Part shown: piece by piece, positions 1-52,665 of the stretch | How the letters are laid out: every line of letters starts with the position of its first letter | Numbering within the stretch: the stretch's first letter is position 1 | The notes under the pieces: model-generated | What the model was told of the DNA's origin: nothing | Database searches by the model: none | Seen by the model: the letters and a program-made list of their open reading frames with translations, nothing else | Source: a virus | Lineage: Duplodnaviria; Heunggongvirae; Uroviricota; Caudoviricetes | IMG/VR virus record: IMGVR_UViG_3300036856_000037 | Length of the DNA stretch: 52,665 bases | Direction: 5' to 3' (one strand) | Made by a program: the position numbers and the translations under genes

Positions 1-238
1 TGACCGGGTCATCGTCACGCGCTATCCCTTTCGTCAAGACCAGCATCATGATCTGACCGGCTACTACGGTCATGTGACTGAGGTGAACATCAACCCCAAT
101 CCGTATGGCGACCATTGGATATGGGTCCAGGTAGAAGGCCGGATAGAGGGCAGTCGAGCTAGGACCGGCTACGACGACGAATATCCTTTTCCGTTTCTTG
201 AACGAGAGCTGGACCATGCCGACTGACGGAGGTGGGCG

Positions 239-418
239 ATGGCCGCGTGGACCAAAGAGATGAAGTTGGACGCCTTGATGGAAATTCTCGAGGAGCACCG
301 ACCGTATGGCCGCAGATGCACCTGCTTGGAAGGCGACGACTACTGGCCACACCTACGGCAAGAGATCGACAACGAAGGCCTCCTGGACGACGATCCGGGC
401 GCAGTGAGAGGGCAGTAG
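239..418 (+). CDS. hypothetical protein (59 aa, MAAWTKEMKL...)
   Basis: GGAGG RBS, ATG at 239, abuts next gene; preferred over the 232..423 frame. Confidence 0.6.
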   Translation: MAAWTKEMKLDALMEILEEHRPYGRRCTCLEGDDYWPHLRQEIDNEGLLDDDPGAVRGQ

Positions 419-419
419 C

Positions 420-698
420 ATGATGCTGGAAATCAGAGGCACGGACATGGTCGGCGTCCAACCGGAGGACATCCGCTCTCACGGCTGGCGCATTTACCGC
501 AAGACGCACTACACGGCGTGGCCAGGGCGGCAGGTCTGCGACTGGGCGGTGGATGAAGGAGTGGAAGAAGTCATCGCCTACCACCGGGCCAACGACGACT
601 TCGACCGCATTGAGGAATGCAACCCAGGGCACATCCCGCAAGACTTCCCCCACGGCTACCCGCCGGTCAATGGGCTGACGTGGGCACCGGACCGATGA
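420..698 (+). CDS. hypothetical protein
   Basis: ORF coupled to neighbours; no recognised domain. Confidence 0.6.
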   Translation: MMLEIRGTDMVGVQPEDIRSHGWRIYRKTHYTAWPGRQVCDWAVDEGVEEVIAYHRANDDFDRIEECNPGHIPQDFPHGYPPVNGLTWAPDR

Positions 699-940
699 CG
701 ACACTGAAGAGCGGCTGGACATGGCTGACGCTGGGGCTGGTCGTCAACCTGGCGCAGTGGTTCATGGTCAGCAGGATTGAGACCAGTCCACAGCGGATGA
801 ACTGCCTGTCACCGCCCGCTGTGTTGTATTGCGAGTTCTCCCAACAGCCCGCCATGGCATGGGTCTATGCGCTGATGTGGTCGTTTGCGCCGCTGGTGGC
901 GTGCACCGGCATAGCCGTGTGGAGGTTCACTCGCGCATGA
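695..940 (+). CDS. small membrane protein (2 TM)
   Basis: ATGA overlap at 695; two hydrophobic segments. Confidence 0.6.
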   Translation: MTTLKSGWTWLTLGLVVNLAQWFMVSRIETSPQRMNCLSPPAVLYCEFSQQPAMAWVYALMWSFAPLVACTGIAVWRFTRA

Positions 941-1146
941 GAGAGCCCAGACTGATCAAGTCGCGCGTCCACGGTGACCTCATCAAATACTTCATGGTCA
1001 AGCTGGACGACGGCTGGTACTTCGCCAAAGTGACGCCCGAGGGGTACTACTGCAAGCCCAAGGACGGCTGGCGGGTGTGGTGGTGGAAGGCGGTGTGCAC
1101 GCTATATGGCATCCACTGGGGTTTTGAGTACATGGCGAGGCACTGA
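937..1146 (+). CDS. hypothetical protein
   Basis: ATGA overlap at 937. Confidence 0.6.
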   Translation: MREPRLIKSRVHGDLIKYFMVKLDDGWYFAKVTPEGYYCKPKDGWRVWWWKAVCTLYGIHWGFEYMARH

Positions 1147-1340
1147 TGGGTAAGGTGTCGACGAACGTGGCAAAACGGCCACCGTGCGATATGTGCCTAA
1201 GGCCCGCCTATGCCGACGCGCGACTGAAGAAGGGACCCGAAGCCGGGCGTTGGGCCTACGTCTGCCGTGAGCATTTCGATGAGTACGGCTGTGAAGTCGG
1301 TACGGGTCACGGCCAGGTATTGAAGGTGGTGTCGCGATGA
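1146..1340 (+). CDS. small Cys/His (Zn-binding-like) protein
   Basis: CDMC...CREH motif; TGATG coupling. Confidence 0.6.
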   Translation: MGKVSTNVAKRPPCDMCLRPAYADARLKKGPEAGRWAYVCREHFDEYGCEVGTGHGQVLKVVSR

Positions 1341-1570
1341 CGACTCAAGCATTTCACGTCATCTTGCTGTTGGCTTGCGCTCTCCTGTGTGTGACCATCG
1401 CGCTGGTGGCACTGACCTACCTCATGTGGTTGACCAGACGAGACCTGTATGCCTTGCGGGCATTTGTATTGCGCGACCTGGGTCAGGAGTACCTCAACCG
1501 TGTCACTGCACCCCGCGTGTTGACGCCAGAGGAGCAAGACGCCATCACAGAGATACTAGGGCACACATGA
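1337..1570 (+). CDS. small membrane protein
   Basis: N-terminal hydrophobic helix; ATGA overlap. Confidence 0.6.
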   Translation: MTTQAFHVILLLACALLCVTIALVALTYLMWLTRRDLYALRAFVLRDLGQEYLNRVTAPRVLTPEEQDAITEILGHT

Positions 1571-1773
1571 CGACGAGCGACCTCAAACAGGTCAAGCATG
1601 AATTTGTACCCGTAGAGAGCCAGCCAGTGGGGCCGAGTGGCTTATCCAAAGATGCGCCGTGTCAGGTCTGCGCAGGTGAGAGATATTCGTGGCCACACTT
1701 GGCCAGGGAGATCACTAATCCAGAAGCGTTTCACGGCAAGGACTACGACGACAGGATGAGTGAGAACTATTAA
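1567..1773 (+). CDS. hypothetical protein
   Basis: ATGA overlap at 1567. Confidence 0.5.
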   Translation: MTTSDLKQVKHEFVPVESQPVGPSGLSKDAPCQVCAGERYSWPHLAREITNPEAFHGKDYDDRMSENY

Positions 1774-1875
1774 GAAGCGCTCGCGGGTCAGGCGGTTCGG
1801 CGACTGGTGCGAACTGGTGGGTGAGGCCATCGGCTGTGGCATCGCCGCCATCCTGAAGACCCTGCTGGAGGGCTG

Positions 1876-2478
1876 GTGAAGAAGCCGCTAGTGGTGATGG
1901 CCGTCGCGGTGCTGGTCGCCAGTCCGGCCCACGCGCAGACTGACCCACTCGCCGGCATTCCAGTCCAGGCCCGTGAGCGTCACGGCGGCTACCACCGCGA
2001 GCTGTTCGGACAAGGCTGGCCAGAAGACGGCCATGGGTGCGATGTCCGTGACGACATCTTGCGGCGTGACATGTCGGTGACCTCAACCGAAAACGCGCCC
2101 AAATGCGCCCTGGCGGTGAGGAACGGTACCCTGGTCGACCCGTACACCGGCGCGTCAATTCCCTTTACACGCGGCCCTGGGACCAGTAAAGACGTACAGA
2201 TTGACCATGTCGTCCCGCTGGCCTACGCCTGGGACATGGGCGCCTACCAGTGGCCGGAGTCCCAGCGCGCGACGTTCTACACCGACCCGCAGGAACTACT
2301 CGCCGTCAGCGGTGAGGCCAACGACGCCAAGGGTGACAAGCCCCCGGGTCAGTGGTTGCCTCCCAATCAGGCGTACCAGTGCACCTATGTCCAGAAGTTC
2401 GATACTGTCCTGCGTGATTACCACCTGGCCATTGACCCGGCATCAGCCCGGGTGGTCCAGCAGTTGGGCTGCCCATGA
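1876..2478 (+). CDS. secreted HNH endonuclease family protein (DUF1524-like)
   Basis: signal peptide ending AHA; DPYTG, IDHVVPLAYAW, LLAVSGEANDAKGD motifs. Confidence 0.85.
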   Translation: MKKPLVVMAVAVLVASPAHAQTDPLAGIPVQARERHGGYHRELFGQGWPEDGHGCDVRDDILRRDMSVTSTENAPKCALAVRNGTLVDPYTGASIPFTRGPGTSKDVQIDHVVPLAYAWDMGAYQWPESQRATFYTDPQELLAVSGEANDAKGDKPPGQWLPPNQAYQCTYVQKFDTVLRDYHLAIDPASARVVQQLGCP

Positions 2479-2847
2479 CTTCCCCGGCGCCAAAACCTCC
2501 GCACGTCGATGCCTATACCGCTAGCAATGACGGTTGCGGCGTGCGGACCTACTCCCCGGCGCCAAGAGGCAGCACGGCCGCAAGGGACATCCCGGCGCCG
2601 GGACTACTTCCGTACGTCAAACCCACTCACGTCTGCAAGGCAGACCCCGGCGTGCGGTCTTACTTCCCGGTGGCCAAGAACCATCCTGGCGGCAAGACCT
2701 GCCCCGGCCATCGCGGACCCCGGCGACAAGGAAACCGACACCAGCAAGAGCTAACTCGTCGCCGGGGCCAAGCTTCTCCACACGTCAATCGTGGAGCCGT
2801 CCGCATGAGCGCAAGCGGCGTGTGGAGATTTAACAGAGAGGAAGAGG

Positions 2848-3276
2848 ATGGGACTGGACACAACGCACGACGCCTGGCATGGGGCCTACAGCGCATTCAG
2901 CCGGTGGCGCGACAAGTTAGCTGAAGCGGCGGGCTACGACACCGTCAAGCTGAGTCTGGAGGAGATGGGCAGGACGATGGTGTGCATCGACTGGGGTCCG
3001 TGGCCCAAGTCTGCATACTACGACCCGCCCTATATCCCGTGTCGCCTAGATGGCACCCCAGACCCGTTGTTGCTGTTGATCATGCACTCCGACTGTGAGG
3101 GCAAGATCCGGCATGAATTCCTCGCGCCGCTGGCCGACCGGTTGGAAGAACTCATCCCGCGGATCGACAATGAGGATGGGCATGGTCACATCGGCAACTA
3201 CGGCGACAAGACTCGGACGTTCGTCGCGGGTTTGCGCCGCGCTATTGAAGCCGGCGAAGAGTTGGGCTTCCACTGA
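2848..3276 (+). CDS. conserved phage hypothetical protein
   Basis: GAGG RBS; 142 aa with HSDCEG motif. Confidence 0.7.
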   Translation: MGLDTTHDAWHGAYSAFSRWRDKLAEAAGYDTVKLSLEEMGRTMVCIDWGPWPKSAYYDPPYIPCRLDGTPDPLLLLIMHSDCEGKIRHEFLAPLADRLEELIPRIDNEDGHGHIGNYGDKTRTFVAGLRRAIEAGEELGFH

Positions 3277-3439
3277 TGCTCCCCGGCGACAAGCTACCCG
3301 TTGCCCGCAACAACGCCTACGTCGCCGGGGTACAACCACCCCACCCCACCGCTAAAAGTCGCTTAGGGCTACATACAGCCAGAGTTTTTTATGCCTACAA
3401 GCTGGCAAACCGGCCAGTTGTCACCGATTGGAGGAAATA

Positions 3440-3844
3440 ATGGGAGACCGCGCCAACATCTACCTACTCGACACTGAAGACGGGTCGGCAGGGATGTTTG
3501 TGTACACGCACTGGAAGGGGGATTCCTGGCCGCGCGAGCTACAGCAGGCTTTGGACCTCGGCGAGGCTCGATGGGGTGACCCGCAGTACCTGGCGCGCTT
3601 CATCGTCACCCATGTCTTCAAGGACCTCGACGGCCTGACAGGCGGCGGACTCTCCACCCAGATAGGGGACAACGAATACCCCATCCTGTGCGTCGATCTC
3701 CTCAACGACAAGGTCGGGCTGTGTGACCCACACATCGACCCTGGCAACCGAGATAACTGGACCTGCGTCATGTCATTCGCTCACTACGTCGCCATTGATG
3801 ATGTCGACTGGGAAGACTTCGCCACGCATCAGATTGAGGCCTGA
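3440..3844 (+). CDS. hypothetical protein
   Basis: GGAGG RBS before ATG 3440; MGDRANI...YTHW. Confidence 0.7.
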   Translation: MGDRANIYLLDTEDGSAGMFVYTHWKGDSWPRELQQALDLGEARWGDPQYLARFIVTHVFKDLDGLTGGGLSTQIGDNEYPILCVDLLNDKVGLCDPHIDPGNRDNWTCVMSFAHYVAIDDVDWEDFATHQIEA

Positions 3845-4023
3845 TGACCTTCTATAATCTGCCGGATACCGACGTCAAGATCGAGTATGTGCGAGGCACC
3901 AAAAAGGACGGCAGTCCTGATGTACTGCGGATTCACCACCTACCGCAGGGATACGTCTGCGGAGAAGCCACCGGCAACGACGGCAATGAGGTCGTCGTCA
4001 CCTGGGGCGGACGCCATGCGTGA
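3844..4023 (+). CDS. hypothetical protein (59 aa)
   Basis: TGATG coupling; fills gap exactly. Confidence 0.55.
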   Translation: MTFYNLPDTDVKIEYVRGTKKDGSPDVLRIHHLPQGYVCGEATGNDGNEVVVTWGGRHA

Positions 4024-4210
4024 ACCCATTGAGGTGGACTGCACCCGCTGTGGTGCGAGCCCAAAGCAGCCCTGCGTCAGCCGCTACGGCAACACGTTGA
4101 GCTACTTCCACGCCCCGCGCAAGGCGGACGCAGAGGGTGAGCTGGCTGAACTCATTGACCTCCAAGAGGTCAGACGCCGGATTGAGATGCGACGCGCGGA
4201 GGGACAGTAG
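4016..4210 (+). CDS. zinc finger-like protein
   Basis: CTRC...PC...H pattern. Confidence 0.6.
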   Translation: MREPIEVDCTRCGASPKQPCVSRYGNTLSYFHAPRKADAEGELAELIDLQEVRRRIEMRRAEGQ

Positions 4211-4437
4211 TGGACGGGGATTCAATCTATGCCTGGCAGGTCCAGGAGCCTGATGGCAAGTGGTCGATAGTAGCGGCGTCCGTGCCGTCACTCGGCAATG
4301 AGACGTGGCCGCTTATTCACCGCGACATGGCGTTCGTCAAGCACCGGCTTAAGCCGCTGGCAGAGCAACACGCCCAGCTAACGGGCCAGCCCCTACGTCT
4401 TGCTCGCTTCAACCTTGTGGAGGTACTTGATGGGTAA
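4210..4437 (+). CDS. hypothetical protein
   Basis: TAGTG coupling. Confidence 0.6.
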   Translation: MDGDSIYAWQVQEPDGKWSIVAASVPSLGNETWPLIHRDMAFVKHRLKPLAEQHAQLTGQPLRLARFNLVEVLDG

Positions 4438-4720
4438 GCCCTGGCGGGTGGCCGTCGACCAGCACGGCTTCCAGCGCGAGACCATGAAGCACGACGGCAG
4501 CACTCCCATCGAGCTCACGTACTACTCCGGCTTCCAAGACGTCTTTGCCGACATTGAGGACGTTCAGGTGGGGGATGCGGCCACCGTCATGTACCTGGAG
4601 TCGGACAGAATCGCTGATGGGGTGGTCAGCGCAATCAAGCCCGACGACGAGAGTCGCCCCTGGCTGGGCGGCCTTATCTACATCACCACTGACTTAAGGA
4701 CGGCACGCGACGATGGATGA
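4430..4720 (+). CDS. hypothetical protein
   Basis: GGAGG RBS, overlap-coupled. Confidence 0.6.
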   Translation: MGKPWRVAVDQHGFQRETMKHDGSTPIELTYYSGFQDVFADIEDVQVGDAATVMYLESDRIADGVVSAIKPDDESRPWLGGLIYITTDLRTARDDG

Positions 4721-5159
4721 GATTGCCAGCTTCCGACATGACCACGCCTACCTGAGCAACTTCTTCCAGGTGCCGATAGTGGACCACGACATCATCTATC
4801 CGTCGTCGGAGCACATGTACCAGGCGCTCAAGACCACCGACGTGGACACCCGGCGCAAGATCGCCGCCGCTGAGACAGCATCAGCGGCCAAGGCGCTGGG
4901 GCAGAAGGTCGCACTTCGGCCGCACTGGGACCGCCTCAAGTACATGCTGATGGAGGACGTCCTGCGGATGAAGTTTGACCAGCACCCCACACTGGCGGTG
5001 AAGCTGGCCGCGACCGGCACAGACTACCTGGTGGAGGGAAATACCTGGCATGACCAAATCTGGGGGGATTGCCTGTGCCCCCAGCACGGTGGGACCCGAG
5101 GCCGTAACGCGCTGGGCATCATCTTGATGCGCATCCGGCTGGACCTGCAGGAGAGGTGA
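4713..5159 (+). CDS. NADAR family (YbiA-like) ADP-ribosylglycohydrolase
   Basis: LSNFF, SSEHMYQALK, M..VLRMKF.QH, LVEGNTWHDQIWG, RNALG motifs. Confidence 0.9.
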   Translation: MDEIASFRHDHAYLSNFFQVPIVDHDIIYPSSEHMYQALKTTDVDTRRKIAAAETASAAKALGQKVALRPHWDRLKYMLMEDVLRMKFDQHPTLAVKLAATGTDYLVEGNTWHDQIWGDCLCPQHGGTRGRNALGIILMRIRLDLQER

Positions 5160-5305
5160 TGAGAAGGAAGCGGTACCGTAAGTGGTTCTGGCGTTGCCCC
5201 AAGTGTCACGGCTGGCGGCATCGGGCCAGCTACCTCGGCTACGACAACACGATGTCGATTACCTGCAACAACTGCAACTTCAACGAGTACCGGAGGCCCG
5301 CGTGA
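5159..5305 (+). CDS. small Zn-ribbon protein (48 aa)
   Basis: CPKC and CNNC; TGATG coupling. Confidence 0.55.
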   Translation: MRRKRYRKWFWRCPKCHGWRHRASYLGYDNTMSITCNNCNFNEYRRPA

Positions 5306-5481
5306 GCAAAGGTTCCAATACCCCCGGCAAGACGCCGTATCAGGCGGCCCGCGCCATCGCGGCAAAGGATCGCCAGGAGCGTCGTGACCAGCGTCCCGTT
5401 GAGGAGCAACTGGGCCTGCTTAGCGAGCGACCAGGCAAGTCCGAACGTGAGCGCAAGCGTCTCGAGAAGTTGCTCGACTAG
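5302..5481 (+). CDS. small basic hypothetical protein
   Basis: GGAGG RBS, GTGA overlap. Confidence 0.55.
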   Translation: MSKGSNTPGKTPYQAARAIAAKDRQERRDQRPVEEQLGLLSERPGKSERERKRLEKLLD

Positions 5482-5556
5482 TGCGCCCGGTGGGATTCGA
5501 ACCCACACCTGGAGGGGGTTTAAGCCCCTTGCCTGCTGCCGTTGGGCTACGAGCGC
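5482..5556 (-). tRNA. tRNA-Leu(TAA), short variable loop
   Basis: cloverleaf; anticodon arm AGGGG-CTTAAAC-CCCCT; TTCGAAT T-loop. Confidence 0.9.
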
Positions 5557-5901
5557 TTATTCCTCAATCCAGTAACCGCCGCGCCGTACCTCAGTCTTGA
5601 GGTTACGTCGGCCGAGTGCCATCTCCCTCTGGTTCAACTCAGCGATGGCTAACTGCTCCTCTCCCAGCTGTCGGCGCAGTCAAACCTTGAAGGTGTTGCT
5701 CTCTGCCATCCGGCGAAACGCCGTCACCTTGTTCTGCAACTGACTGCGCTGCTCTTGGCTCTCGCCTACTGCACCCGAGGCTCGGTGCACGATACGCACG
5801 GCAGTGTCCCGCTTATTACGGTTCTGGCCGCCTTTGCCACTGCCCCGCTTGGTCTGCACATTGCAGTCCTTGAGCGTGACCGACAGAACTTTCTCTTTCA
5901 T
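5557..5901 (-). CDS. GGQ peptide-chain release factor-like (ArfB/RF-1 domain) protein with an in-frame TGA at codon 74
   Basis: GSGKGGQNRNKRDTAVRIVH motif; frame stays open for 40 codons past TGA (5680-5682) to TAA at 5557. Confidence 0.85.
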
Positions 5902-6119
5902 CGCATCCTCTCAATAGATGGCAGGCTGTTGCGGTTGAGTCGCTGGTGTTCCTTGAGGAAGTCCTCAGGGACATCATGGGAGAAGACCTCTGCCACGTTC
6001 CACCACTCACGCGACGGTAAGAGCTCGACACTGACGCCAACCTTGGCGCCCCGCGCTTCAATCCAGCCGGTGGTCTCCGCGTTGTCCCGACGTAATCGGC
6101 ACTGAAAATATTGCTTCAT
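5898..6119 (-). CDS. hypothetical protein (73 aa, two TTA codons)
   Basis: ATG just after tRNA-Leu(CAA); ATGA overlap with RF gene. Confidence 0.7.
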   Translation of the reverse strand: MKQYFQCRLRRDNAETTGWIEARGAKVGVSVELLPSREWWNVAEVFSHDVPEDFLKEHQRLNRNSLPSIERMR

Positions 6120-6120
6120 G

Positions 6121-6201
6121 TGCCCGAGGTGAGATTCGAACTCACACGTCCGAGGACACCGCAGTTTGAATGCGGCGCGTCTTCCGTTCCGCCACACGGG
6201 C
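6121..6201 (-). tRNA. tRNA-Leu(CAA), long variable arm
   Basis: CCGCA-TTCAAAC-TGCGG anticodon arm. Confidence 0.92.
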
Positions 6202-6212
6202 TGGTGCCGTGA

Positions 6213-6279
6213 TGCCCGAGCGGGACTCAAACCCGCAACCGCCCGCGTCCAGGCCGCTCTATCAATTGGCGTACCGGGC
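6213..6279 (-). ncRNA. tRNA-like RNA with a 4-nt loop in place of the anticodon loop
   Basis: 6-bp acceptor, D-like arm, GCCTG-GACG-CGGGC, T arm GCGGG-TTTGAGT-CCCGC, A73. Confidence 0.6.
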
Positions 6280-6288
6280 ATCACTGCG

Positions 6289-6362
6289 TGCTCCCCGTGA
6301 GACTCGAACTCACACTGAATGGCCCCTCAGACCATTGCCTCTGCCGATTGGGCTAGAGGAGC
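6289..6362 (-). tRNA. tRNA-Leu(GAG), short variable loop
   Basis: ATGGT-CTGAGGG-GCCAT anticodon arm. Confidence 0.9.
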
Positions 6363-6363
6363 A

Positions 6364-6426
6364 TGCCCAGCGCGGGACTTCAACCCGCCTCCCACTCCCA
6401 CATAAACGCAACGTCTAATAGTGGGC
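6364..6426 (-). pseudogene. tRNA remnant/minihelix (acceptor + T arm only)
   Basis: GCCCA.../TGGGC-A acceptor; GCGGG-TTGAAGT-CCCGC T arm; no D or anticodon arm. Confidence 0.45.
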
Positions 6427-6446
6427 GGCTCTACACCACCAGGGCG

Positions 6447-6530
6447 TACCCGAGGTGAGATTCGAACTCACACGTCCGAAGACACTGGTCCCTGAAGCCA
6501 GCGCGTCTGCCGAAATTCCGCCACACGGGC
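6447..6530 (-). tRNA. tRNA-Leu(CAG)
   Basis: CTGGC-TTCAGGG-ACCAG; long variable arm. Confidence 0.92.
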
Positions 6531-6545
6531 ATTGTTAAGTTGTTT

Positions 6546-6637
6546 TGGTGGAGGGCGGAGGTCATGCTCCCCAAGCTCCATTACGGCTTCCCGGGTTTCG
6601 AATCCGGTCGCAGGACTATCCCGCTGCTTCACCCTCC
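6546..6637 (-). tRNA. tRNA-Ser(CGA), aberrant T-loop
   Basis: GGAGGGT/GCCCTCC-ACCA; CCGGA-TTCGAAA-CCCGG; long V arm; T-loop AGCATGA. Confidence 0.75.
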
Positions 6638-6638
6638 G

Positions 6639-6725
6639 CGGAGGGCTGAGGAATTGAACCCCAAGCAGATTAGGCTCGTACGCGGTTAGCAACCGGACTC
6701 CAGCGACCAGCCGGAATAGCCCTCC
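6639..6725 (-). tRNA. tRNA-Ser(GCT)
   Basis: GGAGGGC/GCCCTCC-G; loop TTGCTAA; long V arm. Confidence 0.85.
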
Positions 6726-6729
6726 AAGA

Positions 6730-6801
6730 CTAGGAAAGTCGGAGAGACGAACTTGATCGCAGGAGCATCTGCAATCGTAATAGTCGCTGGTCAGCACGCA
6801 T
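6730..6801 (-). CDS. leaderless leader peptide of the Ser/Leu tRNA operon (MRADQRLLRLQMLLRSSSSLRLS)
   Basis: ATG 7 nt after TATAGT; contains all six Leu codons and five Ser codons. Confidence 0.75.
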   Translation of the reverse strand: MRADQRLLRLQMLLRSSSSLRLS

Positions 6802-6808
6802 GACAAGT

Positions 6809-6836
6809 ACTATAGCGCAACCCGTCGCGACTTCAA
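6809..6836 (-). promoter_or_regulatory. SigA-type promoter of the Ser/Leu tRNA operon
   Basis: TTGAAG-N16-TATAGT. Confidence 0.65.
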
Positions 6837-6918
6837 CACCCCAAAGTTACAGTCATCGACATCCGTATTTCGGGCTGTCATGACGGAGTATGGCGGTGCG
6901 TAACAGTACGCTCTGGGC

Positions 6919-7914
6919 ATGGACAACCTCGACCTTGTGTACCGCCGCATCACTGCGCGCCCATCTCGCCGTACACCGCCTTCCTTCCCCTTCCCTGATG
7001 GGACTGCACCGCGTGTCATCTCCACCCGGCTGGACGAAAACTCCGAACTGCCGGAAGCCGATGCGCTGGTGGTGACCTACACCGAGGCAGAGGGTGAGGC
7101 GCTGGCCGACATCCTGACACCCGGGACGCCGTTGCAGAACTGGACGGACTACAAGAACGGCTGGTCCATCATTCACCAGCTCATCGAAGGTGGCCGCGCC
7201 CCCTCTCTCTTCAGTAAGTGCGCCGGCCAGTGGGCACTCATCAGCATCGGTGACACCAAGGTGGTGGTGATGAAGTCCAACATGCACCCGGCGACGGACG
7301 GCCCCAAGCTCCCCATCGCGACAGCGTGGAAGCGCTGGATCAGTCAGGCCAAGCCCAAGCTCGTCATCTCCACCGGTACGGCGGGCGCGGTGCAGACCAC
7401 TACCCAGCTGGGCGACGTCATCGTGTCCAAGAACGTCAGCTGGGATTGTCGCAGGCAGTTTAAGAACGCCAGCTTCGCCGGCCAGAAGTACACCTCAGCA
7501 CTCCAGTTCGACAGCACGGGTATTGAGCGCGCGCTACCGCTGTTGAGTCAGACCACCCAACCGCTCCCTGGGCTCACACGGGCTCCGTCTCTGTGGCTGG
7601 ACAGCTCGGACCAACCGGCGCATGTCATCACCACTGACTTCTTCGCATTCGATGATGAGGAGAACAGCTACGGCCTACGGTCATTCGACCCGCAGGCGCG
7701 CGCGGTGGAGATGGACGACGCCGCGATGGCGATGGTGATGAGTGAGGTACAGATCCCGTGGCTCATTATCCGCAACGCCAGTGACCCGTGCATGCCGAAG
7801 GAAGCCACTGTCGAGCAGGAAGCCAAGGACGCCAGTCACATCTACGAGAAGTGGGGCCAGGTCACGTCCTGGGGTTCGGCACTCACCTGCTGGGCGGCAC
7901 TGGCCAAGAGTTAG
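6919..7914 (+). CDS. nucleoside phosphorylase / MTA-SAH nucleosidase superfamily protein (PNP_UDP_1)
   Basis: LVISTGTAGAV, LGDVIVS, VITTDFF, AVEMDDAAMA, IIRNASD; leaderless (TACGCT-N6-ATG). Confidence 0.85.
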   Translation: MDNLDLVYRRITARPSRRTPPSFPFPDGTAPRVISTRLDENSELPEADALVVTYTEAEGEALADILTPGTPLQNWTDYKNGWSIIHQLIEGGRAPSLFSKCAGQWALISIGDTKVVVMKSNMHPATDGPKLPIATAWKRWISQAKPKLVISTGTAGAVQTTTQLGDVIVSKNVSWDCRRQFKNASFAGQKYTSALQFDSTGIERALPLLSQTTQPLPGLTRAPSLWLDSSDQPAHVITTDFFAFDDEENSYGLRSFDPQARAVEMDDAAMAMVMSEVQIPWLIIRNASDPCMPKEATVEQEAKDASHIYEKWGQVTSWGSALTCWAALAKS

Positions 7915-7915
7915 G

Positions 7916-8071
7916 TCAAGCTGTCAGCTCACCCGCTGTGGCTTTACCTGACCTGATCCAGCCATGCCGACAGCCCACCCACGGGCAGTCAATTCCGTTG
8001 TCGAACCACATAACATAGCGGCCATCTTCAATTGAGTCATCGTCAATCCGGTGTCGCCCGGCGTTGTCCAT
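7916..8071 (-). CDS. hypothetical protein
   Basis: AGGAG RBS before ATG 8071. Confidence 0.55.
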   Translation of the reverse strand: MDNAGRHRIDDDSIEDGRYVMWFDNGIDCPWVGCRHGWIRSGKATAGELTA

Positions 8072-8072
8072 C

Positions 8073-8339
8073 TCACTCCTGTTCGTGCCGATAACTTTCG
8101 AGAACACACGCAGCGAAATGGCGGGCTACCTGTCCACGTTTTTCGTCGTCGTCCTCATAGCCGTGCTCGTCCAACTCGGCATCCAGTACCGCGACAAGGG
8201 CTTGCTCGAATATCGCGCTGGGTGTCCAGGTGACCCGGCCAACCGCGTGTCCTTCATCACGCAACGTCATGTCTAGCCAGGCGCACGTCGCTGCCGCATC
8301 GCTGTCGCGCTGGTCCTCAATCTCGATGGTGATTTTCAC
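8073..8339 (-). CDS. hypothetical protein
   Basis: GTGA overlap with upstream gene. Confidence 0.65.
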   Translation of the reverse strand: MKITIEIEDQRDSDAAATCAWLDMTLRDEGHAVGRVTWTPSAIFEQALVAVLDAELDEHGYEDDDEKRGQVARHFAACVLESYRHEQE

Positions 8340-8488
8340 CTGTAGTAGTCCTGTTCGTTAGCCGGGCACCAGCCCTTGAACGGAAGCTGGTCGTTGGCAA
8401 TGACCGCAGCCCAAATGTGGTTGAGGATCAAAGGCCAGCCTCGATAGTCAGGCCAGTTGCTGACGTGCAAAACAGTGGTGGCGCCCAT
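8336..8488 (-). CDS. hypothetical protein (50 aa)
   Basis: fills gap; coupled. Confidence 0.5.
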   Translation of the reverse strand: MGATTVLHVSNWPDYRGWPLILNHIWAAVIANDQLPFKGWCPANEQDYYR

Positions 8489-8489
8489 G

Positions 8490-8681
8490 TCATCTCCCGG
8501 TCGGGACGATCTTGGGCGCAGGGACGAACTGATATAGCGGCAGCGGTCGCTCTGCCCATAGCCGCGTCTGTCGGCCTAGGAATGCATCACGGTCGGCTTC
8601 GGTGCGGAAGCCGCGCCCGCGCCATGCGTAGACGGCGCGCTGTTCTGTGAGGCCGTAGACCTCAACGGTTGTGTCAATCAT
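8490..8681 (-). CDS. hypothetical protein
   Basis: AGGAG RBS. Confidence 0.6.
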   Translation of the reverse strand: MIDTTVEVYGLTEQRAVYAWRGRGFRTEADRDAFLGRQTRLWAERPLPLYQFVPAPKIVPTGR

Positions 8682-8693
8682 GGTGATAACTCC

Positions 8694-8969
8694 TTAGTTC
8701 GCCTCATGGCGGCGGCGTAGCCACTCACGTATCTTGCTCGCCTCCCAGTGAACTCCTGCCAGGTCAGGGTCTTGCTCTGTTGGCTCCAATGGCGGCAGCT
8801 CCTTGCGACACGCTAGGCAGATGGCGTAACGGATGGACCCGTCGTTCTCCACCACGTCATAGACATCCTTGTGCCGCCCTACCAGGCACCGAAGTCGCCA
8901 GGGCAACGTCGGACGCGCGACATGCGTCTGGATGCTCTCCCATGTTGATGTGCTCAAGTGAACTTTCAT
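8694..8969 (-). CDS. hypothetical protein
   Basis: ATGA overlap; C..GRH...CLAC motif. Confidence 0.6.
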   Translation of the reverse strand: MKVHLSTSTWESIQTHVARPTLPWRLRCLVGRHKDVYDVVENDGSIRYAICLACRKELPPLEPTEQDPDLAGVHWEASKIREWLRRRHEAN

Positions 8970-9211
8970 CTCTCCCCCATCTGATGTGCCAACAAAACGT
9001 CGTCCAAAAACTGCTCGCGATCATTTACCCACCGCTCCACCCGGCACGCCTTCGCAGGGCCGTTGAGCTCTCTCATTAAATTGAGGTACAGCAGCGCCGC
9101 GACCTCACCAGTCCGCAGAAAATGATGACGGCTCGCTTCCCATAAGACGTGTCCGTCGATGCAGGGAGTAAGTCCCTCAAGTCCTTCGATTTTCTCGAAC
9201 GTCAGTCTCAT
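8966..9211 (-). CDS. hypothetical protein (WEA...ALLYLN family)
   Basis: ATGA overlap; paralog of 9208..9369. Confidence 0.6.
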   Translation of the reverse strand: MRLTFEKIEGLEGLTPCIDGHVLWEASRHHFLRTGEVAALLYLNLMRELNGPAKACRVERWVNDREQFLDDVLLAHQMGER

Positions 9212-9369
9212 GGCTTCTGCTCCCTCATCGCGTTCAGGTACAGCAGTGCGCCGACGTTGCCATCCATTTGAAAGGCCAGGCGGTTGGCCTCCCACACCAC
9301 CATGCGTAAGCCCGCGTGGTTCTCAAAGATGGGGTAGGTGCCGGTGCTGGTGGTGACGAATTGGGTCAT
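9208..9369 (-). CDS. hypothetical protein (53 aa; WEA...ALLYLN family)
   Basis: ATGA overlaps at both ends. Confidence 0.6.
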   Translation of the reverse strand: MTQFVTTSTGTYPIFENHAGLRMVVWEANRLAFQMDGNVGALLYLNAMREQKP

Positions 9370-9692
9370 GCAGGATGCACCCCAGGTGGGCGATTTTGAA
9401 CGGTGTCTCGGAATCCATGGGTGGGGCAGTAAAACTGGGTTGTGCGGTCCTCTTCAACCTGCTCGCCGCAGTGGCAGTACCACGGGCCGGTGTGCTCGTC
9501 GTTCTCTTCCTCTGCGTCGAACAATCCGTCCAGCGGTAGGTGGAGGTTGAGGCTGACATACTGACCGTCTATTTCTCCCTCGTAGCACCCGTACCAACCG
9601 GAGGGGTATTTGAGCATTCTTACCGGCGTCCAGCCTTCGCCCTCACGGCTCTTACCCACGACGAGTTGAATCTCAACGTCAGTGCTTTTCAT
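9366..9692 (-). CDS. hypothetical protein with C-terminal Cys motif
   Basis: WYCHCG...FYCPTHG. Confidence 0.6.
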   Translation of the reverse strand: MKSTDVEIQLVVGKSREGEGWTPVRMLKYPSGWYGCYEGEIDGQYVSLNLHLPLDGLFDAEEENDEHTGPWYCHCGEQVEEDRTTQFYCPTHGFRDTVQNRPPGVHPA

Positions 9693-9930
9693 GCTGGTGC
9701 TCCCTAATCCGCCTGCGGAGCTTGAAGTCCCACCAGCCCACCGGACGCCAGACGGTGTAGCTACTGGACCAGACGACGTTGCCCGTTATCCGCTCGCCAT
9801 CCTCGGCGTACCACCACTGCTCACACACGTCGCACTGCCACAGCGTGCCGGGGTCATAATGGGTGCCCAAGTGTCCGCTTCTAGGTGTGTCGCAGGTGTG
9901 CTCTCTAGGCGGTGCTGGGATAAACGTCAT
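9679..9930 (-). CDS. Zn-binding hypothetical protein (HxC...WxCxxC...WxxVxWW family)
   Basis: GGAGG RBS; shares motif with 10845..11159 and 13014..13259. Confidence 0.65.
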   Translation of the reverse strand: MTFIPAPPREHTCDTPRSGHLGTHYDPGTLWQCDVCEQWWYAEDGERITGNVVWSSSYTVWRPVGWWDFKLRRRIREHQHEKH

Positions 9931-10172
9931 CAGTACTCCACCTCGGCAAATTCCCGGCGCTCCCTGCATTCCTGCCAGCGCGCCACCACTTCCTCTTCGT
10001 GGTCCAGCGGGTTGCTCCGACTCTCGAAACGGCGCGGCACCCGATAGGGGCTGCGCCGGGGGAAGGTCCACCAGGTGCCATCGTGGAACCACACTTGGCC
10101 CGCGGGCGACATGTCGCTGGGAGCCCAGTGGTGATGCCCCCGGTAGCACATCGCGCGAAACCACGCCTTCAC
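9930..10172 (-). CDS. hypothetical protein
   Basis: GTGA coupling. Confidence 0.6.
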   Translation of the reverse strand: MKAWFRAMCYRGHHHWAPSDMSPAGQVWFHDGTWWTFPRRSPYRVPRRFESRSNPLDHEEEVVARWQECRERREFAEVEY

Positions 10173-10381
10173 TGCGCACCCCCTTCCCTCAGCAGGTCCA
10201 ATATCCGGTTGACCTCTTCATTTCGTGCCTCAACCAGCGCGTGGTAGTCACTGGGCACCAGGTTGGTGAGGTCCTTGGCGAGGCTGAGGTTGAACATCGC
10301 CTGAAGAAGTTGCTTCTCCAGCGGGAGCCAGTTTGAGTCGGGGGGCTCAAACCACTCATCCTTTGCTCTGGTCAGGATCAT
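10169..10381 (-). CDS. hypothetical protein
   Basis: GGAG RBS. Confidence 0.55.
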   Translation of the reverse strand: MILTRAKDEWFEPPDSNWLPLEKQLLQAMFNLSLAKDLTNLVPSDYHALVEARNEEVNRILDLLREGGAQ

Positions 10382-10646
10382 GGTTCTCCAATCCCAGCGA
10401 GCTGATCCACTTGTAGTACAGCCGCAACGTGATGCCCCAGCGGGGGTCTTCATGCGTATTCATGTGGATCAGCGCGGTGAACATGTCGCTGAGTTCCTGG
10501 TGCTCTGGCGCGGTGTAGCCCGCAAGATAAGCACACCTGCCGCGGTGGAAGTCCCACATCCCTTGGTTGTCGGTGTAGGCCGTCGTGATTTCCAACTGAC
10601 CGAAGCAGATGCAGCACAGGCCGTTGGTGAGTTCAGGGCTGGCCAC
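10356..10646 (-). CDS. hypothetical protein
   Basis: AGGAG RBS before GTG 10646; CCIC motif. Confidence 0.6.
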   Translation of the reverse strand: MASPELTNGLCCICFGQLEITTAYTDNQGMWDFHRGRCAYLAGYTAPEHQELSDMFTALIHMNTHEDPRWGITLRLYYKWISSLGLENHDPDQSKG

Positions 10647-10848
10647 ATTGCTCCTTGACGTAGAAGAACGCCTCGGGGAAAGTCGTAAAGCACTTGAGGC
10701 CGACGTACTTCTTTTCCGGCTTCCACCCTGGCGGCGGGTAGACAAACCACTTCTGACCCAGTTGGGTGTGGGGCCACAGCCGGATCAGCCAGCCGTCCAC
10801 CGTAATGTTTCCCTCAGCGTCAATACTGTGATCAGGCACGACGTTCAC
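10633..10848 (-). CDS. hypothetical protein
   Basis: GAGGAGG RBS; GTGA overlap. Confidence 0.6.
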   Translation of the reverse strand: MNVVPDHSIDAEGNITVDGWLIRLWPHTQLGQKWFVYPPPGWKPEKKYVGLKCFTTFPEAFFYVKEQCGQP

Positions 10849-11159
10849 GGGTCGGTGACCTCCTCCCCGGTACTGCCCTCTTCGAACTTCCTGATGCGCT
10901 CTCGCGCCGCGTAGTTCCACCACCGGACGCGCCTCCACTCCCTGCCGCCGCCGTGATAGACGCCGTCAAACGGCGGCTTGTAGTCGCAGCACCGCCACCA
11001 GTCGCCGCACGTCGGGCACTGCCACAGGGAGTCGATGTCATACAGCCGAGGTACCTTTACCGACTGACCGAAGACGGTGCGTACCGGCCAGTCACTCATC
11101 GGTCGCGTGCTTTTCGGCGTCGCGCACTCATGGCTGCTCTCCGGCTCGATCAGGACCAT
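10845..11159 (-). CDS. Zn-binding hypothetical protein (HxC...WxCxxC...WxxVxWW family)
   Basis: HEC, SLWQCPTCGDWW, WRRVRWW. Confidence 0.65.
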   Translation of the reverse strand: MVLIEPESSHECATPKSTRPMSDWPVRTVFGQSVKVPRLYDIDSLWQCPTCGDWWRCCDYKPPFDGVYHGGGREWRRVRWWNYAARERIRKFEEGSTGEEVTDP

Positions 11160-11386
11160 GGTCCACCGAAGTTCGTGATCGCGATCCCCTCGGCCATGAA
11201 GGCATGGACCCATGTCTGCTCAAAGCCGCATTCCTCACACCGCAGTGCGTCATTGAAGGCGACCATCGGCGGGTGGTGGTGACAGTCGCACATGAACGGG
11301 TGAAACGCGCCACCGCGCTGGAAGGAGTTGATGCAGTCGACTTCCAGGTCCGTCCACGGCGCTTGCGAGATTCCTTGTTCGCTCAT
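11150..11386 (-). CDS. conserved phage hypothetical protein
   Basis: Q.GGAFHPFMC, CEECGFEQTWVH. Confidence 0.65.
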   Translation of the reverse strand: MSEQGISQAPWTDLEVDCINSFQRGGAFHPFMCDCHHHPPMVAFNDALRCEECGFEQTWVHAFMAEGIAITNFGGPWS

Positions 11387-11865
11387 GCTTCTATCGCCTT
11401 CAGTTGCGGTAGCAGTTCGGGCATCTGCTGTGTCTCATACGCATGGGCGATGTCGGGCTCGATCTCCTCTGCCACCGTCCTGCCGTTGGGGAGGACGGTA
11501 TTGGCAAGAAACTCTGCCTCGAACGTGGAAATCTGTGCCTCCACTGCCTCCAGCTTGGCCTTGATGACCAGGTTCAGCGCGCGCCAGCGTTGCCGTACCG
11601 CCTGCTCATACGCTTCTATCTGCTGGTTCACCGTGCGCCGGCGCGGGCTGGCGTGGTTGGTCCACTTGAACTCCTTGGCCTCTTTATCCGGCATGGGCAC
11701 GACGAAGCGGACCTGTCGACCACGCATCTGAAACGCCACCATCGACTGCTCTCCCGACTCTCCCCACATGAATTGGGTCGCGCCCCAGCGTTGCAACGTC
11801 CGCCTGATTTCCGCCATGCTGCGGTCGGTGGACACCTCTGTGCCCGCGGCGTAGGTGGCCATCAC
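11383..11865 (-). CDS. conserved phage hypothetical protein
   Basis: YAAGTEVSTDRS.AEI, QRWRAL.LVIKAKLEAVE, FEAEFLA motifs. Confidence 0.8.
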   Translation of the reverse strand: MMATYAAGTEVSTDRSMAEIRRTLQRWGATQFMWGESGEQSMVAFQMRGRQVRFVVPMPDKEAKEFKWTNHASPRRRTVNQQIEAYEQAVRQRWRALNLVIKAKLEAVEAQISTFEAEFLANTVLPNGRTVAEEIEPDIAHAYETQQMPELLPQLKAIEA

Positions 11866-12173
11866 TGTCCCTTCTTAAAGCGCGAGATGGCGTCGGAGAT
11901 TTGCCCCTGGACCTCGCTGTAGCTGCGGTCGGGATCGTGGTAGGGCTTTTTGCGGTCCTTGGCATTCGCGTGCGTCTTGGCGCTATTGCGCTGCTTCAAG
12001 TACCGCGAGGAGTTCAGCTGCTCTGCCGCCTTGAGCGCGCCAAACTCTGAGTCATGGCTGGACATCACGTGCTTGCGTTCGGTGTCAATGGTTGCCCATT
12101 CCTTCGGCTCATCCGTCCAGGTGTAGCCGGTGAGTTCACTGGTGCGACAGTGGCTATACCGTGCCATCATCAC
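11862..12173 (-). CDS. hypothetical protein
   Basis: coupled ORF. Confidence 0.6.
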   Translation of the reverse strand: MMMARYSHCRTSELTGYTWTDEPKEWATIDTERKHVMSSHDSEFGALKAAEQLNSSRYLKQRNSAKTHANAKDRKKPYHDPDRSYSEVQGQISDAISRFKKGQ

Positions 12174-12408
12174 CGCGCATCAAGTTGGGCTCGTTCAACT
12201 GCGCCGCGTACCACTCACGACGAGCTTGGTAAATACGCTCCTGCACCATGCCTAAATGGAAGCGGCAGAACCCCCATGCCAAGATGGCAAAACACGCCCA
12301 CAACGGCGGCGTCCACAGGGTGACCAGGACTATCCAGAAGGCGCATTCAGCGAGCGCCGCATACCAATAGTCCTTGCTCCGGAACGGGTGTGATGGTGGC
12401 TCTTTCAT
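12154..12408 (-). CDS. membrane protein
   Basis: GGAGG RBS; two hydrophobic segments. Confidence 0.6.
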   Translation of the reverse strand: MKEPPSHPFRSKDYWYAALAECAFWIVLVTLWTPPLWACFAILAWGFCRFHLGMVQERIYQARREWYAAQLNEPNLMRGDDGTV

Positions 12409-12481
12409 TGCGTCACCTCCAGGTAGCGGCCCGCCGTTGCGTGCGTAGCTAGCGCAAGACGTATTGACGGGCGGCACGTCA

Positions 12482-12817
12482 TCAGTTCAGCCGGTCCTTG
12501 ATCGCGACCAGATGATGCGCGCGGACGGCGGCGGTGGCCGCCTGGCGAAGCGTCATGTCCGGTGGGTCACTCTCAGTACCCGTCCCGTAGCAGGAACACC
12601 TGCCCTCGATGTGCGCCACCGAGCCCAGGATTTGACGCAGGTAGCAATTCTCATGGTAATGAATAATTTGGTTCGTCGGATACACCACGGAGGTAAATCC
12701 GGTGTCGCCGTTGACAATTCGCTCACTACACCAGACGCACTTGGCGCCCACGGGTGTCTCTATATGAAGCTCGGGCTCACAACACGGCGCGCCCCAGTCT
12801 TCTCCGAACCAGTTCAT
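12482..12817 (-). CDS. hypothetical protein (Cys-rich)
   Basis: CVWC, HYHENC; GGAG RBS. Confidence 0.7.
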   Translation of the reverse strand: MNWFGEDWGAPCCEPELHIETPVGAKCVWCSERIVNGDTGFTSVVYPTNQIIHYHENCYLRQILGSVAHIEGRCSCYGTGTESDPPDMTLRQAATAAVRAHHLVAIKDRLN

Positions 12818-12819
12818 GA

Positions 12820-13017
12820 TTATCGCTCCTTCATGATGCGCTCGATCTCACGGCGTTGCCTGCTACACGTCCTGATGAAGCTGACTGTCATGAGAACGTA
12901 GAATCCAGCAGCAACGAAGGCGCCGGGCTTGCTGTGCAGCGCCATGGCGACGGCACCCGCGATTGCCGTGAACACCAGCAGTGCTTGAGTGCTGCGGTAC
13001 CAGCGTTTAACAGTCAT
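12820..13017 (-). CDS. small membrane protein
   Basis: ATGA overlap; 2 TM. Confidence 0.6.
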   Translation of the reverse strand: MTVKRWYRSTQALLVFTAIAGAVAMALHSKPGAFVAAGFYVLMTVSFIRTCSRQRREIERIMKER

Positions 13018-13259
13018 CCTCGCCTCTTCCAACGCCAGGCGGTCTCTTGTAGCCCCTTCTCCTTCTTGTGCTTCTTGATCTTGAGGAGCGCCGGATAGTC
13101 CCAGAATCGCACTCGCTTCCAGTCGGGACCACCCCAGGAGTTCGACTTGACCACCCAGCCCTTGCCGCAACTGCACAGCCAGACAGAGCCGACTGGCGGC
13201 GCCCCCGCACTACGCAGGTAGCAGTGGTGTGGCTCTGGTGCCCGGTAGACCAGATTCAC
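13014..13259 (-). CDS. Zn-binding hypothetical protein (HxC...WxCxC...WxxVxFW family)
   Basis: HHC, SVWLCSCGKGW, WKRVRFWDY. Confidence 0.65.
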   Translation of the reverse strand: MNLVYRAPEPHHCYLRSAGAPPVGSVWLCSCGKGWVVKSNSWGGPDWKRVRFWDYPALLKIKKHKKEKGLQETAWRWKRRG

Positions 13260-13508
13260 CGCAAGACTCGTTGGTTTTCACCGCCGCACCACGGGCGGTC
13301 CTGTCCGGTGAGTGGTTGGGTGGTGACGCGGTAAGCGCCCTTTCCCGGCGGCTCACGATGAGGCGGGATTCTGCCTTCGCCAGTCGGCACCAGTAGGCGG
13401 CGGCATAACGGGCAGGGCCGGTGGACGCCCCTCATAACTCCTCCTTCACGTAGTGCCGCGCGCCGACGTCGCTTATGCCGTCGTCTGAGTCATTGGCGCG
13501 CAGCCTGC

Positions 13509-13904
13509 TCATATGGTCCCGAACCTCCCGAAGTCGGGAAGCGCAGGTGTGCCGTCTTCTTTTCCCCAGAGGTGGAGGACGTTGTCACGGATGCTGATGT
13601 GCTCATCGGTAGGGACGAACGCCTGGTAGGAATATCCCTCGTCAAAGGCCGCTTTGTGAAGCAGTTTCAGGTCGTCGTAGGTGGGCATGTCTTTGGTGTC
13701 TTGATACGACATCGAGGCATGGAGCCAGACAACGCCGTCTGGCTCCATCCATGGGGAGACGATGATCCTGCGCCCGTCGCGCGAGTCGAACACCCAGCAG
13801 TCATCCCCGTACGGAAAGGGTGCTGTCCAGCCCTTGCCTAGTCGTCGCCGGATAGCGAGAGCGTTGATTGTTTCACGTGGAACACCAATGCTGGGCTCAC
13901 TCAC
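13509..13904 (-). CDS. conserved phage protein (DUF7694-like)
   Basis: WLHASMS, MPTYDDL, HI.I.DNVLHLW. Confidence 0.75.
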   Translation of the reverse strand: MSEPSIGVPRETINALAIRRRLGKGWTAPFPYGDDCWVFDSRDGRRIIVSPWMEPDGVVWLHASMSYQDTKDMPTYDDLKLLHKAAFDEGYSYQAFVPTDEHISIRDNVLHLWGKEDGTPALPDFGRFGTI

Positions 13905-14155
13905 GGTGTCACCCCGGCGTATTCCTTCAGCACGGCGATGAGGTGGTTGGCGCCGAAGATGACCCAACCGTCACGTTGGAAGGTGCCGTTCACCCATGAG
14001 CACAAGCAGTACTGGGGGCTGACGCCAGGCCGGTGGTCGGCCATCACGTCGCGGATCTCTTCCTCGGTGAACGCGATCAATACTGCTCCGTTCGTTGGTG
14101 GGCCGCGACGTGGTTCATCTTGACGACGAGGTTGTGGTTGTCGCGGCGTACGTCA

Positions 14156-14181
14156 ATTATACGCCAGGTCACTGGCACATC
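14156..14181 (-). promoter_or_regulatory. dyad promoter, copy 1
   Basis: GATGTGCCAG-TGACC-TGGCG-TATAAT. Confidence 0.75.
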
Positions 14182-14316
14182 AAAAGGTGAACACAGTAGT
14201 AATACCCCTACCGCACGGCGTGTCGGGTCTGCTACAGTTGCGGCATGTTTGCGCGACCCGCCGCCCCACGACCGCCACGATGGCGTCGATATACTCGGGT
14301 TTGACGCGCGCAAAAA

Positions 14317-14355
14317 ATGAGGCGCTCTCCCCTCGGGTATATCTCCGGGGTGTAG
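14317..14355 (+). CDS. candidate leader peptide of the Pro/Trp/Tyr tRNA cluster (MRRSPLGYISGV)
   Basis: M-R start; CCC and TAT codons; ends inside tRNA-Pro; no SD, no Trp codon. Confidence 0.35.
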   Translation: MRRSPLGYISGV

Positions 14356-14421
14356 GGAAGTACGGTATCCCGCCTCATTTGGGATGAGGAAAACGCAGGT
14401 TCGAATCCTGCCTCCCCGACC
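14346..14421 (+). tRNA. tRNA-Pro(TGG)
   Basis: CCTCA-TTTGGGA-TGAGG. Confidence 0.92.
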
Positions 14422-14448
14422 TAAGCTCAAGCCCTTCTGCTCACCAAT

Positions 14449-14524
14449 AGGGGTGTAGCTCAGCGGCTAGAGCAGCGGCCTCCAAAACCGCCGGTCAAGG
14501 GTTCGAGTCCCTTCACCCCTGCCA
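14449..14524 (+). tRNA. tRNA-Trp(CCA)
   Basis: GCGGC-CTCCAAA-ACCGC (C31.A39 mismatch); encoded CCA. Confidence 0.92.
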
Positions 14525-14544
14525 CGTCAAGCCTTTCACTTCAT

Positions 14545-14626
14545 GCCGGCACCTGTTCATGCGGCGAGGACAGCGGACTGTAAATCCGTGGCGAAAGCTG
14601 TGCAGGTCCGACTCCTGCTGCCGGTA
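14545..14626 (+). tRNA. tRNA-Tyr(GTA)
   Basis: GCGGA-CTGTAAA-TCCGT; long V arm; T-loop TCCGACT. Confidence 0.85.
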
Positions 14627-14797
14627 CTCAACCCTGATACGGATGGCGCCGCTCTGTATGGCTGACTGGCCCACAGATGTCGCAGTGTCCCCGCATCGTG
14701 TAGGTATGCGCCGCGCCCCACTCCTCGCGGGTGTGGACGGTGAAGCTGAGATGCGGACACAGGTAACCCCTGAGCGTCACCGGGTCGGAGAACATAG

Positions 14798-15133
14798 TCA
14801 GATGACCAGCCGCGTGACAGGGAATATGTCGGCGTGCTTCTTGAGCAGGTCGTTGCCAAAATCCTCCACCAGCTTGAAATGATCAGAGCCGTCAGGACTT
14901 TCAACATCGTACTTAGCCCACAGGTGATCAACGTGCTGGGTCAGCGGAATCAGGTCCTCAGGCACCATTGCCGCGTTGACGTGGATCAGCCAGTGGTTCA
15001 CCTCGTCGATGAACTCAGGCCCTTCTCGGTGGCCATAACCCCAGAAGATGTCGCCGCGTTCGTCTTCAATCATCTGGAAGATGGGTCCGTCGTCGGTGAC
15101 GAAATGGTGTTCATAGGTGGCACTCTCGGTCAT
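14798..15133 (-). CDS. hypothetical protein
   Basis: ATGA coupling; acidic 111 aa. Confidence 0.7.
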   Translation of the reverse strand: MTESATYEHHFVTDDGPIFQMIEDERGDIFWGYGHREGPEFIDEVNHWLIHVNAAMVPEDLIPLTQHVDHLWAKYDVESPDGSDHFKLVEDFGNDLLKKHADIFPVTRLVI

Positions 15134-15336
15134 AGGATGCGCTCAATCCCTTCATGGTTCTCGGCTCGCTGGATCATCTCGTCGGCGCAGGGTGTGCAAA
15201 CCCGAAACCGGACTTCAAAAAACCGCAGTATCGGACTGAGTCCAATAATCCGACGATCATCATCTTTCTTAAAGGGCTGCAGTTTGGCCTTACAGCGGGG
15301 GCACCGATTGGTTCGCACGAACGACACAACAATCAC
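15130..15336 (-). CDS. Zn-binding-like hypothetical protein
   Basis: CPRC...CTPC. Confidence 0.55.
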   Translation of the reverse strand: MIVVSFVRTNRCPRCKAKLQPFKKDDDRRIIGLSPILRFFEVRFRVCTPCADEMIQRAENHEGIERIL

Positions 15337-15463
15337 GACAGATCCTCATCTGGGACGTGGCAGTGCGGCTTCTCTGGGATGTCGGGACAACCGCAGGGGG
15401 CACCCGGCGGCCAGACATGGCGCAGTTCGCAATCAGGGTCCTGACAGCAGCACGCCGGGGTAC

Positions 15464-16150
15464 TCACGACGCCGCGCCGCCCTGGATCAGCGTGAACGTC
15501 GGACGTGGTGGCGTCGGCGGCTTGCCATTGGGCAACGGCTCTCGGTGCGGATCAGCCCAGGCGTAGAGCTTGGCCCAGTCGGTGTTGAAGTACCGCGACA
15601 GGATGCCGCCGCGGTTCGCCGGCGGGGAAGGTTTGCCGTTCTCCTCCCACTTGCGCCATGCCTCCTGGTGACACAACTGCGCCGCGCGGGTCATGTGCGC
15701 AGTGCAGTAGCCGAGGTACTCACCCTCCCCGGTCTCGGGATCGCGCTGGACCCACCGGGTGGTCGCGTTCTTTCCGCAGGGCTTTCCCGTATTCGGACCA
15801 CGGGTCTTGGGCACCGGGCATGTCACGTTCCTGGGACACGGCACCTCATAGCGCGGGATGTCGTTGGCGATGACGCGCCGCACTGTCTCCACCGCGCTGT
15901 CGTACTGACGCACCTCCCCCATGATGTTCATAGTGCGAACCTTGGGCGTCCCCACCATCATCTCGCCAATGGCCTGGGACCACGCCTTCCCCTTGCCGGT
16001 GCGTTTCTTCTCCGCGCGCTCTGGGCTTGCCAGGTAGGCGGCTAAGCAGAAGGCGAAGAGTTTGGCCGTCTGGTCGAGGTCGTCGTCGGCGGCAATGCGC
16101 AAGAGGAGATTGCGGATACGAAGCGCGCCGGGGAGGTCTTGGCTGGTCAA
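15464..16150 (-). CDS. hypothetical protein (228 aa, Cys-containing)
   Basis: GGAGG RBS; C-terminal FTLIQGG. Confidence 0.75.
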   Translation of the reverse strand: MTSQDLPGALRIRNLLLRIAADDDLDQTAKLFAFCLAAYLASPERAEKKRTGKGKAWSQAIGEMMVGTPKVRTMNIMGEVRQYDSAVETVRRVIANDIPRYEVPCPRNVTCPVPKTRGPNTGKPCGKNATTRWVQRDPETGEGEYLGYCTAHMTRAAQLCHQEAWRKWEENGKPSPPANRGGILSRYFNTDWAKLYAWADPHREPLPNGKPPTPPRPTFTLIQGGAAS

Positions 16151-16368
16151 CTATTCCTCCGCTCGTTGGCCATTTTCCAGAGCGCGTTAACCGCTGTGAG
16201 CAGGCCCATGTCGGGTTCATCTATCACCCAACAGGGTAAGTCGCCGTGCTTCTCGCGGTACATCTCTACGGCTGTGTCGCTCCCACCTTCATAGGCCCAG
16301 CCGATGAAGTCCTGGGCGCGCTGGATCTCAAAGATGTCGGGGACATGCCAGTCCCAGACGAAGGTCAT
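16147..16368 (-). CDS. hypothetical protein
   Basis: ATGA coupling. Confidence 0.65.
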   Translation of the reverse strand: MTFVWDWHVPDIFEIQRAQDFIGWAYEGGSDTAVEMYREKHGDLPCWVIDEPDMGLLTAVNALWKMANERRNS

Positions 16369-17123
16369 TGGATGTGCTCGTCATTCCCCTGGTCTCGCCA
16401 GGAGTGCATCTCACTCAGGTCAGTAAACGGCGGCTGGCCGATGATGGCCGGCGGGGTGCTGAATATATTGGCCGTCTCCAGCGTCGCCACCGTGCGGTAG
16501 TCGAGGTCGGCCATCAACAGCTCCTGCTCTTGCCGCGTACGTTTGCCGTGCTCCATTCGTACCCGCGTACACCGGACGCAATAACAGTCAGAGCTGGGTA
16601 TCCACCGCTTGCACTTCTCTTTGCGCACCGGACCCGACAGTGCCTTGATATGCGGTGGGATGAACCGTGGTTCTGGGGCAGGCTTTTGTGAGTTACCCAG
16701 CTCGCGCAGATAGACACACCGTCCGCAGGTGCAGTTGACACCTTTGGTGGCAGCTTCACACTTGGTGACAATCTTCGGAAACGGGGCGGTCTGCTGTCTA
16801 CCGATCTCTGCCGCCGCGCTCTTACTGCGGTCCATCTGCTCGATCTTGCGGCCGAGTTCCTGGGCCGCTTTATACAATTCCTCGGCTTGCTGCAGCCGCA
16901 CCGCTGTGGTGGTCGACTGACGGGTGATGTTCTCCTCATTGGCGCGCAGTCGCGCAATCTCAATCTCCGGTGCGGCCAACCGCTGCAGCATCTCCAGCTT
17001 GATCTTGCGCCTGACGTGGATGGTGGCGCGCAACTCCCGCGCGCCGTGGTAACAGAAGGGCGTACTCGCTATGGCGGCAAACTCATACCACTGCAGGGCT
17101 GGGAGTATGCACATGAGCGTCAC
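16365..17123 (-). CDS. hypothetical protein with coiled coil and Cys clusters
   Basis: CTCGRC and CYCVRC motifs; start uncertain. Confidence 0.65.
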   Translation of the reverse strand: MTLMCILPALQWYEFAAIASTPFCYHGARELRATIHVRRKIKLEMLQRLAAPEIEIARLRANEENITRQSTTTAVRLQQAEELYKAAQELGRKIEQMDRSKSAAAEIGRQQTAPFPKIVTKCEAATKGVNCTCGRCVYLRELGNSQKPAPEPRFIPPHIKALSGPVRKEKCKRWIPSSDCYCVRCTRVRMEHGKRTRQEQELLMADLDYRTVATLETANIFSTPPAIIGQPPFTDLSEMHSWRDQGNDEHIQ

Positions 17124-17275
17124 CGGGGGTTTTCATCCGTGACGCGCCAGGTGCCATCGTCGTCCACCGCGATGGTCGCGCCGTACTTCCACAGCAGCCC
17201 ACCGTGACGGACCCAGCCGCCGTCTTTCTTCAGCTCCTTGGCGAACCTGCCCACTGTCATGTCGTCGCCTGACAT
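17120..17275 (-). CDS. hypothetical protein
   Basis: GAGGAG RBS. Confidence 0.55.
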   Translation of the reverse strand: MSGDDMTVGRFAKELKKDGGWVRHGGLLWKYGATIAVDDDGTWRVTDENPR

Positions 17276-17643
17276 GGCGTCCCCTCCTCGAGGTACTTTC
17301 CCTCCATCGGCGTCCGCGCGAACCACATGTCCGCCGGATCATGACAGTGCTGTACCCCCGACACGATGAATACCGCGCGCCGACCAGATTGCATCCGCAG
17401 CACAAATTCGTCATAGAGGTCGGGCCGCGGCGTGGTCCAGCCGTGTAAGCGGCGCTGTCCGTCCTCCACGCCGTCATAGACGATGTTGTCGCCCAGGGTG
17501 TTGTGGTCCGCCACCACCCATCGCCGGCCGGGGGGAGGTATCGGCAACTCAGGTTCCATGCGCCGCTGGAACTCCTCATAGCCCGCCGTCCAGCCAGCCA
17601 CGGCGCCAGCACACAGCGCCTTGGCCACCTCTTTGACGTCCAC
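17257..17643 (-). CDS. hypothetical protein
   Basis: TAGTG coupling to the methyltransferase gene. Confidence 0.65.
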   Translation of the reverse strand: MDVKEVAKALCAGAVAGWTAGYEEFQRRMEPELPIPPPGRRWVVADHNTLGDNIVYDGVEDGQRRLHGWTTPRPDLYDEFVLRMQSGRRAVFIVSGVQHCHDPADMWFARTPMEGKYLEEGTPCQATT

Positions 17644-18431
17644 TACCGTTCCTTCCGCCAGTACACGCCTGCCCAGTCGATGACCCGCAGCGGTTCTGAG
17701 ATACAGCACAGGTCACGGTACTCATCCACCGCGCGCCGACATGCATCAAAGCAGTGGTAGTCGTCCACGATGAGGTAGCCACCCACCGACAGCCGTGGGT
17801 AGAGGTACTCCAGCGACGTCATCGTGGACTCATAGAAGTCGCCGTCCAACCGCACCACCGCCAGCGGTGTCGTGCGCAATCGTGGGAGGGTGTCTTTGAA
17901 CCACCCCTTGACGAAGGTGACACCGTCACTGAGGCCGTAGCGGTCCAGGTTGGCCTGCACGCGCTCGAGCGACACCGCAATGCCATCGAAGTCCCAGTCG
18001 TTGAACGCCACGTCGTGCTCATGCTCACCCACCGGCATCCCCTCAAAGGAATCGGCGGCAAACACCACGCGGTTACTGATGCCGCGCGCTTTGAGGATGG
18101 CGCGCATGAGGATGAGACACCCGCCGCGCCAGACGCCCGTCTCGATGAAGTCGCCCGGGACGTCGTTGTCCAGCACGCGCTCCACGCAGAGCTGTAAATT
18201 GTCCAGCCGCTTCTGTCCCACCATGGTCAGCGCGAGCATGGGAACGTGGTCCTTGCCCACTGCGCGGTCGGCGGGGTCGACATCCGTGGTCAGCCGTGTC
18301 CCGTCAGGCAGAAAGCGTTGGAGCAACTTCTCCCTTCTGCTGGAGGGAAGCCAGATGTCGCCGTCGTGGTGCTCATACAGGGAGCAGGTCAGCGACTTCT
18401 TGACGGTGGCGATGTAGAGGTCGGGGTCCAT
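17643..18431 (-). CDS. TylF/MycF/NovP-family (macrocin-type) sugar O-methyltransferase
   Basis: TMVGQKRLDNL, VPGDFIETGVWRGG, ADSFEG, FVKGWFKDTL, VRLDGDFYEST, IVDDY. Confidence 0.93.
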   Translation of the reverse strand: MDPDLYIATVKKSLTCSLYEHHDGDIWLPSSRREKLLQRFLPDGTRLTTDVDPADRAVGKDHVPMLALTMVGQKRLDNLQLCVERVLDNDVPGDFIETGVWRGGCLILMRAILKARGISNRVVFAADSFEGMPVGEHEHDVAFNDWDFDGIAVSLERVQANLDRYGLSDGVTFVKGWFKDTLPRLRTTPLAVVRLDGDFYESTMTSLEYLYPRLSVGGYLIVDDYHCFDACRRAVDEYRDLCCISEPLRVIDWAGVYWRKER

Positions 18432-18435
18432 GGTT

Positions 18436-19371
18436 CTAGGCTCCCACCCTGACCCTGGGCGGCAAGTGGGCGGGGCGCTGTCCGGTGTGCACGTTGGCCA
18501 GGTTGAGGAAGCCGACTTCATCCGTGGTCAGCGCGAGTAATTGCGCCAGGTGGACATCACGCATCGGCAACACACCGTGGCGTGTCGTGGGATGCACACA
18601 CAGCGTGCCGCCACGCTGGCCATCAGGACGTATCCACTCGATGTTCCCCATGGTGCCGCGCTTGATCCGGTAGTGGCCACCGGCGGACCCCATCACCTCA
18701 AACTCTCCGTGTAGCCGGTAGGACTCCAACTGCCGTGCATCGAGCAGGGACAGCAACAGCTCCTCGGCTCTGCGTTCAGCGGCATTCGGGGTGTGGGCCT
18801 GACGCTCTCGCTCTATCCACTGGTTGCGGCCAATCCACTCCAGGCGCTCAGCTTCACGCTCCCGCCGTAGCTCCTCCTGGTTGCGACGCACGGCACGTCT
18901 GACGTTTTCTTCGACAGAGATAGGCCCTTGGACGGGGCTTGTTGCGTCCTCCATACTGCGGAGTGGTTGCTGCTGGGCATCCCAGTCATACAGCCCAGCC
19001 TCATGCTGGTGGATGTTGTGGATATTGATGTTATTGGTCGTGCCGTAGGCGGTGGCATAGGTCCACGTTGGCCAGGTAATCATGGTGGTGGTGGAAGTGG
19101 TGTAGTTGTAGGTCGGCACGGTGTAGCTCGTGGTGCCGCCGCTCCACATCAAATTGCTGGTGTACTGGTACCACATTGGGCGCTCAGTGATCCCCGAGTC
19201 ATCAATGCGCCCCAGGTCGACCCAGCCATTGTCGAATGTAAGGGCGCTACCCAAGACAGGAGGACTCGCCGTCCCATCAATAGCTAAGACGGTCTCGCCC
19301 TCCTGCGGACCTTCAGGCCCCGTGGTGACGGTGAGGGCGCCGTCCACGCCCTCACCGTCAGGCTCGGTCAC
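18436..19371 (-). CDS. hypothetical protein, C-terminal domain with LCVHP motif; partner of the di-Gly protein
   Basis: starts on the base after the upstream stop; AEELL..LL..Q...FEV.GS.G.HYRI...LCVHP...D.HLAQLLAL..DE..FL..AN. Confidence 0.75.
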   Translation of the reverse strand: MTEPDGEGVDGALTVTTGPEGPQEGETVLAIDGTASPPVLGSALTFDNGWVDLGRIDDSGITERPMWYQYTSNLMWSGGTTSYTVPTYNYTTSTTTMITWPTWTYATAYGTTNNINIHNIHQHEAGLYDWDAQQQPLRSMEDATSPVQGPISVEENVRRAVRRNQEELRREREAERLEWIGRNQWIERERQAHTPNAAERRAEELLLSLLDARQLESYRLHGEFEVMGSAGGHYRIKRGTMGNIEWIRPDGQRGGTLCVHPTTRHGVLPMRDVHLAQLLALTTDEVGFLNLANVHTGQRPAHLPPRVRVGA

Positions 19372-19641
19372 CTAGCCGCCAACGGGCGCTGGCGCGCAGA
19401 TGATCTTCTCCGCGTCAGGGTCGAACGTCCTGATCTGCTCACCCTTGGTGCCATCCCGCTTGATGCGGTAAGCGAAGTACTTCTTGATCTTTGTCGCTTC
19501 CTCGAAAGCGCGCCGCGCGATGCCGACCTCGTCGGGGTTGTTCCTGTTCCAGGAAATCTGCGTGTCTCCCGTGCTGTCCATGATGTGCAGCGTGGCGACT
19601 TCGGTGTCTTCCTGGGTGGGTTGTTCTGCGACGGACGTCAT
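19372..19641 (-). CDS. small protein ending in di-glycine (ubiquitin/ThiS-like candidate)
   Basis: 89 aa ending ...APAPVGG-stop. Confidence 0.7.
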   Translation of the reverse strand: MTSVAEQPTQEDTEVATLHIMDSTGDTQISWNRNNPDEVGIARRAFEEATKIKKYFAYRIKRDGTKGEQIRTFDPDAEKIICAPAPVGG

Positions 19642-19743
19642 TGATTCCCCTTCTTCTCAAGCGGCTTGCTGCCGCATCTCGGGGGAGCGGCGACGTACAC
19701 TTCGTAGCCTACGAATCAGTTTTTGTCGCCGGTCCCTACTGCC

Positions 19744-19765
19744 AGTATATGCCAGCGGCCTACCG
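19744..19765 (-). promoter_or_regulatory. partial dyad promoter of the leftward operon
   Basis: CGGTAG-GCCGC-TGGCA-TATACT. Confidence 0.5.
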
Positions 19766-19869
19766 TTACAAAGGCCACGCGCCTGGCTTGTTCATAGGGT
19801 GTTTTCCCTGGTCAAAAACGTCTAGCGCCCGACGCCGGTACCGCGTATAGTGTTGCCAGTACTGCAAAT

Positions 19870-19943
19870 GCCACCGTGGCTGAATGGTTCAAGGCACCGC
19901 CCTGCAAAGGCGGATTTTACTGGTTCGAATCCAGTCGGGGGCT
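19870..19943 (+). tRNA. tRNA-Cys(GCA)
   Basis: CCGCC-CTGCAAA-GGCGG; U73. Confidence 0.92.
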
Positions 19944-20017
19944 CAGGTAGCCGGGGTTCGTTAGGTACCCGTCATTGAGGCCAGCCCAGGGCCAAGAAGC
20001 TACTCGACTGGGCACAT

Positions 20018-20093
20018 GGTGGTTGTGGCCGAGACGGTTTTAGGCACCGGTTTGTGAAGCCGGACTACACGGGTTCGAGTCCCGTCGATCACC
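20018..20093 (+). tRNA. tRNA-His(GTG)
   Basis: G-1, C73; CCGGT-TTGTGAA-GCCGG. Confidence 0.92.
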
Positions 20094-20171
20094 CGACCGG
20101 GGTTAGGCATAGCCCTCATTGAGAGAAGACCTTCGGGTCGCCCCGCTCAAGATGTCACAAAGGGGGCACAG

Positions 20172-20242
20172 GCGTTTGTAGCTCAGTGGTAGAGCATCGG
20201 TTTTCCAAACCGACAACTGGGGTTCGATTCCCCGCAGACGCT
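20172..20242 (+). tRNA. tRNA-Gly(TCC)
   Basis: TCGGT-TTTCCAA-ACCGA. Confidence 0.92.
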
Positions 20243-20298
20243 CGGATTGGCGTCAAGACTTGACCTGATAGCAATTTGGTCGTCGGCGTCGATCTCAC

Positions 20299-20372
20299 GG
20301 GGTTATAGCTCAGCTTGGTAGAGCGCTTCCTCCGCAAGGAAGAGGTCCAGGGTTCGATTCCCTGTAGCTCCA
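20299..20372 (+). tRNA. tRNA-Ala(CGC), C33
   Basis: G3:U70; CTTCC-TCCGCAA-GGAAG. Confidence 0.9.
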
Positions 20373-20383
20373 CTGCCGCCACG

Positions 20384-20410
20384 ATGCGTCGTGCGGTCTT
20401 TGTGCTTTGA
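20384..20410 (+). CDS. candidate leader peptide MRRAVFVL (Ala/Phe/Val codons)
   Basis: ATG CGT CGT GCG GTC TTT GTG CTT TGA ahead of Ala, Met, Phe and Val tRNAs; no SD. Confidence 0.5.
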   Translation: MRRAVFVL

Positions 20411-20423
20411 CAACTACAAAAAT

Positions 20424-20504
20424 GGGCTTGGGACAGTTTCGACCTCGTGACGAAATCCGCACGCGGAACCATGAGGGACGCCGGGGCAGCACCGGCCAGG
20501 TCCA
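20424..20504 (+). ncRNA. tmRNA tRNA-like domain without an mRNA-like domain (mini-tmRNA)
   Basis: GGGCTTG/CAGGTCC-A acceptor with G3:U70; GTTTCGAC D-loop mimic; CTCGTG/CATGAG helix; GGAC-GCCGG-loop-CCGGC T arm. Confidence 0.75.
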
Positions 20505-20578
20505 CGATCAGAGGGTCGGGCTTTCCTGCCCGATTGTTGATGCCTTCCCCGGCTCATTTCCTGACCCTCTGATCTCAA

Positions 20579-20651
20579 GGGCTTATAGCTCAGATGGTAG
20601 AGCGCCGCCTCGGCAGGGCGGAGGTCCGGGGTTCAATTCCCCGTTGGTCCA
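20579..20651 (+). tRNA. tRNA-Ala(GGC), C33
   Basis: G3:U70; CCGCC-TCGGCAG-GGCGG. Confidence 0.9.
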
Positions 20652-20733
20652 CAAGCTGGGTTGGGCAGTTCCTAGGCGTGTTCAAAGCTGTCACGGTGCG
20701 CAGGTTTCCAATGCCGTTTCCTGCGCATCACCT

Positions 20734-20806
20734 GGGGCCGTAGCTCAGTTGGTAGAGCGCCGCACTTGCACTGCGGAGGTCGCGAGTTCAACTCTCGCCT
20801 GCTCCA
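20734..20806 (+). tRNA. tRNA-Ala(TGC)
   Basis: G3:U70; CCGCA-CTTGCAC-TGCGG. Confidence 0.92.
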
Positions 20807-20945
20807 CGTTGCGCCGTAGCGCCGACAGACCCATCAGGGAGGGGCACCACCTGACACGTCTGCAAACGAGCCGTGCAGAGCGGTGACCAGGGTTGATCGC
20901 CTGGTCGACGGCGCTTCATACTTGGGGAATAGCGGTTCCCCACAA

Positions 20946-21019
20946 CGCGCGGTGGGGCAGTTCGGTAGCCCGCTGGGCTCATAATCCAGAGGTCGTCGGT
21001 TCAAATCCGACCCGCGCCA
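20946..21019 (+). tRNA. initiator-type tRNA-Met(CAT)
   Basis: C1.C72 mismatch; CTGGG-CTCATAA-TCCAG. Confidence 0.88.
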
Positions 21020-21031
21020 CGAAGTAGTAAT

Positions 21032-21104
21032 GCCTTGATAGCTCAGTTGGTAGAGCGTCCGCCTGAAAAGCGGAAGGCCCTAGGTTCAATTCCTAGTCTT
21101 GGCA
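21032..21104 (+). tRNA. tRNA-Phe(GAA)
   Basis: TCCGC-CTGAAAA-GCGGA. Confidence 0.9.
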
Positions 21105-21218
21105 CAACCGAAGGTCAACTTGCCTCGTGTTAGCAATGAGCTATCCGGCCTTCGGCCATGCTGGTCACCCTGGAGCCGGGGCTATAAAGCAGATTGGCCA
21201 TCTGTGCGGCCAGCACCC

Positions 21219-21291
21219 GTCTCGTTAGCTCAGCTGGTAGAGCGCCGCCTCCACACGGCGGATGTCCGCGGTTCGAACCCGTGACGAGGCA
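21219..21291 (+). tRNA. tRNA-Val(CAC), C33
   Basis: CCGCC-TCCACAC-GGCGG. Confidence 0.9.
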
Positions 21292-21357
21292 CGTGTCAGG
21301 GACCAGTTCGCGCCTGGTTAAAAGCGCGGGGAAGACAAGAATGGTGAGGTCAGCAAC

Positions 21358-21387
21358 ATGACGTTCGTTTTCCCACCGTCCTGGTAG
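21358..21387 (+). CDS. candidate leader peptide MTFVFPPSW before tRNA-Val(GAC)
   Basis: GAGGT SD; GTT at codon 4. Confidence 0.5.
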   Translation: MTFVFPPSW

Positions 21388-21450
21388 CTCAGTTGGTAGA
21401 GCGCTTGCCCGACATGCAAGAGGCCGGAGGTTCGAAACCTCCTCGGGACA
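21378..21450 (+). tRNA. tRNA-Val(GAC), C33
   Basis: CTTGC-CCGACAT-GCAAG. Confidence 0.9.
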
Positions 21451-21591
21451 CGTCGGTCGATCAACGACATGCTCGTCGGCAAGGACTTTCTCGGTCGACC
21501 GACTTAAGCACGTCCTCCCAGAGCTGAGCAGAGTCAGACTGGCCCGAAAGGGGCGGCGGGGTTCCGCCCCACTACAACGAAAGGAACGACC

Positions 21592-21618
21592 ATGCGAAAG
21601 CAGATCACGCCCCGATAA
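21592..21618 (+). CDS. leader peptide MRKQITPR before tRNA-Lys(CTT)
   Basis: AAGGA SD; AAG at codon 3; 5' region homologous to the 43613 leader. Confidence 0.65.
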   Translation: MRKQITPR

Positions 21619-21621
21619 CAC

Positions 21622-21694
21622 GCGCCCGTAGCTGAGCCAGGTTTAGCTCCGTCCTCTTAAGTCGGAGACGCGGGTTCGAATCCCGCCGGGCGTA
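21622..21694 (+). tRNA. tRNA-Lys(CTT)
   Basis: CCGTC-CTCTTAA-GTCGG. Confidence 0.88.
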
Positions 21695-21869
21695 CGAGGG
21701 AAGTCAAGACGTATTTCGTCGTCAATACTCGCGATGACTTTCCGTAGGAAGTCAATAAATGCCACGCACCGCAATAGCGGGCTCGGCTTCCCGGTCAATG
21801 TAGTAAGCGAAGGCAAAGTTCACACCGGCCAAAAGATCATGTCGTAGCAAAAGACGTACCGGCCCGGTG

Positions 21870-22082
21870 TTACTTCCTCGGATGAAAGACCCATTCCCCG
21901 GGGTCATCGGGGTCTAGGACATCGACGGTGACGTGGTTGTCGGCGATGCCCTTGGTCCCGTAGTTGAAGGTCAGCCGGGTGCGGTCGTCTTCCAGGGGCT
22001 CAACTTCCCTGACGATGGCGTACCCGATACGCATACGGATTCTGTCCCCCGGCTTGAGCTCATCCGCGCGCTTGAGAGGCAT
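21870..22082 (-). CDS. small beta-rich hypothetical protein
   Basis: ADELKPGDRI... 70 aa ORF. Confidence 0.7.
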   Translation of the reverse strand: MPLKRADELKPGDRIRMRIGYAIVREVEPLEDDRTRLTFNYGTKGIADNHVTVDVLDPDDPGEWVFHPRK

Positions 22083-22147
22083 CGTACTGCCACCCTAATC
22101 TCGGGGAGTCAAAAGTTCCGGCGCGAGCAATTCACGACGCGGCTCTC

Positions 22148-22390
22148 CTAGCACGGCGGCTTGGGTGGCGCATTGCGACACTCCTCGTCGTGTGCTGTGA
22201 CCACCCGCTGACACAAGTCCACCATCTTGGTGTTGCTGGTCTGACTGACCCGCACCATGATAGCGAATGCTTCATCAGAAGTGACCGAAAAGCGTTCCAT
22301 CAGAACGCCTTTCGCCGTCGCGATCACGTCGCGCGTTTCAAGCGCCCGCTGTAGCTGGGCGCAGCGTGCGCACTCAGCCACATACCCCAT
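22148..22390 (-). CDS. stand-alone ANTAR-domain RNA-binding protein
   Basis: LQRALETRDVIATAKGVLMERF..T.DEAF..MV..SQ.SN.K. Confidence 0.88.
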   Translation of the reverse strand: MGYVAECARCAQLQRALETRDVIATAKGVLMERFSVTSDEAFAIMVRVSQTSNTKMVDLCQRVVTAHDEECRNAPPKPPC

Positions 22391-22481
22391 GCTAACCGGG
22401 CATGGTGCCTATTTTGGGCAGTGACACAAGGAAGAAGGAGGTGGCTCTCATGGCGATATAGCCAATGAGAGGAGGCCATAG

Positions 22482-22670
22482 GTGGCCGACAAGATCGCGA
22501 AAAAGCTGCCCAAGAGGGTCAGCCGGGGCAAGGGCGCCTGGGTTGCACTCGCTCGGGGACGGGACAGCAAGAACCGTGTCCTGGTCAACCGCAATGCCCG
22601 CCAGGGAATCAACTTTCCCGACCTGGGGCACGTGGGTAGCGCCGCATACCGCCGTCGTAGGCCCCGCTAG
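22482..22670 (+). CDS. small basic protein
   Basis: GAGGAGG RBS; Lys/Arg-rich. Confidence 0.6.
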   Translation: MADKIAKKLPKRVSRGKGAWVALARGRDSKNRVLVNRNARQGINFPDLGHVGSAAYRRRRPR

Positions 22671-22711
22671 TGGGGTGGCGCAAGGTGGTGCACAACCTCA
22701 CCGGCAGGTGC

Positions 22712-22888
22712 ATGTGTCACACGCTGATCTTCAGCAAGGCTGAGGTGCGGGTGGAACTGGGTTACGACTGCGATGGAGAGTCCTTCGCCGGCGCCGCCCT
22801 GTACAAGTTCGGAGAGCTGGTTGAGGTAGCAGAAGCTGACGACGTGGTCAGCAAGGTGGCCGGGTGGATTGAATACCACCGGCCTTAG
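22712..22888 (+). CDS. hypothetical protein
   Basis: AGGTG SD before ATG 22712. Confidence 0.55.
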   Translation: MCHTLIFSKAEVRVELGYDCDGESFAGAALYKFGELVEVAEADDVVSKVAGWIEYHRP

Positions 22889-22901
22889 ACAAGGTGGAAA
22901 G

Positions 22902-22997
22902 ATGTACAAGACGGACGCGGACGCGCGGCCACTCGCCGCGCACCCGCCGTCTCCATGCCGCAGTAGCTTGTTGTTGGAATCAGCACCGACCTCGTAA
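22902..22997 (+). CDS. candidate leader ORF before tRNA-Thr(CGT)
   Basis: AAGGTGG SD; ACG at codon 4; runs into the tRNA. Confidence 0.5.
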   Translation: MYKTDADARPLAAHPPSPCRSSLLLESAPTS

Positions 22998-23032
22998 GTC
23001 GGAGAGCGTAGGTTCAATTCCTACCTGTGGCT
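22957..23032 (+). tRNA. tRNA-Thr(CGT)
   Basis: CCGAC-CTCGTAA-GTCGG. Confidence 0.9.
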
Positions 23033-23200
23033 CGCAGTGACCGCCCGTAAACCGTAGCCAACCGGGACGGACAGGTGCAGGGGTATCACAGCCGCGCGCC
23101 CAAGGCCAGTATGCAAGTTCCTCTGGTCGGGCGGTCACTCATTAACTGGTGGACGGCAATATTCAAGCCGTCAGCAAGGCACCGCGCGTCGTCCACTCAT

Positions 23201-23277
23201 GCCGATGTAGCTCCAATGGTTAGAGCGGCGCCATGGTAAGGCGCAGGCTTCGGGTTCGAGTCCCGACTTCGGCTCCA
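23201..23277 (+). tRNA. tRNA-Thr(GGT)
   Basis: GCGCC-ATGGTAA-GGCGC; encoded CCA. Confidence 0.92.
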
Positions 23278-23365
23278 GCTCTCGGACACCGACAAATCCA
23301 CAGGTGCTGGCTATTGAAGCTTCGTCGCCTGTCCGAGAGCATAAACGAGAGAGAACGGAGCACCC

Positions 23366-23560
23366 ATGATCAAGGCTGAGATCGACGGACGCAATATCGA
23401 GGTCGACTGCCATGAGCACGACACCAACCGGCTCATCAAGTGCGAAAACTGTGGCGACTCCCTGCGCGGCGTCCCCTGTGAGCCCGATGACCAGTGGGTG
23501 CGCCGGGTCGCCGACTGGATAACAGAGCACGTGCGTACAGCACATCCCACGTCCGCTTGA
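23366..23560 (+). CDS. small Zn-binding-like protein between Thr tRNAs
   Basis: GGAG RBS; CENC. Confidence 0.7.
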   Translation: MIKAEIDGRNIEVDCHEHDTNRLIKCENCGDSLRGVPCEPDDQWVRRVADWITEHVRTAHPTSA

Positions 23561-23628
23561 AATGTGCGGAACGGAGCCGGTGGTCCCGTGGACCCAGCCG
23601 CCGGGCATGCGTGCGGCAACCATCACTC

Positions 23629-23701
23629 GCCTTCATAGCTCAGTTGGCAGAGCACTCGCCTTGTAAGCGAGATGTCGAGGGTTCGATCCCTTCTGGAGGC
23701 T
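23629..23701 (+). tRNA. tRNA-Thr(TGT)
   Basis: CTCGC-CTTGTAA-GCGAG. Confidence 0.92.
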
Positions 23702-23719
23702 CTGGTGACACTACCTACC

Positions 23720-23745
23720 GATGCGCCAGTCGCCTGGCCTATAAT
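23720..23745 (+). promoter_or_regulatory. dyad promoter, copy 2
   Basis: GATGCGCCAG-TCGCC-TGGCC-TATAAT. Confidence 0.75.
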
Positions 23746-23766
23746 GGCGGTGGCTGTACCGGGTAA

Positions 23767-23998
23767 GTCGCGGATTACTTCGCACCGGCTATGGCCACCC
23801 GCACTACCTATCGGCCAACTGGAAACCCAGCCGAGGCTCGAGCAGTAGTGCAACCACCGTCCTAGCGGCTGAATCTCTTCTCGTAGTTGGCGACGGCGGT
23901 GGAGCACCCGGGGTCGCAAGCCCACTGCGGTATGCGGTTTAAGCCCACCGGCCGGTGGTGCGTCCCTACTAGCGCCGAGGCGGCGGCTAATCCGCAAC
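23767..23998 (+). ncRNA. candidate structured ncRNA or long 5' leader
   Basis: gap after promoter copy 2, closed by GTCGCGGATTA/TAATCCGCAAC; internal hairpins. Confidence 0.4.
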
Positions 23999-24001
23999 GA
24001 T

Positions 24002-24520
24002 ATGAGCGATGCGACCTTTGGCAGCACCTTCAACGGCGGCCAGGGCATTCACGAATTGACCGGTGAGCCCTATCTGGCGGTCACCATTCACTCCTCCATC
24101 ATCGGTTGGCGCCACCGCAAAGGCGTGATGCAGAAAATCCTGTGGAAAAAGCACGTTGACGCCCGCGGGCGCACGTCCTACCGCGCGCGCAAGTGGCCCA
24201 ACATGCCCTTCACCCTGCTGACCCGGGCGCGGTATGCCCTGCGTCCCCAGCTGTGTGCCGTGGGCTTTCACCACCGCGCCGACATCACCGAGGTGGACGG
24301 CAGTGTGTGGCGCGCGGGCTGCCTGTCGTGCGACACGCTGGTCAGGCCACATAAGAAGCTTCCGGCCAACCCCAGCAGGGTGGCAGAACTACAGGCGCTC
24401 AATGCCAAGGCGGACAAGATGAGCGCCGCCATCGACGCCTACCTGGCGGGGGAGGGTCCGTGTCCGCACTGCGCCTACCCCGATGGGAAACATGAGCCCG
24501 GCTGCTGGGAGGCGGAGTAG
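24002..24520 (+). CDS. hypothetical protein
   Basis: 172 aa ORF; CLSC, CPHC. Confidence 0.65.
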   Translation: MSDATFGSTFNGGQGIHELTGEPYLAVTIHSSIIGWRHRKGVMQKILWKKHVDARGRTSYRARKWPNMPFTLLTRARYALRPQLCAVGFHHRADITEVDGSVWRAGCLSCDTLVRPHKKLPANPSRVAELQALNAKADKMSAAIDAYLAGEGPCPHCAYPDGKHEPGCWEAE

Positions 24521-25031
24521 CCCGCGTCTGCGCAGCACGCGCGACATACGTCAGCAACGTCGCCCTCGGCGTCACAGTTGCTGGAATCACCTCATCGTTG
24601 CGCCGTTGTGGCCGAAGCACGGTGTCAACCTCGGCACCATGTTGCGGACGTGTGATGCCGCGGGCGCGTGCTTGGCCGTCCCGAAACTCCCCTGGGTCAA
24701 GGAAGCATTGGCCAAGGGAAATACATTGCGCACTCCGTCGTGTGTGCACTGGATCTATGCCGATGTAGGCGACTGGCTGAAGCGTCAGCGGGAGGGAGGC
24801 TCTCTGGTGGTGGGGGTGGAATTGACGGAGGAGTCAGTGCGACTGGCCGACCTGCCGATGGCACGTCAGCGGACAGTCATCGTGCTGGGGAATGAGCGCA
24901 CCGGCATCCCCCAAGAAGGCCTGGAGCACCTGGACGTAGCGGTGGAGATTCCGATGATTGGCAGCGGTGACAGCCTTAATGTCGTCATCGCCGGGTCTCT
25001 GGTCCTCTACAAGCTAGCGGGCCTGGTCTAG
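24483..25031 (+). CDS. SpoU/TrmH-family (SPOUT) RNA 2'-O-methyltransferase
   Basis: NLGTMLRTCDA, VLGNERTGI, VEIPMIGSGDSLNV motifs; start uncertain. Confidence 0.9.
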   Translation: MGNMSPAAGRRSSPRLRSTRDIRQQRRPRRHSCWNHLIVAPLWPKHGVNLGTMLRTCDAAGACLAVPKLPWVKEALAKGNTLRTPSCVHWIYADVGDWLKRQREGGSLVVGVELTEESVRLADLPMARQRTVIVLGNERTGIPQEGLEHLDVAVEIPMIGSGDSLNVVIAGSLVLYKLAGLV

Positions 25032-25249
25032 GAGACCTTGCCGCCGACCAGGCCCAGGATGGCACCCAGGGTGGATTTGACGACGAAGTCCAGCACGTCG
25101 AAGACCTTCTGCGCATTGGCCGTGGGTGAATCGAGATACACACCCAGCGCGGCGTAGGTGATGAGCGACAGGATGAAGATGGCGATGACCGCCAGCAGCG
25201 TCACCTTGTAATACGGCCCGACGACGGCGCCCGAGGTCGTCGCCGTCAT
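25028..25249 (-). CDS. small membrane protein (2 TM)
   Basis: hydrophobic; ATGA coupling. Confidence 0.6.
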   Translation of the reverse strand: MTATTSGAVVGPYYKVTLLAVIAIFILSLITYAALGVYLDSPTANAQKVFDVLDFVVKSTLGAILGLVGGKVS

Positions 25250-25422
25250 AAGGGCTTCTGCAGATGCTGCACCGTGACGTTGCCGGTGTCCTGGTCTTTG
25301 AGGATGACCGAGGTTGTGCGAGGGGCCTTGAAGCTGGTACGGATGAGCGCGCGGGTGGTGGGGAACAGCAGTGGCACTAGGGCGACAAGCAATGCGATGA
25401 TCGCGCCCACGATGTAGTCCAT
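25246..25422 (-). CDS. small membrane-anchored protein (58 aa)
   Basis: N-terminal TM; coupled. Confidence 0.55.
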   Translation of the reverse strand: MDYIVGAIIALLVALVPLLFPTTRALIRTSFKAPRTTSVILKDQDTGNVTVQHLQKPL

Positions 25423-25467
25423 GTGTCAAACTGTAACGCTTCACCCCTGGTGAGGGATACTTACGGC

Positions 25468-25662
25468 ATGTCACGGCCTGCTGAACTTCTGATTTTCATC
25501 CTGCTTCTAGTGATTGTCGCGCTGCTCAGTTACGGTGTGTGGATCACCTACAGTGTTCTCACCAAAGTGACGTGGCTCATCGACGCTGTCATCCCGCTGA
25601 TGAACAAGACGAGCCAGCCCACGCCGACGACGCCAACAAGGGCGCCAAAAATCGAGGGGTGA
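25468..25662 (+). CDS. small membrane protein
   Basis: N-terminal TM. Confidence 0.6.
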   Translation: MSRPAELLIFILLLVIVALLSYGVWITYSVLTKVTWLIDAVIPLMNKTSQPTPTTPTRAPKIEG

Positions 25663-25664
25663 AT

Positions 25665-25841
25665 GTGGAGCAGATTGAGTCCGACACGCCGCAATCAGTG
25701 GTGACATGGACGGATGGCCGTCGTCGCTTCGTGGAGTTCTTGACGGCCAATGCGGGCCTGCTGGACTATGTCCGTGAGGGTGTGATGACGGCAGTCGAGG
25801 TGCGCCGGCTTCTCGGACTTCCGGTCAGGGACGCCGCATGA
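25665..25841 (+). CDS. hypothetical protein
   Basis: GAGG RBS; ATGA overlap downstream. Confidence 0.55.
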   Translation: MEQIESDTPQSVVTWTDGRRRFVEFLTANAGLLDYVREGVMTAVEVRRLLGLPVRDAA

Positions 25842-26140
25842 TCGGTTATGACATCGACGGCGTGCTGACCCGTGCCGACCAGTTCTGGGATCTACGGGGC
25901 GCGGTGGTGATCTCTGGTCGCACCTTTGCTGAATACGACGACACCGCCAAACGCGCCGCCCAAATGTGCCCGGTGTACATCCGCGGCGCCGGTACGTTCG
26001 GCGACCAGAAACACGCGGGAGAGTTCAAAGCCGAGACGATCAACCGGCTCGGTGTCACCCGCTTCTATGAGGACGACCCGGTGCAGATCGCCATCATCCG
26101 CGCATGTTGTCCCGACTGTGAAGTAGTCCAGGTGAAATGA
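25838..26140 (+). CDS. HAD-superfamily phosphatase (PNKP-phosphatase-like)
   Basis: DIDGVL motif I, ISGR motif II, K, EDD motif IV. Confidence 0.8.
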   Translation: MIGYDIDGVLTRADQFWDLRGAVVISGRTFAEYDDTAKRAAQMCPVYIRGAGTFGDQKHAGEFKAETINRLGVTRFYEDDPVQIAIIRACCPDCEVVQVK

Positions 26141-26306
26141 AGGGACGAGCGCATGAGTTCGAGTGACCCCGTCCCGTGTGTGGTGGGGGATGCGGCCTTC
26201 GCTGGCATGGTCCACCAGGCCAGCCTCTGTGGCGCCACATCATCCATCGGCAACGACGAGGTCCTTGCCGCCTACGCCGCCATCCCAGGCTATGAGGTAT
26301 CGCTCA

Positions 26307-26591
26307 ATGGAGGATGAGGTGGCCATCTCCTGCCTGGCCCAGGACATGGCAGAGGCACTGGGGGAGCGGTACGACGCCGTGACCATGCCGGGTTGGAAGC
26401 AGGCGGCGCAGAACCTTTTGTCGTTCGGCTGGCGGCACCAGGCGTGGCTGGATGAGCGCATGGACCCGATTGCCAAAGACTGGTTCGCCTTCGGGCGCCT
26501 TGAACTACGACGTGACGGCACGCTGCGCTACCTGGGTAGGGAGCGGACGTACTCCGTCGCCTTTGGTTCAGCTACCCGGGCCAACTGGTAG
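26307..26591 (+). CDS. hypothetical protein
   Basis: ORF; start uncertain. Confidence 0.5.
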   Translation: MEDEVAISCLAQDMAEALGERYDAVTMPGWKQAAQNLLSFGWRHQAWLDERMDPIAKDWFAFGRLELRRDGTLRYLGRERTYSVAFGSATRANW

Positions 26592-26834
26592 CTAGGTGAC
26601 GGTGATGGCCGACGACGTGGCGGTGATGCTGGCCTTCTTTTCCGCGCCCGTGCCCACTACGTCGACGGTCTGAATCCAGACTCGCAACTGCTGCAGTGTG
26701 CAGGGGACCGTCAAAGTTGGCGCGGTGGAGGGGATGTGTGCACTCATGTTCTCTATGATGCAATACGGCTGGCAAAAAACCCCTACCGAGGGTGGCGTGG
26801 CGCTTGCTAGTATTGGCAAATCAGCGAAGCGTAG

Positions 26835-26906
26835 GCATTCGTAGCCAAGTGGTATGGCGTCACCTTGCCAAGGTGGAGATCGCGGGTTCGACCCCCGCCG
26901 GATGCT
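26835..26906 (+). tRNA. tRNA-Gly(GCC)
   Basis: TCACC-TTGCCAA-GGTGG. Confidence 0.92.
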
Positions 26907-26942
26907 CAAGTCGGCCCGGAGACTTAAAACTCCCGGGAGCAT

Positions 26943-27017
26943 GGTCCTATGGAGCAGTTTGGAGTGCTCGCCACCCTGTCACGGTGGAGGTCACGGGTTC
27001 AAGTCCCGTTAGGATCG
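26943..27017 (+). tRNA. tRNA-Asp(GTC)
   Basis: CCACC-CTGTCAC-GGTGG; G73. Confidence 0.92.
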
Positions 27018-27018
27018 C

Positions 27019-27069
27019 ATGTTGATTCAGGGCATACGACGAATTAGGTCGCGGCGACAAAGCCGCTGA
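27019..27069 (+). CDS. leader peptide MLIQGIRRIRSRRQSR of the Ile/Arg/Gln tRNA cluster
   Basis: 11 of 15 non-start codons are Ile, Arg or Gln. Confidence 0.65.
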   Translation: MLIQGIRRIRSRRQSR

Positions 27070-27082
27070 CCTGCGTTTTCAT

Positions 27083-27156
27083 GCCCGTCTAGCTCATTTG
27101 GTTAGAGCGTCGAACTGATAATTCGAAGGCACCAGGTTCAAATCCTGGGTCGGGCA
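27083..27156 (+). tRNA. tRNA-Ile(GAT)
   Basis: TCGAA-CTGATAA-TTCGA. Confidence 0.92.
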
Positions 27157-27167
27157 CGCATGACCAA

Positions 27168-27241
27168 GCCTCTGTAGCTCAGCGGAGAAGAGCGTCCGAC
27201 TACGGATCGGAAGGCCGCGGGTTCGAATCCTGCTAGGGGCA
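27168..27241 (+). tRNA. tRNA-Arg(ACG)
   Basis: TCCGA-CTACGGA-TCGGA. Confidence 0.92.
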
Positions 27242-27284
27242 CGTGACTGGTAAGCGAATAGCGAGCGCGCACGACTACTTGCGC

Positions 27285-27357
27285 GCTCCTGGGGCTCACT
27301 GGTACGGGCGACGTTCTTATAAAACGGAGATAGCGGGTTCAATCCCCGCCAGGAGTA
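27285..27357 (+). tRNA. tRNA-Ile(TAT)
   Basis: ACGTT-CTTATAA-AACGG; A73. Confidence 0.85.
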
Positions 27358-27362
27358 CAGAG

Positions 27363-27503
27363 ATGAAGAAGACGATGCTGGTGCACCGCCATTGCGGTGC
27401 TCGCGTCATGGGTGGGAGCTACGGCACCTATTGCCCACGATGCCGTAAGTGGCTGGTCGGCCCCGCGGTCGACCAGGTTCGAAGGCGACGGTCTAGGACA
27501 TGA
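27363..27503 (+). CDS. small Zn-ribbon protein, in frame with an upstream GTG at 27243
   Basis: HRHCG...YCPRC. Confidence 0.55.
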   Translation: MKKTMLVHRHCGARVMGGSYGTYCPRCRKWLVGPAVDQVRRRRSRT

Positions 27504-27529
27504 GCGACAACCTGATGTCGCTATGCCTG

Positions 27530-27603
27530 GCCGTCGTAGCTGAAAAGGAACAGCGCCAGACTTCTAATCTGGGAAGATGCGGGTTCGAGTCCTGTCGGCG
27601 GCA
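27530..27603 (+). tRNA. tRNA-Arg(TCT)
   Basis: CCAGA-CTTCTAA-TCTGG. Confidence 0.9.
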
Positions 27604-27607
27604 CTGA

Positions 27608-27680
27608 TGAGGTGTGGGGTAAACGGCAGCCCGCCGGATTTTGGTTCCGGACAATGAAGGTTCGAGTCCTTCCGCCTCAG
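27608..27680 (+). tRNA. tRNA-Gln(TTG)
   Basis: CCGGA-TTTTGGT-TCCGG; U1:A72, G73. Confidence 0.9.
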
Positions 27681-27737
27681 CGAGGTGGCGGTCAATGCTG
27701 TGCGCGGACGCAATGTCCAGTCCGGCCGTCGCCCCAT

Positions 27738-27807
27738 GCCTTCGCCGGCGGACCCGGCGTCGAGCTTCCGAAGCTCGGTGGCGGCAGTTCAACTCTGCCC
27801 GGGGGCA
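27738..27807 (+). tRNA. tRNA-Arg(CCG), short D arm
   Basis: CGAGC-TTCCGAA-GCTCG. Confidence 0.78.
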
Positions 27808-27835
27808 CGGACTGTATCGCTGCGATACGCAATGT

Positions 27836-27907
27836 GCCGCCGTGGCTGAACGGAAAAGCACCCGCTTCCTAAGCGGACTTACGTGGGTTCGAATCCCTCC
27901 GGTGGCG
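27836..27907 (+). tRNA. tRNA-Arg(CCT)
   Basis: CCCGC-TTCCTAA-GCGGA. Confidence 0.88.
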
Positions 27908-27912
27908 CTGTC

Positions 27913-27938
27913 GAGGTGCCAGCGCGCTGGCGTATAAT
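27913..27938 (+). promoter_or_regulatory. dyad promoter, copy 3
   Basis: GAGGTGCCAG-CGCGC-TGGCG-TATAAT. Confidence 0.75.
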
Positions 27939-27955
27939 TACCTTGGGTAGGTGGC

Positions 27956-29203
27956 ATGGGGCCGCCGGAGAAAGGTAGTTGGTGGGTGACCGCACCGGAC
28001 TTGCAAGAACAGCTGGAGTACCTAATCCGTACCGGCTCGCCGTACGACTTCGCGCCGGATATCGGGTCCAACATCCTGGACCAGGTCGACGCCTTCCTGG
28101 CGCGCTACGTCGCCTATCCAGATGAGGGTGCGCGGCGGGCACACACGCTGTGGATTGCGCACTGCTGGTTCATGGACGTGTGGCACACGACGCCACGGTT
28201 GCTCTTTGTGTCACCGGAGCCCGGCAGTGGCAAGACGCGCGCACTGACCGTCACTGAGCAACTGGTCCCCCACCCTGACTTCGTCGGTGACCTGACGCCA
28301 GCGGCGCTGTACCACGCGGTGGATGAGACGATGAAAATGGACGGCGCGCGACCCACCGTCCTCTACGACGAGCTGGACACGGTGTTCGGCCCAGAGGCGG
28401 CGGGACGCAACGCGCAGATGCGGCGCCTTATCGACATCGGCCACGCTAAGAATGGCACCGTCAGTCGTTACATCGGCGCAGGCAAGGGCAAGCGCCACAT
28501 CGTCAAGTTTCCGGTGTATGCCGCCATGGCGCTCGCCGGCAAGATGCACGTTGAGGAAGTACCCGCCACCATCAGGTCGCGCAGTGTGGTGGTGCGCATG
28601 CAACGACGCGCGCCGGGTGAGGAGATTGAGCGTTGGCAACGACGCACCGCCCCGGCGGACGCCGCGCCGTTGCGGGACCTCCTGCAATTCTGGGCCGAGT
28701 TTGTCCATGAGCACGCGCACGAGTTTTCCCCAGAACTACCGGACGAGATTGGTGACCGGGACGCCGACGTCTGGGAGCCGCTACTGGCGGTGGCGGACCT
28801 GGCGGGTGGTCACTGGCCCAGGACGGCCCGTGTAGCTGCTGTAGCTGCTGTAGCTGCTGCTGGTGTTAACACCACACCCAGCGCAGGCGTCCAGCTTCTT
28901 TGGGACATCAAAGCCGTTTTCGATGAGCTCGCCGTGGACGTGATCTTTACGGCCAAGCTGCTCATGATGCTGCAGACCCCAGAAGAATCGCCATGGCGTC
29001 GACTTGACGCTATGAAAATGGCCCGCATCTTGCACAGCTACAGGATTGAGACCAATCGAAACCAGCGCATTGGAGAGGTTGTCCGTAGGGGCTACCGCAG
29101 GGAGTACTTCACGGACGCATGGCTGCGTTACCCACCACCCGCGCCAGCTACACCAGCTACACCAGCTACACCAGCTACAGATTTGGATGAGTACTTTGAT
29201 TGA
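27956..29203 (+). CDS. DUF3631-family P-loop primase/helicase-associated replication protein
   Basis: LWIAH, SPEPGSGKT (Walker A), VLYDELD (Walker B), DRDADVWEPLLAVADLAGGHWP, RGYRR.F..AW.RY. Confidence 0.85.
   Translation: MGPPEKGSWWVTAPDLQEQLEYLIRTGSPYDFAPDIGSNILDQVDAFLARYVAYPDEGARRAHTLWIAHCWFMDVWHTTPRLLFVSPEPGSGKTRALTVTEQLVPHPDFVGDLTPAALYHAVDETMKMDGARPTVLYDELDTVFGPEAAGRNAQMRRLIDIGHAKNGTVSRYIGAGKGKRHIVKFPVYAAMALAGKMHVEEVPATIRSRSVVVRMQRRAPGEEIERWQRRTAPADAAPLRDLLQFWAEFVHEHAHEFSPELPDEIGDRDADVWEPLLAVADLAGGHWPRTARVAAVAAVAAAGVNTTPSAGVQLLWDIKAVFDELAVDVIFTAKLLMMLQTPEESPWRRLDAMKMARILHSYRIETNRNQRIGEVVRRGYRREYFTDAWLRYPPPAPATPATPATPATDLDEYFD
28831..28857 (+). repeat. 3 x 9-bp tandem repeat TGTAGCTGC
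   Basis: direct reading. Confidence 0.9.
29144..29179 (+). repeat. 4 x 9-bp tandem repeat CCAGCTACA (near reverse complement of the 28831 array)
   Basis: direct reading; 8/9 match to the reverse complement. Confidence 0.9.
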
Positions 29204-29885
29204 CGGTTTGCCTATTGAGGTTGAAACTGGCTTGCTCGGAATCTCTGGTGTCTACGTCTACACGATGCCACTGTGCCTCGCCTGTCCTATGAATGAGCAG
29301 GGCGACATCTTACTCAAGGTCGGTCACTCCGAAGTCTGCTGTTGGACTCGGTTCAGGAATCAACGGTGTGTGACAGAGGCTCCCCAAGCGATGGTGCTGC
29401 AGCGCATTTACAACACGCCCCAAGGACTTACTGCGCGCAAGCTAGAGGAAAAGTTTCACAACTTGCTCGACGCGGCGTTTGAACGCAGCGACGGTGGCAG
29501 AGAGTGGTGGATAACCAATCTTGAGTTCCTCGACACCACTGCGGACGCACTCGGTGCACCTGTCAAGTTCACTGTCGAGATGGCCCTGGGTACGCTTCTG
29601 CGGCCTACGCCAAGCCGAGGGATTCAGCTCCTGTGGGATATCAAGTCCATCTTCGACGTAAGAGATGTCGAGGTTATTTTCACGAAGGACCTACTAGCTG
29701 ACCTAGAAGTAGGCCGACTACGAACTACGCCCGCATTGGTGGGTCGTACGCTACGCAGCTACGGCATCAGGCCGGTAATGCTCCGCATCGGCCGGGGTGT
29801 TGCTAGGGGTTACCGCCGCGAGCACTTTATCCCTGCATGGTCTCAATATCCTCCCGTTTATAGCGCAGGCGCCGATGAAGCATAG
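29187..29885 (+). CDS. T5orf172/GIY-YIG-like nuclease fused to a DUF3631-type C-terminal domain
   Basis: GVYVYT..LKVGHS..RF..LEEKFH..GGREWW, then GIQLLWDIKSIFD...RGYRREHF..AW..YP. Confidence 0.7.
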   Translation: MSTLIDGLPIEVETGLLGISGVYVYTMPLCLACPMNEQGDILLKVGHSEVCCWTRFRNQRCVTEAPQAMVLQRIYNTPQGLTARKLEEKFHNLLDAAFERSDGGREWWITNLEFLDTTADALGAPVKFTVEMALGTLLRPTPSRGIQLLWDIKSIFDVRDVEVIFTKDLLADLEVGRLRTTPALVGRTLRSYGIRPVMLRIGRGVARGYRREHFIPAWSQYPPVYSAGADEA

Positions 29886-30357
29886 GGGAGATTTCGGCAG
29901 TCCCGACGTGGACTTCGCAGTCGGCATCCACGCACTGCGCACCTTCGGGCTTTATGAGGGCAAGCTGGGGTCCGTCGTCCAAGGTGTGGGCCACTGGGAG
30001 AACGGAGAATGTGTCGCGCGGTGTCTGGTCAGCTCCGAGCACGCGCCGCCCCATGTGGGGTGCAATTGCGGCATCTACGGTTTCTTTTCCGTCGAGGAAT
30101 TGTTTGAGCAGTACGTCGAATTCGCCTGCCACGTCGTCGGGGTCATCGCAGTCAAGGGGCTGACCACCATTGGCACCAAGGGACTCAAGACGGCTGCGGC
30201 GCGCGTGGTGGCCTACTGGTGCAGTGACGATGAGGCGCAGCACTGCCGGGATAGCTTGCCTGGTGCGCGCCGGTTTTTTGACCTCAAGGTCATGGCGCGC
30301 ATGTATGGACTGAATGGACAACCACCGCTACAGGAAGAAGGGGAAGAAGATGGGTGA
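29875..30357 (+). CDS. conserved actinophage hypothetical protein
   Basis: H.PP..GCNCGIYG motif. Confidence 0.7.
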   Translation: MKHRGDFGSPDVDFAVGIHALRTFGLYEGKLGSVVQGVGHWENGECVARCLVSSEHAPPHVGCNCGIYGFFSVEELFEQYVEFACHVVGVIAVKGLTTIGTKGLKTAAARVVAYWCSDDEAQHCRDSLPGARRFFDLKVMARMYGLNGQPPLQEEGEEDG

Positions 30358-30484
30358 CATAGGAAAACCACGCCGCCACCAGATAGAGGTTGAGCCGGTG
30401 GAGCCGTTTGGTGAACCGGCGCGCCAACCCGTACGCGAGGAGCCGGCGAAGCAAGAGCCAGCGAAGGAACCAGCACACACCTAG
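30350..30484 (+). CDS. small Pro/Glu-rich peptide (MGDIGKPRRHQIEVEP..., 44 aa)
   Basis: purine-rich RBS; overlaps the previous stop. Confidence 0.55.
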   Translation: MGDIGKPRRHQIEVEPVEPFGEPARQPVREEPAKQEPAKEPAHT

Positions 30485-30537
30485 CCACGCGGCGCAAAAG
30501 CGGGGCCTAGTGCCCTGTCGGGCATTACCCTGGCCCT

Positions 30538-30819
30538 ATGACCTCCTATAACAACGGGCTCGTCCAGGTGGTCAGCGGCTCACCGACGCTGATCGTCACG
30601 GTGGCGTCGGAGAACGGTGGGGTGCTTATCCAGAACGTCGGCAACGCGCTGGTGTTCCTCGGTGGACCCACCGTGACCTCCAGCGGCGCCAACCAGGGCG
30701 TCAGCGTCGCCGCGGGCGCCACCCTCCTGGTCCCCAGCGTCGGCGGACAGACCAACGCGCTCTACGGCGTCACCGCCGCGACAGCACAAAACGTGGCGTT
30801 TCTGATGCCCCAGCGTTGA
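30538..30819 (+). CDS. small beta-strand protein (virion accessory candidate)
   Basis: G/V/T/N-rich, IQNVG..VFLGG. Confidence 0.65.
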   Translation: MTSYNNGLVQVVSGSPTLIVTVASENGGVLIQNVGNALVFLGGPTVTSSGANQGVSVAAGATLLVPSVGGQTNALYGVTAATAQNVAFLMPQR

Positions 30820-30840
30820 TGCGCGGTTTACCCTGGTGCT

Positions 30841-31209
30841 ATGTCGATGCCCGCTGTGCCAGCTCCACCGGCATTCGATTCCACCGGGACATTCCTGACA
30901 GGCATCGCCAACCAGCAGGATGAAGACGGGTTTTTCACCCTCCCACGTACCATCGCGTCGGGGTCCATCATCGGCGTTGAGGACTGCCCGCCGGTGTATG
31001 ACTTGGTCGGCAATCAGTACTCACAGGTCAACGTCATCGTGTCGGGCCAGAGCCTGGGGTTCGTCAACGCAGAGTATGAGCTTATCCTGGCGCAGTGGCA
31101 GACGGTGGCGGCGGCATTCATCTCCACTCCCACAGGCACCCCGGCAGACGTCACCGGCCTCTACCGCGCGGTGCAGTCACTCGAGGCGCTCGAGCCTCCA
31201 CAGGAATGA
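30841..31209 (+). CDS. hypothetical protein (virion accessory candidate)
   Basis: 122 aa ORF in operon. Confidence 0.6.
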   Translation: MSMPAVPAPPAFDSTGTFLTGIANQQDEDGFFTLPRTIASGSIIGVEDCPPVYDLVGNQYSQVNVIVSGQSLGFVNAEYELILAQWQTVAAAFISTPTGTPADVTGLYRAVQSLEALEPPQE

Positions 31210-32174
31210 GCATGGCGACCTTTACCGTCTCCGACTCCTGGACAGACCAGGGCACCATCAGCGGCACCGTGACGTTCTTTACCGCCGCGGGCAACGCCAC
31301 CGTCGCGTCCATCACCAACAGCGCGCTCTCGGCCACGCTCCACGTCGGGGTCCAGTACGCCGCGGTGTTCACCCACATCACGTGGAATGGGTGGCCCGCC
31401 GCTATACAGCCGATTGGCTTCGTCGGTGAGACCACCGAGACGGTCAGCCTTCGTGCCCTAGGTGGCCTGAGCGCGACGCTGAGCTATCCGTTCCAGCCAC
31501 CAGCGCAGGTGCAAGCGGGTGGCGCGGGGAGTGTCACCAGTGTGGCGGTGGAGCCTGCCAACGGTTTCACCGGCAGTGTTGCTAATGCCACCAGCACGCC
31601 GCAGATCACGATCAAAACATCCGTGACGGGTCTGCTGATAGGAGACGGCACCGCCGTCAGTGCTGCCACCAGCGGCGAGGACTACATGGACCCGGGGCCG
31701 CCCGTTGTCGTAGACCCTGATGGGGACTATCCCGTCACCTTGGGCGACGAGAGTAATGGCTCCAACATCGCATGGCGCCATCCTTCAGCGTTCGTTGACG
31801 GACGACTGAACCAGCGCGCCAACGGCGAGATCGTCTGGTCGGCCAACGTCAACAACGCCGACACCATGGACGACTCCACCCAGCCCGCCGCCAAGTTCGG
31901 CATGGACATGGCGAATGCCTTGATGACTTTCCAGAATTCAGCCGCGGGGAACACCTCGTGGAGCGGTAGCGCCAACGCAGAAATCGACATGGCCACCGGT
32001 GATTGGACCTTCAATCACAACGTGACGGTGGACGGCACGCTGACCTTCGGCGGTGCGGCGCCGGGCACTTCCACGGACGCAGGAAGCCCGGGGCAAATCG
32101 CCTACGACTCGCTCTACCTCTACCTCTGCGTTGCCACCGACACGTGGAAGCGCGTGGCACTCACCACCTTCTAG
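31206..32174 (+). CDS. minor tail/fibre-like protein
   Basis: T/S/G/A-rich; C-terminal G..GQIAYDS.YLYLCVATDTWKR fibre motif. Confidence 0.7.
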   Translation: MSMATFTVSDSWTDQGTISGTVTFFTAAGNATVASITNSALSATLHVGVQYAAVFTHITWNGWPAAIQPIGFVGETTETVSLRALGGLSATLSYPFQPPAQVQAGGAGSVTSVAVEPANGFTGSVANATSTPQITIKTSVTGLLIGDGTAVSAATSGEDYMDPGPPVVVDPDGDYPVTLGDESNGSNIAWRHPSAFVDGRLNQRANGEIVWSANVNNADTMDDSTQPAAKFGMDMANALMTFQNSAAGNTSWSGSANAEIDMATGDWTFNHNVTVDGTLTFGGAAPGTSTDAGSPGQIAYDSLYLYLCVATDTWKRVALTTF

Positions 32175-32184
32175 CCGCTATACC

Positions 32185-32210
32185 GATGTGCCAGCGGGGT
32201 GGCTTATACT
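32185..32210 (+). promoter_or_regulatory. dyad promoter, copy 4 (leaderless ATG at 32217)
   Basis: GATGTGCCAG-CGGGG-TGGCT-TATACT. Confidence 0.75.
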
Positions 32211-32216
32211 GTCCCT

Positions 32217-32408
32217 ATGTCCGCCACCCCTACGTTGATGACTAAGAAGCGGCATCGCTACCGCAAGGCCAAGTTTTATCGACGTAGGCGCACTTATGTT
32301 TTCCATCTCCATGATGTCCATGGCTGGTGCCGGGACTACGGAGATACGCACGACAACAGAGAGGCCGATTACTTCGACCGGGCGACCGGCGGGAAATTGG
32401 GCCTCTGA
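32217..32408 (+). CDS. small basic protein
   Basis: leaderless start. Confidence 0.6.
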   Translation: MSATPTLMTKKRHRYRKAKFYRRRRTYVFHLHDVHGWCRDYGDTHDNREADYFDRATGGKLGL

Positions 32409-32421
32409 TGACGGGAGAGAC

Positions 32422-32598
32422 ATGAGCGGCTGGACTTTTGAAGTCACCCTCGCCAAGGTCACGCGCAAGACGAAGACCGTCAAGGTGAGAGCCTTCTCCC
32501 AGCAAGAGGCCATCGAAAATGCTCAGCGGGCTACCCAGGGTGAGCCATGGGATGAGAAGCGCGAGACCGTGGAATACGACGTGAGGGAAATCTCCTGA
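32422..32598 (+). CDS. hypothetical protein
   Basis: GGGAG RBS; TGATG coupling. Confidence 0.6.
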   Translation: MSGWTFEVTLAKVTRKTKTVKVRAFSQQEAIENAQRATQGEPWDEKRETVEYDVREIS

Positions 32599-33470
32599 TG
32601 GGCGACGGTACCGGCATTGAGTGGACGGATGCGACGTGGAATCCGGTCACCGGATGCGACAAGGTTTCTGCGGGTTGCGACCACTGTTATGCCGAGACCA
32701 TTGCGCACCGCTTCGCCGGCGGGAAGGCGTATCCGAATGGGTTCGCCGTCACCCTGCGGCCTGAGCGGCTGGACCAGCCCATCCGCTGGAAGCGTCCCAG
32801 GCGTGTGTTCGTTAATTCGATGTCCGACTTGTTCCACGATGAGATACCCGACAGCTACATCGCCGAAGTATTTGCCGTCATGGCGGTTGCCCGGCAGCAC
32901 ACCTTTCAGATTCTGACCAAGCGGCACGCGCGGATGCGCTCACTCCTGTCGTCGTCTGACTTCCAGGCCGACGTGGAGCACCGCGCTCTGGACCAGTACG
33001 GAAGCCTGCACAGCGACTATCCGCTGAAGAACGTCTGGCTCGGCATCAGTGCTGAGGACCAGAAGTGGGCTGACATCCGCATCCCGGCGTTGTTGGAGAC
33101 GCCCGCCGCCGTCCGGTTCGTGTCAGCTGAACCCCTCCTGGGTCCCATCAACATGTGGCACTCCTACTGTCCTGAGCACGACTTCCCCGGCGGCATGTGC
33201 ACCTTCTCGTGTCCGCAGAGACGGCGGCTGGACTGGGTCATTGTGGGTGGAGAGTCGGGACGTGGCGCTCGTCCCATGCAGGTCGACTGGGTCAGGGCAA
33301 TCCGCGACCAATGCGTGGAGAACAAGGTTGCCTTTTTGCTGAAGCAATGGGGCGAGTACGGCATACAGGGCTGGCGGGTCGGGGAACTCGACGGACCCAT
33401 GGTGCGCATGGGGAAGAAAAATGCCGGGCGGCAGTTAGATGGCCGCACCTGGGACGAATATCCAACATAG
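32598..33470 (+). CDS. phage Gp37/Gp68 (DUF5131) radical-SAM-like protein
   Basis: IEWTDATWNPVTGCDKVSAGCDHCYA, FVNSMSDLFH, RFVSAEPLLG, DWVIVGGESG, KQWG. Confidence 0.92.
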   Translation: MGDGTGIEWTDATWNPVTGCDKVSAGCDHCYAETIAHRFAGGKAYPNGFAVTLRPERLDQPIRWKRPRRVFVNSMSDLFHDEIPDSYIAEVFAVMAVARQHTFQILTKRHARMRSLLSSSDFQADVEHRALDQYGSLHSDYPLKNVWLGISAEDQKWADIRIPALLETPAAVRFVSAEPLLGPINMWHSYCPEHDFPGGMCTFSCPQRRRLDWVIVGGESGRGARPMQVDWVRAIRDQCVENKVAFLLKQWGEYGIQGWRVGELDGPMVRMGKKNAGRQLDGRTWDEYPT

Positions 33471-33478
33471 GGGAGCAC

Positions 33479-33775
33479 ATGGGAGCAGAGACTTTCGACT
33501 GCACATTCGCGGGCGTTGACGCCAAGGAGGCGTACCAGGAGGCCGTCAAGGACGCCCAGTACTGGCACGGCCACGCGGGCTACACCGGGACTATCGCGGA
33601 GAAGAGCGGCTACGTGATGATCACCAACACCAAGATGTCGGCTGATGATGCCGAGGAATTGGGCGCGCAACTGATCGAGTCGTGCGATGACCGCATCGAC
33701 GACAAGTGGGGTCCAGCGGGCTGTATCCCACTGGAGGACGGGCGGTATTATTTCTTCGGTTGGGCGAGTTCATGA
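33479..33775 (+). CDS. conserved phage hypothetical protein
   Basis: GGGAG RBS; YWHGH.GYTGTIAEK, DKWGPAG, FFGWASS. Confidence 0.75.
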   Translation: MGAETFDCTFAGVDAKEAYQEAVKDAQYWHGHAGYTGTIAEKSGYVMITNTKMSADDAEELGAQLIESCDDRIDDKWGPAGCIPLEDGRYYFFGWASS

Positions 33776-33839
33776 TTTGCCCCGGCTGTAATCACTTCAA
33801 GTTCAGCCCCATTCACCTGTATTACAACTGGATTGGGCT

Positions 33840-34181
33840 GTGCAAGGGACGCAACACCTGGTGACCCTCCCTACGGAGCACCGGCAGTCCCATAACGGCA
33901 GGTTCATCATCTGCGTGGCGGACGGCCAGCGTTGGCCCTGCAACACCGTCGCCGCCGCGATGTCAGAACTTGAAGCCCTGTCGGAGCAGTGTCAGTTCAT
34001 CTGTCCTGACTGCGCAGGCTTTGTGTGGATGCAGATGCAGCACGGTGAGATGTGGTGCCCCAATGGAGGAGACTGCCGGTACTACGCCAGCCAGTTCGAC
34101 ATCCTCAGGCTGGTGTTCGACCCATCGCTGACCGCCGTCCAAGCGGAGGTCGAAGAATACCGGCAGAGGTTCCGCGTATGA
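33840..34181 (+). CDS. hypothetical protein (Cys-rich)
   Basis: start uncertain. Confidence 0.5.
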   Translation: MQGTQHLVTLPTEHRQSHNGRFIICVADGQRWPCNTVAAAMSELEALSEQCQFICPDCAGFVWMQMQHGEMWCPNGGDCRYYASQFDILRLVFDPSLTAVQAEVEEYRQRFRV

Positions 34182-34304
34182 AGACGTCGGACGGCGGCCA
34201 AATGTATTCCCGGGGAGCATATGACCTAGCGGCTGTCCTCCGACTGATGCCGCCCGCCAATTTCCTTTCGGAAGCAACGAGAGAACGGCGGGCGGCATCA
34301 CCCT

Positions 34305-34814
34305 CTAGGCGTCTTGGCCGTATGCCTGGTCTCGAGCACGCCGTAGCGCGCGGATGAGCTTGTTGAGGTCATCCCGACTGAGCTCATCTGAATACATGAC
34401 AGCCGAGCCGTCTGGCTGAACGCCGGCCAGCTCCACCGTATCCTTCAGGATCTCAACACTCGGAGCCTTTTCCAGTCCGAGCACCGTTGCCATGGCACCA
34501 GCCAGGTCGCTAATCCCCTGGGAGGTGTCCAGTGTGCCCAGCATGGTGGCGAGCCCACCTTCGGTCTCATCGACCACATCTCCCTCTAGTCGCTTGGGAG
34601 GGGCGCTGGCCGAGATGGTGGCTGACCTTCTGGGGGGTGGACAGGAGGTGCATCCGGTCAGGACGCCATCGCATCCATTGGGACACGCTTCCTGGACGGG
34701 ATAACGCTGGATGGATAGCTGGACGTAGCCAGCGGGCTCTCGTCGCCAGTGCACCGAGGTTTCGGTGTTGACACGCTTGTCGACGCGCGCGAATTGAATC
34801 TTTTCATGCGGCAT
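34305..34814 (-). CDS. hypothetical protein
   Basis: AAGGA RBS before ATG 34814. Confidence 0.65.
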   Translation of the reverse strand: MPHEKIQFARVDKRVNTETSVHWRREPAGYVQLSIQRYPVQEACPNGCDGVLTGCTSCPPPRRSATISASAPPKRLEGDVVDETEGGLATMLGTLDTSQGISDLAGAMATVLGLEKAPSVEILKDTVELAGVQPDGSAVMYSDELSRDDLNKLIRALRRARDQAYGQDA

Positions 34815-34891
34815 TTCTATTCCTTTGTTTAGGGCATAGCGCCCATCCGTAGCGGACACGAATAAGGTAGCACCGCGCTAGGCTTTACGGC

Positions 34892-35122
34892 ATGTCACAG
34901 GAGACTTTGGAACGTCCTGATACCAAGGCGGACGACGGCCACACCGGCACCGGGCCAGAGGTATTCCACTACGTCAAAAAGGACAAGATCATCAAGAGCA
35001 CGGTCGACGGCGATCACGTCGTGGCGCTGTGTGGTGAGGTCTTCCCGGTGACCAAGCAGGCCAAGCCAGGCTCCCCGGTGTGCCCAGAGTGCAAGCGTCT
35101 GTACCACATGCTCAAGCCGTGA
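34892..35122 (+). CDS. DUF3039-family protein (actinobacterial)
   Basis: FHYVKKDKI..S.V.G..VVALCGEVFPVTK..KPGSPVCPECK; leaderless (TAGGCT-N7-ATG). Confidence 0.88.
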   Translation: MSQETLERPDTKADDGHTGTGPEVFHYVKKDKIIKSTVDGDHVVALCGEVFPVTKQAKPGSPVCPECKRLYHMLKP

Positions 35123-35385
35123 GCGACGACTTCAGCATCATGTCGGAGCGCGCCTGCGCCAAGTGTGGTGATGAGGTCCTCATTCTGTCATCACGCGACT
35201 GGTGTGACGGATGCGAGATGGAGGACGCGGAGTGTCGGCGTTGTCACGCGACCATCGACTTCGGGCTGACCAGCACGGGCGACTGGGAGTGGCACAGTCT
35301 GCGGACCGGTTCAATTCACTGCCCGCCGGGCACGCCTGGCCGACACTATCCGGTTAACCCCATCGTGGGCATCGACTACGGATAA
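35119..35385 (+). CDS. Cys-rich hypothetical protein
   Basis: CAKC, CDGC, CRRC. Confidence 0.6.
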   Translation: MSDDFSIMSERACAKCGDEVLILSSRDWCDGCEMEDAECRRCHATIDFGLTSTGDWEWHSLRTGSIHCPPGTPGRHYPVNPIVGIDYG

Positions 35386-35404
35386 GCTGCCACAAGGAGG
35401 AACT

Positions 35405-35614
35405 GTGGAACGCATTGACCTGGGTGACTTCCCCTTCGAGGTGGTGGCGCGCGACGACATAGCGCCGGGGAAGGTGTACATGGGGAGCGGCGCGGCGGCC
35501 CTGCGTCCCAGTCCCTTGGGCTTCCTGACGGACGGCGGTTTGGCCGAAGCGGGATTCAAGCTGATCGGCACCGTTAGTCCAGAGGACCCGCTGCGCCTTA
35601 AGGAGCAGGAGTAG
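35405..35614 (+). CDS. hypothetical protein
   Basis: AGGAGG RBS. Confidence 0.65.
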   Translation: MERIDLGDFPFEVVARDDIAPGKVYMGSGAAALRPSPLGFLTDGGLAEAGFKLIGTVSPEDPLRLKEQE

Positions 35615-35805
35615 TGGAGCACGTCGACATCTATTACCCCGCCATCCACAACCCGCCCTACAGCGTGCGCGTCACTGACACTGAGACCGGCATGGTAGTG
35701 ACCGAGCATGGGGAACAGGGAGAGCCGATGCTGGTCATCAAACGCCGCGCGCTCAATGAAATGGAGCGTCGTCGCAACGACTTACGACCTCCAAAAACGG
35801 TCTAG
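35614..35805 (+). CDS. hypothetical protein
   Basis: TAGTG coupling. Confidence 0.6.
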   Translation: MEHVDIYYPAIHNPPYSVRVTDTETGMVVTEHGEQGEPMLVIKRRALNEMERRRNDLRPPKTV

Positions 35806-35806
35806 T

Positions 35807-35832
35807 GATGTGCCAGCGCGCTGGCGTATAAT
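35807..35832 (+). promoter_or_regulatory. dyad promoter, copy 5
   Basis: GATGTGCCAG-CGCGC-TGGCG-TATAAT. Confidence 0.75.
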
Positions 35833-35860
35833 TAGCGTGTGACACTTACTGGTACTCGCC

Positions 35861-36199
35861 ATGGCTAGCGAATCGCGTCAGCGCGGCGTAATGATCAGCG
35901 TTCGTGTTGATGACGACGAGGCGGCGTTTATTGCCCGCAGCGCGGAATCGCGCGGTGTCACTGTCAGCGAATTCATGCGCGACCGCGCGTTGTGTGCGCC
36001 GGAATTTGTCGCACCTGACATCAGCGATGAAGAGTTTCGCCGTCGCGTCCGCGCTGCGTGGGCAAACCTCGACTCCATCGAGGAGATGTGTCGGCGGACC
36101 AAGTCGGGCCGCGCGACGATGAAACGCTGGCTTGATGGCACAGCAGTCCCCCATCGAATGGGGCGGCTGACGATACTCATGGCATTGGAGATGGACTGA
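35861..36199 (+). CDS. ribbon-helix-helix + HTH DNA-binding protein
   Basis: ISVRVDDDE..I...A...GVTVSEFMR (RHH); SIEEMCRRTK.GRATMKRWL.G (HTH-like). Confidence 0.75.
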   Translation: MASESRQRGVMISVRVDDDEAAFIARSAESRGVTVSEFMRDRALCAPEFVAPDISDEEFRRRVRAAWANLDSIEEMCRRTKSGRATMKRWLDGTAVPHRMGRLTILMALEMD

Positions 36200-36546
36200 T
36201 GACAGTCATCATCAACCCCGGTAGTCACATCCCGCCGAATATCCCCAACACGTACGAGCGTGCCCAGGCGTACGCGCAGGAGTGGCTCGAGAAGATGATA
36301 AAAGAAGGCTTTGGCGACATCGAAATGGTCAGCACCGGCGAGTGTCATGAGGGCCGGTGGACGTTTATCTTTCGCCACCTCGTCACCCGTGTCCAAGTAC
36401 GGCTGGACCAGCACGGTATCGAGTCCACCGAGGACTTTATCTGTCCGCCGCGCGTGTACTGGAACGGGTCCAGTAGTAGCAGCCCGCAGATAGACGACTT
36501 TGCCGCGAAGGGATACGTGATGACCTACCGGAAAGTGGAGTCATGA
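36199..36546 (+). CDS. hypothetical protein
   Basis: TGATG coupling. Confidence 0.7.
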   Translation: MTVIINPGSHIPPNIPNTYERAQAYAQEWLEKMIKEGFGDIEMVSTGECHEGRWTFIFRHLVTRVQVRLDQHGIESTEDFICPPRVYWNGSSSSSPQIDDFAAKGYVMTYRKVES

Positions 36547-36685
36547 AGTTCCTCAACGAGACCCTGCGGTTGGAGCAGGAGGCCCGACGGCTCAAGGCTG
36601 AGACCAGGCGACTGGAGGCTGAACTACATGTCGTCCAGCGCAAGACCCATGACGCCAAGCACGGCGTCCCGCAGGAGCGTGTGTG

Positions 36686-36961
36686 ATGAAACGTGTCGCT
36701 GTCGTCCTGCTGTTGGTGGCCTCACTGCTCACCGGGTGTCACCAACCCGACAAATGTAAGCACAAGGCCATGGCGCTGGCGTCCCTGCAGGCCCCGCTGG
36801 GTGGTGGTGGTGGCGGGGGTGGTCGCGGTGGTGGAGGCGGCGGGGGCCGCGGCTCCGGTGAGGAAGATGAAGAAGCTCCTGGCGGGGGTGGGGGTGGTCG
36901 CGGTGGTCCTAACCGCCAGCCTGCACCGCTCCCGTGGTACTTCGGCGGAGACGGTTGCTGA
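36686..36961 (+). CDS. Gly-rich lipoprotein
   Basis: signal peptide with lipobox LTGC; poly-Gly tracts. Confidence 0.7.
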   Translation: MKRVAVVLLLVASLLTGCHQPDKCKHKAMALASLQAPLGGGGGGGGRGGGGGGGRGSGEEDEEAPGGGGGGRGGPNRQPAPLPWYFGGDGC

Positions 36962-37176
36962 TGGGCGACCCGTGCTACGACTGCGGCACCCCCAGCGTGT
37001 TCGACGATGAAGGGTGCTATTGGCACTGTCCGAGATGTGGCGTCGGCGTGGACCAGGATGGCCAGACCGTCCTCAAGAACGGCACCGTGGGGTTCACCTT
37101 CTCCCAGCGGACGAAGGACTTCTGGTGGCGACTGTGGTTACGGATGCTACGAGCGATAGGGCTAGGTGATGAGTGA
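36961..37176 (+). CDS. Zn-ribbon protein
   Basis: CYDC, CPRC. Confidence 0.6.
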   Translation: MGDPCYDCGTPSVFDDEGCYWHCPRCGVGVDQDGQTVLKNGTVGFTFSQRTKDFWWRLWLRMLRAIGLGDE

Positions 37177-37399
37177 GTTGAAACAAGGCGTGGACTTTCT
37201 TGCCGACGAGAAGGGAGAGGTCACCCACCGGCGCGGACCAGACGGTGAATGGCACCCCGCGTGTGCAGGGTGTAAGGACCCCATCGTGTGGGGCGACGTC
37301 TACATGTTCGGCTATGAGCGCACCCAGCTAGGGGACGTTGCGCGGATGGTCCACCTATCCCACTTCGACACCGGGCTCGACCGGCAGTCGGTGAATTGA
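37169..37399 (+). CDS. hypothetical protein
   Basis: coupled; CAGC. Confidence 0.6.
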   Translation: MSELKQGVDFLADEKGEVTHRRGPDGEWHPACAGCKDPIVWGDVYMFGYERTQLGDVARMVHLSHFDTGLDRQSVN

Positions 37400-37776
37400 T
37401 GTGGGAGAAGCGCGGCAAGGGGCTGTCCGTGTTTGACATCCAAGCACGTCTGCGCCTGGAGTCCTTCATGCCCGGCGGGAGGAGGCGGGGCGGCAAGGTT
37501 GCGCGCTGGTGGTCTCGTCACAACCTGGTCAAGTGCTTCCAGCGGGGTCGCTGGGAGGACTCCGGCGACGGCATACACGGCAGGTGGTACCCCAAGCGCA
37601 GTGCTGATGAGATTGCCTGCATTTACTACGAGCACTTTGACCGTTGGCCCGAGGATTTCCACTGGGCACAGCCACTTATCAAGCGGGCATTCCTCTACCA
37701 CTTCCCCGGCCCTGAGGGGAATGCGTTCCGTCATATGGTCTGGCCACCCCCGCTGCACCGGGAGTTCGGCAAATGA
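37399..37776 (+). CDS. hypothetical protein
   Basis: TGATG coupling. Confidence 0.6.
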   Translation: MWEKRGKGLSVFDIQARLRLESFMPGGRRRGGKVARWWSRHNLVKCFQRGRWEDSGDGIHGRWYPKRSADEIACIYYEHFDRWPEDFHWAQPLIKRAFLYHFPGPEGNAFRHMVWPPPLHREFGK

Positions 37777-37788
37777 ACGAGGAGTGAT

Positions 37789-38151
37789 ATGCCCAGCTAC
37801 ATCGTGAAGGTCCACCCCGACAAGGACGAGTACGTCTATTGGTCCACCATCGTGGACGCGCCACTATTCCTCGGCAACCGAGAGGACCTGAGGGGATACC
37901 TCCTACACGATGCAGGCGGCAGTGGTGGAGAAGCGGCCAGTCCCGGGCGCTTTGAGCGCGCCGACAAGACGGGCACGTCCAGCATGGACGGGTTCTACGA
38001 CTGGGACGACAAGACGTTCATCGTGGAGCAGCGCGGGGTGGTCAAGCGTGAAGACTTACCTGAACTCGCGCGCTGCATGTCAGAGAACAAGCCGTACCCG
38101 CACCTCCTGCATCCATTCGAGGACGGCCATATGAATGCCAAGTGGGACTGA
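37789..38151 (+). CDS. hypothetical protein
   Basis: GAGGAG RBS. Confidence 0.7.
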   Translation: MPSYIVKVHPDKDEYVYWSTIVDAPLFLGNREDLRGYLLHDAGGSGGEAASPGRFERADKTGTSSMDGFYDWDDKTFIVEQRGVVKREDLPELARCMSENKPYPHLLHPFEDGHMNAKWD

Positions 38152-38368
38152 TGAAGCGCGCCTACCCCTACGTCACCCGCCATCAGTTTGCACACGGCCA
38201 TGGCTACACGCTTTTCTTGACACGAAGCGTCCACATGGAGCTAACGCCCGAGGAGTACGACAACCTCAAGGCGTCGATAGACGAGGTTACAGAATCAGAG
38301 AAGCCCCTCACACGCGAGGAGGTGGACGACATATTGGCGAGTATCGACCGTCCTCCAAGGGATTCGGG

Positions 38369-41300
38369 TCAGTAGCCCGTGGTGTCCTGATATATGCACA
38401 CCCAGGCGGCTTTGACCGTGTCATAGAGGAACCGGACGACGTGTGTCTTGTTCACCACAGTGGTACCGAGCAACGTTCCACTGATGCCCGACGCAGCAAA
38501 CTTTGATCCCCAGGTAATGGTCCTCGCCGTGCCGTTGTCCTTGAATCGGAAGGTTAACTGCTGGCCGTCGATAGGATTGCCCGTCATCCCCGAGGTCATA
38601 GACGTGATTGCAGCGGCCAACGCGGTGATGAGTACCGTATTGGTGGAGTCCGTATTGAACGTCGGCGTGGCCGATGAAGTGATGGACGTGGTCCACGGGT
38701 TGATAAGCGCCGCACTGGTGGCCAGCCGGTACATAAGGATGCCGCTGGTGCCGGGGATGTCAATTGGGGTGCCCGAGACGTTGTAGCCATGCGGGGTGCC
38801 GGTCCAGTTGACCTCGCAGGTGGCGTCTTCCAGGTAGACGATGGCCAGGTTGGAGCCCGGCATAGTCACCGAGTAGACGGAGATGAAACCGCTACCGATG
38901 TCAACCTTGGAGGACTGGGACAAGTCGAACACTGCGCCGGCGTTCGTGGCGTAGGCACGGTTGGAAACCTCCCAGTTGGAGACTGAGCCGGTGGCCTGGA
39001 CGAATTTGAGGATGCCGTCGTTGGCGTTGTTACTACCGATCTCTGTACGGAACTGGTCAATCCGCACGTTGGAGGAGTAGTCAATGTAGACATCCGGTCC
39101 ACCGTTGGTGGACTCATTGACCTCCAGGTTGCTCAGGACAGGCGAGAATTGGATGGTCAGCCTGATCATCGCCTCAGTCGATGGGCAGCCGTTGCGGTCC
39201 TGGTAGATGGCGGTAAATCGGTTAGCTGGCATCCCGACGTTGCCGTTGCCACACAGCCGGATGCAGGAGCCGGTGGTGCCGTATTCCGAACGGATGTTGT
39301 CGAACGTGCAGCCCCATACCGAGACCTGGTGACCGCTGGTCTCTTTCAAGAAGATGCCGCGATAGCACGTGCCCTGGAAGTCCAGGTTTTCAAAAATCCC
39401 GTGCCACCATCCATACCCCAGCGTGGTGGTGCAGTCGAAGCTGATCGCACCCGTACTGCTGTTGGACGAGCTCTGCTGGCTGGCGTAGGCGAAATTCAAG
39501 TTCCTGATGACGAAGTCATTGAAGTCCTCCGCTAGGAATGCAAAGATCTCATCACCATTGGTGGCCTGCGAGATGGTCGCACCCATACCGTTGATGGTCC
39601 AACTGCCGTAATGGGTTGTTGCGCCGGTGGTGCCCAGCGTCAGTGCACTGCTGATCTTGTACGTCTTCCCTGGCGTCAGGTAGCCCGTGCCCTGGTTTTG
39701 ATAGACGTTGTTGAGCCACGCCTGCATCGCAGTGGTGTCGTCCGTCGTGCCGTCCGCGTGGGCTCCGTAATTCTCCGGCACGTTCCACGCCGCCGAACTC
39801 TGCACGGCATAGAAGCAGTCCCAGTTCGCCGCCGTTGTGGGGGTGGCCGTCAAGGCAGTGAAGGTCGCGTTGGTATTGGGCCCCAGGACCACGATGGAGT
39901 TAGCGCCGCTGGACTCTACGGTGACGGCGCCCGTGGAGTTATTGATGACCTGGTACTGCGCACCTGCAGGAACGCTGGTGGTGGGAAGAAGAACCGTCTG
40001 CGTCGTGGTCCCGGTGAAGACTTGTATCTGGTCGCTCGTAATGGTCAGGGTGGTGGTGCCGCCCGCGGTGGCCGTACTGGTCATCTGCGCCAGGAACGCA
40101 TTCGACGACAGGTTGATATTCGCGTCCCACTCGGCAATCGTGCTGGCGGTGGGAGTGGTAGAGCCGCTGGCCGCGCCGGGACTGGCCCAGCTATTGTCGC
40201 CGCGCAGGAAGGTTGAGGTTGACGCTGACCCGGTGCCCAACTGGGCCGCCGCCACCAAGCCCGACGAGTTGAGGCCTGCGTAACCGCTGTTTTGGTTTTT
40301 GTTGCCCTGGACCTCACCCGTCCCACCGCCAGAGGGCACGGTGAAGGTGTTGCCGTCCGTCCCGGCGAGCGTCAGGGAGTTATTGACCGTCAGGTATTTT
40401 CCTGAGGCAGCAAACAGGCCGAGGTACTGGCAGTCCCAGTTGGCGGCGGTGGTGGGCGTCGCCGTCAGCGCAGAGAAGATGCCCGACGTCCCCGCCCCGA
40501 GGATGACGATGGTATTGGCGCCACTGGACTGGACGGTGACCAACCCGGTGCTGTTGTTGATGACCTGGTACTGCAACCCGGCGGGCACACTCGTCGTCGG
40601 GAGCTTGACGGTTTGCGTCGTCGTGCCGGTGAACACCTGGACCTGCGTACTCGCAATGGTCAGCGTCGTCGTGCCCGCCGCGGTGGCCGTACTGGTCGCC
40701 GACGTCAGAAAGGCGTTGGCCGCCAAGTTGAGGTTGGTGTCCCACTCAGCCGCCGTACTGGCAGTCGGAGAAGTCGAGCCACTGACGCCCGAGCCGCCCG
40801 GCGTCGACCAGGTGTTGTCACCGCGCAGGAAGGTGGAACTACTGGCCGACCCAGAACCCAGTTGCGCGGTGGCCACCACACCGGAGGAGTTAAGTCCTGC
40901 GTAGCCGCTGTTCTGGTTCTTGTTGCCCTGGATCTCTGCCGTCCCGCCGCCGGAGGGGACCGTCAGGGTGTTGCCATCGGTCCCGGCCAAGGTCAGGCTG
41001 TTGCTCACCGTCAGCACCTTGCCGCTGGCGATGCTGATGCCGAAGTACTCTCCACTCCACCCGGTGGTCGTCGTCGGGGTGGCCGAGGTGGCGGTGAAGA
41101 TGCCGCTGGTCCCCCCGGCCAGGATGGTAATCGTGCCGCCACCGGAAGCCTGCACGGTGACTGCTCCGGTGGACTGGTTGATGACCCAGTACTGCGCACC
41201 CGCCGGGATAGACGTGGTGGGGAGCTTCACCGTCTGCGTCGTCGTGCCGGTCAGGACTTGAATCTGATCACTGGTGATGGTCAACGTGGTGGTGCCCGCC

Positions 41301-42604
41301 GCCGTCGCGGTGCTCGTCAGTTGCGCGAAGAAAGCGTTGGACGAGAAGTTGACGTTACCGTCCCACTCAGCAATGGTGCTGGCAGTCGGGGTTGCACTCC
41401 CGCCGCCGCCACTGGGTGTTGCCCAGGTGTTGTCACCACGCAGATACGTGGTGCTGGACGCGCTACCGGTACCCAGTTGGGTGGTCCCGACGACGCCCGA
41501 GGAGTTGAGGCCGGCATAACCGGAGTCCTGATTCTTGTTGCCCTGCCACTCCAAGGTGGCGTTGGACCCGGGGAATGTGATGGTCACGCCGTCAGTGCCC
41601 GACAACGTCAGGGAGTTATTGACCGTCAGCGCCTTACCGCTGGCGTAGATGCCGCCGAAGTACTGGCCGTCCCAGCCCGAGGAACTACTGGGCGCGTTGG
41701 CCAGCGCGGTGAAGATGCCACTTGTCCCCCCGGCCAGCGCCACCACTGTACTGGCACCTGAGGCCTGGACAGTCACCGCGCCGGTGCTGTTATTGATGAT
41801 GAAATACGTTGCGCCAGCGACGATTCCCGTGCCGGGCAGTTTCACCGTCTGGGTGCTGGTGCCGGTGAACACCTGGATCTGGTGACTGACGATGCTGAGC
41901 GTGGTGGTCCCGGCGGCGGTGGCGGTGCTGGTCAGGCTGGAGAAGAACGCATTGGCGCTCATGTTCACGTTGCCGTCCCATTCGGCAATCGTGCTGGCAG
42001 TGGGGACAGCACTGCCGGTGGCGCCGCCACCGCTGGCGCCCAGGAGTTCCAGGGCCGCCGCCGCGGTGCTGGCTGACACCAACGAGGCACCGAAGGGCGT
42101 GATGCTGTTGGGGAGCACCACGTTGGGCACCGTGCCGCCGTAGGCCAGCCGGGAGAGATTGGGGTCGGTGATGTTGACCGATGTGGTGTCTGAGGACGCG
42201 ATGAAGGCGAACGGCTGGATCTGCTGGTTACCCGTGGCATAGACGACGTTGGTGAAGGACACGTCGTAGATGAGACTGCCGATACCTTGCGCCGCGAGGT
42301 TGAGGACGGCCGAGTTGGCCAGCAGCTCCACACCGGTGGCCTGGGACTGGCCGATGGTCTCGAGCACCCCTTGGACGATGCGACCCTGGACGGCAGTGAT
42401 GGCGACGGCGGTGTTGGCGCTGTTGCCGCCCCCCAGGTCCAGGTTCTCCACATAGGTGGTGAAGCCGGTGGGGACACGAGGAGTGAAGGTGACAAGGCCG
42501 CTGACCACACCGAAGGCCGGGGCCGTTTGCTCCCCGTACAGCGGCGGGTTCTGGATGTCGTTGAAGTTGCCGGTGACGGTGAAGTACGTCAGCTCATTGG
42601 CCAT
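38369..42604 (-). CDS. tail fibre/spike: four ~200-aa repeats plus pectate-lyase-like beta-helix (depolymerase) domain
   Basis: repeats PTAST.AEWD.N.N..., NKNQ.SGYAGLNSSG, LRGDN.W; NVPENYGA.ADGTTDDTTAMQ...YKISS.L beta-helix start. Confidence 0.85.
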   Translation of the reverse strand: MANELTYFTVTGNFNDIQNPPLYGEQTAPAFGVVSGLVTFTPRVPTGFTTYVENLDLGGGNSANTAVAITAVQGRIVQGVLETIGQSQATGVELLANSAVLNLAAQGIGSLIYDVSFTNVVYATGNQQIQPFAFIASSDTTSVNITDPNLSRLAYGGTVPNVVLPNSITPFGASLVSASTAAAALELLGASGGGATGSAVPTASTIAEWDGNVNMSANAFFSSLTSTATAAGTTTLSIVSHQIQVFTGTSTQTVKLPGTGIVAGATYFIINNSTGAVTVQASGASTVVALAGGTSGIFTALANAPSSSSGWDGQYFGGIYASGKALTVNNSLTLSGTDGVTITFPGSNATLEWQGNKNQDSGYAGLNSSGVVGTTQLGTGSASSTTYLRGDNTWATPSGGGGSATPTASTIAEWDGNVNFSSNAFFAQLTSTATAAGTTTLTITSDQIQVLTGTTTQTVKLPTTSIPAGAQYWVINQSTGAVTVQASGGGTITILAGGTSGIFTATSATPTTTTGWSGEYFGISIASGKVLTVSNSLTLAGTDGNTLTVPSGGGTAEIQGNKNQNSGYAGLNSSGVVATAQLGSGSASSSTFLRGDNTWSTPGGSGVSGSTSPTASTAAEWDTNLNLAANAFLTSATSTATAAGTTTLTIASTQVQVFTGTTTQTVKLPTTSVPAGLQYQVINNSTGLVTVQSSGANTIVILGAGTSGIFSALTATPTTAANWDCQYLGLFAASGKYLTVNNSLTLAGTDGNTFTVPSGGGTGEVQGNKNQNSGYAGLNSSGLVAAAQLGTGSASTSTFLRGDNSWASPGAASGSTTPTASTIAEWDANINLSSNAFLAQMTSTATAGGTTTLTITSDQIQVFTGTTTQTVLLPTTSVPAGAQYQVINNSTGAVTVESSGANSIVVLGPNTNATFTALTATPTTAANWDCFYAVQSSAAWNVPENYGAHADGTTDDTTAMQAWLNNVYQNQGTGYLTPGKTYKISSALTLGTTGATTHYGSWTINGMGATISQATNGDEIFAFLAEDFNDFVIRNLNFAYASQQSSSNSSTGAISFDCTTTLGYGWWHGIFENLDFQGTCYRGIFLKETSGHQVSVWGCTFDNIRSEYGTTGSCIRLCGNGNVGMPANRFTAIYQDRNGCPSTEAMIRLTIQFSPVLSNLEVNESTNGGPDVYIDYSSNVRIDQFRTEIGSNNANDGILKFVQATGSVSNWEVSNRAYATNAGAVFDLSQSSKVDIGSGFISVYSVTMPGSNLAIVYLEDATCEVNWTGTPHGYNVSGTPIDIPGTSGILMYRLATSAALINPWTTSITSSATPTFNTDSTNTVLITALAAAITSMTSGMTGNPIDGQQLTFRFKDNGTARTITWGSKFAASGISGTLLGTTVVNKTHVVRFLYDTVKAAWVCIYQDTTGY

Positions 42605-42839
42605 GCCAGTTCTTTCCTGGAGCGACTGAGACGAGTCAACTCTATCGGCTGGGTAGCGACCAGACGGTTAACCTGCGCCGCTGTTTTGGCGGCTGTACGG
42701 CGCGTAGGCCGACGTTTGGCGCGGCGGCGGGGTATGTGTTGGGTATGGCTGACGACGAGAAGCAGGACGACAAGGACGACGAGAAGGTTGGGGACTTGAG
42801 CCGCGACCCCGACAGCGCAGGCAACTTCGTACCGCCGTT

Positions 42840-43538
42840 GTGGCTGGGGAAGATCATCAAGTTCGCCCGCGGTCGATAAAGTACCGTGAACGCGCTGTCG
42901 TCCTGCGTCACCAGCAGGCGCGGGAGCACGACTGGACCGTCACACTTCTGACGCGCGACCATCACGTCCTGACCGCACTGCTCAAGTACGCCCAGCGACC
43001 GTCGAACAGGTTGCGTCCCCGGCTTCGGGTCGGCGCGCATGTTGACGTGGAGTTGTACCGGGGGAATGTCATCACGCACGTCCAGCCGGTGGACGCGGTC
43101 CTCACTCACGCCTACGTCCCGGCCATGATGGAGGCGGCGGAGCTACTGGCTGAGGAAGGCCCGTGTGGTGACCTCTACTGGCTGACCGTCACGACACTGC
43201 GGGCCAAGGTGGCGCCGGGTCCGATGTTTGCCTCCTACCTCCTGCGCGCCATGGAGCTTTCCGGCTGGGGGCTGGCGCTGGCAGCGTGCGCGTGTTGTGG
43301 GGCACCGGGACCACACAAAGCGTTCCACGTCGCCGCCGGGGGGAGCGTGTGCCTGCGCTGTCGACCCCCGGGCGCCATCGTGGTGGAGTTGGAGTTGGTG
43401 GAGTTGCTGGCGGCATTGCGTGGGGAGAAGTGGGTGGTGGTGGAAGCCGCGCCGGCGAGCCTGGGCGCGCGCGCGACGGGGCTGATCGTGGCGCACTTTC
43501 AACAGCAGGTGGAGTGTCAGCTTGAGCGGTTGCCGTAA
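42840..43538 (+). CDS. recO: DNA repair protein RecO (actinobacterial type)
   Basis: YRERAVVLR, VTLLTRDH, YLLRAM..SGW..AL..CACCG.PGPHKAFHVAAGGSVC..CRP; start uncertain. Confidence 0.88.
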   Translation: MAGEDHQVRPRSIKYRERAVVLRHQQAREHDWTVTLLTRDHHVLTALLKYAQRPSNRLRPRLRVGAHVDVELYRGNVITHVQPVDAVLTHAYVPAMMEAAELLAEEGPCGDLYWLTVTTLRAKVAPGPMFASYLLRAMELSGWGLALAACACCGAPGPHKAFHVAAGGSVCLRCRPPGAIVVELELVELLAALRGEKWVVVEAAPASLGARATGLIVAHFQQQVECQLERLP

Positions 43539-43612
43539 CCTGCTACCGCACGCGGGTGGCGGCTGGTACTGTCATTGCCGTTACGTACCAGTCACTACGA
43601 GAGGAGCCGACC

Positions 43613-43675
43613 ATGCGACAGCATCGTAAACACGAGCCCGAACGCATGCAGAATAACGTCGGCGCTCGTAGCTGA
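43613..43675 (+). CDS. leader peptide MRQHRKHEPERMQNNVGARS of the Lys/Glu/Asn/Gln/Met tRNA cluster
   Basis: GAGGAG SD; AAA, GAG, GAA, AAT/AAC and CAG codons; pairs with the tRNA-Lys 5' strand. Confidence 0.7.
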   Translation: MRQHRKHEPERMQNNVGARS

Positions 43676-43733
43676 GTGGTTGTAGCTGGGGACTTTTAAT
43701 CCTTAGACGGGGGTTCGATTCCCTCCGGGCGCA
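43662..43733 (+). tRNA. tRNA-Lys(TTT)
   Basis: GGGGA-CTTTTAA-TCCTT. Confidence 0.9.
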
Positions 43734-43789
43734 CCGATTGGTGTCAATAACAGCATCGTTAGCAACGAGCGCTTCGGCACCAATCTCCC

Positions 43790-43863
43790 GGTCCGGTGGG
43801 GTAGTGGTTCAGCCTGCCGCCCTTTCAAGGCGGACGACCTCGGTTCGAATCCGAGTCGGACTA
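43790..43863 (+). tRNA. tRNA-Glu(TTC)
   Basis: CCGCC-CTTTCAA-GGCGG. Confidence 0.92.
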
Positions 43864-43864
43864 C

Positions 43865-43937
43865 GGCTCCTTGGAGTAGACGGAATCTCGCCACCTTCTC
43901 ACGGTGGAGAACACGGGTTCGAATCCCGTAGGAGCTA
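43865..43937 (+). tRNA. tRNA-Glu(CTC)
   Basis: CCACC-TTCTCAC-GGTGG. Confidence 0.92.
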
Positions 43938-43996
43938 CGTGACAACTGGATAGAGAATTCGTACGTTCAGGCGAAAATAAAAGAACAGTACGACAT

Positions 43997-44070
43997 TGGC
44001 TCGTAGCTCAATGTGGCAGAGCGCTCGGCTGTTAACCGAGTGGTTGAAGGTTCGACCCCTTCCGAGTCAG
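43997..44070 (+). tRNA. tRNA-Asn(GTT)
   Basis: CTCGG-CTGTTAA-CCGAG; G73. Confidence 0.92.
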
Positions 44071-44082
44071 CGCAACACTTAA

Positions 44083-44153
44083 TCCGGGATCGTCTAATGG
44101 CAGGACAACACCCTCTGGAGGTGGGAACCGAGGTTCGACCCCTTGTCCCGGAG
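44083..44153 (+). tRNA. tRNA-Gln(CTG)
   Basis: ACACC-CTCTGGA-GGTGG; G73. Confidence 0.9.
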
Positions 44154-44171
44154 CGTAACAACTGAAGACTT

Positions 44172-44249
44172 AGCGCGGTAGGAAAGTTTGGTAATCCGCT
44201 GGGCTCATAACCCAGAGAACGCTCGGTTCAAATCCGGCCCGCGCCACCA
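44172..44249 (+). tRNA. initiator tRNA-Met(CAT)
   Basis: A1.C72 mismatch; three G:C pairs CTGGG/CCCAG; encoded CCA. Confidence 0.88.
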
Positions 44250-44273
44250 AGCGCCCTGGCATATAATGGCAGG

Positions 44274-44444
44274 GTGATCTACCTCGACGTAGTGCCGCTA
44301 CACCGGCTCAAGCCCGGTGAGAAGTTTGTTCTGACGTCCGGTGGCGCTTCCGACAACCCCATCGAAGTGCTCTACCGGACCCCCGAACTTGCCAACATGC
44401 CCGAGGGTCAACTGTCGGTTATTCGAGTCAAAGACAGCATGTGA
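44274..44444 (+). CDS. hypothetical protein (56 aa), leaderless
   Basis: TGGCA-TATAAT-N6-GTG. Confidence 0.55.
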   Translation: MIYLDVVPLHRLKPGEKFVLTSGGASDNPIEVLYRTPELANMPEGQLSVIRVKDSM

Positions 44445-44742
44445 TGAGCTACGCGCGGACCACCTGGACCCACGCCGCGTCGAGCGAAAGCTACCTCATC
44501 TTCCCCTGCCTCAAATGCGGCGACCCTCATTGGATGGAGGCCCCGAAGGAGGGGGACGTGGTGTCCGAGTCGTTCGACTGTGGCGTCACCATCACCGTGG
44601 GGCCAGTCCAATGAGTGAATGGGTCGACTGGGGTAAAGATGACACCGTCAGCACCGGCCCGTCGCCGAGCATCATTCTCGCCGCTATCACCATCGCCCTC
44701 GCGGTACTCACGGCCATAGTGCTTCTCCGGTAATTGACTACT

Positions 44743-44768
44743 GATGTGCCAGTCGCCTGGCGTAAAAT
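44743..44768 (+). promoter_or_regulatory. dyad promoter, copy 6 (leaderless ATG at 44775)
   Basis: GATGTGCCAG-TCGCC-TGGCG-TAAAAT. Confidence 0.75.
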
Positions 44769-44774
44769 GGCGGT

Positions 44775-45215
44775 ATGGACTTTTTACAGAAGGACCAGCT
44801 ACAGCGCGGCGGCATCTACGCCATCCGTAGCCGCAACCTCATCGTCGGCGCCTATGACGGAGAGCGTGGCTTCGTCGGTATCCGCGAGAAGTTCGGCGAC
44901 AAGTACCTGTTCAAGGAGTACTTAGGCCGCGAACACGGCGGGGAGCCGGGGTTTGACACCGTCCACCCGGTGAAGCTCCTCGACATGGTCCCTGATGGGA
45001 TGGAGATCAAGGAGTACGGCGACCTCATCTGCATGACCTGCAAAGAGAATCCCCGGCCAACCGGCAAGGACTGGCCTGAGCGGGATGAATGCGCCTGCGG
45101 GACTAACGCCGAGACGACGGACCAAGACATTCGGATACCGATGTACCGACCACTGTTCGACCTGCTCGTGCCTTATGAGGAGCGACAGGAGAAGGAGTGG
45201 TACGGCGACGATTAA
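44775..45215 (+). CDS. hypothetical protein, paralog of 47582..48058
   Basis: RGG.Y....RNL.V..YDG..GF.GIR.K.G..YLF.EY. Confidence 0.75.
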   Translation: MDFLQKDQLQRGGIYAIRSRNLIVGAYDGERGFVGIREKFGDKYLFKEYLGREHGGEPGFDTVHPVKLLDMVPDGMEIKEYGDLICMTCKENPRPTGKDWPERDECACGTNAETTDQDIRIPMYRPLFDLLVPYEERQEKEWYGDD

Positions 45216-45419
45216 GGCTGCTCAGGGTGCGGATCGTCCCTAATGCGCCGGCGCCCGTCGTTGTCTACCCAGGAGCGGCGAATGCGTACTTTGCTCAGCG
45301 GGCGGCCACCACTACGGTCGACGCCAGACGAAGAACCCGAGCAGTAGCAGGGTGTTGATAACCGTAAGGATCAGTGTGATTAGCTCGATGGTGTTCGCAG
45401 GCATGGTTGGTACCTCCTA

Positions 45420-45569
45420 TCAGTAATAATGTCTTCCCCCGACACCGTGGCCGGTGGCGTGAAGGACGTATAGGACAGCACCAATGACAAGGATGATGGC
45501 GCCGATGTCGAAAATGATCGGCGCGAAGAAGTAGCCGACGACCATCAGGATGATCCCGAGAACAATCAT
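45420..45569 (-). CDS. small actinobacterial membrane protein (DUF6131-like)
   Basis: MIVLGIIL...IGAIILVIGAVL...GHGVGGRHYY. Confidence 0.7.
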   Translation of the reverse strand: MIVLGIILMVVGYFFAPIIFDIGAIILVIGAVLYVLHATGHGVGGRHYY

Positions 45570-45639
45570 GGGTTGAGGTTACCCCGGCTTTGCTCGACTA
45601 ACCCCCCACTGGTGAGTGTCTAGTTCATGGCTACCTACC

Positions 45640-45665
45640 GATGTGCCAGGCCGGTGGCGTATAAT
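45640..45665 (+). promoter_or_regulatory. dyad promoter, copy 7
   Basis: GATGTGCCAG-GCCGG-TGGCG-TATAAT. Confidence 0.75.
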
Positions 45666-45712
45666 TTTCCCAGGGGTGGCAAGTGTCCATCCATGGGGAG
45701 GAGCGCAGCCAG

Positions 45713-45982
45713 ATGCGAATTGACGTGACCGTCCGGTACAAGCCGGGAGAATACGGCCACGCCAGGAGTGTTCATCAGGGCATCTTGGCCGAGATCGGCC
45801 AGGACATCACTGTCACCCGAGAGCGGCTCATCATGGACCCGGGTTACAGCTTCGGTGACGTGGTGGCGCAGTATGGCCGCGCGTTCACCCACCTGGCAAC
45901 GCTGGCCAAACTTCGGCTGGGCCGCCAGGTTATTAAGGTGCTCGACCTCCCCGTGGGACTGCGGAAGATCAGTGATGGCTAG
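45713..45982 (+). CDS. hypothetical protein
   Basis: GAGGAG RBS. Confidence 0.65.
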   Translation: MRIDVTVRYKPGEYGHARSVHQGILAEIGQDITVTRERLIMDPGYSFGDVVAQYGRAFTHLATLAKLRLGRQVIKVLDLPVGLRKISDG

Positions 45983-46193
45983 CAACGGCAGAGGTGTCCG
46001 ACCGGCGGACGGTGACACCACCTATGCCCGGTTGCTCCGCAAGGGTGACCGCTTCTACCGCAGTGGTGACCGGCTGACCGTGGCGGATGCGCCGGTAATG
46101 AACGGCGAGCATGTCGTTGTCCCCATCGTCAACTCCCATGCGCTGTGGCTGGGCCGCGATACCCGGGTGTACCTGAAGCGGCGGGTGCGATGA
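45975..46193 (+). CDS. small SH3-like hypothetical protein
   Basis: ARLLRKGDRF. Confidence 0.6.
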   Translation: MASNGRGVRPADGDTTYARLLRKGDRFYRSGDRLTVADAPVMNGEHVVVPIVNSHALWLGRDTRVYLKRRVR

Positions 46194-46408
46194 AGACAGT
46201 CAAGATCGAGTGGGTGACGTCGGAGCGCCACAGCGGCAACTTCAATGTCCCCGACGACTTCGACCCCGGCAACTACAACATCGAAGACGCGCTGGCTGAC
46301 CACGATGAGGAGACGTTCGACTGGCTCGAGCGCGACAACGTTGAGGTCTATGACCAGCCGTATAACGAGGACCACCACGTACTAGACCTAGAGGGATACC
46401 GACTGTGA
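46190..46408 (+). CDS. acidic hypothetical protein
   Basis: ATGA coupling. Confidence 0.65.
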   Translation: MKTVKIEWVTSERHSGNFNVPDDFDPGNYNIEDALADHDEETFDWLERDNVEVYDQPYNEDHHVLDLEGYRL

Positions 46409-46599
46409 GCACGGCAAATGACGTCAAGCTGGCCATTACGCGAAGCCCCGACCGCTTTGAAAACGCTTTGTGGAGCGTCCAGTTCGCGCGTAAGAACTGG
46501 CTGTCTGGCCCTGACCAGGCTCAGAACTACCGGATGCACGCCCACGAGATGTCCAGCGCGATTGGCGAACTGTTGCGCGCAGTAGGAATCCACGACTGA
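46405..46599 (+). CDS. hypothetical protein
   Basis: GTGA coupling. Confidence 0.6.
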   Translation: MSTANDVKLAITRSPDRFENALWSVQFARKNWLSGPDQAQNYRMHAHEMSSAIGELLRAVGIHD

Positions 46600-46608
46600 G
46601 AGGTCACC

Positions 46609-46968
46609 ATGGCCAAGGAAACACCCCAGGAGGCACCCCGTCCCATCGAACGCCTGTCGCCGGAGGACCTCACCATGTGGGCCGAAGGCTTGGCCAAGGG
46701 TCAGGTCTTTACCGGCAACGACTGTCCGCCCGACTTGCTGGCGATGGTGTTCATGCCACTGGGGATGGGTGCGCTCAGCGGCCAGCAGATCGACTGGGAC
46801 AGCATCGGCAACGTCGTGCAGTGGATCAGCAAAGCGGGGCCGCAGGGTATCAATGGCCTGCCGGTCTTCATGTCGTGTCACATCATCCACAAGGACGACT
46901 GGACCATCATCGCTGACCGAGCGCTCAAAGCACATGAAGCACTGCAGGCCGCGCTGAAGGGTGAATGA
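46609..46968 (+). CDS. conserved phage hypothetical protein
   Basis: GAGGT RBS; MVFMPL.MG, INGLPVFMSC. Confidence 0.75.
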   Translation: MAKETPQEAPRPIERLSPEDLTMWAEGLAKGQVFTGNDCPPDLLAMVFMPLGMGALSGQQIDWDSIGNVVQWISKAGPQGINGLPVFMSCHIIHKDDWTIIADRALKAHEALQAALKGE

Positions 46969-47197
46969 GCCTGTGAGCCTACAGTGGAAGGCTGATGAGA
47001 CCTGCCGGTTGTACACCGCGCTGGAAATGACCCGAGTGTGGGAGATCCAGATGGACGGTGACCAGTGGCAGCTTCGCGTCCGCCCACGCGCCTGGACGAG
47101 AGACCCGCTTGAATGGCGCGTCCTGGGGGAGTACAAGAATCCGGCGACGGCGATGGCGTATGCCGACTACGAGCGAGAGACCATGACAACGCCGTGA
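46961..47197 (+). CDS. hypothetical protein
   Basis: coupled ORF. Confidence 0.6.
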   Translation: MNEPVSLQWKADETCRLYTALEMTRVWEIQMDGDQWQLRVRPRAWTRDPLEWRVLGEYKNPATAMAYADYERETMTTP

Positions 47198-47417
47198 CTG
47201 ACCTTCGTACCCGTATCGGCTACCTGCGGCCATGGAATTGGGCTTTTCCTTGGCGGCGCTGCCAGTGCTGCCATGCCCGCAACACTTCAGTCACCGACTG
47301 GTCGTTCAAGATTCGCAATACAGGCAAGCCGAGTCGACGAACGTGGATGTGCGGGGAGTGCGGCTACGGGCTGTGCAACTTCGACTGTAACGGCGTCCCA
47401 TGGAGACGGAGGCATGT

Positions 47418-47582
47418 GTGAACTTTTTAATACTGACCTTGACCTATCTGGTGCCCGTCATGGCGGCGGTAGGGGTGGGCTGGTACATCGGCCATGGCCG
47501 TGGTCACGACGTGGGTTACCAGCAGGGCTACCACGACGGCCAGTTTGACGAGAAGATGGGCACGTTCGGAGGAAGACGATAG
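47418..47582 (+). CDS. small membrane protein
   Basis: TM then GYQQGYHDG repeat. Confidence 0.55.
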   Translation: MNFLILTLTYLVPVMAAVGVGWYIGHGRGHDVGYQQGYHDGQFDEKMGTFGGRR

Positions 47583-48058
47583 TGGAGCTATTACAGCGGG
47601 ACAAGCTGGTCCGGGGCGGCCTCTACACCGTCACCTGCCGCAACCTGGAGGTCGCGGTGTATGACGGCGGGGAGGGATTCATCGGCATCCGTGACAAGGT
47701 GGGCGCCCGCTACCTGTTTACTGAGTACCTGTCGCGCGCCTGCGGTGGCACCCAGTTGGGCTCCGACACCTGCCGACCTGAGGTGTTACTGATGCAGGTA
47801 CCCAATGGGATTGAACTGCGGGAGAACCTGGGTGAGGCCTGCAGGGAGTGCAAGAAACCGGTGTGGTGGACCGGCCCGCCGGCGCCCGCTGAATGGGCCT
47901 GTCAGTCAGGGTGCAAGAATGTCATGCCCGAGGGATTGGGAAACACCCCGCTGTTCGACTTCCTCGACAGCTACCTGCGGGAGCGGCAAATTCGAGCGGC
48001 CACGTCAATCAAGGCGTTCTATGACCAGACGGAGGGAAGCGATGCTACCGATACGTGA
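47582..48058 (+). CDS. hypothetical protein, paralog of 44775..45215
   Basis: shared N-terminal motif. Confidence 0.75.
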   Translation: MELLQRDKLVRGGLYTVTCRNLEVAVYDGGEGFIGIRDKVGARYLFTEYLSRACGGTQLGSDTCRPEVLLMQVPNGIELRENLGEACRECKKPVWWTGPPAPAEWACQSGCKNVMPEGLGNTPLFDFLDSYLRERQIRAATSIKAFYDQTEGSDATDT

Positions 48059-48184
48059 CCTGCGGCCTACCGACGAGATCGTGAAGGAAATCGACGAGCT
48101 GGACAACCGGACGGGTGACGCCGCTGGCGCGCGTCAAGAGTATCTGCTGAACGAGATTCGACTGCGCAAAGACGAGGGAACGCT

Positions 48185-48553
48185 CTAAAGGTCGGCGCGG
48201 GTGGCTTCCCAGCGGCCCCACGCGGTGGGTTTGCCGACGTTGTATATCGCCGTGCCGTTAACCGCCTTGATGGACAAGATGGCCCCGTAGAAGCAATGCC
48301 CCCCGCGCCACCGCTGGCAGCACATGACGGGGTCGCACATATCAAAAGCCTGATAGGTCACCGTGACCCACGGGTTGCTCTTGTTCGGCCCCGCCACCTG
48401 GTAGAGGAAACTGTCTTCGAGCCACACGTCCCGGTCGGCGCGGTCGATGAACAACTGGCCGTCCACCATGCGGATGCGGCACTCGCCCCGGGAGTTGTGG
48501 GCCAGTCGACGTCGCTCGGTACCTCTGGTGCGCTCAGGAAGATTGACGATCAC
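48185..48553 (-). CDS. hypothetical protein
   Basis: GGAGG RBS. Confidence 0.65.
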   Translation of the reverse strand: MIVNLPERTRGTERRRLAHNSRGECRIRMVDGQLFIDRADRDVWLEDSFLYQVAGPNKSNPWVTVTYQAFDMCDPVMCCQRWRGGHCFYGAILSIKAVNGTAIYNVGKPTAWGRWEATRADL

Positions 48554-48680
48554 GACCCCTCCAGCTTCTTGGCGATCCGCTCCAGCTCGGCGATTATTGC
48601 CTTGCTGTCCTCTATGTCATCGGGGTGACGTGTCCAGTATGCAATAGCTCCACGGACTTGTCCGAGCGTTACGGCGTCAC

Positions 48681-49271
48681 TCACTGCTGTGGCTGGTTCT
48701 GCGTCGCAGCAGGGTTACCCTGGCCGCCCGGGTTGGTCAACGCCGGTGAAGTAGGCGGGACATACGGGGGGAACGATCCTTGGTCAGGACGGACCAATTC
48801 ACTCGTCGGACCAGACGGGGTCGCGTGTTCCGGCGGCGGCGGGCGTGGCACCATGAAGTCCTTCCACGCACCCGGCGGGTTGGGCGCAGGTGCATCGGTA
48901 TTGTCCGGCCACCGGAAGCCGCACATCATGCCACTACCGCCGATGCCCTCACCAAATCCCAGGATGAAGCCGCCACTACCTATATTGGTGCCGCCCACCA
49001 GGTCGCCCAGGTCCCAGCCAAGAGAATGGCAATGCCAATGGCTCCCGTTGATCTCGGTGGGAAAGTCACAGAAGCCGCCCCAGCCACCCATGACGTTGGG
49101 GACGCCCCAGCCGACACCGGGGTACTGGCAGGGGAACGGCGGTGGGTTGGGTGAAGCGTGTGCAGTAGGCGTCCCGAGCCATATCGCAAGGGCCGCGCAA
49201 ACCGACAGAGGCGGCGCCGTTAGCCAGCGCCGCCTCCCTACGTCGGTCAATGCCGAAACGGCTCCGATCAT
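48681..49271 (-). CDS. secreted Cys/Gly/Pro-rich protein (CDGP-like)
   Basis: signal peptide ending AHA; GGFCDFP..GSHWHC..CGFRWPDN; Pro-rich tail. Confidence 0.65.
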   Translation of the reverse strand: MIGAVSALTDVGRRRWLTAPPLSVCAALAIWLGTPTAHASPNPPPFPCQYPGVGWGVPNVMGGWGGFCDFPTEINGSHWHCHSLGWDLGDLVGGTNIGSGGFILGFGEGIGGSGMMCGFRWPDNTDAPAPNPPGAWKDFMVPRPPPPEHATPSGPTSELVRPDQGSFPPYVPPTSPALTNPGGQGNPAATQNQPQQ

Positions 49272-49447
49272 ATGGCGGTGAGAGCCTTCTCGACTGCTGT
49301 GAGGATCGAGAGCGCTTCGCCAATCGGCCCCTTGATGCTGGCCGGGATGAGGCTGAAGTTCTCGGCGAACGTCACCACCTCAGTTAAAGCCGCGACGGCC
49401 TGCTGGACCTCAGTCAGGCTGGGGAGCGAGATATCTTCATTTGCCAT
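49268..49447 (-). CDS. small helical protein in the lysis cassette (59 aa)
   Basis: GAAGGA RBS; ATGA coupling. Confidence 0.55.
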   Translation of the reverse strand: MANEDISLPSLTEVQQAVAALTEVVTFAENFSLIPASIKGPIGEALSILTAVEKALTAI

Positions 49448-49463
49448 GTGTCGTTCCTTCTTC

Positions 49464-49673
49464 TTAGGAGGTAGGAGCCGGCGGCTCCAGGTTCTGCAAT
49501 GCGGTAACCGCAGCAGTCAGGGCGCTCTCATCGGCGTCAGGCAACGGGGTGCTCTGGTTGGCGAGAAGCGTCGTGATGTAGCCGCTGATGGTGGTGGCGG
49601 CGGTCTGGACTTCACTGGCGAAGTTGTCGAGGTCGGTCTGCGCGATCTGGACAACACCGGAGGGGCTGGACAT
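49464..49673 (-). CDS. small helical protein in the lysis cassette
   Basis: AAGG RBS. Confidence 0.6.
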   Translation of the reverse strand: MSSPSGVVQIAQTDLDNFASEVQTAATTISGYITTLLANQSTPLPDADESALTAAVTALQNLEPPAPTS

Positions 49674-49864
49674 TATTCGTGCCTTTCGTGTTGGTGAGGG
49701 TGTTTATTTTCCTCAGGCACAAGCGCCTGAAGTTTTGCGGCTTCAGGCACCAGTGCCTGAAGTTCTGCGATGGCCGCTTCCAGTTTGCTGGTATTGGCCA
49801 TGGGGAGTGCCTGTGACACCAGGCTTCCCACAAAGGTGCCGAAGCTATCCCAAAAACTCATCAT
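49673..49864 (-). CDS. small protein in the lysis cassette
   Basis: TAATG coupling. Confidence 0.55.
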   Translation of the reverse strand: MMSFWDSFGTFVGSLVSQALPMANTSKLEAAIAELQALVPEAAKLQALVPEENKHPHQHERHE

Positions 49865-49870
49865 TCGCCC

Positions 49871-50815
49871 CTAAATGGTGTGTGGCAAACTCAACCCGAG
49901 TTGGTATGCATCTTCGATACAGGCGTTCATCTGCGGGAAGTACTCATAGTGAGGTGCATTCATGCCCGCAGCGAAGAACACCATGGTGTGGAACAGCTCT
50001 TCGATGCCGGCAATCGGGTGCTCGAGCACCTTGGCCAGCGACACGACGTCAGCGAATGTCGGTTGCATGACCACCTGCATGAACAGGTTGCCGATGTCAC
50101 CTTCAGCCGCCGGGTTATTCCACGGGTCCAGGCCCACACTGCAGCAGGAGTAGAGGTCGCCCTTGTTGGCGCAGGAGTAGACCACTGGGCCGCCATCCGG
50201 TGCCGGGTAGTTGGTTTGCTCAGGCGTCAGGTCCAGTCCCAGGCCGATGCCGCCGGTTTCAATACCGTCCTGCTTGATGCTCTCCGGCAGTCCCGCCAGC
50301 GCGTTGCCGTGCGCAATTCCAGGAGAACGGAAGACGTGCCCGAACTGGTAGATGCGGTACACGTAGGGGAGGAGGAAGTGAAGCTGGCCGTCCACCGACA
50401 TGATGTCGTAGACCCACACCTGGTCGACCACCATGGAGCCCTGGCTGTAGCCGCTCAAGATGATGGCCAGGCCGTCGTAATTCCCATAGAGGGAGTACCA
50501 CATGCCCGCGATGGCCTGTAGTCGCGCGACCACCCCGGCGCGACCCTGCTGGACACTGGGCCACATCGGCAGGGTCAATGCCTCATAGCCGATGCAATAG
50601 CTGACCCACAGCCCGTCGAGCATGTTGGCCAGGCCGCCCACCATGCCGGATGAGAAGCCTGCCCACCAGCCGGTGCCGTCATTAAGGATGGGCTGGGGTG
50701 GAGCAGGGGCGCCGGCATACACCGTGCCCTCTACGGCGATGAAGAACCCTGCTGGCCTCCAGTACCGACCCGCCAGCTTCTGGCGGACCGAGACCATCGG
50801 GATTGAGCTGGTCAT
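49871..50815 (-). CDS. lysB: Lysin B (cutinase-like mycolylarabinogalactan esterase)
   Basis: SGYSQGS nucleophile motif, FG...R.PG, GDLYS, H.EY; next to the lysin. Confidence 0.85.
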   Translation of the reverse strand: MTSSIPMVSVRQKLAGRYWRPAGFFIAVEGTVYAGAPAPPQPILNDGTGWWAGFSSGMVGGLANMLDGLWVSYCIGYEALTLPMWPSVQQGRAGVVARLQAIAGMWYSLYGNYDGLAIILSGYSQGSMVVDQVWVYDIMSVDGQLHFLLPYVYRIYQFGHVFRSPGIAHGNALAGLPESIKQDGIETGGIGLGLDLTPEQTNYPAPDGGPVVYSCANKGDLYSCCSVGLDPWNNPAAEGDIGNLFMQVVMQPTFADVVSLAKVLEHPIAGIEELFHTMVFFAAGMNAPHYEYFPQMNACIEDAYQLGLSLPHTI

Positions 50816-51316
50816 TTAGTCAATCGTGTCGTTGGACGGGTTGGAGAAGTTGTCCAGCGGAGTCGCCGCGGACGGCGTGGGGTAGCTGTGCTGGCTCTCT
50901 CCCGGCTGGGCACCGGGGTAGCCCTGGGGCCATGGGCGCAGGCGTGAGGCCAGTTCTTGATAGAGCGTGAACCGGTTACCCGGGGAGCCGATGGCGCCTT
51001 GGTTGGTCGGACACCCGTCAAGGAACCAGTACCACAGCAGCAGCCACACCTTGCGCAGTTCGGCCACATTCCCATAGGGGTCGATGTGACGGCCTACCGC
51101 CTGCTGTCCCGTCCCGGTGACACCGTCATAGGACGCGGAGCTATTGGGCGTGTTGCCACTACCCCAGTTGGTTTCAAAAGGCGTCTTGACGTCGTTGGTC
51201 CCGAACAGGATGCGCGCCAGAATGGGGAGCGACTGGTAGTCCAGCCATGCTCCGGTGCCGGGGTCTTGTCCCGCCAGGTGCGCCGCAACAATCTGGTCAG
51301 CGATGGGTCCAGTCAT
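50816..51316 (-). CDS. hypothetical protein between lysin A and lysin B
   Basis: ATGA coupling. Confidence 0.7.
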   Translation of the reverse strand: MTGPIADQIVAAHLAGQDPGTGAWLDYQSLPILARILFGTNDVKTPFETNWGSGNTPNSSASYDGVTGTGQQAVGRHIDPYGNVAELRKVWLLLWYWFLDGCPTNQGAIGSPGNRFTLYQELASRLRPWPQGYPGAQPGESQHSYPTPSAATPLDNFSNPSNDTID

Positions 51317-52641
51317 TTCTTCTCCTTCTTGGGTGCCCGCAGGCTGACCGGGGACACCGGGATGGCCAACACTTGGCCGGGATAGATCAAATCAGGGTCG
51401 GTGACCTGCGGGTTCGCCGCCAGCAATGCTCCCTCACTGATGCCGAACTGGTTGGCGATGCTGGTGAGGGAGTCACCCGACTGCACCGTATAGGTCTGAC
51501 CCGGCGCGGGACCAGGCGCGGGCGCAGGCGCCGGGGGAGGTGGGGTCACGTCGGCCGGGACGAATTGGCCGAAGTCCGGTGTGTGCGCTTCGTTGATGTC
51601 ACATTCCACCCCATCGACGAACATGTAACCCGCATTGTTGCGTTGCATGATGTTGACTGCCGAGGTGACGTTGCCCCCACTCCACGCTTCGGTCTGCCAG
51701 AGGTAGCGGCAGCCCGTCGCGGCCTGCGCGCGCGTACAGATGTAGTAGCTCCCGTAAATCCCGACGTTCTGGATGCCGCCCAGGACGCTGGCCGCGCCCT
51801 GTAGGTAGTCCTCAATGGGCGCGTCCTCATCGGGTGATTCATCAAAGTCACAGGAGAAGTACACGACGGGCGCGTAGCCGTCTGGAATCGTCCCCGGCGG
51901 CAGCGCCGGGAGCAGGGTGTTGTCGATATAGTCCAGCGCCGCCTGGGCATCACTAACCCCCGCGCTGAACCCGCCGAGCATGAAGTCGGTGGTCGTCTCC
52001 CAGTTGAAGACCACTTGGAGGCCCGAGGAGACGAGGTCGACGAACTCCAGCGCCAGTAGTTGCTTACCCGGTAGCCCCTCACCGCCATCCGTCAGGTAGC
52101 GGCAGACGAAGCTGACGCCGGAAGCCACCAGGCCAGCGCCCGAGCACCGGCCCCCGGCATAGTCGAGTCCTAGTGGATAGCTCATGGGCTGCCTAAAGGT
52201 CGTGTCTTCGGTGATACCGCCGTCATCGTAAACCCACCAGTCGTTCCAGAAGTCGGACGCGATGCCGGTGATTTCCCCTTCTTCTGTGCAGACCCCGTAG
52301 TCGCCGTTGGACTCCATGTCGATGCCGTCGATCTGACACGCCATGTGACTGTCGGGGCCGCCACCGCCGTGCATGATCATCACTTTGATGGGGTAGCTGC
52401 CGTTGACCAGGTCATCCTGGGTGGTCTGCTTGAAGTACTGTGCAACATCGCTGTCGTAGAACGTCTCGGTGCTAAACAGCCGGGTCCAGCTCATCCCCTG
52501 CGGTCCGTTGATGGCGGCGCCGATCATGATGCCGCACAGGCCCGAGCAGTCGGCGCCGACGCCGAAGTTGAAAGGGTCGAACACGCCCGCGTAGTCGTAC
52601 TCGTCGCCGGGGCCTTCATCAATGTCGCGGGGCTGCACCAT
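51313..52641 (-). CDS. lysA: Lysin A: cysteine-peptidase-like domain + DUF1906 (GH25-like) muramidase + LysM
   Basis: ADCSG...SHMAC; GLDYAGG, FVCRYL, VYFSCDFD, GIYG.Y, WQTEAWS; YTVQSGDSLTSIANQFG...LIYPGQVL. Confidence 0.88.
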   Translation of the reverse strand: MVQPRDIDEGPGDEYDYAGVFDPFNFGVGADCSGLCGIMIGAAINGPQGMSWTRLFSTETFYDSDVAQYFKQTTQDDLVNGSYPIKVMIMHGGGGPDSHMACQIDGIDMESNGDYGVCTEEGEITGIASDFWNDWWVYDDGGITEDTTFRQPMSYPLGLDYAGGRCSGAGLVASGVSFVCRYLTDGGEGLPGKQLLALEFVDLVSSGLQVVFNWETTTDFMLGGFSAGVSDAQAALDYIDNTLLPALPPGTIPDGYAPVVYFSCDFDESPDEDAPIEDYLQGAASVLGGIQNVGIYGSYYICTRAQAATGCRYLWQTEAWSGGNVTSAVNIMQRNNAGYMFVDGVECDINEAHTPDFGQFVPADVTPPPPAPAPAPGPAPGQTYTVQSGDSLTSIANQFGISEGALLAANPQVTDPDLIYPGQVLAIPVSPVSLRAPKKEKK

Positions 52642-52665
52642 GGGCTGCTGGTCAGTCGTCAGGCG

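Follow-up and report, generated by a model that had tools for sequence, protein, structure and literature searches.

The window analysed here, a stretch of 52,665 nucleotides (52.7 kb of a 116.7-kb contig), is phage-like DNA with 61% GC and 37 tRNA genes; no near-identical record was found for it among sequenced phages, and megablast of the region against the phage collection returned 0 matches. On its minus strand (5557–5901) it carries a gene whose translation is that of a release factor-like GGQ protein interrupted by an in-frame TGA: 73 residues ending in SNTFKV are followed by the TGA, by 40 further codons and by a TAA. These elements had been described in an earlier note made from the sequence alone, and all were found as it had written them. 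The question is whether the gene is broken, whether the 73-residue protein is its true product, or whether the UGA is read through by some of the ribosomes. By taking into account the conservation of the stop, of its flanking bases and of the frame behind it, we consider it probable that selected, context-driven UGA readthrough takes place at a weak-termination UGA that stands in place of the codon of an invariant Trp (Trp74), the inserted residue being presumably Trp itself. Programmed UGA readthrough is a known phenomenon; what is new here is the unusual gene and the unusually strong comparative support, and in searches of the literature neither this readthrough nor what the family does was found described.

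Along the minus strand, an SD-like GAGAGGA (5906..5912), putative in function, lies 4 nt upstream of the ATG (5901–5899) that opens the head of the gene (codons 1–73, 5683..5901), in which the GGQ motif occupies residues 24–26. The candidate recoding site, GTT-TGA-CTG (5677..5685), has the TGA at 5680–5682, and the tail of 40 in-frame codons (5560..5679), homologous to the C-terminus of the homologues with TGG, leads to the TAA (5557..5559) that ends the full-length ORF. That the tail ends exactly at a tRNA-Leu(taa), as had been remarked, holds to the nucleotide, since ARAGORN places the start of this tRNA (5481..5556, same strand) at 5556, directly abutting the TAA.

The head was recognised by the Pfam RF-1 model (PF00472) with 60.3 bits (cut-off 35; E 2e-16) and an intact GGQ loop, and in NCBIfam its GGQ core was closest to domain 3 of prfB, prfA and prfH. 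With Trp placed at the TGA, the 114-aa read-through protein matched phrog_3122 over residues 2–113 (E 2.8e-48), a family annotated as 'RF-1 domain peptide chain release factor', and was found to be 67–70% identical, over the full length, to the approximately 118-aa proteins of more than 200 cluster C mycobacteriophages (Bixzunavirus). The AlphaFold2 model (mean pLDDT 80) is made of the GGQ core, a long helix (residues 69–96) starting just ahead of residue 74, and a terminal beta-hairpin; Foldseek matched it to domain 3 of RF1, RF2 and mtRF1, to PrfH and to mtRF-R (7a5h_C).

The earlier note had taken the tail to be helical and basic, and the product of readthrough to be a full ArfB-like factor. 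The helix is indeed modelled, and readthrough would yield the true C-terminus of the family and a full-length factor; the remaining attributes had to be given up, with 8 Lys and Arg versus 7 Asp and Glu residues in the tail, which is therefore not basic, and with the ArfB model NF006718 reaching 26.8 bits versus a cut-off of 100, over residues 6–39 only. With ArfB, ICT1 and mtRF-R the protein shares a stand-alone, codon-independent GGQ domain lacking domains 2 and 4. In ArfB, a basic C-terminal tail probes the empty mRNA channel, whereas here the tail ends in a beta-hairpin, and the best matches are to domain 3 of RF1, RF2 and mtRF1, and to PrfH. As judged from these profile and model comparisons, the gene encodes a GGQ factor that stands alone, belongs to the actinobacteriophage family phrog_3122, is not ArfB, and has a putative activity of the peptidyl-tRNA hydrolase type. 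The family members of cluster C/M mycobacteriophages (Bixzunavirus gp202-like) resemble it in the GGQ core, the F-x-x-W element, the long helix, the terminal hairpin and the association with a tRNA array. Unlike the window gene, the cultured members have TGG, and the Bixzunavirus gene lies between those for DnaE and RecA, not in a tRNA-Leu array.

The F-x-x-W element had been put forward in the earlier note, and it was borne out when the window read-through protein, with the TGA taken as W, was aligned to 37 full-length homologues, both F71 and W74 being invariant. The window gene has F71, and its tail bears the family motif NLKTEV..GG.W (N-L-K-x-E...G-x-W); codon 74 is TGA, so that the family feature W74 hinges on UGA being read as Trp. 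At the aligned codon the Bixzunavirus genes have TGG. An in-frame TGA was found there in at least 11 distinct sequences from independent metagenome assemblies, the closest relatives of the window gene among them: nine fall in one clade (the window itself, L018/L019, L020/L021, L022, L023, L024, L181, L182 and L183) and two, the IMG/VR contigs L112 and L157, in other subfamilies. The TGA-bearing sequences were drawn from NCBI, JGI, ENA, Logan and IMG/VR assemblies of different samples. A comparison of homologues for TGA versus TGG had been proposed as a check, and its outcome favours the reading given in the note, the nearest homologues being found to carry TGA. Neither TAA nor TAG occurs at codon 74 among the TGA and TGG genes compared, the stop being always TGA.

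A protein search brought 14 further homologues that end at exactly this residue (12 of 73 aa, two with N-terminal extensions), with 85–93% identity to the window protein over 73 residues; eight of the stop-at-73 homologues are known as proteins only (six of 73 aa, two N-terminally extended). No TGA was found at this position in cultured phages. WXIN and Nanosmite had appeared as split genes, but the split was present only in the match table and their sequences are full-length TGG genes. A scan of genome contigs for relatives returned two distant bacterial matches only. TGG and TGA differ by one base, and the earlier note had considered a nonsense mutation or a sequencing error equally possible. 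A sequencing or assembly error, or a recent nonsense mutation leaving a pseudogene, may by now be regarded as excluded to near certainty, given a TGA shared by at least 11 independent assemblies with synonymous sites near saturation, flanking bases that co-vary with the TGA, and purifying selection on the tail.

The latter is documented as follows. Of the 11 TGA sequences, 10 keep the 0 frame open for 31–55 codons behind the TGA, the exception being L182, whose contig ends before any stop. Synonymous divergence among clade members is approximately one change per site (near saturation), so that an untranslated tail would by now have accumulated stops and frameshifts; none are seen, the chance of a 40-codon frame staying open being 0.29 per sequence. 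For four phylogenetically independent pairs, the tail gave pN 0.18 and pS 0.55 (pN/pS 0.33, p = 6.6e-9), with synonymous changes accounting for 51% of all changes versus 26% expected; for comparison, the head gave pN 0.11 and pS 0.60. An in-frame stop is thus kept in diverged relatives together with purifying selection on the downstream frame, as required of a readthrough gene, and these substitution patterns indicate that the tail is translated often enough to feel such selection. The terminal motif of the family is kept by the full-length tails, which L020/L021 and the contig-cut L182 lack. The L020/L021 tail is shorter (30 codons, without the hairpin), as is that of the TGG protein P0003, so that some of the tail can be dispensed with.

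The genomic setting of the gene also bears on where it ends. The gene lies in a conserved tRNA-Ser/tRNA-Leu array (window 5481–6725, minus strand), with tRNA-Leu(cag) (6446–6530), tRNA-Leu(caa) (6120–6201) and tRNA-Leu(gag) (6288–6362) upstream of it and tRNA-Leu(taa) downstream, and the same arrangement was found in L018, L022, L023, L182, L183 and L184. The end of the ORF abuts or nearly abuts tRNA-Leu(taa) in L023, L183, L018 and the TGG gene of L184, and overlaps the start of the tRNA by approximately 10 nt in L022. As the ORF end lies at the 5' end of the tRNA, or a few bases from it, in most loci, the tail marks the true end of the gene. The TTA codon that the earlier note had pointed to in the tail, as cognate to the adjacent tRNA, is present; a conserved link to tRNA-Leu(taa) is not, the relatives having CTC, TTG or CTG.

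These data can be set against a true truncation, in which the 73-aa core would be the sole functional product and the downstream frame would be decaying or kept for some non-coding reason. Gene callers do annotate 73-aa proteins in all these assemblies, the GGQ core alone does match PF00472, and a PHROG of short RF-1 proteins, phrog_20323, exists with a profile length of 73. However, a pN/pS of 0.33 at a pS of 0.55, the lack of any stop or frameshift over 31–55 codons in 10 sequences that retain NLKTEV..GG.W, the toggling of TGG and TGA inside the clade, the locking of the full-length ORF end to the tRNA start and the lack of a conserved RNA structure that would explain the conservation together make truncation quite an improbable reading.

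The toggling is seen in a clade with 100/99 support, which contains 17 stop-bearing genes and three TGG genes (P0002, P0003 and P0014), so that TGA and TGG have been exchanged within it. L112 (TGA) is sister to L109 (TGG) with 100% support at 83% identity, and the well-supported branches of the 95-row tree require at least three changes of state between TGA and TGG. As read from the tree, the family has gained TGA, or gone back from it, on three occasions or more, and the stop is both real and old, with convergence in at least three lineages.

The bases that surround the stop differ between the two groups of genes. The base at position −1 is T in 10 of 10 distinct TGA genes versus one of 37 GC-rich TGG homologues (Fisher p = 2e-9), and it is contributed by four different preceding codons, all ending in T (GTT, GGT, CTT and ACT). 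Position +4 is C in all 10 TGA genes, the next codon being always CTG or CTA, and the shared context is NNT-TGA-CTR. At the ordinary TGA gene ends of the window, T is found at −1 in one case out of 27, the overall frequency of third-position T being 13%. A precedes the TGA in 14 of these 27 gene ends, versus 10% third-position A overall, which in part reflects ATGA start-stop overlaps. A TGA followed by C is a weak termination signal (Poole 1995, as cited in a passage of bioRxiv 10.1101/2024.09.24.614795), which is also used by prfB (bioRxiv 10.1101/2024.09.24.614795). All 10 genes thus combine U at −1 with C after the UGA, i.e. a leaky stop context. No stimulatory RNA element was found 3' of the stop, where RNAalifold gave a consensus of −2.2 kcal/mol without any supported helix, and this lack of conserved structure argues against a SECIS or a readthrough stimulator. 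The conserved TTGACT could have some other role at the DNA level; a scan for sigma-70 promoters found none with this sequence as the −35 box, there being no −10 element at 16–18 nt.

In the mechanism that we propose, most ribosomes would stop at the UGA through the action of host RF2, releasing the 73-aa GGQ core as the major product. In a minority of cases, tRNA-Trp(CCA) would read the UGA by near-cognate C.A decoding, in competition with host RF2, inserting Trp, i.e. the residue that the fold requires, and translation would proceed through 40 more codons to the TAA, to give the 114-aa full-length factor as the minor product. Near-cognate decoding by tRNA-Trp would also account for the free interchange of TGA with TGG and for the absence of any stop other than TGA. 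As to the purpose of such an arrangement, the tRNA array around the gene is probably heavily transcribed, and a leaky stop, the readthrough of which could be very low, would hold the full-length factor to a small fraction of a strongly expressed message. Most likely, the full-length factor would thereby be kept low and its level tied to RF2 activity versus the supply of tRNA-Trp.

Other forms of recoding would act on the same codon. UGA is also the selenocysteine codon, A-to-I editing of UGA to UGI would yield a Trp codon, a prfB-like +1 frameshift could be invoked for L182 and L157, which read CTT-TGA-C, the slippery core of prfB, and UGA could be Trp throughout the genome. Taken together, these possibilities are very improbable. 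For selenocysteine, there is no SECIS-like hairpin in the weak consensus fold, and the homologues have Trp, not Cys, at this position. For a +1 frameshift, the SD-like AGGGGG of prfB is absent, the preceding codon may be GTT, GGT, ACT or CTT, the conserved tail of the family is found in the 0 frame, and the +1 frame of L182 stops after 11 codons, as read by eye from the codon table. The motif edited by TadA is U-A-C-G, whereas the site here is G-A-C-U. A change of the genetic code is contradicted by TGA being the commonest gene end, often in ATGA or GTGA overlaps: it ends 38 of the 73 crude ORFs of the window, and the sequence after those stops looks non-coding. In the window, only the GGQ gene has its stop followed, in frame, by coding-like sequence that does not belong to the gene behind it. 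A second readthrough candidate (30538–30819, plus strand), with a TGA and 129 in-frame codons behind it, was discarded, the extension being the ordinary next gene, with its ATG at 30842, 22 nt further on.

For readthrough by tRNA-Trp, which remains the preferred reading, a precedent is the coat/A1 gene of the RNA phage Q-beta, in which a leaky UGA is read by tRNA-Trp. The two cases have in common an in-frame UGA in a phage gene, decoding expected to be by near-cognate tRNA-Trp, the lack of a large RNA structure, and a major short and a minor extended product from one ORF, here as a prediction. In Q-beta, however, readthrough adds a new domain past the natural end of the coat protein, whereas here the UGA sits at an invariant internal Trp of a single-domain protein of dsDNA phages, and readthrough would restore the ancestral protein. 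The convergent origin and the fixed NNU-UGA-CUR context also set the present genes apart.

With prfB, the gene for RF2, the similarity is that of a release factor-family gene with an in-frame UGA preceded by U and followed by C, whose output would follow the efficiency of RF2 termination (bioRxiv 10.1101/2024.09.24.614795). In contrast to the present case, prfB relies on a CUU-U slippery site, on its SD-like element and on a +1 shift, with RF2 sensing its own stop codon; here the SD-like element is missing, the continuation is in the 0 frame, and domains that read codons are absent from the protein, so that any feedback would run through host RF2.

Selected stop-codon readthrough is backed by good evidence in very few instances from bacteria and dsDNA phages, and the present one would be peculiar in that the stop replaces an invariant Trp, the readthrough product being therefore the ancestral protein. 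The minimal context U-UGA-CUR, without RNA structure, would represent a short, portable sequence for leakiness, and these genes would offer a natural system for the competition between RF2 and tRNA-Trp in high-GC hosts. The presence of a release factor homologue in a tRNA array makes a link between termination efficiency and expression of a rescue factor testable. On the practical side, gene callers cut these genes to 73 aa, and annotation pipelines label them as pseudogenes or short proteins.

A decoder dedicated to this UGA may also be envisaged, with the full-length factor being made only once the phage tRNA set is expressed, i.e. as a tRNA-gated switch. The window encodes a tRNA-Trp(cca) (14449..14524, plus strand), a candidate UGA decoder with a C31.A39 mismatch, a 4-bp anticodon stem and a 9-nt loop, and approximately 15 of the 22 IMG/VR contigs that match its anticodon arm (L198–L219), from diverse phages, have a tRNA-Trp with C31.A39. 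The TGA-bearing phage G002 (L191, 118,920 bp) also encodes tRNA-Trp(CCA), within an array of 37 tRNAs to which one outlying tRNA is to be added, whereas the array of 27 tRNAs of the TGG phage G005 (L192, 118,922 bp) has no tRNA-Trp; both contigs are complete, and their GGQ genes are distantly related. A tRNA-Trp(CCA) whose stem has 4 bp, as known in Blastocrithidia and in bacteria, was reported to raise UGA readthrough approximately 2.5-fold in E. coli (PMC13092985, 2026), and the window tRNA resembles it in having four Watson-Crick pairs in the anticodon stem. However, the variant of that study is unpaired at 27:43, at the top of the stem, whereas the mismatch of the window is at 31:39, at the bottom, a class that was noted there but explicitly left unstudied (PMC13092985). 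The feature is also missing from G002, whose stem has five pairs with a U31.G39 wobble, and TGG-bearing Bixzunavirus, too, has odd tRNA-Trp stems. No tRNA(UCA) was found among the 37 tRNAs of the window (52.7 kb of the 116.7-kb contig) or the 38 of G002, no tRNA-Trp lies within 10 kb of the GGQ gene in L185, L186 and L187, and strong decoding of UGA would harm the many genes that end in TGA. A dedicated decoder is thus unlikely, and the stem defect of the window tRNA-Trp is to be taken as a lead only, not as evidence, for readthrough. The idea that a 4-bp-stem tRNA-Trp accompanies the TGA was likewise dropped, given the five pairs of G002 and the L018/L021 loci, which are without tRNA-Trp within 10 kb. 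The TGG-bearing Mycobacterium phage BackyardAgain (L190) has a 71-nt tRNA-Trp (2309–2379) with an apparent A27.A43 mismatch atop the anticodon stem, and also a tRNA(cta) (3521–3594) annotated as tRNA-Pyl, which is amber suppressor-like.

The arrangement of the locus suggests that the GGQ gene is co-transcribed with the tRNAs and that the 3' end of its mRNA is made by RNase P, whose cleavage at the abutting tRNA would leave an mRNA ending at its own stop codon. As an extension of the readthrough reading that we hold to be possible but doubtful, the UGA would make the full-length GGQ factor a sensor of termination capacity: limiting RF2 or abundant phage tRNA-Trp would lead to more factor, which would relieve stalled ribosomes, as a readthrough analogue of prfB autoregulation that would have converged at least three times. 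The weakened C31.A39 stem of the window tRNA-Trp would then contribute to the response, and the stalls might occur at the many UGA stops of the phage or at mRNA ends cut by tRNA processing.

Some further features of these loci were noted. In L186, a gene for a PTH2 peptidyl-tRNA hydrolase (6376–6717) lies 3.3 kb upstream of the GGQ gene. ARAGORN also reported a tRNA-like gene with a 2-nt 'anticodon' (ga) at L186:15203–15272 and L187:14088–14157, in the phage with the short-tailed TGA gene. Finally, the tRNA order Pro(tgg)-Trp(cca)-Tyr(gta) is common to Bixzunavirus and the window (14346–14627, plus strand; L190:2220–2467, L188), which suggests that the two tRNA arrays are orthologous despite the absence of nucleotide similarity.

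Follow-up and report, generated by a model that had tools for sequence, protein, structure and literature searches.

Why phages carry tRNA genes, and how these genes are controlled, is still debated, and the locus described here raises this question in a particular form: does the short open reading frame (ORF) that precedes a phage operon of Ser and Leu tRNA genes, and that is itself crowded with Ser and Leu codons, sense their decoding? The window analyzed, the whole stretch of 52,665 nucleotides of a virus of the Caudoviricetes (IMG/VR record IMGVR_UViG_3300036856_000037), contains 37 tRNA genes, has a G+C content of about 61% and carries actinophage-type lysis genes; no close DNA relative was found among deposited phages. 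The leader ORF (6730-6801, minus strand), described from reading of the sequence and from its homologues in other phages, consists of 23 codons and a TAG stop, encodes the peptide MRADQRLLRLQMLLRSSSSLRLS and is putatively leaderless. It starts with the ATG at 6801 and stops with the TAG at 6732-6730, leaving a gap of 4 nt before the start of tRNA-Ser(gct) at 6725. The sequence, frame and codon counts given for this ORF by a first, sequence-only reading were re-derived and found to be identical. Twelve of the 22 post-start codons encode Leu or Ser, and they are of 11 distinct kinds: the seven Leu codons include all six existing kinds, and the five Ser codons contain no repeats, AGC being the absent kind. 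Four Ser codons stand in a run and the Leu codons include two Leu-Leu pairs. As that reading had also proposed, TTA and CTA are rare, with 2.3% and 3.8%, respectively, of the Leu codons in the window's genes. Only eight of the 12 Leu and Ser codons can be read by the tRNAs of the operon itself, equal to the value expected from a random choice among those codons. Therefore, matching at the anticodon level was dropped as a description of the leader, and the correspondence with the operon is one of amino acids. The ORF also holds five Arg codons, four of them CGA. Of the 25 Arg codons that occur in mini-ORFs of the window, 14 are CGA, in comparison with 10% in its genes (P = 1.5e-8), and this codon is found beside cognate codons in homologous leaders as well.

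The operon itself lies downstream on the minus strand. Its first gene, tRNA-Ser(gct) (6638-6725), was called by ARAGORN and is followed by a tRNA-Ser(cga)-like gene whose T-loop is unusual (6545-6637). The latter was not called by ARAGORN, in default or relaxed mode, and was recognized by alignment with tRNA-Ser genes, namely the ARAGORN-called tRNA-Ser(cga) of L017 and the second of the tRNA-Ser genes annotated in ScottMcG and in Sparky. Four tRNA-Leu genes, found with both ARAGORN and an Rfam scan, complete the block: tRNA-Leu(cag) (6446-6530), tRNA-Leu(gag) (6288-6362), tRNA-Leu(caa) (6120-6201) and, as the last tRNA, tRNA-Leu(taa) (5481-5556), which reads TTA. The spaces between the first three tRNA-Leu genes are occupied by tRNA-like spacers. 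Two genes of 73 codons are also located inside the operon (5680-6119), the second of which (5901-5680) encodes an RF-1/GGQ-domain protein (Pfam PF00472, E = 2e-16) that shares 80-83% identity with its RF-1-domain counterparts in cluster C mycobacteriophages. On the other side of the leader, a divergent phosphorylase gene (6919-7914) was tried as an anchor to find relatives and abandoned, being absent from IMG/VR. Homologues of this phosphorylase, with 54-67% identity, were present in phage-like contigs in which no neighbouring tRNA genes were called, indicating that the synteny is not conserved.

We then considered how the leader could be expressed. The arrangement given by the sequence-only reading, TTGAAG, 16 nt, TATAGT, 7 nt and ATG, is present as it had been stated. 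The -35-like hexamer (6831-6836, minus strand) was identified with a consensus scan and the -10 hexamer (6809-6814, minus strand) with a consensus scan and a motif count; together they form the only promoter-like site obtained from a scan of 5300-7100. Upstream of the ATG, a Shine-Dalgarno sequence is absent and pyrimidines precede the A. In all ten homologous or analogous Ser/Leu and Ser leaders, a TAnnnT box is followed after 6-7 nt by ATG or GTG. The TTGAAG hexamer is not kept in the homologues, which mostly possess an extended -10 box (TGnTAnnnT) instead. We conclude from these motifs that the leader transcript most likely starts at or beside the A of the ATG, a start for which the conserved spacing between the -10 box and the start codon is the one line of support. 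With such a start, a 70S ribosome could load without a Shine-Dalgarno site. Leaderless initiation is common in mycobacteria.

An ORF of this size, adjoining a tRNA gene, might be nothing but a spacer rich in pyrimidines, one frame of which is open by accident; the ORF is short, its pattern was picked post hoc and, counted by eye, the neighbouring frame holds six Leu or Ser codons. We measured how rare the pattern is within the window. Among 105,198 stretches of 22 codons in the six frames, the leader locus alone contains at least 11 distinct Leu and Ser codons, and it is also the only place of the whole window, in any frame, where all six Leu codons occur within 22 codons. Its content of 12 Leu and Ser codons out of 22 exceeds a background of 0.20 (binomial P = 3.7e-4, against the 417 small ATG ORFs of the window), and its match was the top value among 182 small ORFs. 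Under the phage's own gene codon usage, a draw in which seven Leu codons cover six kinds and five Ser codons show no repeat has a probability of about 2e-4. The start signal is likewise infrequent, TANNNT-N7-ATG occurring four times in the 52.7 kb. A blind rule (TAnnnT, 6-7 nt, ATG or GTG, 5-35 codons) returned eight ORFs over the whole window, of which three adjoin tRNAs and two of these three are cognate leaders; the third, poorly matched and located in the array of Arg and Gln tRNAs, we take to be spurious. Applied to the 20-kb locus of ScottMcG, the same rule gave a single match, the homologous leader. The leader is thus unique in the window, and, as described below, it is replicated at other tRNA blocks and conserved with covariation in other phage genera. 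These comparative data already contradict a chance origin, to which we assign almost no probability.

Further mini-ORFs were found ahead of other tRNA blocks of the window. On the plus strand, a putatively leaderless ORF (unit B, 14245-14304, MFARPAAPRPPRWRRYTRV; TACAGT, 6 nt, ATG) precedes tRNA-Pro, Trp and Tyr, with 6 of 18 codons cognate to these tRNAs. Its leader is conserved in ScottMcG (MFEIRPPEPRWRYQPSLGR) and Sparky (MTSARRRPWPWRYTAEG). On the same strand, the ORF MLIQGIRRIRSRRQSR (unit E2, 27019-27069) stands ahead of tRNA-Ile, Arg, Ile, Arg, Gln, Arg and Arg and is cognate at 11 of 15 codons (binomial P = 3e-6), and the ORF MRQHRKHEPERMQNNVGARS (unit F, 43613-43675), provided with a Shine-Dalgarno site, stands ahead of tRNA-Lys, Glu, Glu, Asn, Gln and Met (8/19 cognate, P = 6e-4). 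Two weaker units are located at 21592-21618 and 20384-20410. When the six peptides were permuted against the six tRNA sets, one of the 720 arrangements scored as well as the real one. A matched ORF is not present ahead of every tRNA block, either in the window or in ScottMcG. The initiation signals differ with the placement of the units: those at the head of an operon show a -10 box at 6-7 nt, and internal ones show a Shine-Dalgarno site or a start immediately after a tRNA 3' end, so that the signal of each unit suits its position.

To find homologues of the Ser/Leu leader, the content of the operon had to be used, since a BLAST search of the leader region against phages matched the tRNA parts alone. 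In cluster C mycobacteriophages, the block consists of Ser(gct), Ser, Leu(cag), Leu(gag) and Leu(caa), as in the window, and directly before it lies an unannotated -10 box followed after 7 nt by the ATG of a 13-codon Leu/Ser ORF. We examined the leaders of ScottMcG, Cali, Phabba, Myrna, Lukilu, Tonenili and an uncultivated 167-kb contig. The leader MFARLSLSSSLRLS, located at 30838-30882 of NC_011269.2 in ScottMcG, is shared with Cali and with the remaining cluster C records whose match to the leader region is at least 91%, and MFALLSLSSSLRLS is that of Phabba and Myrna; the uncultivated contig carries MFTRLSLSSSLRLS, Lukilu MFAFRLSLSSSLLS and Tonenili MIAFRLSLSSSLVS. The sequence-only reading had tied its interpretation to conservation of the codon inventory in related phages, and homologous Leu/Ser ORFs were indeed found in Bixzunavirus and Myrnavirus. 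A degenerate pattern built on the 3' end of the leader was matched, among viral contigs, by cluster C-type phages and one 167-kb contig only; in metagenomes, no adjacent tRNA was observed among the matches listed. Many of these homologues are close kin, and the independent lineages are therefore few, about four or five.

The way in which these leaders diverge is informative. ScottMcG and Lukilu differ at five codons and all five changes are synonymous, including a TCG to AGC replacement that takes three base changes, and both indels are of exactly 3 nt. These synonymous changes and in-frame indels point to selection on the translated frame and not on the RNA sequence. The amino-acid content of the leaders also follows the tRNAs behind them. 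In operons that carry only Ser tRNAs, the leaders are rich in Ser with no more than one Leu codon: those of Sparky (VLIPGRRSSSTSR) and of the IMG/VR contig L025 (MRFGRRSSSTSR) each precede two tRNA-Ser genes, and that of the IMG/VR contig L022, VTRSSSSSSS, uses five different Ser codons ahead of a lone tRNA-Ser(cga). Leu codons account for 23 of 74 codons in the leaders of Leu-containing operons compared to 1 of 32 in the Ser-only ones (Fisher P = 9e-4), a covariation that is indicative only, since the lineages are not independent. The TTA codon and tRNA-Leu(taa) are likewise present together in the window phage and absent together from the cluster C phages.

These comparisons bear on the idea that the function resides in the Arg/Ser/Leu-rich peptide, which might for instance bind RNA or the ribosome, with the codon match being secondary. 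In favour of this idea, a C-terminal SSSLRLS is common to the window phage and the cluster C leaders, and Arg is over-represented in all mini-ORFs of the window. However, the peptides ahead of different tRNA blocks are unrelated in composition and follow their tRNAs, Leu residues are dropped from the Ser-only leaders, the length and the N-terminus vary freely, and the diversity of synonymous codons is non-random. We therefore consider a functional peptide to be very improbable.

We next asked whether RNA structure could account for the leader. The hairpin noticed inside the ORF by the sequence-only reading exists (6755-6776, minus strand; arms 6776-6769, GATTGCAG, and 6762-6755, CTGCGATC, separated by a 6-nt loop; -9.9 kcal/mol), but it is not significant in comparison with shuffled sequences and is absent from the shorter homologues. 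Folding z-scores were -1.27 for the leader alone and -1.88 for the leader with the tRNA. The same reading had proposed a switch in which CTCTCC of the leader pairs with GGAGGG of the tRNA. This pairing is possible, yet in 76% of shuffled leaders the pairing with the tRNA 5' end is equally good or better; the leader-tRNA pairing amounts to -10.3 kcal/mol against a shuffle mean of -11.7 kcal/mol, and the duplex with the whole tRNA gave P = 0.07. Being pyrimidine-rich, Ser and Leu codons are by their nature complementary to the GGAGGG with which the tRNA begins. Mutually exclusive pairings overlapped by the ORF were not found in the Ser/Leu leader, where the hairpin above is the sole one, and no terminator-like site was found on the minus strand from the leader to tRNA-Ser (6801-6638). 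Consequently, the match of the leader's codon content to the Ser/Leu tRNA operon, together with its conservation, is what we retain of the first interpretation, but the specific switch is left unsupported in this unit, its pairing being weaker than the shuffle mean and no terminator being present. A simple terminator scan at the other mini-ORF units also gave no supported terminator. At 27019-27069, a hairpin followed by GCGTTTTC was noticed, below the threshold of the scanner.

A different picture was obtained for the junction of the cluster C relatives. There, a hairpin separates the leader stop from the tRNA. The 5' arm of this hairpin, which adjoins the stop or extends into it, imitates the bases with which the tRNA begins, and its loop and 3' arm are complementary to nucleotides 1-11 of tRNA-Ser. 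The pairing with tRNA-Ser reaches -19.1 kcal/mol in ScottMcG (P = 0.018 against shuffles) and -21.8 kcal/mol in Lukilu (P = 0.006). The hairpin itself has an energy of -10.4 kcal/mol in ScottMcG and -12.9 kcal/mol in Lukilu, and the alternative helix with the tRNA -16.8 and -19.6 kcal/mol, respectively. The hairpins of these two phages differ in sequence, and both pairings are kept in each. In the window phage, Sparky and L025, the distance between the stop and the first nucleotide of the tRNA is 4-6 nt. The architecture of the junction thus varies across lineages and units, so that no single mechanism fits all of them.

Could the leader then be an untranslated RNA element, that is, the 5' leader of the pre-tRNA pairing with the tRNA or, in the manner of a T-box specifier, with anticodons, the reading frame being incidental? 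The complementarity of the cluster C hairpin to tRNA-Ser and that of the pyrimidine-rich codons to the tRNA start speak for it. Against it, an Rfam scan of 5300-7300 with E-values up to 10 returned tRNA-related and chance matches only, with no family, T-box included, matching the leader or its flanks, and the pairing in the Ser/Leu unit of the window is no better than chance. Moreover, the codon changes described above are all synonymous with the indels in frame, the TCG to AGC replacement destroys the RNA pairing at its site, and the distance of 6-7 nt between the -10 box and the start codon is kept in all lineages. An untranslated element is therefore, in our view, hardly credible.

Another possibility is that the leader is translated and merely shields the nascent pre-tRNA, for instance from Rho or RNases at its pyrimidine-rich 5' region, either in a feed-forward manner, with good decoding resulting in more tRNA, or constitutively, and not in a homeostatic manner. 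The conservation of the ORF under coding constraint and the lack of a terminator or of a significant switch structure in the Ser/Leu unit agree with this possibility. Over the final 40 nt of the leader, C is abundant and G is scarce (14 C and 6 G, counted by eye), a composition typical of Rho loading sites. By contrast, purines prevail in the leader of the Lys/Glu/Asn unit, which shows that C-rich loading sites are not a general property, and shielding leaves unexplained both the tracking of tRNA sets by leader amino acids across units and phages and the listing of rare synonymous codons. We regard shielding as unlikely, if less so than a functional peptide or an untranslated element.

The function that we favour, and consider probable on the features of the sequence, is that of a translated, leaderless sensor of Leu and Ser decoding that tunes its own tRNA operon. 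By analogy with known leader peptides, we infer that the leader would regulate the tRNAs downstream. It would form the 5' end of a transcript that carries tRNA-Ser(gct), the tRNA-Ser(cga)-like gene, the four tRNA-Leu genes and the gene of the RF-1-domain protein. A ribosome translating it would meet all six Leu codons and five of the Ser codons, the rare TTA, CTA, TCA, TCT and AGT among them, and since all these codons are listed in the leader, its speed would report on Leu and Ser decoding. The occupancy of the leader by the ribosome would then tune, in cis, the yield of mature tRNA from the operon, with stalling most plausibly leading to more tRNA. In the window phage, the stop codon is 4 nt from the first nucleotide of the tRNA, and a terminating ribosome would consequently cover the RNase P site and the 5' strand of the acceptor stem, whereas a ribosome stalled upstream on the leader would leave both uncovered. 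In the cluster C relatives, the choice between two pairings would resemble that of trp, with the 5' strand of the tRNA in place of a terminator strand: with a ribosome positioned at the stop, the trapping arm would become free, and with a ribosome stalled on the Ser or Leu codons, the harmless hairpin would be able to form. This choice is a model for the cluster C relatives and not a result for the window. The cargo of the operons fits a response to translation stress, with the RF-1/GGQ-domain gene here and a peptidyl-tRNA hydrolase gene after the Leu tRNAs in Phabba.

More tentatively, actinophages, including Bxz1-like ones, may possess a phage-wide circuit in which tRNA supply is read by ribosomes, with one mini-ORF per tRNA block that would list the codons of precisely those amino acids for which the block supplies tRNAs. 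The read-out would be the folding of the first pre-tRNA and its processing by RNase P, and not termination: the ribosome would either sit on the 5' strand of the pre-tRNA or select between a decoy and a trapping hairpin. This broader circuit, which we suggest as a possibility well short of probable, might be tuned to host defences that inactivate tRNAs; the MenT3/AbiEii family prefers tRNA-Ser (PMC10435456).

The element is present, without annotation, in the sequences of more than 200 mycobacteriophages of cluster C, which can be grown on M. smegmatis mc2155, and it is therefore directly testable with standard tools. If the leader is a sensor, phages would measure decoding capacity and adjust their tRNA supply for each codon family. 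If the circuit gating maturation is real as well, it would constitute a switch of a new class, with the maturation of tRNA gated by translation.

Among known systems, the classical leader-peptide attenuators trpL, hisL, leuL, thrL, ilvL and pheL are the first point of comparison, those of thr and ilv being multivalent. The leader described here likewise is an ORF rich in codons linked to its operon and is multivalent, with Leu and Ser, as are ilvL and thrL. As in trp, the cluster C hairpin offers a putative choice between 2:3 and 3:4 pairings, the stop lying beside region 2 and the 5' strand of the tRNA serving as region 4. In contrast to these attenuators, it has no Rho-independent terminator, its stop is 4 nt from the first structural gene, the genes downstream are tRNAs and not biosynthetic enzymes, initiation is predicted to be leaderless, and the second helix in cluster C pairs with a tRNA and not with a terminator. 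T-box riboswitches control aminoacyl-tRNA synthetase and amino-acid genes. Like them, the leader is proposed to act in cis and to read the status of tRNAs through a codon; unlike them, it has no Rfam match, and the evidence favours translation over direct binding of a tRNA.

The closest parallel is given by the leaderless poly-Cys sORFs (the 'Cys ribulon'), mycobacterial ribosome-stalling attenuators (Canestrari et al., 2020, bioRxiv 10.1101/834739), in which the ribosome-binding site of a protein gene is concealed in a duplex until this is opened by a stalled ribosome, and a terminator is not needed (10.1101/834739). The rules of leaderless translation have been described by Shell et al., 2015 (PMC4633059). 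The two systems share the host genus, that of the window phage being judged from its phage relatives, and both consist of a short first-cistron ORF with a 5' AUG or GUG (predicted here), a run of sensed codons and a signal of ribosome pausing (proposed here). Both also contain at least two consecutive sensed codons, here the run of four Ser codons and the two Leu-Leu pairs. They differ in that the targets here are tRNAs without a ribosome-binding site, no significant duplex was found in the Ser/Leu unit of the window, two amino acids with nearly all their synonymous codons are used in place of one repeated codon, and the element is phage-borne. In the full-text literature that is open without subscription, no published leader ORF controlling tRNA genes was found in phages or bacteria. 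What is new here is a terminator-less and, by prediction, leaderless version from actinophages, present in cultured and genetically tractable mycobacteriophages. If the sensor holds true, the mycobacterial 'ribulon' concept would no longer be confined to protein operons but would take in tRNA operons and phages.

At the Leu/Ser leader, approximately 9% of positions differed over 181 nt between ScottMcG (L008:6815-6995) and Cali (L009:701-881). Within the approximately 115 nt compared, the two phages were identical in the promoter, the leader ORF and the hairpin, and they differed only in the initial bases of tRNA-Ser itself. Among the 25 Arg codons in six mini-ORFs of the window (6730-6801, 14245-14304, 20384-20410, 21592-21618, 27019-27069 and 43613-43675), we observed CGA for 14 and CGT for 6, compared to 10% CGA in the genes of the window. 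CGA was the dominant Arg codon across all the window leaders, often adjacent to cognate codons, and the same bias was observed in the homologous leaders of ScottMcG, Sparky and two IMG/VR contigs (L025 and L022).

Hairpins were also present in the leaders of two other tRNA blocks. At the end of the Pro/Trp/Tyr leader, we observed a long hairpin (14281-14343, plus strand), whose 5' arm covers CGA TAT (the codons for Arg-Tyr) and whose 3' arm is located just before tRNA-Pro. The equivalent position in ScottMcG (L014:2733-2786) carries an 11-bp hairpin of different sequence, and a U tract after the hairpin was absent in both the window and ScottMcG. In the Ile/Arg/Gln unit (27018-27082, plus strand), the 3' part of the mini-ORF contains a GC-rich hairpin followed by GCGTTTTC, immediately upstream of tRNA-Ile, and an outer helix, GGGCAT:ATGCCC, takes in nucleotides 1-4 of this tRNA. 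Since the first base of this mini-ORF directly follows the 3' end of tRNA-Asp, processing of tRNA-Asp could yield a leaderless mRNA. Besides the Leu/Ser leader, TANNNT-N7-ATG sites occurred in the window only at 1543-1558 (minus strand), 25420-25435 (minus strand) and 34879-34894 (plus strand); these three may be leaderless gene starts.

Within the Ser/Leu operon, the tRNA-Ser(cga)-like gene (6545-6637, minus strand) has an anticodon arm matching called tRNA-Ser(cga) genes. It was not called by ARAGORN, relaxed settings included, nor reported by the Rfam tRNA model. Its T-loop is unusual, AGCATGA instead of TTCGAGT, a variant common to the window and phage Lukilu; the ScottMcG and Sparky counterparts have the canonical form. 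We also observed tRNA-like elements in the spacers separating the Leu tRNAs (6363-6445 and 6202-6287, minus strand). These elements have acceptor-like ends and good T-arms (GCGGG, a 7-nt loop, CCCGC), and no recognisable anticodon arm. Their sole match was a weak one to the tRNA-Sec model at 6212-6281 (E = 1.8). Elsewhere in the window, the sequence-only reading had picked out a putative tmRNA-like tRNA domain at 20424-20504.

In the ScottMcG record, a suppressor-type tRNA with a CTA anticodon is annotated within the tRNA arrays, as is a tmRNA (L014:4154-4226 and 8368-8804).

The Ser/Leu operon also encodes a 73-residue RF-1/GGQ-domain protein (5680-5901, minus strand), of the kind that frees stalled ribosomes. 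The RF-1 gene of ScottMcG has a different location, adjoining the DNA polymerase gene, and in Phabba a peptidyl-tRNA hydrolase gene lies downstream of the homologous Leu tRNAs (L010:1355 onward).

Follow-up and report, generated by a model that had tools for sequence, protein, structure and literature searches.

Codon-matched short ORFs ahead of tRNA gene blocks suggest stall-gated control of tRNA supply in a relative of Bxz1-group mycobacteriophages

The purpose and control of tRNA genes in large phages have been debated for decades. Amino-acid operon attenuators (thrL, ilvL/ivbL, leuL, hisL, trpL, pheL) have a short upstream ORF enriched in codons that report on supply, a feature shared by the locus described here. 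In the leaderless polycysteine sORFs of mycobacteria, a stalled ribosome blocks an RNA duplex and no antiterminator is needed (Canestrari 2020, 10.1101/834739). PMC13096801 describes how cleavage of tRNA-Cys by VapC4 in M. tuberculosis causes ribosomes to stall at Cys codons, at positions that can be mapped, and the title of Barth et al. 2021, as cited in PMC10264068, likewise concerns VapC4/tRNA-Cys stalling. In yeast, elongation slows at inhibitory codon pairs, the A site is left empty, and extra tRNA brings partial rescue (Tesina 2019, 10.1101/755652). The tRNAs of cluster C1 mycobacteriophages have been proposed to replace host tRNAs lost to VapC-type nucleases (van den Berg 2023, eLife, PMC10264068). 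A text search of that paper found no mention of leaders or attenuation, and our literature search found no paper describing leader peptides ahead of tRNA genes.

We analyzed a window of 52,665 nucleotides, the whole stretch of IMG/VR virus record IMGVR_UViG_3300036856_000037 (Caudoviricetes), with 37 tRNAs. An earlier note had pointed to seven mini-ORFs directly upstream of tRNA genes, and all seven are present where it placed them (Table 1). Its view of them as selected, translated sensor leaders is supported, as far as sequence can tell, by statistics, start signals, a CGA-X codon design and conservation. We think it reasonably probable that at least four tRNA units or subunits (Ser/Leu, Pro/Trp/Tyr, Ile/Arg/Gln and Lys/Glu/Asn/Gln/Met) open with a short translated, codon-matched leader that would impose stall-gated negative feedback on tRNA supply; the single tRNAs Lys(ctt) and Ile(tat) probably also have a leader. 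That the frames are translated, which way the system responds and at which step it acts are what we infer. Leaders A, N, B and C are strong, and E and G are plausible. The host genus is presumably Mycobacterium, as RecO is ~45% identical to Mycobacterium RecO and relatives infect M. smegmatis. RecO homologues are host-like mycobacterial proteins, the one further contig found to encode this RecO matches the window exactly, and two IMG/VR relatives found via the DUF3631 gene have no tRNA clusters.

Table 1. Positions of leaders, associated signals and tRNA blocks in the window
Feature	Coordinates	Strand	Description
tRNA block	5481..6725	-	Ser(gct), Ser(cga)-like element, Leu(cag), Leu(gag), Leu(caa), two small ORFs, Leu(taa)
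Leader A	6730..6801	-	23 codons; 7 Leu, 5 Ser, 4 CGA
Promoter-like site	6809..6836	-	TTGAAG-16-TATAGT; TATAGT to ATG 6801, 7 nt
-10-like hexamer	14233..14238	+	TACAGT; 6 nt before ATG 14245, leaderless arrangement
Leader N	14245..14304	+	19 codons; 4 Pro, 1 Trp, 1 Tyr in tRNA order; 4 CGA
Predicted 12-bp hairpin	14288..14343	+	5' arm formed by the CGA-TAT-ACT-CGG codons
tRNA block	14346..14627	+	Pro(tgg), Trp(cca), Tyr(gta); its own unit on the + strand, with - strand genes around it
Mini-ORF D	20384..20410	+	8 codons, doubtful; ATG within hairpin, then T-rich tail; no CGA
Leader E	21592..21618	+	8 codons; SD; begins M-R(CGA)-K(AAG)
ORF F	22902..22991	+	Before Thr tRNAs; rejected
Leader B	27019..27069	+	16 codons; 3 Ile, 6 Arg, 2 Gln; includes CGA-CGA, CGA-ATT, CGA-CAA
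Terminator-like stable hairpin	27030..27086	+	Predicted fold; -31.8 kcal/mol, z -4.6
tRNA block	27083..27908	+	Ile(gat), Arg(acg), Ile(tat), small Zn-ribbon-like ORF, Arg(tct), Gln(ttg), Arg(ccg), Arg(cct)
Mini-leader G	27243..27288	+	GTG is first base after tRNA-Arg(acg); CGA-ATA pair at 27255-27260
-10-like hexamer	43567-43572	+	TACTGT
Shine-Dalgarno-like	43599..43606	+	GAGAGGAG; 6 nt before ATG 43613
Leader C	43613..43675	+	20 codons; AAA, GAG, GAA, ATG, CAG x2, AAT, AAC
tRNA block	43662..44249	+	Lys(ttt), Glu(ttc), Glu(ctc), Asn(gtt), Gln(ctg), Met(cat)

Leader A uses every one of the six Leu codons and five different Ser codons, so that 12 of 22 codons are cognate (p 6e-5, amino-acid level), and its stop codon lies 4 nt from tRNA-Ser(gct). 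The promoter-like site in front is predicted to put the transcript start at the leader A ATG, which would make the transcript leaderless. The idea that leaders enumerate codons at the anticodon level holds in part, as leader A also has CTA, TCA, TCT and TCC, which are read by no called phage tRNA. Only the first of the two tRNA-Ser genes assigned to this block, Ser(gct), was recovered as such; the second, at 6545-6637(-), is only cloverleaf-like and was called by neither ARAGORN nor Rfam, whereas Alice, Rizal and Myrna have a genuine tRNA-Ser(cga) as its counterpart. An identical Ser/Leu tRNA order is found in Bixzunavirus and Myrnavirus, and leader A has homologues in Rizal, Alice, Melpomini, Myrna and Tonenili.

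In leader N, all 4 CGA codons directly precede a Pro, Trp or Tyr codon. The 3' arm of its predicted hairpin stops 2 nt short of tRNA-Pro, and the equivalent hairpin of Bxz1 has 11 bp with a compensatory change (GATATC/GATATC versus GATATAC/GTATATC here). A homologous R-P..P-R-W-R-Y core is present in Bxz1, Tonenili, Darko, Rizal and Shifa, and the layout is repeated in Bxz1 (TACGCT, 7 nt, GTG) and Rizal (TACCGT, 7 nt, ATG), while the Pro-Trp tRNA region is only ~68% identical in the phages bearing homologous leaders. Two competing hairpins were seen only in the Bxz1/Rizal Pro-Trp-Tyr leader. Searching with a degenerate pattern of the Pro-Trp-Tyr leader core yielded unspecific matches only. Leader N was absent from the earlier list, yet fits the pattern.

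Leader B starts at the first base past tRNA-Asp, and 11 of its 15 codons are cognate (p 5e-6, amino-acid level). It is the only leader with a terminator-like hairpin; those of the other leaders lack U tracts. A UUUU run (27076-27079) comes after the inner stem (27045-27073), the outer stem extends into bases 1 to 4 of tRNA-Ile, and the hairpin encloses the final codons and the stop of the leader, the stop lying inside the 3' arm. The ORFs after tRNA-Asp in Bxz1 and Tonenili contain Met and Val and no Ile, compared with three Ile codons in leader B; both phages also have tRNA-Ile(gat) behind this spacer. Judged by eye from the unfolded sequence, the tRNA-Asp spacer of these two phages contains a long hairpin. 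Mini-leader G has a single ATA codon with CGA ahead and no stop before tRNA-Ile(tat); its perfect 8-bp hairpin (27263-27270 with 27281-27288) overlaps bases 1 to 4 of that tRNA (duplex z -2.4).

Leader C, with 8 of 19 codons cognate (p 8e-4, amino-acid level), overlaps the first 14 nt of tRNA-Lys(ttt), and none of 845 natural short ORFs matches its enrichment. Related Gln/Asn leaders are found in Bixzunavirus and Phabba. Leader E is homologous to the 5' part of leader C and ends 3 nt before tRNA-Lys(ctt); only 1 of its 7 codons is cognate (p 0.12).

How could such leaders act? Their codons are those decoded by the tRNAs behind them, with the test codons typically right after CGA, and the 5' arm of a hairpin adjoining the first tRNA would often be built from the final test codons and the stop. 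We hypothesize that a stalled ribosome keeps this hairpin open and lets transcription or 5' processing of the tRNA block proceed, whereas a ribosome that runs through and leaves would allow the hairpin to form and damp expression. The phage would thereby place its own tRNA supply under negative feedback. Hairpins containing the last test codons have z values of -4.6 (leader B), -2.4 (leader C), and -2.8 and -3.8 (Gln/Asn relatives). A consensus scan detected no canonical terminator after leaders A, N and C, the minimum-energy and centroid folds of the window's leaders contained no mutually exclusive antiterminator, and an Rfam gathering scan of the whole window returned tRNAs only, with no leader family and no T-box. 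The earlier note had invoked another structure, pairing of the leader with the 5' acceptor strand of the next tRNA. Such pairing is present, but when the duplex energy between the 85 nt upstream and tRNA bases 1 to 9 was compared with shuffles, it was no stronger than in shuffled upstream sequence (z -0.3 for Ser, -0.9 for Pro, 0.0 for Ile(gat), +0.4 for Lys(ttt) and 0.0 for Lys(ctt)). Only 3 of the 37 tRNAs reached p<0.03, the leader-adjacent tRNAs were at chance, and in relatives the pairing was marginal and confined to the Ser family. As the hairpin stands beside the first tRNA, control over the later tRNAs of a block is not obvious.

The sign of the response is uncertain, since a tightly coupled ribosome would also block a hairpin that contains the stop codon. 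The logic could be the opposite, with efficient translation of the leader melting the hairpin and permitting tRNA expression (pyrBI-type coupling), which would create a checkpoint or positive feedback. The stop of leader B within the 3' arm of the terminator-like hairpin fits this idea, as do those of A, E and C, which lie 3 to 4 nt before, or inside, the first tRNA; with stops at these positions, a ribosome close behind RNA polymerase would occlude the structures when decoding fast. Nevertheless, nearly all test codons are no farther than a ribosome footprint from the 5' arm of the hairpin, which a stall would therefore also keep open, and positive feedback has no obvious use for a sensor of rare, slow codon pairs. 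Because, in addition, the host's known leaderless sORF switches turn on upon ribosome stalling, we regard the opposite logic as unlikely and favor negative feedback released by stalling.

Negative feedback of this kind presupposes that the frames are read, and their start signals and evolution are consistent with translation. In 9 of 9 leaderless-type leaders (window and relatives), the start codon has TANNNT 6 to 7 nt upstream; in the window, A and N have TANNNT, E and C have an SD, and B and G begin with the base that immediately follows a tRNA. Conservation bore out the earlier proposal: the Ser/Leu, Pro/Trp/Tyr and Gln/Asn leaders keep frame and codon family in Bixzunavirus and Myrnavirus, and one or another of them is found across Bxz1, Rizal, Alice, Tonenili, Myrna and Phabba. 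Between relatives, these leaders differ by 3-nt and 12-nt indels, all multiples of three, and by synonymous changes of Ser codons. Their p values range from 5e-6 to 2e-2, except for the Bxz1-type Pro/Trp/Tyr leader (5 of 22 codons cognate, p 0.13). Bxz1 and Tonenili have convincing leaders at their separate Ser/Leu and Gln/Asn units and a weaker one at Pro/Trp/Tyr; the enumeration test on their central tRNA region was not significant. Among five Bixzunavirus genomes, the Gln/Asn promoter and ORF show 0 differences in 55 positions, whereas tRNA-Asn differs by up to 22 of 77. The Bixzunavirus Gln-Asn leader has, of the test residues, only Q and N, and leader C, before a larger block, has K, E, M, Q and N. 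In both comparisons made, the content of the leader tracks the tRNA set.

Could the spacers instead hold RNA or DNA signals, such as promoters, processing hairpins or terminators between tRNAs, with frames that are incidental or not translated? Several spacers are strongly structured, the tRNA-Asp hairpin recurs in Bxz1 and Tonenili, mini-ORF D coincides with a hairpin and T-rich tail, and the Gln/Asn leader is invariant in nucleotide sequence within Bixzunavirus. Signals of this kind leave unexplained why codons match the downstream tRNAs cluster by cluster, why indels come in multiples of three and Ser changes are synonymous, why starts lie 6 to 7 nt past TANNNT or after an SD, and why an in-frame CGA always has a cognate codon next. 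We consider this explanation improbable.

CGA, a rare Arg codon, is decoded via inefficient I:A wobble. It makes up 14 of 88 leader codons, against a background of 0.9 to 1.9% (p 4e-14 to 1e-9), and, by our own count, 14 of the 25 leader Arg codons, against a genome share of ~11% among Arg codons. Wherever a sense codon follows a leader CGA (13 of 13 cases), it is a cognate codon, an outcome that 20,000 shuffles of codon order never reached. What the CGA-X design specifies is a codon rather than an amino acid. Every CGA in the inspected Bixzunavirus and Myrnavirus leaders directly precedes a test codon. When CGA plus own-codon hexamers upstream of tRNAs were counted regardless of frame, there were 8 versus 2.1 expected (reached in 1 of 2000 shuffles); out-of-frame CGAAAG copies near 21592 inflate this count, so we give it little weight. 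By analogy, CGA in the P site may make the dwell on the next codon especially sensitive to its tRNA; this P-site effect is documented for yeast, not for mycobacteria. We tentatively suggest, as a possibility short of an even chance, that Bxz1-group mycobacteriophages and their uncultured relative possess a codon-resolved feedback circuit in which CGA-X dicodon leaders gate each tRNA block. With the slow CGA in its P site, the ribosome would become sensitive to how much tRNA for codon X is present, and the phage would gauge and restore exactly the decoding capacities that are lacking, e.g., after attack by a host tRNase.

Arg-rich peptides are known RNA binders, and the leaders could encode small basic peptides that bind RNA or tRNA in trans, with the codon match secondary; indeed, in the five leaders with no tRNA-Arg in their cluster, 19 of 73 residues are Arg. 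We deem this very improbable, since the bias is for the CGA codon and not for arginine, the peptide sequences of relatives differ while codon families and CGA-X pairs persist, and the other residues follow the tRNA set.

The statistics were obtained from 43 short ORFs ending at most 200 nt upstream of the 37 tRNAs, enumerated without preselection. For enrichment in cognate amino acids, the best -log10 p was 5.28, compared with a shuffle maximum of 4.65, and the sum of the top three was 12.55, compared with 4.04 +/- 0.95 in shuffles. None of 1000 dinucleotide shuffles equaled the observed enrichment for downstream-tRNA amino acids, which puts the ORF set far above chance. The true assignment of leaders to clusters ranks first of 60,480 label permutations, also with Arg removed. 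Chance, through many short ORFs, flexible matching and post hoc choice, might be suspected because E, F and G (3 of the 7 listed ORFs) are individually unremarkable, each cluster's codon set spans 2 to 24% of codons, and CGA-rich short ORFs are also present elsewhere in the window, but for the ORF set as a whole it is ruled out by the unbiased enumeration and the permutation, and leader N, outside the earlier choice, and the homologous leaders in phages with diverged Pro-Trp tRNAs make it next to negligible.

The claimed loading with cognate codons was confirmed for A, B and C and is plausible for E and G; it is doubtful for D and was rejected for F. Mini-ORF D, put forward as an Ala/Met/Phe/Val sensor, has 4 of 7 codons cognate (p 0.03), and the hairpin and T-rich tail that it overlaps explain it better; the hairpin is more likely the end of the Cys-His-Gly-Ala unit. 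ORF F, whose ACG was to serve Thr(CGT), is not enriched (1 Thr codon in 28), and its frame enters the tRNA. Other Thr-rich frames (a GTG at 22894; 23412-23522, p 0.007, which lies in another frame of a likely gene) were judged to be chance because they have no stop before the tRNA or lack start signals. In the upstream regions of this window, no convincing leader was found for the Cys-His-Gly-Ala, Gly-Asp and Thr tRNAs.

If our interpretation is true, phages monitor decoding capacity codon by codon, their tRNA arrays are tied mechanistically to tRNA loss or codon mismatch, and leader-peptide control extends from amino-acid metabolism to the translation apparatus. Should the CGA-X design prove functional, it would offer a natural bacterial case of a codon pair serving as a regulatory amplifier. 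Leaders are present in the cultured M. smegmatis phages Bxz1, Alice, Rizal, Tonenili and Myrna, which makes the idea testable at the bench.

How does this locus compare with the known systems? As in classical attenuators, there is an upstream ORF with start signals and an enrichment, beyond chance, in codons matched to the product; one leader would sense several amino acids, and the hairpin overlaps the leader end. In contrast to these attenuators, the genes behind the leader are tRNA genes, so that the sensed species would be the product; the test codons are spread and paired with CGA rather than forming a run, and several synonymous codons are listed. The four-segment terminator/antiterminator and a match to a curated Rfam leader family are absent, and a terminator-like stem with a U run is seen in B only. 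T-box riboswitches differ as well, as there is no Rfam match and the triplets lie in frame between start and stop. With VapC4, the locus would share the readout, in which specific loss of a tRNA to a host tRNase leads to stalling at matching codons; that work concerns a stress response of the host with an output other than tRNA genes, and it is not known to bear on phage tRNAs. In yeast pairs of the CGA-CGA type (10.1101/755652), the inhibitory codon slows decoding of its neighbor, and here CGA stands directly before the test codon; those pairs involve eukaryotic ribosomes and quality control, whereas use as a sensor, and the effect in mycobacteria, would be extrapolated from them. The study of van den Berg (PMC10264068) deals with the same phage group and its tRNA genes, and its analysis addresses anticodon loops. 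With the polycysteine sORFs (10.1101/834739), the locus shares the presumed host genus and, as predicted, would share the leaderless AUG/GUG start and the parallel response of several loci, and the 5' arm of the duplex lies within reach of a stalled ribosome (the 12-bp stem of N, leader B and the Gln/Asn relatives). In the mycobacterial case, the ribosome-binding site of a downstream protein gene is masked by the duplex, and Cys is the sole amino acid sensed; in the phage, the downstream element is the 5' end of a tRNA, many codon sets are represented, and the leaders are encoded by a phage.

The seven mini-ORFs that the earlier note had listed as codon-matched leaders ahead of tRNA genes are all present as described. 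Our enumeration, drawn up independently of that choice, covered all ATG, GTG and TTG ORFs of 6 to 45 codons on the tRNA strand that end no more than 200 nt upstream of a tRNA gene (n = 43), and each ORF was scored for codons that match, by amino acid, any tRNA gene beginning in the next 1.5 kb. The three top ORFs are candidate leaders B and A and the frame of leader C. The predicted excess over shuffled spacers was borne out: the best ORF scored 5.28 against a shuffle maximum of 4.65 (0 of 1000 dinucleotide-preserving shuffles equal), and the top three together gave 12.55 versus 4.04 +/- 0.95 in spacer shuffles, a sum reached in 0 of 1000. When six leaders are scored against nine cluster sets the matrix is diagonal, and none of the other 60,480 permutations scores as well as the true assignment of leaders to clusters, which holds with Arg removed from leaders and sets too. 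Among the 845 natural short ORFs in the window, a number that includes the leader itself, 0 to 2 are equally enriched for a strong leader's own set.

Features of the window and two tRNAs of related phages
Feature	Coordinates	Strand	Remarks
Leader A	6801-6730	-	before Ser/Leu block; 12/22 codons cognate, p 6e-5
Leader N	14245-14304	+	42 nt before Pro-Trp-Tyr
Leader B	27019-27069	+	before Ile/Arg/Gln block; 11/15 codons cognate, p 5e-6
Leader C	43613-43675	+	before Lys/Glu/Asn/Gln/Met block
Short candidate ORF	21592-21618		before Lys(ctt)
Paralogous Lys leaders	21560-21630 and 43583-43670		
12-bp stem	14288-14299 / 14332-14343	+	predicted fold; Bxz1 equivalent 11 bp with compensatory change
Hairpin	27030-27086	+	z -4.6, 0/200 shuffles; inner stem then UUUU
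tRNA-Ile, anticodon TAT	27285-27358	+	CGA-preceded ATA 25 nt upstream
73-aa GGQ-motif protein	5680-5901	-	within Leu tRNA block; RF-1 domain release factor family phrog_3122, E 3.5e-37
Cloverleaf-like element	6545-6637	-	Ser-type acceptor stem, UUCGAAA anticodon-loop-like sequence
TylF-type macrocin O-methyltransferase domain	17643-18521	-	PF05711, E 4e-87
SpoU-family RNA 2'-O-methyltransferase domain	24483-25031	+	PF00588, E 2.6e-21; between Thr and Gly/Asp tRNAs
RecO homologue	42840-43538	+	complete (RecO_N + RecO_C); directly upstream of leader C
Rv2525c-like glycoside hydrolase + LysM protein	51313-52641	-	
tRNA, anticodon CTA, Tonenili	8395-8466		amber suppressor-like; annotated tRNA-Stop or tRNA-like
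tRNA, anticodon CTA, Bxz1	2937-3009		amber suppressor-like; annotated tRNA-Stop or tRNA-like

Leader N was absent from the earlier list. Its peptide, M-F-A-R-P-A-A-P-R-P-P-R-W-R-R-Y-T-R-V, has its Pro, Trp and Tyr residues arranged as the tRNAs are, and a TACAGT hexamer lies 6 nt before its ATG. The Pro-Trp-Tyr unit is isolated on the plus strand amid minus-strand genes.

A new observation of this analysis is the use of CGA within the leaders. CGA makes up 14 of the 88 internal leader codons, against a background of 0.9% in long ORFs and 1.9% in all frames (p 4e-14 and 1e-9), and 14 of the 25 leader Arg codons by our own count, versus a genome share of 11%. Wherever CGA is followed by a sense codon, that codon is cognate to the cluster (13/13; equalled in 0 of 20,000 codon-order shuffles), the pairs being CGA-CTA, -TTG, -TCA and -CTT; CGA-CCC, -CCG, -TGG and -TAT; CGA-AAG; CGA-CGA, -ATT and -CAA; and CGA-CAG. 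The bias concerns a codon and not an amino acid, which speaks for an effect on decoding rather than one exerted through the peptide. CGA is decoded by tRNA-Arg(ACG) via I:A wobble. In yeast, inhibitory codon pairs slow elongation and leave the A site empty, and extra tRNA gives a partial rescue (Tesina et al., 10.1101/755652). We infer that CGA followed by a cognate codon (CGA-X) may be the sensing unit.

The shorter ORFs fared unequally. Those at 21592 and 27243 are individually insignificant, but both fit the CGA-X design; in the 27243 frame the sole CGA stands directly before ATA, which is the codon of the tRNA that follows, Ile(tat). The TAT anticodon reads ATA directly and is unusual, as bacteria normally read this codon with a lysidine-modified CAT tRNA. 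We rejected the ORF at 22902, with one Thr codon in 28, and that at 20384 (p 0.03, no CGA), whose ATG lies within a hairpin followed by a T-rich tail; this element is more simply read as the end of the Cys-His-Gly-Ala unit. No leader was found for the Cys-His-Gly-Ala and Gly-Asp units, and the -10-like hexamers seen there by eye (TATAGT, TAGTAT) lie only ~10-14 nt before the first tRNA.

The window has 61% G+C and 37 tRNA genes in about eight groups. Megablast of the phage collection found no close relative; the RecO-like gene is ~45% identical to RecO of Mycobacterium and Mycolicibacterium, and the C-terminus of the 1411-aa protein resembles mycobacteriophage proteins. Block for block, the tRNA gene order matches that of Bixzunavirus and Myrnavirus (cluster C mycobacteriophages), in Ser(gct)-Ser(cga)-Leu(cag)-Leu(gag)-Leu(caa), Pro-Trp-Tyr and Gly(gcc)-Asp-...-Ile-Arg(acg); Gln(ctg) and Asn(gtt) are adjacent in both, in reversed order (Asn-Gln in the window versus Gln-Asn in the relatives). 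Hence, we conclude that the virus is an uncultured, distant relative of Ceeclamvirinae. Its RecO was apparently picked up from the host lineage.

These cultured relatives carry corresponding leaders. The Pro/Trp/Tyr leader starts with GTG in Bxz1, Tonenili and Darko and with ATG in Rizal and Shifa, a 12-nt indel separating the 5' halves of the two groups; in all five, a -10-like TANNNT hexamer precedes the start by 7 nt, the second codon encodes Phe and the core CGA-CCC ... CGA-TGG-CGA-TAT is kept. The Ser/Leu leader reads M-F-A-R-L-S-L-S-S-S-L-R-L-S in Rizal, Alice and Melpomini, differs by one change in Myrna and has a variant in Tonenili (enrichment p 5e-6 to 5e-4); its three central Ser codons show synonymous differences among variants, and its end, Leu-CGA-CTT-Ser-TAG, is common to the relatives and the window. 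The Gln/Asn leaders of Bixzunavirus (M-R-T-S-S-Q-Q-N-R-Q-Q) and Phabba (M-R-T-N-R-L-N-R-Q-Q) differ by a 3-nt indel, start 7 nt after TACAGT and end in AAT-CGA-CAG-CAG-TAG (p 5e-5 and 5e-4). The Gln/Asn promoter and ORF show 0/55 differences across five Bixzunavirus genomes, in which tRNA-Gln and tRNA-Asn differ at up to 7/75 and 22/77 positions. Only Gln and Asn codons precede the two-tRNA unit of Bixzunavirus, whereas Lys, Glu, Met, Gln and Asn codons precede the six-tRNA unit of the window; in this comparison, putative leader content follows tRNA content. In cluster C phages with a CTA-anticodon tRNA, the Ser/Leu, Pro/Trp/Tyr and Gln/Asn leaders all stop at TAG.

Within the window, the leaders before the two Lys tRNAs are homologous, and the stop codon of 21592 aligns with the AAA codon of 43613; the longer leader seems to have arisen by a change of TAA to AAA. 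The segment after this site is similar in sequence to the other tRNA-Lys at its 5' end. In the central tRNA arrays of Bxz1 and Tonenili the enumeration test was not significant, and their post-Asp ORFs are suggestive only (p 0.08-0.18). Start codons placed right behind a tRNA (Asp or Arg), on the first or second base past its 3' end, occur at 27019 and 27243 in the window, 6807 in Bxz1 and 12079 in Tonenili. Possibly, tRNA 3'-end cleavage would yield a leaderless mRNA there, making the translation start dependent on processing.

The GGQ protein may rescue stalled ribosomes in the manner of ArfB, and the SpoU-family protein could be a phage tRNA-modifying enzyme. In Tonenili, a gene annotated as peptidyl tRNA hydrolase adjoins the Pro-Trp-Tyr tRNAs. 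The cloverleaf-like element, called by neither ARAGORN nor Rfam, sits where Alice, Rizal and Myrna have a genuine tRNA-Ser(cga) and Tonenili a similar uncalled element, and may be a decaying or atypical tRNA. The LysM protein is probably a cell-wall hydrolase (lysin).

How might the leaders act? The earlier note had proposed that they sense a starved codon, the stalled ribosome covering a strand that pairs with the acceptor strand of the next tRNA. The pattern is real and conserved, and the reading of the ORFs as sensors is well supported; the pairing is not: for Ser, Pro, Ile(gat) and both Lys tRNAs, shuffled upstream sequence gives equal duplex energies, and in relatives the energies were marginal for Ser only. 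Instead, predicted hairpins recur in which the final test codons, in many cases together with the stop, form the 5' arm, and the 3' arm runs up to the first tRNA and ends just short of it; the Gln/Asn hairpins have z -2.8 (Tonenili) and -3.8 (Phabba). Downstream of leaders A, N and C, a consensus scan for terminators came back empty. Because every tRNA of a block is represented by codons in its leader, control of the whole block is expected, which would take the form of read-through or of ordered processing of the precursor.

Full-text literature searches turned up no account of tRNA genes preceded by leader peptides, and an eLife paper that deals with host tRNases and the tRNAs of cluster C1 phages (PMC10264068) mentions neither leaders nor attenuation. 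What the window adds is an actinophage lineage with cultured members, a putative leaderless architecture and the CGA-X rule. Its leaders are closer to the mycobacterial leaderless sORF switches, where ribosome stalling keeps an RNA duplex from forming (Canestrari et al., 10.1101/834739), than to a trp-type four-segment attenuator.

Follow-up and report, generated by a model that had tools for sequence, protein, structure and literature searches.

The closest described relative of the RNA analysed here comes from a mycobacteriophage and is entered by Hudson, Lau and Williams (2014, PMC4131195) as "Mycobacterium phage DS6A (TLD only)", a tmRNA reduced to its tRNA-like domain (TLD). The passages of that paper concerned with inhibition state that a molecule like that of DS6A strongly inhibits tmRNA, perhaps by titrating SmpB, and that inhibition by the TLD-like RNA needed no charging with alanine, and the corresponding passage of Nawrocki, Petrov and Williams (2025, PMC11915505) describes the DS6A form as an inhibitor of the endogenous tmRNA in E. 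coli. Where the two papers treat the matter they cite Mao et al. (2009) as the original source of the inhibition, and what they relate there of function concerns the DS6A RNA alone, in E. coli alone. In the database presented in PMC11915505, 9 entries are classed as "standard, no CDS" and phage tmRNAs number 79 in all; the single phage case named is DS6A, whose entry in the tmRNA Website is tmID 11587 (Phage__Mycobacterium.9).

TLDs without an mRNA-like region are also kept in organelles, namely in the jakobid mitochondrial tmRNA (RF02544) and in plastid forms of ~65 nt, where SmpB is the presumed partner; for the jakobid CDS-less tmRNA the relevant passage of PMC11915505 cites Jacob et al. 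(2004). Unlike the RNA described below, these forms are organellar and result from independent reduction, and the jakobid form is two-piece or permuted in the database tally (PMC11915505). Rfam shows no match between these forms and our element: RF02544 gave none at E≤10 at the locus or at E≤0.5 over the whole DNA analysed, and the same holds for the Y RNA-like tRNA mimics (YrlA).

That DNA, referred to as the window, is a 52.6-kb stretch of phage-like sequence from an uncultivated mycobacteriophage-like virus. As judged from its sequence, position 20424-20504 on its plus strand is the gene of an 81-nt member of the TLD-only tmRNA family that includes the DS6A RNA, and we refer to members of this family as mini-TLDs. 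The original prediction of a tmRNA tRNA-like domain lacking the mRNA domain was borne out by the covariance-model analysis described below, which identifies the element as a homologue of the DS6A RNA. The TLD-only type of tmRNA is already known from DS6A and the window adds a further copy; what this copy adds is a variant elbow, which a minority of cellular tmRNAs also have, and a contrast with relatives of the phage that carry a full tmRNA.

The covariance model used for detection (R1) was built from 20 gap-free 78-nt members of the family, leaving out the window sequence. It matches the window element with 53.3 bits (E 1.5e-12, 52.6-kb window searched), the next matches in the window being three tRNA-Ala genes with 24–28 bits, and it scores 57.3 bits on DS6A at 28478-28557 of JN698994. 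Existing tools make little of the locus. ARAGORN gave no call at 20424-20504, the Rfam models for tRNA, tmRNA (RF00023) and mt-tmRNA had no match at E≤10 within 20380-20580, RF00023 had none at E≤0.5 across the whole window, and the sole Rfam match at the locus was a weak one to the 3' half of tmRNA_permuted (15.7 bits, E 0.18). The covariance-model alignment to tmRNA that had been proposed as a check is positive with the mini-TLD model and negative with RF00023. The gathering threshold of RF00023 is 47 bits; canonical mini-TLDs reach 57–70 bits, DS6A reaches 43 bits, and the window copy gives no match. The tmRNA model finds canonical mini-TLDs but not the window copy because the elbow of the latter belongs to a variant class. 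The RF00023 TLD features present in the window copy are G1:C72, G2:C71, G3:U70, A73, the stem-less D-loop ending in UUCGAC, and GGAC, whereas the canonical T-loop UUCRANY and GG D-loop are replaced by GGCAGCA and AG. The parts of the gene are collected in Table 1.

Table 1. Parts of the mini-TLD gene in the window, with the basis for each assignment
Feature	Position	Strand	Basis
Whole gene, TLD-only (CDS-less) tmRNA, from G1 to discriminator A73	20424..20504	+	R1 match over model positions 1-78 of 78
Acceptor stem, 5' strand GGGCUUG, G3 = 20426	20424..20430	+	7/7 pairs with 20497-20503
Stem-less D-loop equivalent GGACAGUUUCGAC, 13 nt, ending in UUUCGAC, with AG where most relatives have GG	20431..20443	+	sequence, R1
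P2-like helix, 5' strand CUCGUG	20444..20449	+	pairs with 20470-20475 (fold, R1)
20-nt P2 cap: internal loop ACGAAA, hairpin UCCG-CACG-CGGA (20456-20467), AC	20450..20469	+	fold
P2-like helix, 3' strand CAUGAG	20470..20475	+	fold, R1, covariation
GGAC linker 5' of the T stem, a tmRNA TLD hallmark	20476..20479	+	sequence, R1
T arm: stem GCCGG/CCGGC, 7-nt loop GGCAGCA (20485-20491), variant elbow	20480..20496	+	sequence, fold
Acceptor stem, 3' strand CAGGUCC, U70 = 20501, followed by discriminator A20504	20497..20504	+	sequence, fold, covariation

The pair G20426:U20501 of the acceptor stem is thus the G3:U70 pair, and no CCA is encoded. The P2-like helix comprises 6 bp, or 7 bp with the optional pair C20443-G20476, and the short cap upon it stands in place of the entire pseudoknot and tag body of a tmRNA. 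With just 20 nt between the P2 strands, the window copy contains no resume codon, tag ORF or pseudoknots; ARAGORN reports no tag peptide at the site, and the frames through the cap show no conservation among the window, pSt2308 and GiJojo copies. The fold includes no D arm, anticodon arm or anticodon, and neither ARAGORN nor Rfam calls a tRNA here. The acceptor with G3:U70 (GGGCTTG/CAGGTCC-A), the D-loop mimic, the GGAC and the P2-like helix had all been named in the original prediction and were found as described, as were the joining of the two halves by about 20 nt with neither pseudoknots nor tag ORF and the position among the Ala tRNAs, the gene being flanked by tRNA-Ala(CGC) at 20299-20373 and tRNA-Ala(GGC) at 20579-20652. 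The T-loop GGCAGCA, which had been called atypical, is indeed there, but instead of being a defect it is half of an AG/GGCRGYA elbow that also occurs in full-length tmRNAs.

RNAfold returns the TLD structure with a minimum free energy of -31.2 kcal/mol and a z-score of -0.74, which is ordinary for the composition, so support for the mini-TLD comes from homology and covariation and not from folding energy. A scan for promoters and terminators around the gene yielded nothing informative. Immediately downstream, at 20506-20574 (+), lies a very stable fold with a basal stem of 12–15 bp and two small hairpins (-36.1 kcal/mol, z -5.6), which begins 2 nt past the mini-TLD and stops 5 nt before tRNA-Ala(GGC). 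The tRNA array, 2.4 kb long, contains no other inverted repeat of this kind. This downstream structure was rejected as a feature of the family, as it is not conserved in six relatives.

The window copy shares with DS6A the architecture, the length (81 and 80 nt, respectively), G3:U70, A73 and the lack of a tag ORF, and both elements are unannotated in their records. The two differ in that DS6A has a canonical GG D-loop and a UUCGAUU T-loop where the window has AG and GGCAGCA, and in that DS6A is a 60-kb temperate phage without a tRNA array, whereas the window contains 37 tRNA genes (ARAGORN). The acceptor with G3:U70 and A73, the stem-less D-loop ending in UUUCGAC, the P2a helix, the GGAC and the T arm are in common with standard tmRNA (RF00023), from which the window copy differs in that pseudoknots, a resume codon and a tag ORF with its stop codon are all missing. 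The GGAC also occurs in the full-length tmRNAs of Gordonia and of mycobacteriophage Alice, and the 3' acceptor strand of the Alice tmRNA, CAGGUCC-A, is identical to that of the window; the two RNAs are located in different tRNA arrays. With tRNA-Ala the element has in common G3:U70, A73, the 7-bp acceptor stem and the 5-bp T stem, and it stands in line with three tRNA-Ala genes; it differs from them in having no D stem, anticodon arm or anticodon.

A megablast search of the region against phage genomes gave no match, and the window as a whole is without a near match among sequenced phages. Short-word blastn led to the first homologues, in the Streptomyces phages pSt2308 and GiJojo, and further ones then turned up in LuckySocke, BRock, Alone3 and Riptide; apart from GiJojo, where it is taken for the beginning of a hypothetical protein, the element has no annotation in these phages. 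The family was then collected by three pattern scans of IMG/VR followed by a strict filter (7/7 acceptor pairs and 5/5 T-stem pairs), resulting in at least 132 unique copies of 71–82 nt in IMG/VR contigs and Streptomyces phages. Among the matches listed, nearly all pattern matches in viral contigs are perfect mini-TLDs, compared with ~10 of 120 in bacterial genome contigs, where the rest are mostly chance matches or 3' parts of ordinary tmRNAs; the bacterial contigs that do contain mini-TLDs are labelled Streptomyces, Cellulosimicrobium, Mycobacterium, Prochlorococcus, Christensenella and others. From these rates we conclude that the mini-TLD is essentially a phage gene. The "tmRNA" calls made by ARAGORN in two of the collected loci (L078 and L152) were judged false, since they combine the mini-TLD, at which they end, with an upstream half chosen arbitrarily.

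Covariation was assessed on 101 sequences aligned with the model, using shuffled sequences and slid pairing partners as controls; model-based alignments were used because a MAFFT alignment of 118 copies mis-registers the 5' ends. Across the 101 sequences, 97.1% of cells are paired (65.2% in the shuffles), double changes occur in 674 cells (194 in the shuffles), and the covariation score is 0.771 compared to 0.154 for shuffled and at most 0.118 for slid partners, with the caveat that the alignment is fitted to the model and that the acceptor and T stems were part of the filter, the P2 helix and inner hairpin being unfiltered. All 6 pairs of the P2 helix covary, with 93.7% of cells paired, and the inner hairpin and T stem covary as well. 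The inner hairpin takes forms such as CCA-CAAG-UGG and CCC-GAAA-GGG in relatives, and the cap core GAAA-NCCGCACGCGG is common to the window, DS6A and the Streptomyces phages. In the acceptor stem, pairs 4–7 covary and G1:C72, G2:C71 and G3:U70 are invariant (101/101). Among the matches listed, the discriminator is A in 131 of 132 unique copies and CCA is encoded in 40 of 132. The mini-TLD is a real RNA gene under selective constraint.

The gene is independent of tRNA arrays, since 158 of 209 copies among the matches listed are in loci without any tRNA gene. Clustering of the ORFs within 3 kb of the 132 unique copies listed revealed no family-wide protein partner and synteny only at the level of lineages. 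In one lineage (14–18 unique copies; L062, L116, L035 and others) the mini-TLD is situated between the genes for a prohead protease (Peptidase_S78) and an HK97-type major capsid protein, on the coding strand and inside a late structural operon, and in another lineage it is found among replication genes. Neither SmpB nor an RF-1 domain (GGQ) protein nor a full tmRNA is encoded in five complete or nearly complete mini-TLD genomes, those of pSt2308, GiJojo and DS6A and two from IMG/VR, so that the mini-TLD must use factors of the host. The link to the GGQ factor encoded at position 5557 of the window, which the original prediction had entertained, does not hold as a feature of the family, as none of these five genomes (0/5) encodes an RF-1 domain protein.

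Some individual loci deserve separate mention. In GiJojo, the hypothetical-protein CDS annotated as gp44 (L002 1511-1753) opens 2 nt upstream of the mini-TLD and takes in the whole RNA, and the true start of the ORF is probably just past the RNA. Three loci (L005, on the minus strand from 9118, L025 and L030) contain two tandem mini-TLD 5' halves 154 nt apart and, ~560 nt downstream of the second, a matching segment with the T-loop and 3' acceptor strand; this copy is split or interrupted, an insertion or an intron being a possible cause. Further tRNA-like sequences that are unannotated occur in pSt2308 (L001 1815-1886 and 2140-2223) and GiJojo (L002 ~1757-1836 and 2231-2314), one of them with an overly long D region and a loop resembling that of a GCA anticodon, and another with a weak match to tRNA-Sec (34 bits, below threshold).

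The unusual elbow of the window copy recurs elsewhere in the family. A scan for the T-loop found at least 50 further viral loci, and at least 17 unique mini-TLDs have the T-loop GGCRGYA instead of UUCRANY. The D-loop dinucleotide equivalent to G18-G19 of tRNA is AG in 16 of 17 variant copies and GG in 104 of 115 canonical ones among the matches listed. When referred to the tertiary pairs of tRNA, the variant elbow keeps G19:C56 and changes G18/U55 to A18/G55. The coupling of D-loop and T-loop has a Fisher p of 1.8e-18 on sequence counts for the matches listed; phylogenetically independent support is scant, at 2 supported pairs (p 0.5). A tree built from 59 columns, poorly resolved, shows 9 changes of the elbow and does not reject monophyly of the variant (p-AU 0.40). 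The contig IMGVR_UViG_3300017527_000281 (L126) contains two mini-TLDs, at 5-81 and 1317-1392, which lie 1.3 kb apart and have the same acceptor stems, one with the variant elbow (AG, GGCAGUA) and the other with the canonical one (GG, UUCGAUU).

The variant 3'-end pattern is found in 3 of 401 Actinomycetota genomes, in every case in a full-length tmRNA (RF00023 76–132 bits, 368–371 nt). These three tmRNAs (L368, L369, L370) have the T-loop GGCAGUA and a D-loop of the form ..CAG-(U/A)UUCGAC and belong to a small-genome clade of Actinomycetota; in the order of one of the three genomes (G336), 11 of 51 genomes have an identical tmRNA 3' end, and this 3' end is identical to window 20476-20504 at 27 of 29 positions. 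The likeness to the window copy includes the elbow and the T stem GCCGG/CCGGC, whereas the length is standard for tmRNA and there is no R1 match and no central hairpin. Because the same elbow occurs in cellular full-length tmRNAs, we consider the AG/GGCAGCA elbow a natural alternative tmRNA elbow and not a product of decay. Variant-elbow tmRNAs were found in none of 301 Mycobacteriales and none of 91 Acidimicrobiia genomes, and the tmRNAs of Gordonia and phage Alice have the canonical elbow. Since the elbow is absent from Mycobacteriales tmRNAs although the phage proteins are mycobacteriophage-like, either the host of the window phage is not of Mycobacteriales type or the mini-TLD is an imperfect match to the host tmRNA.

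By its sequence relationships the window phage is a distant relative of the cluster C mycobacteriophages: its RF-1 domain protein is 79–83% identical to cluster C proteins, and a tail-region protein gives a weak match. The gene of the RF-1 domain protein (5557-5901, minus strand; PF00472, 60 bits) has 114 codons; at 5680-5682, in the exact place of a Trp codon in the 118-aa homologue from phage Colt, it carries an in-frame TGA, so that the product would be 73 aa long unless the TGA is read through. The 40 codons past the TGA are still conserved, with 71% identity to the Colt homologue overall, and the TGA can be put down to a recent nonsense mutation, an error of sequencing or UGA read-through; no UGA-reading tRNA was found in the window. 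The RF-1 protein is also encoded by cluster C phages with a full tmRNA and without a mini-TLD. In Alice (JF704092.1), which has no mini-TLD, a full 435-nt tmRNA follows tRNA-Arg(CCU); Colt, Tonenili and Phrappuccino likewise contain no mini-TLD. The window array at 26835-27908 is roughly collinear with Alice 95021-96709 and ends with the tRNA-Arg(CCU), which is directly followed by an ORF, leaving the slot of the Alice tmRNA empty, and no full tmRNA is detectable by ARAGORN or Rfam within the 52.6-kb window. Other genes observed in the window encode a SpoU-type RNA 2'-O-methyltransferase inside the tRNA region (24483-25031, +), a NADAR domain protein (4713-5159, +) and a LysM/Rv2525c-like lysin (51313-52641, -).

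The most likely role of the mini-TLD is, we infer, interference with host trans-translation, in agreement with the reports on DS6A. The RNA would be transcribed with the surrounding tRNA array and mature like a tRNA, through RNase P cleavage, 3' trimming and CCA addition, after which host AlaRS would charge it and host SmpB would bind it, the host protein being the presumed partner because mini-TLD phages encode no SmpB of their own. Its sequence appears to have every part required for processing by RNase P, for recognition by AlaRS and for binding to EF-Tu, and it retains the D-loop/P2 region to which SmpB binds in tmRNA. With no template in the RNA, trans-translation could not be completed, and the mini-TLD and the tmRNA of the host would be competitors for SmpB, EF-Tu and stalled ribosomes, so that host trans-translation may tag and degrade fewer proteins, and cause less mRNA decay, during infection. 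Competition, which is also what has been reported for DS6A, is the best supported reading because the RNA has the recognition parts and no template. We think it somewhat probable that the gene encodes a TLD-only RNA which is charged and bound by SmpB in the host and competes with the host tmRNA, and that its elbow is natural and not damaged. Charging seems to matter, given the unbroken conservation of G3:U70 and A73, whereas an RNA that only titrates SmpB could do without it; the conserved alanine identity set thus counts against that form of the mechanism. The ordinary folding energy, the lack of a recognisable promoter or terminator beside the gene, the absence of the variant elbow from Mycobacteriales tmRNAs and the scant independent support for the D-loop/T-loop coupling also weigh against the main reading. 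The SmpB sponge and a rescue that adds only Ala without a tag, both offered in the original prediction, are also the two top-ranked mechanisms in our analysis.

In a rescue of the latter kind, the alanylated mini-TLD together with host SmpB and EF-Tu would accept the stalled chain and add one Ala, and a GGQ hydrolase, which could be host ArfB or Pth or the RF-1 protein of the phage, would release it, so that ribosomes are recycled and phage proteins remain unmarked. The conserved alanine identity set and the intact 12-bp acceptor/T helix for EF-Tu fit this scheme, as do the RF-1 domain protein encoded in the window and the missing full tmRNA that cluster C relatives carry after tRNA-Arg(CCU); CDS-less tmRNAs accompanied by SmpB are believed to be of help to jakobid mitochondria (PMC11915505). 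The absence of the RF-1 protein from all five of the mini-TLD genomes listed above, its presence in cluster C phages free of mini-TLDs, which unties it from the RNA, and the in-frame TGA at a conserved Trp codon of the window gene speak against it, and the passages on DS6A in PMC4131195 and PMC11915505 describe an inhibitor and not a substitute. We regard this rescue as unlikely, though it is the chief rival of the competition reading. A more elaborate version, which we find doubtful, is that a private tag-free module has replaced the cluster C tmRNA, combining the variant mini-TLD and host SmpB with release by an RF-1 protein made through UGA read-through, in which case an elbow tuned to the host would be a determinant of host range; such tuning fits the retention of one copy of each elbow class in L126. 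The RNA might also be a decoy against host defence or RNA turnover, for example against systems with SmpB-like sensors, nucleases that cleave tRNA or tmRNA, or RNase R. The CoCoNuT type IV restriction systems contain SmpB-like OB folds predicted to bind tmRNA (PMC11090510), and an anti-CRISPR from a staphylococcal phage employs RNase R-binding fragments of t(m)RNA (PMC11662646). Neither the window nor the related loci are linked to a particular defence system, however, no protein neighbour is conserved family-wide, and a decoy leaves the strict AlaRS identity set unexplained, which makes this reading distinctly improbable.

Readings that deny the element a function fare worse. A decayed duplicate of tRNA-Ala or a captured fragment of host tmRNA could account for the position among three tRNA-Ala genes with the same acceptor type, for a T-loop without the T54/Psi55/A58 consensus and for the unremarkable folding z-score. 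Against a tRNA origin, the mini-TLD model scores 53 bits on the element and 24–28 bits on the tRNA-Ala genes, and there is no D or anticodon arm; the UUUCGAC, the GGAC and the central hairpin of the family are present, none of the four helices is broken, and the variant elbow is conserved as a class of its own. A non-functional relic is therefore very unlikely in our judgement. Our confidence is lowest, to the point of dismissal, in the view that the element is no RNA gene, being either a piece of the ORF at 20407-20886 (+) or an attP-type core derived from the 3' end of host tmRNA. This ORF does span the element, and in the GiJojo record the homologue forms the beginning of gp44, but the ORF also runs through two tRNA-Ala genes and must be spurious, and changes within the family are compensatory in stems and not codon-like. 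As to attP, many temperate mycobacteriophages have matches of 26–35 nt that cover the T arm and 3' acceptor strand only, which we take to be attP cores for integration into host tmRNA and not mini-TLDs. The window element comprises both halves of the TLD and not just the 3' end, and the element of DS6A is ~10 kb from the integrase.

In the literature consulted, TLD-only tmRNAs have so far been a curiosity. The present comparison shows the gene of the mini-TLD to be widespread in phages, strongly conserved and for the most part without annotation; the RNA would rely on host SmpB. There is an annotation gap here, as the family goes undetected by ARAGORN and its variant class by Rfam, and in at least one phage record the element is called the start of a protein. 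Mini-TLDs have kept the alanine identity set, and their two elbow classes mirror two classes of cellular tmRNA; taken together with the spread of the family, these properties suggest that phages regularly target host trans-translation.

Follow-up and report, generated by a model that had tools for sequence, protein, structure and literature searches.

A shared upstream block before two tRNA-Lys genes of a tRNA-rich phage, possibly the relic of a duplicated spacer-plus-tRNA cassette

Two tRNA-Lys genes and their surroundings

The window analysed here, a stretch of 52,665 nt from a tailed virus (Caudoviricetes; IMG/VR record IMGVR_UViG_3300036856_000037), has a G+C content of about 61% and contains 37 tRNA genes grouped into several clusters, 33 of which also score above the Rfam tRNA threshold. 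Its proteins, among them a lysin A-type Rv2525c/LysM protein, DUF3631, DUF5131 and RecO, point to an actinobacterial, mycobacteriophage-like virus. Two of the tRNA genes are tRNA-Lys, with different anticodons, and each is preceded by a leader; the two loci have the following features:

21550-21570, plus strand: hairpin 1, a 7-bp G+C stem (21550-56 with 21564-70) with a 7-nt loop, ending directly before ACUAC
21561-21602, plus strand: first copy of the shared block, consisting of the hairpin 3' arm, ACUAC, the SD GAAAGGA (21579-85), a 6-nt spacer and ATG CGA AAG CA
21592-21618, plus strand: putative mini-ORF 1 (MRKQITPR, 8 codons), with a single Lys codon, AAG, at 21598-21600
21622-21695, plus strand: tRNA-Lys(CTT), closing gene of a Cys-to-Lys tRNA cluster (Rfam, 60.6 bits)
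43542-43560 and 43561-43593, plus strand: two hairpins that follow the end of the RecO gene, with -11.9 and -13.5 kcal/mol respectively (z about -2 for both)
43580-43623, plus strand: second copy of the shared block, consisting of the hairpin 3' arm, ACUAC, the SD AGGAG (43602-06), a 6-nt spacer and ATG CGA CAG CA
43613-43675, plus strand: putative mini-ORF 2 (20 codons), with a single Lys codon, AAA, at 43628-30
43662-43735, plus strand: tRNA-Lys(TTT), opening gene of a Lys-Glu-Glu-Asn-Gln-Met cluster (Rfam, 64.3 bits)

The leaders follow the same plan. In each, a hairpin ends directly before ACUAC, the 6-nt spacer between SD and ATG ends in CGACC, and the SD is accessible in the predicted folds. 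The stop codon of mini-ORF 1 (TAA) ends 3 nt before tRNA-Lys(CTT), and that of mini-ORF 2 (TGA) occupies tRNA positions 12-14, so that the ORF overlaps tRNA-Lys(TTT) by 14 nt. The hairpins are unlike each other in sequence and stem length as well as in their loops (7 nt in leader 1, 15 nt in leader 2). Hairpin 1 folds with -15 kcal/mol (z -2.15) on the plus strand and with -15.5 kcal/mol (z -2.66) on the minus strand; no T-run follows it and the terminator scan did not call it. On the minus strand it is followed by TTTCGGG, and it could also act on transcripts from the two convergent minus-strand genes located downstream of tRNA-Lys(CTT). At the second locus, the hairpin at 43542-60 starts directly past the RecO stop codon. 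The terminator scan found no terminator-like site between mini-ORF and tRNA at either locus, and a promoter in the block was rejected, neither copy containing a TANNNT -10 element. Searches with Rfam models, at the gathering threshold and at E values up to 10, gave no sign in the leaders of a decayed tRNA or of any known RNA family.

The start of tRNA-Lys(TTT) lies 123 nt past the stop codon of a RecO gene (42840-43538, plus strand; RecO_N plus RecO_C domains) directly 5' of leader 2, whose product is about 46% identical to Mycobacterium RecO. Since searches of 50,697 phage genomes and of IMG/VR gave no RecO homologue, this gene looks host-derived. Next to tRNA-Lys(CTT), a 70-aa protein (21870-22082, minus strand) has a counterpart of 70-81% identity, likewise small, that is conserved in Mycobacterium chromosomes next to a set of genes for periplasmic substrate binding and ABC transport. 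One 143.6-kb IMG/VR phage contig encodes the protein too, and the phage copies have a distinct C-terminus in common. As a route to phage relatives this protein was set aside, being host-derived, with one phage homologue (81%) that has no tRNA within 10 kb. An 80-aa ANTAR-domain protein (22148-22390, minus strand; PF03861, E 5e-21, full-length match) is encoded amid the tRNA arrays and, going by its domain, would give the phage an RNA-binding regulator of the antitermination type. In a crude scan, dual A..G.. hexaloop hairpins gave three matches in the window, one of them at 21451-21493 on the minus strand; on the plus strand, neither leader contains a pair of tandem hexaloop hairpins (A at 1, G at 4), and an ANTAR target in the leaders was therefore rejected. 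Between the Thr and the Gly-Asp-Ile-Arg tRNA clusters lies a gene for a SpoU-family RNA methylase (24483-25031, plus strand; PF00588, E 2.6e-21), which may be a phage tRNA 2'-O-methyltransferase.

The collections searched yielded no close relative of the window. When 5 kb around the first site were compared with 50,697 phage genomes by megablast, only the tRNA-Lys body of Rey and prophiT49-2 was matched, and blastn of each leader alone against INPHARED phages returned noise (E about 1). The tRNA-Lys(CTT) of these two cluster M phages is 87-89% identical to that of the window and follows the preceding tRNA at 37 nt (Rey) or 5 nt (prophiT49-2), with no SD-ATG leader upstream and no similarity to the block. 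A tRNA-Lys pattern search gave no matches in IMG/VR, 24 unrelated tRNAs with background leader scores (10-18) in JGI metagenomes and 5 unrelated matches in GTDB genomes. In all, no homologous leader was found in INPHARED phages, IMG/VR, JGI metagenomes or GTDB genomes. Relatives were also sought through RecO, the DUF3631 protein and the SpoU methylase (tblastn or pattern searches of phages and IMG/VR); these gave two IMG/VR relatives with 58-65% amino acid identity and no tRNA nearby, one of which, scanned whole, holds one tRNA-Arg. Homologues of a neighbouring 146-aa protein are located on contigs without tRNAs. The nearest phage relatives overall are IMG/VR contigs of 113.8 kb and 143.6 kb, both estimated to be 96% complete, with 58-81% amino acid identity in single proteins. 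They carry a single tRNA-Arg each (CCG and ACG) versus 37 tRNAs in the window, and so, judged by these contigs, the large tRNA array is recent and special to this phage. Apparent variants in 90% clusters proved to be only V/M start-letter differences, and the sole other contig with the window sequence, found in Logan, is 100% identical.

Similarity, folding and codon content of the leaders

Local alignment of the 100 nt upstream of each tRNA-Lys joined 21561-21602 with 43580-43623 at a score of 34, with 34 of 45 columns identical (76%), which defines a block of about 44 nt. The maximum score was 29 in 2000 shuffles and 22 in 4932 random 100-nt pieces of the window. When both strands of the whole window are scanned with either Lys leader, the best match apart from the query itself is the other leader, and the Lys spacers rank first among 465 pairs of tRNA upstream spacers. 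These results together support the homology of the leaders, which lie on the same strand and in the same order relative to the tRNA. Candidates for further copies of the block in the window (scores of 25-29) were noise on inspection. Downstream of the tRNA-Lys genes the flanks show no similarity, their score of 16 being equalled by 586 of 5000 random pieces. The resemblance of the two leaders is thus genuine and confined to the Lys genes. With a score of 30, the second-best pair of spacers consists of two uncalled tRNA-like elements in the 'spacers' of Leu tRNAs (6202-6287 and 6363-6445, both minus strand) that have a T-arm-like block in common. The first of them has a predicted cloverleaf fold (-43.5 kcal/mol, z -3.25), in which the acceptor stem is long and a T-arm is present, and weakly matches the tRNA-Sec model (E 0.24).

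Within the block, the stretch from SD through the spacer to ATG CGA is best kept and includes an 11-nt exact run. Between the block and the tRNA, short patches align only with indels totalling 19 nt. The identity of the block is about equal to that of the tRNA bodies (57 of 76 positions, 75%). A reading made from the sequence alone had already described a homologous leader made of hairpin, SD and MR before both genes. The letters and positions it gave for both leaders are correct, and the homology stands as regards block similarity, SD, ATG CGA and hairpin placement, but the hairpins themselves are alike only in part of their 3' arms.

The same reading proposed that GGGGCG at 21550 acts as a switch by pairing with alternative C-rich partners in the leader or the tRNA. 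Such partners exist (21564-70, 21608-13 and 21623-27). In pairing ensembles of the upstream 75 nt plus the tRNA, in which we counted the first 20 tRNA nt paired with the leader, at least 8 nt of leader-tRNA pairing were predicted for about one third of the tRNAs in the window. For Lys(TTT), 15.7 nt are predicted to pair, the third highest value among the 37 tRNAs, and for Lys(CTT) 0.0 nt, the lowest, so that pairing of GGGGCG with tRNA CGCCC has negligible predicted weight. A switch common to both leaders finds no support either, given the opposite pairing values and the folding of the leaders, which is no better than that of shuffled sequences (z +0.41 for leader 1 and -1.33 for leader 2, each against its own shuffles). 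The two have no consensus fold, alifold giving -5.2 kcal/mol.

It was further claimed that the Lys codon of each leader tracks the anticodon of the tRNA behind it. It is literally true that AAG occurs only in leader 1 and AAA only in leader 2, but each is a single codon (one of 7 sense codons in mini-ORF 1, one of 19 in mini-ORF 2), and their positions are not homologous: codon 3 of leader 1 (AAG) stands opposite CAG of leader 2, and AAA, codon 6 of leader 2, falls in a part without counterpart in leader 1. Both mini-ORF peptides begin with MR and differ after codon 2. The distance from ATG to tRNA is 30 nt in leader 1 and 49 nt in leader 2, and because of this difference of 19 nt the reading frame is not preserved. 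By the wobble rules, tRNA-Lys(UUU) can read AAG too, so leader 1 would not be isoacceptor-specific.

Across the window, an exact cognate codon occurs in the mini-ORF upstream of 7 of the 37 tRNAs, versus 7.0 +/- 2.0 when tRNA identities are permuted (P = 0.59); if an SD is required, the count is 3, with 2.6 expected. Cognate codons in mini-ORFs upstream of tRNAs are thus what chance produces. With two cases that are probably paralogous, unaligned codons, a frame that is not kept and no excess across the window, the proposed tracking finds no support in these tests. The additional remark that ACG in mini-ORF 1 is read by the next tRNA, Thr(CGT), carries no weight, since the 36 distinct anticodons of the window provide an exact cognate for 36 of the 61 sense codons (59%); that tRNA lies 1.3 kb from leader 1, beyond four protein genes. 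Short ORFs with an SD are not rare in the window either. Of 47 SD-ATG sites, 28 open ORFs of at least 45 codons and 16 open ORFs of at most 25 codons, and shuffles yield about 22 SD-ATG sites of any length; sites with short ORFs are therefore about as common as expected by chance.

For the Lys pair taken by itself, the nominal odds are only moderate. Given the codons of the two mini-ORFs and permuted tRNA identities, hand calculation gives 4/37 x 12/37 = 0.035 for a cognate tRNA behind both. For the matching codon only in both leaders the value is about 0.007-0.009, calculated from the frequencies of codons or 3-mers (Lys makes up 2.5% of codons, with an AAA share of 23%). Both calculations are post hoc, since 37 tRNAs and numerous frames had been viewed beforehand, and they treat as independent two leaders that are not. 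Most likely, the single Lys codon in each mini-ORF is incidental.

A proposed duplicated cassette and competing explanations

We infer that the two tRNA-Lys genes are paralogues derived from a duplicated spacer-plus-tRNA cassette, and that the shared block is a relic of the copied spacer with no sensing function; we give this reading a probability of roughly 55%. An ancestral unit of spacer and tRNA-Lys would have been copied, probably in tandem within one ancestral array, and one copy would have become the other isoacceptor. Insertion or rearrangement would later have placed about 22 kb of DNA between the copies, the block of about 44 nt being what can still be recognized of the copied spacer. 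Ribosomes may load at its SD-ATG, as on many short mycobacterial ORFs, while the frames past the ATG would have drifted in length, frame and peptide. The leading hairpins would be ordinary unit boundaries, at the second site the end of the RecO message and at the first a spacer structure that folds on both strands.

Several observations favour this history. The upstream flanks are significantly similar, reciprocally best and about as identical as the tRNAs themselves. Paralogy of the pair is suggested by the acceptor stem (GCGCyCG/CGGGCGy), the unusual GCTGAG D-arm and the T-arm, which the two genes have in common and which set them apart from their cluster M orthologues. In its anticodon arm, however, Lys(CTT) is closer to Rey and prophiT49-2 than to Lys(TTT), a comparison of five sequences from which no tree would be meaningful. 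In the window, tRNAs for the same amino acid are mostly adjacent, as expected if arrays grow by local duplication. A relic is also favoured by the indels between block and tRNA, which break the frame if the faint patches there are homologous, by peptides that diverge from codon 3, by the run of mini-ORF 2 into the tRNA, by the leaderless orthologues in Rey and prophiT49-2, and by the lack of a common structure together with cognate-codon matches and short SD-ATG ORFs at chance frequency. The codon match in tiny ORFs beside tRNAs would then be a chance product in a genome with 36 anticodons.

Other observations count against a pure relic. The odds of a chance SD-ATG inside the 45-nt block, kept in both copies, are about 1 in 1000 by a rough hand estimate. 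The initiation region thus probably is or was functional, whether as part of a short translated ORF, as the relic of a gene start or as a functional leader. Selection is hinted at by a non-coding spacer kept as well as the adjacent, constrained tRNA. Each leader also has the matching Lys codon and lacks the other one, at the nominal and permuted odds given above. Against the relic reading also stand the mini-ORFs, both of which end at the tRNA 5' end, and a toxin of the likely host group that is aimed at exactly the two tRNA-Lys species (PMC7033543).

Among the alternatives, the one that survives best, although we consider it unlikely, is that the initiation region is functional independently of the codons, with ribosome loading or translation stabilizing the tRNA-Lys precursor or timing its processing, or with the peptides having a role of their own. 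It would account for the conservation of SD, spacer and ATG CGA and for the predicted accessibility of the SD, and it fits the pervasive translation of short ORFs in mycobacteria (PMC9094748). Against it, the peptides share only two residues, and RNase P cleavage would strip mini-ORF 2 of its stop codon. Moreover, a 45-nt alignment of 76% identity may well contain an exact run of 11 nt (P about 0.4, hand estimate).

A leader that senses Lys through translation, so that a ribosome on the mini-ORF controls tRNA-Lys maturation, seems improbable to us. With Lys-tRNA plentiful, the ribosome would reach the stop codon at or in the 5' end of the tRNA, where it would interfere with folding or with processing by RNase P; with Lys-tRNA short, for instance after attack by a host nuclease, it would stall at AAG or AAA, and the tRNA could fold and mature, which would close a demand-driven feedback loop. 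This is the arrangement one might draw from a strong SD at ideal spacing before an ATG, the best-conserved part of both leaders, followed by one Lys codon that matches the anticodon and by a stop 3 nt before or 14 nt inside the tRNA, where, given the usual footprint, a terminating ribosome would cover the acceptor 5' strand. Leader 2 is, in addition, predicted to pair with tRNA nt 1-20. However, neither leader has a run of Lys codons, the single codons sit at non-homologous positions, AAG is read by tRNA-Lys(UUU) also, and neither frame nor ORF length is conserved. No alternative structure is common to the leaders, no terminator-like site separates ORF and tRNA, codon-anticodon enrichment is absent across the window, the orthologous tRNAs elsewhere have no such leader, and the sample consists of two related copies in one genome.

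Such sensing is made somewhat more plausible by the MazF toxin of M. smegmatis (MazF-ms), which cleaves exactly the two tRNA-Lys species (PMC7033543); the same applies to MazF-mt9 of M. tuberculosis (PMC6620280), and phage tRNAs are thought to replace tRNAs cut by host nucleases (PMC10264068). MazF targeting and stop placement would make a coherent model, whose chances we consider small. If true, it would give the first example of a tRNA gene under attenuation-like feedback, which would also serve as a counter-defence sensor. Phages would then tune their tRNA supply to the host tRNA pool, which would link tRNA arrays to defence by anticodon nucleases, an open question in the field (PMC10264068).

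Equally doubtful is a recognition or processing signal, made of hairpin, ACUAC and block, through which an RNase or an RNA-binding protein such as the ANTAR protein would act on both tRNA-Lys precursors. A stable hairpin does end right before the conserved ACUAC in both copies, and the stand-alone ANTAR gene lies 450 nt from tRNA-Lys(CTT). A common recognition element is nonetheless hard to reconcile with hairpins that have so little in common and match no Rfam family, with the absence of ANTAR-type hexaloops and with the presence of only two copies in 52 kb. Finally, chance resemblance of two unrelated SD-ATG sites in G+C-rich spacers, for which the commonness of short SD-ATG ORFs in the window might speak, is effectively excluded by an alignment score reached in 0 of 2000 shuffles and 0 of 4932 random pieces, by the reciprocal best match, by the top rank among 465 pairs and by the position of the block precisely before the two Lys tRNAs.

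Comparison with known systems

The leaders resemble the leader-peptide attenuators of enterobacteria (trpL, hisL, pheL, thrL and leuL; for pheL, PMC3082878) in having a short SD-led ORF directly upstream that contains a codon related to the product. They differ in having one such codon instead of a run and no terminator/antiterminator pair; the target would be a tRNA and not a biosynthetic operon, and the structure is not conserved between the copies. The hallmarks of attenuators (codon run, terminator and antiterminator hairpins, common fold) are thus absent in both Lys leaders. Closer to the likely host group are the mycobacterial polycysteine short ORFs, cysteine-responsive attenuators in which an upstream ORF is likewise a proposed sensor of decoding capacity (bioRxiv 10.1101/834739). 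Those ORFs are leaderless, have several consecutive Cys codons and precede protein-coding operons, whereas the Lys ORFs are SD-led, have a single Lys codon and stand before a tRNA.

With T-box riboswitches, the leaders would share the specification of an isoacceptor by a single codon. They have no T-box fold or Rfam match, however, and are far too short; T-boxes, moreover, work without translation, and the genes they regulate are aminoacyl-tRNA synthetase and amino-acid genes rather than tRNA genes.

The PeSL elements of T4-type phages are mobile regulatory cassettes in which a stem-loop plus an expression signal is repeated between genes. The Lys leaders are similar to them in that a plastic part of the genome has, repeated at its unit boundaries, a stem-loop with a conserved expression signal behind it. 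In contrast to PeSL cassettes, the Lys block occurs in two copies only and lacks a promoter-like -10 element, and its conserved part is a ribosome-binding site instead of a promoter.

The growth of phage tRNA arrays by duplication of a gene and its flank offers another parallel. The copies in the window now lie 22 kb apart in different clusters, and their flank keeps a complete SD-ATG region, both of which set them apart from this process. What they have in common with it are the oddities shared by the two tRNAs, the similar upstream flank and the clustering of tRNAs for the same amino acid, and, if the duplicated-cassette reading is right, the pair would document ordinary array growth, in which a gene was copied together with its spacer.
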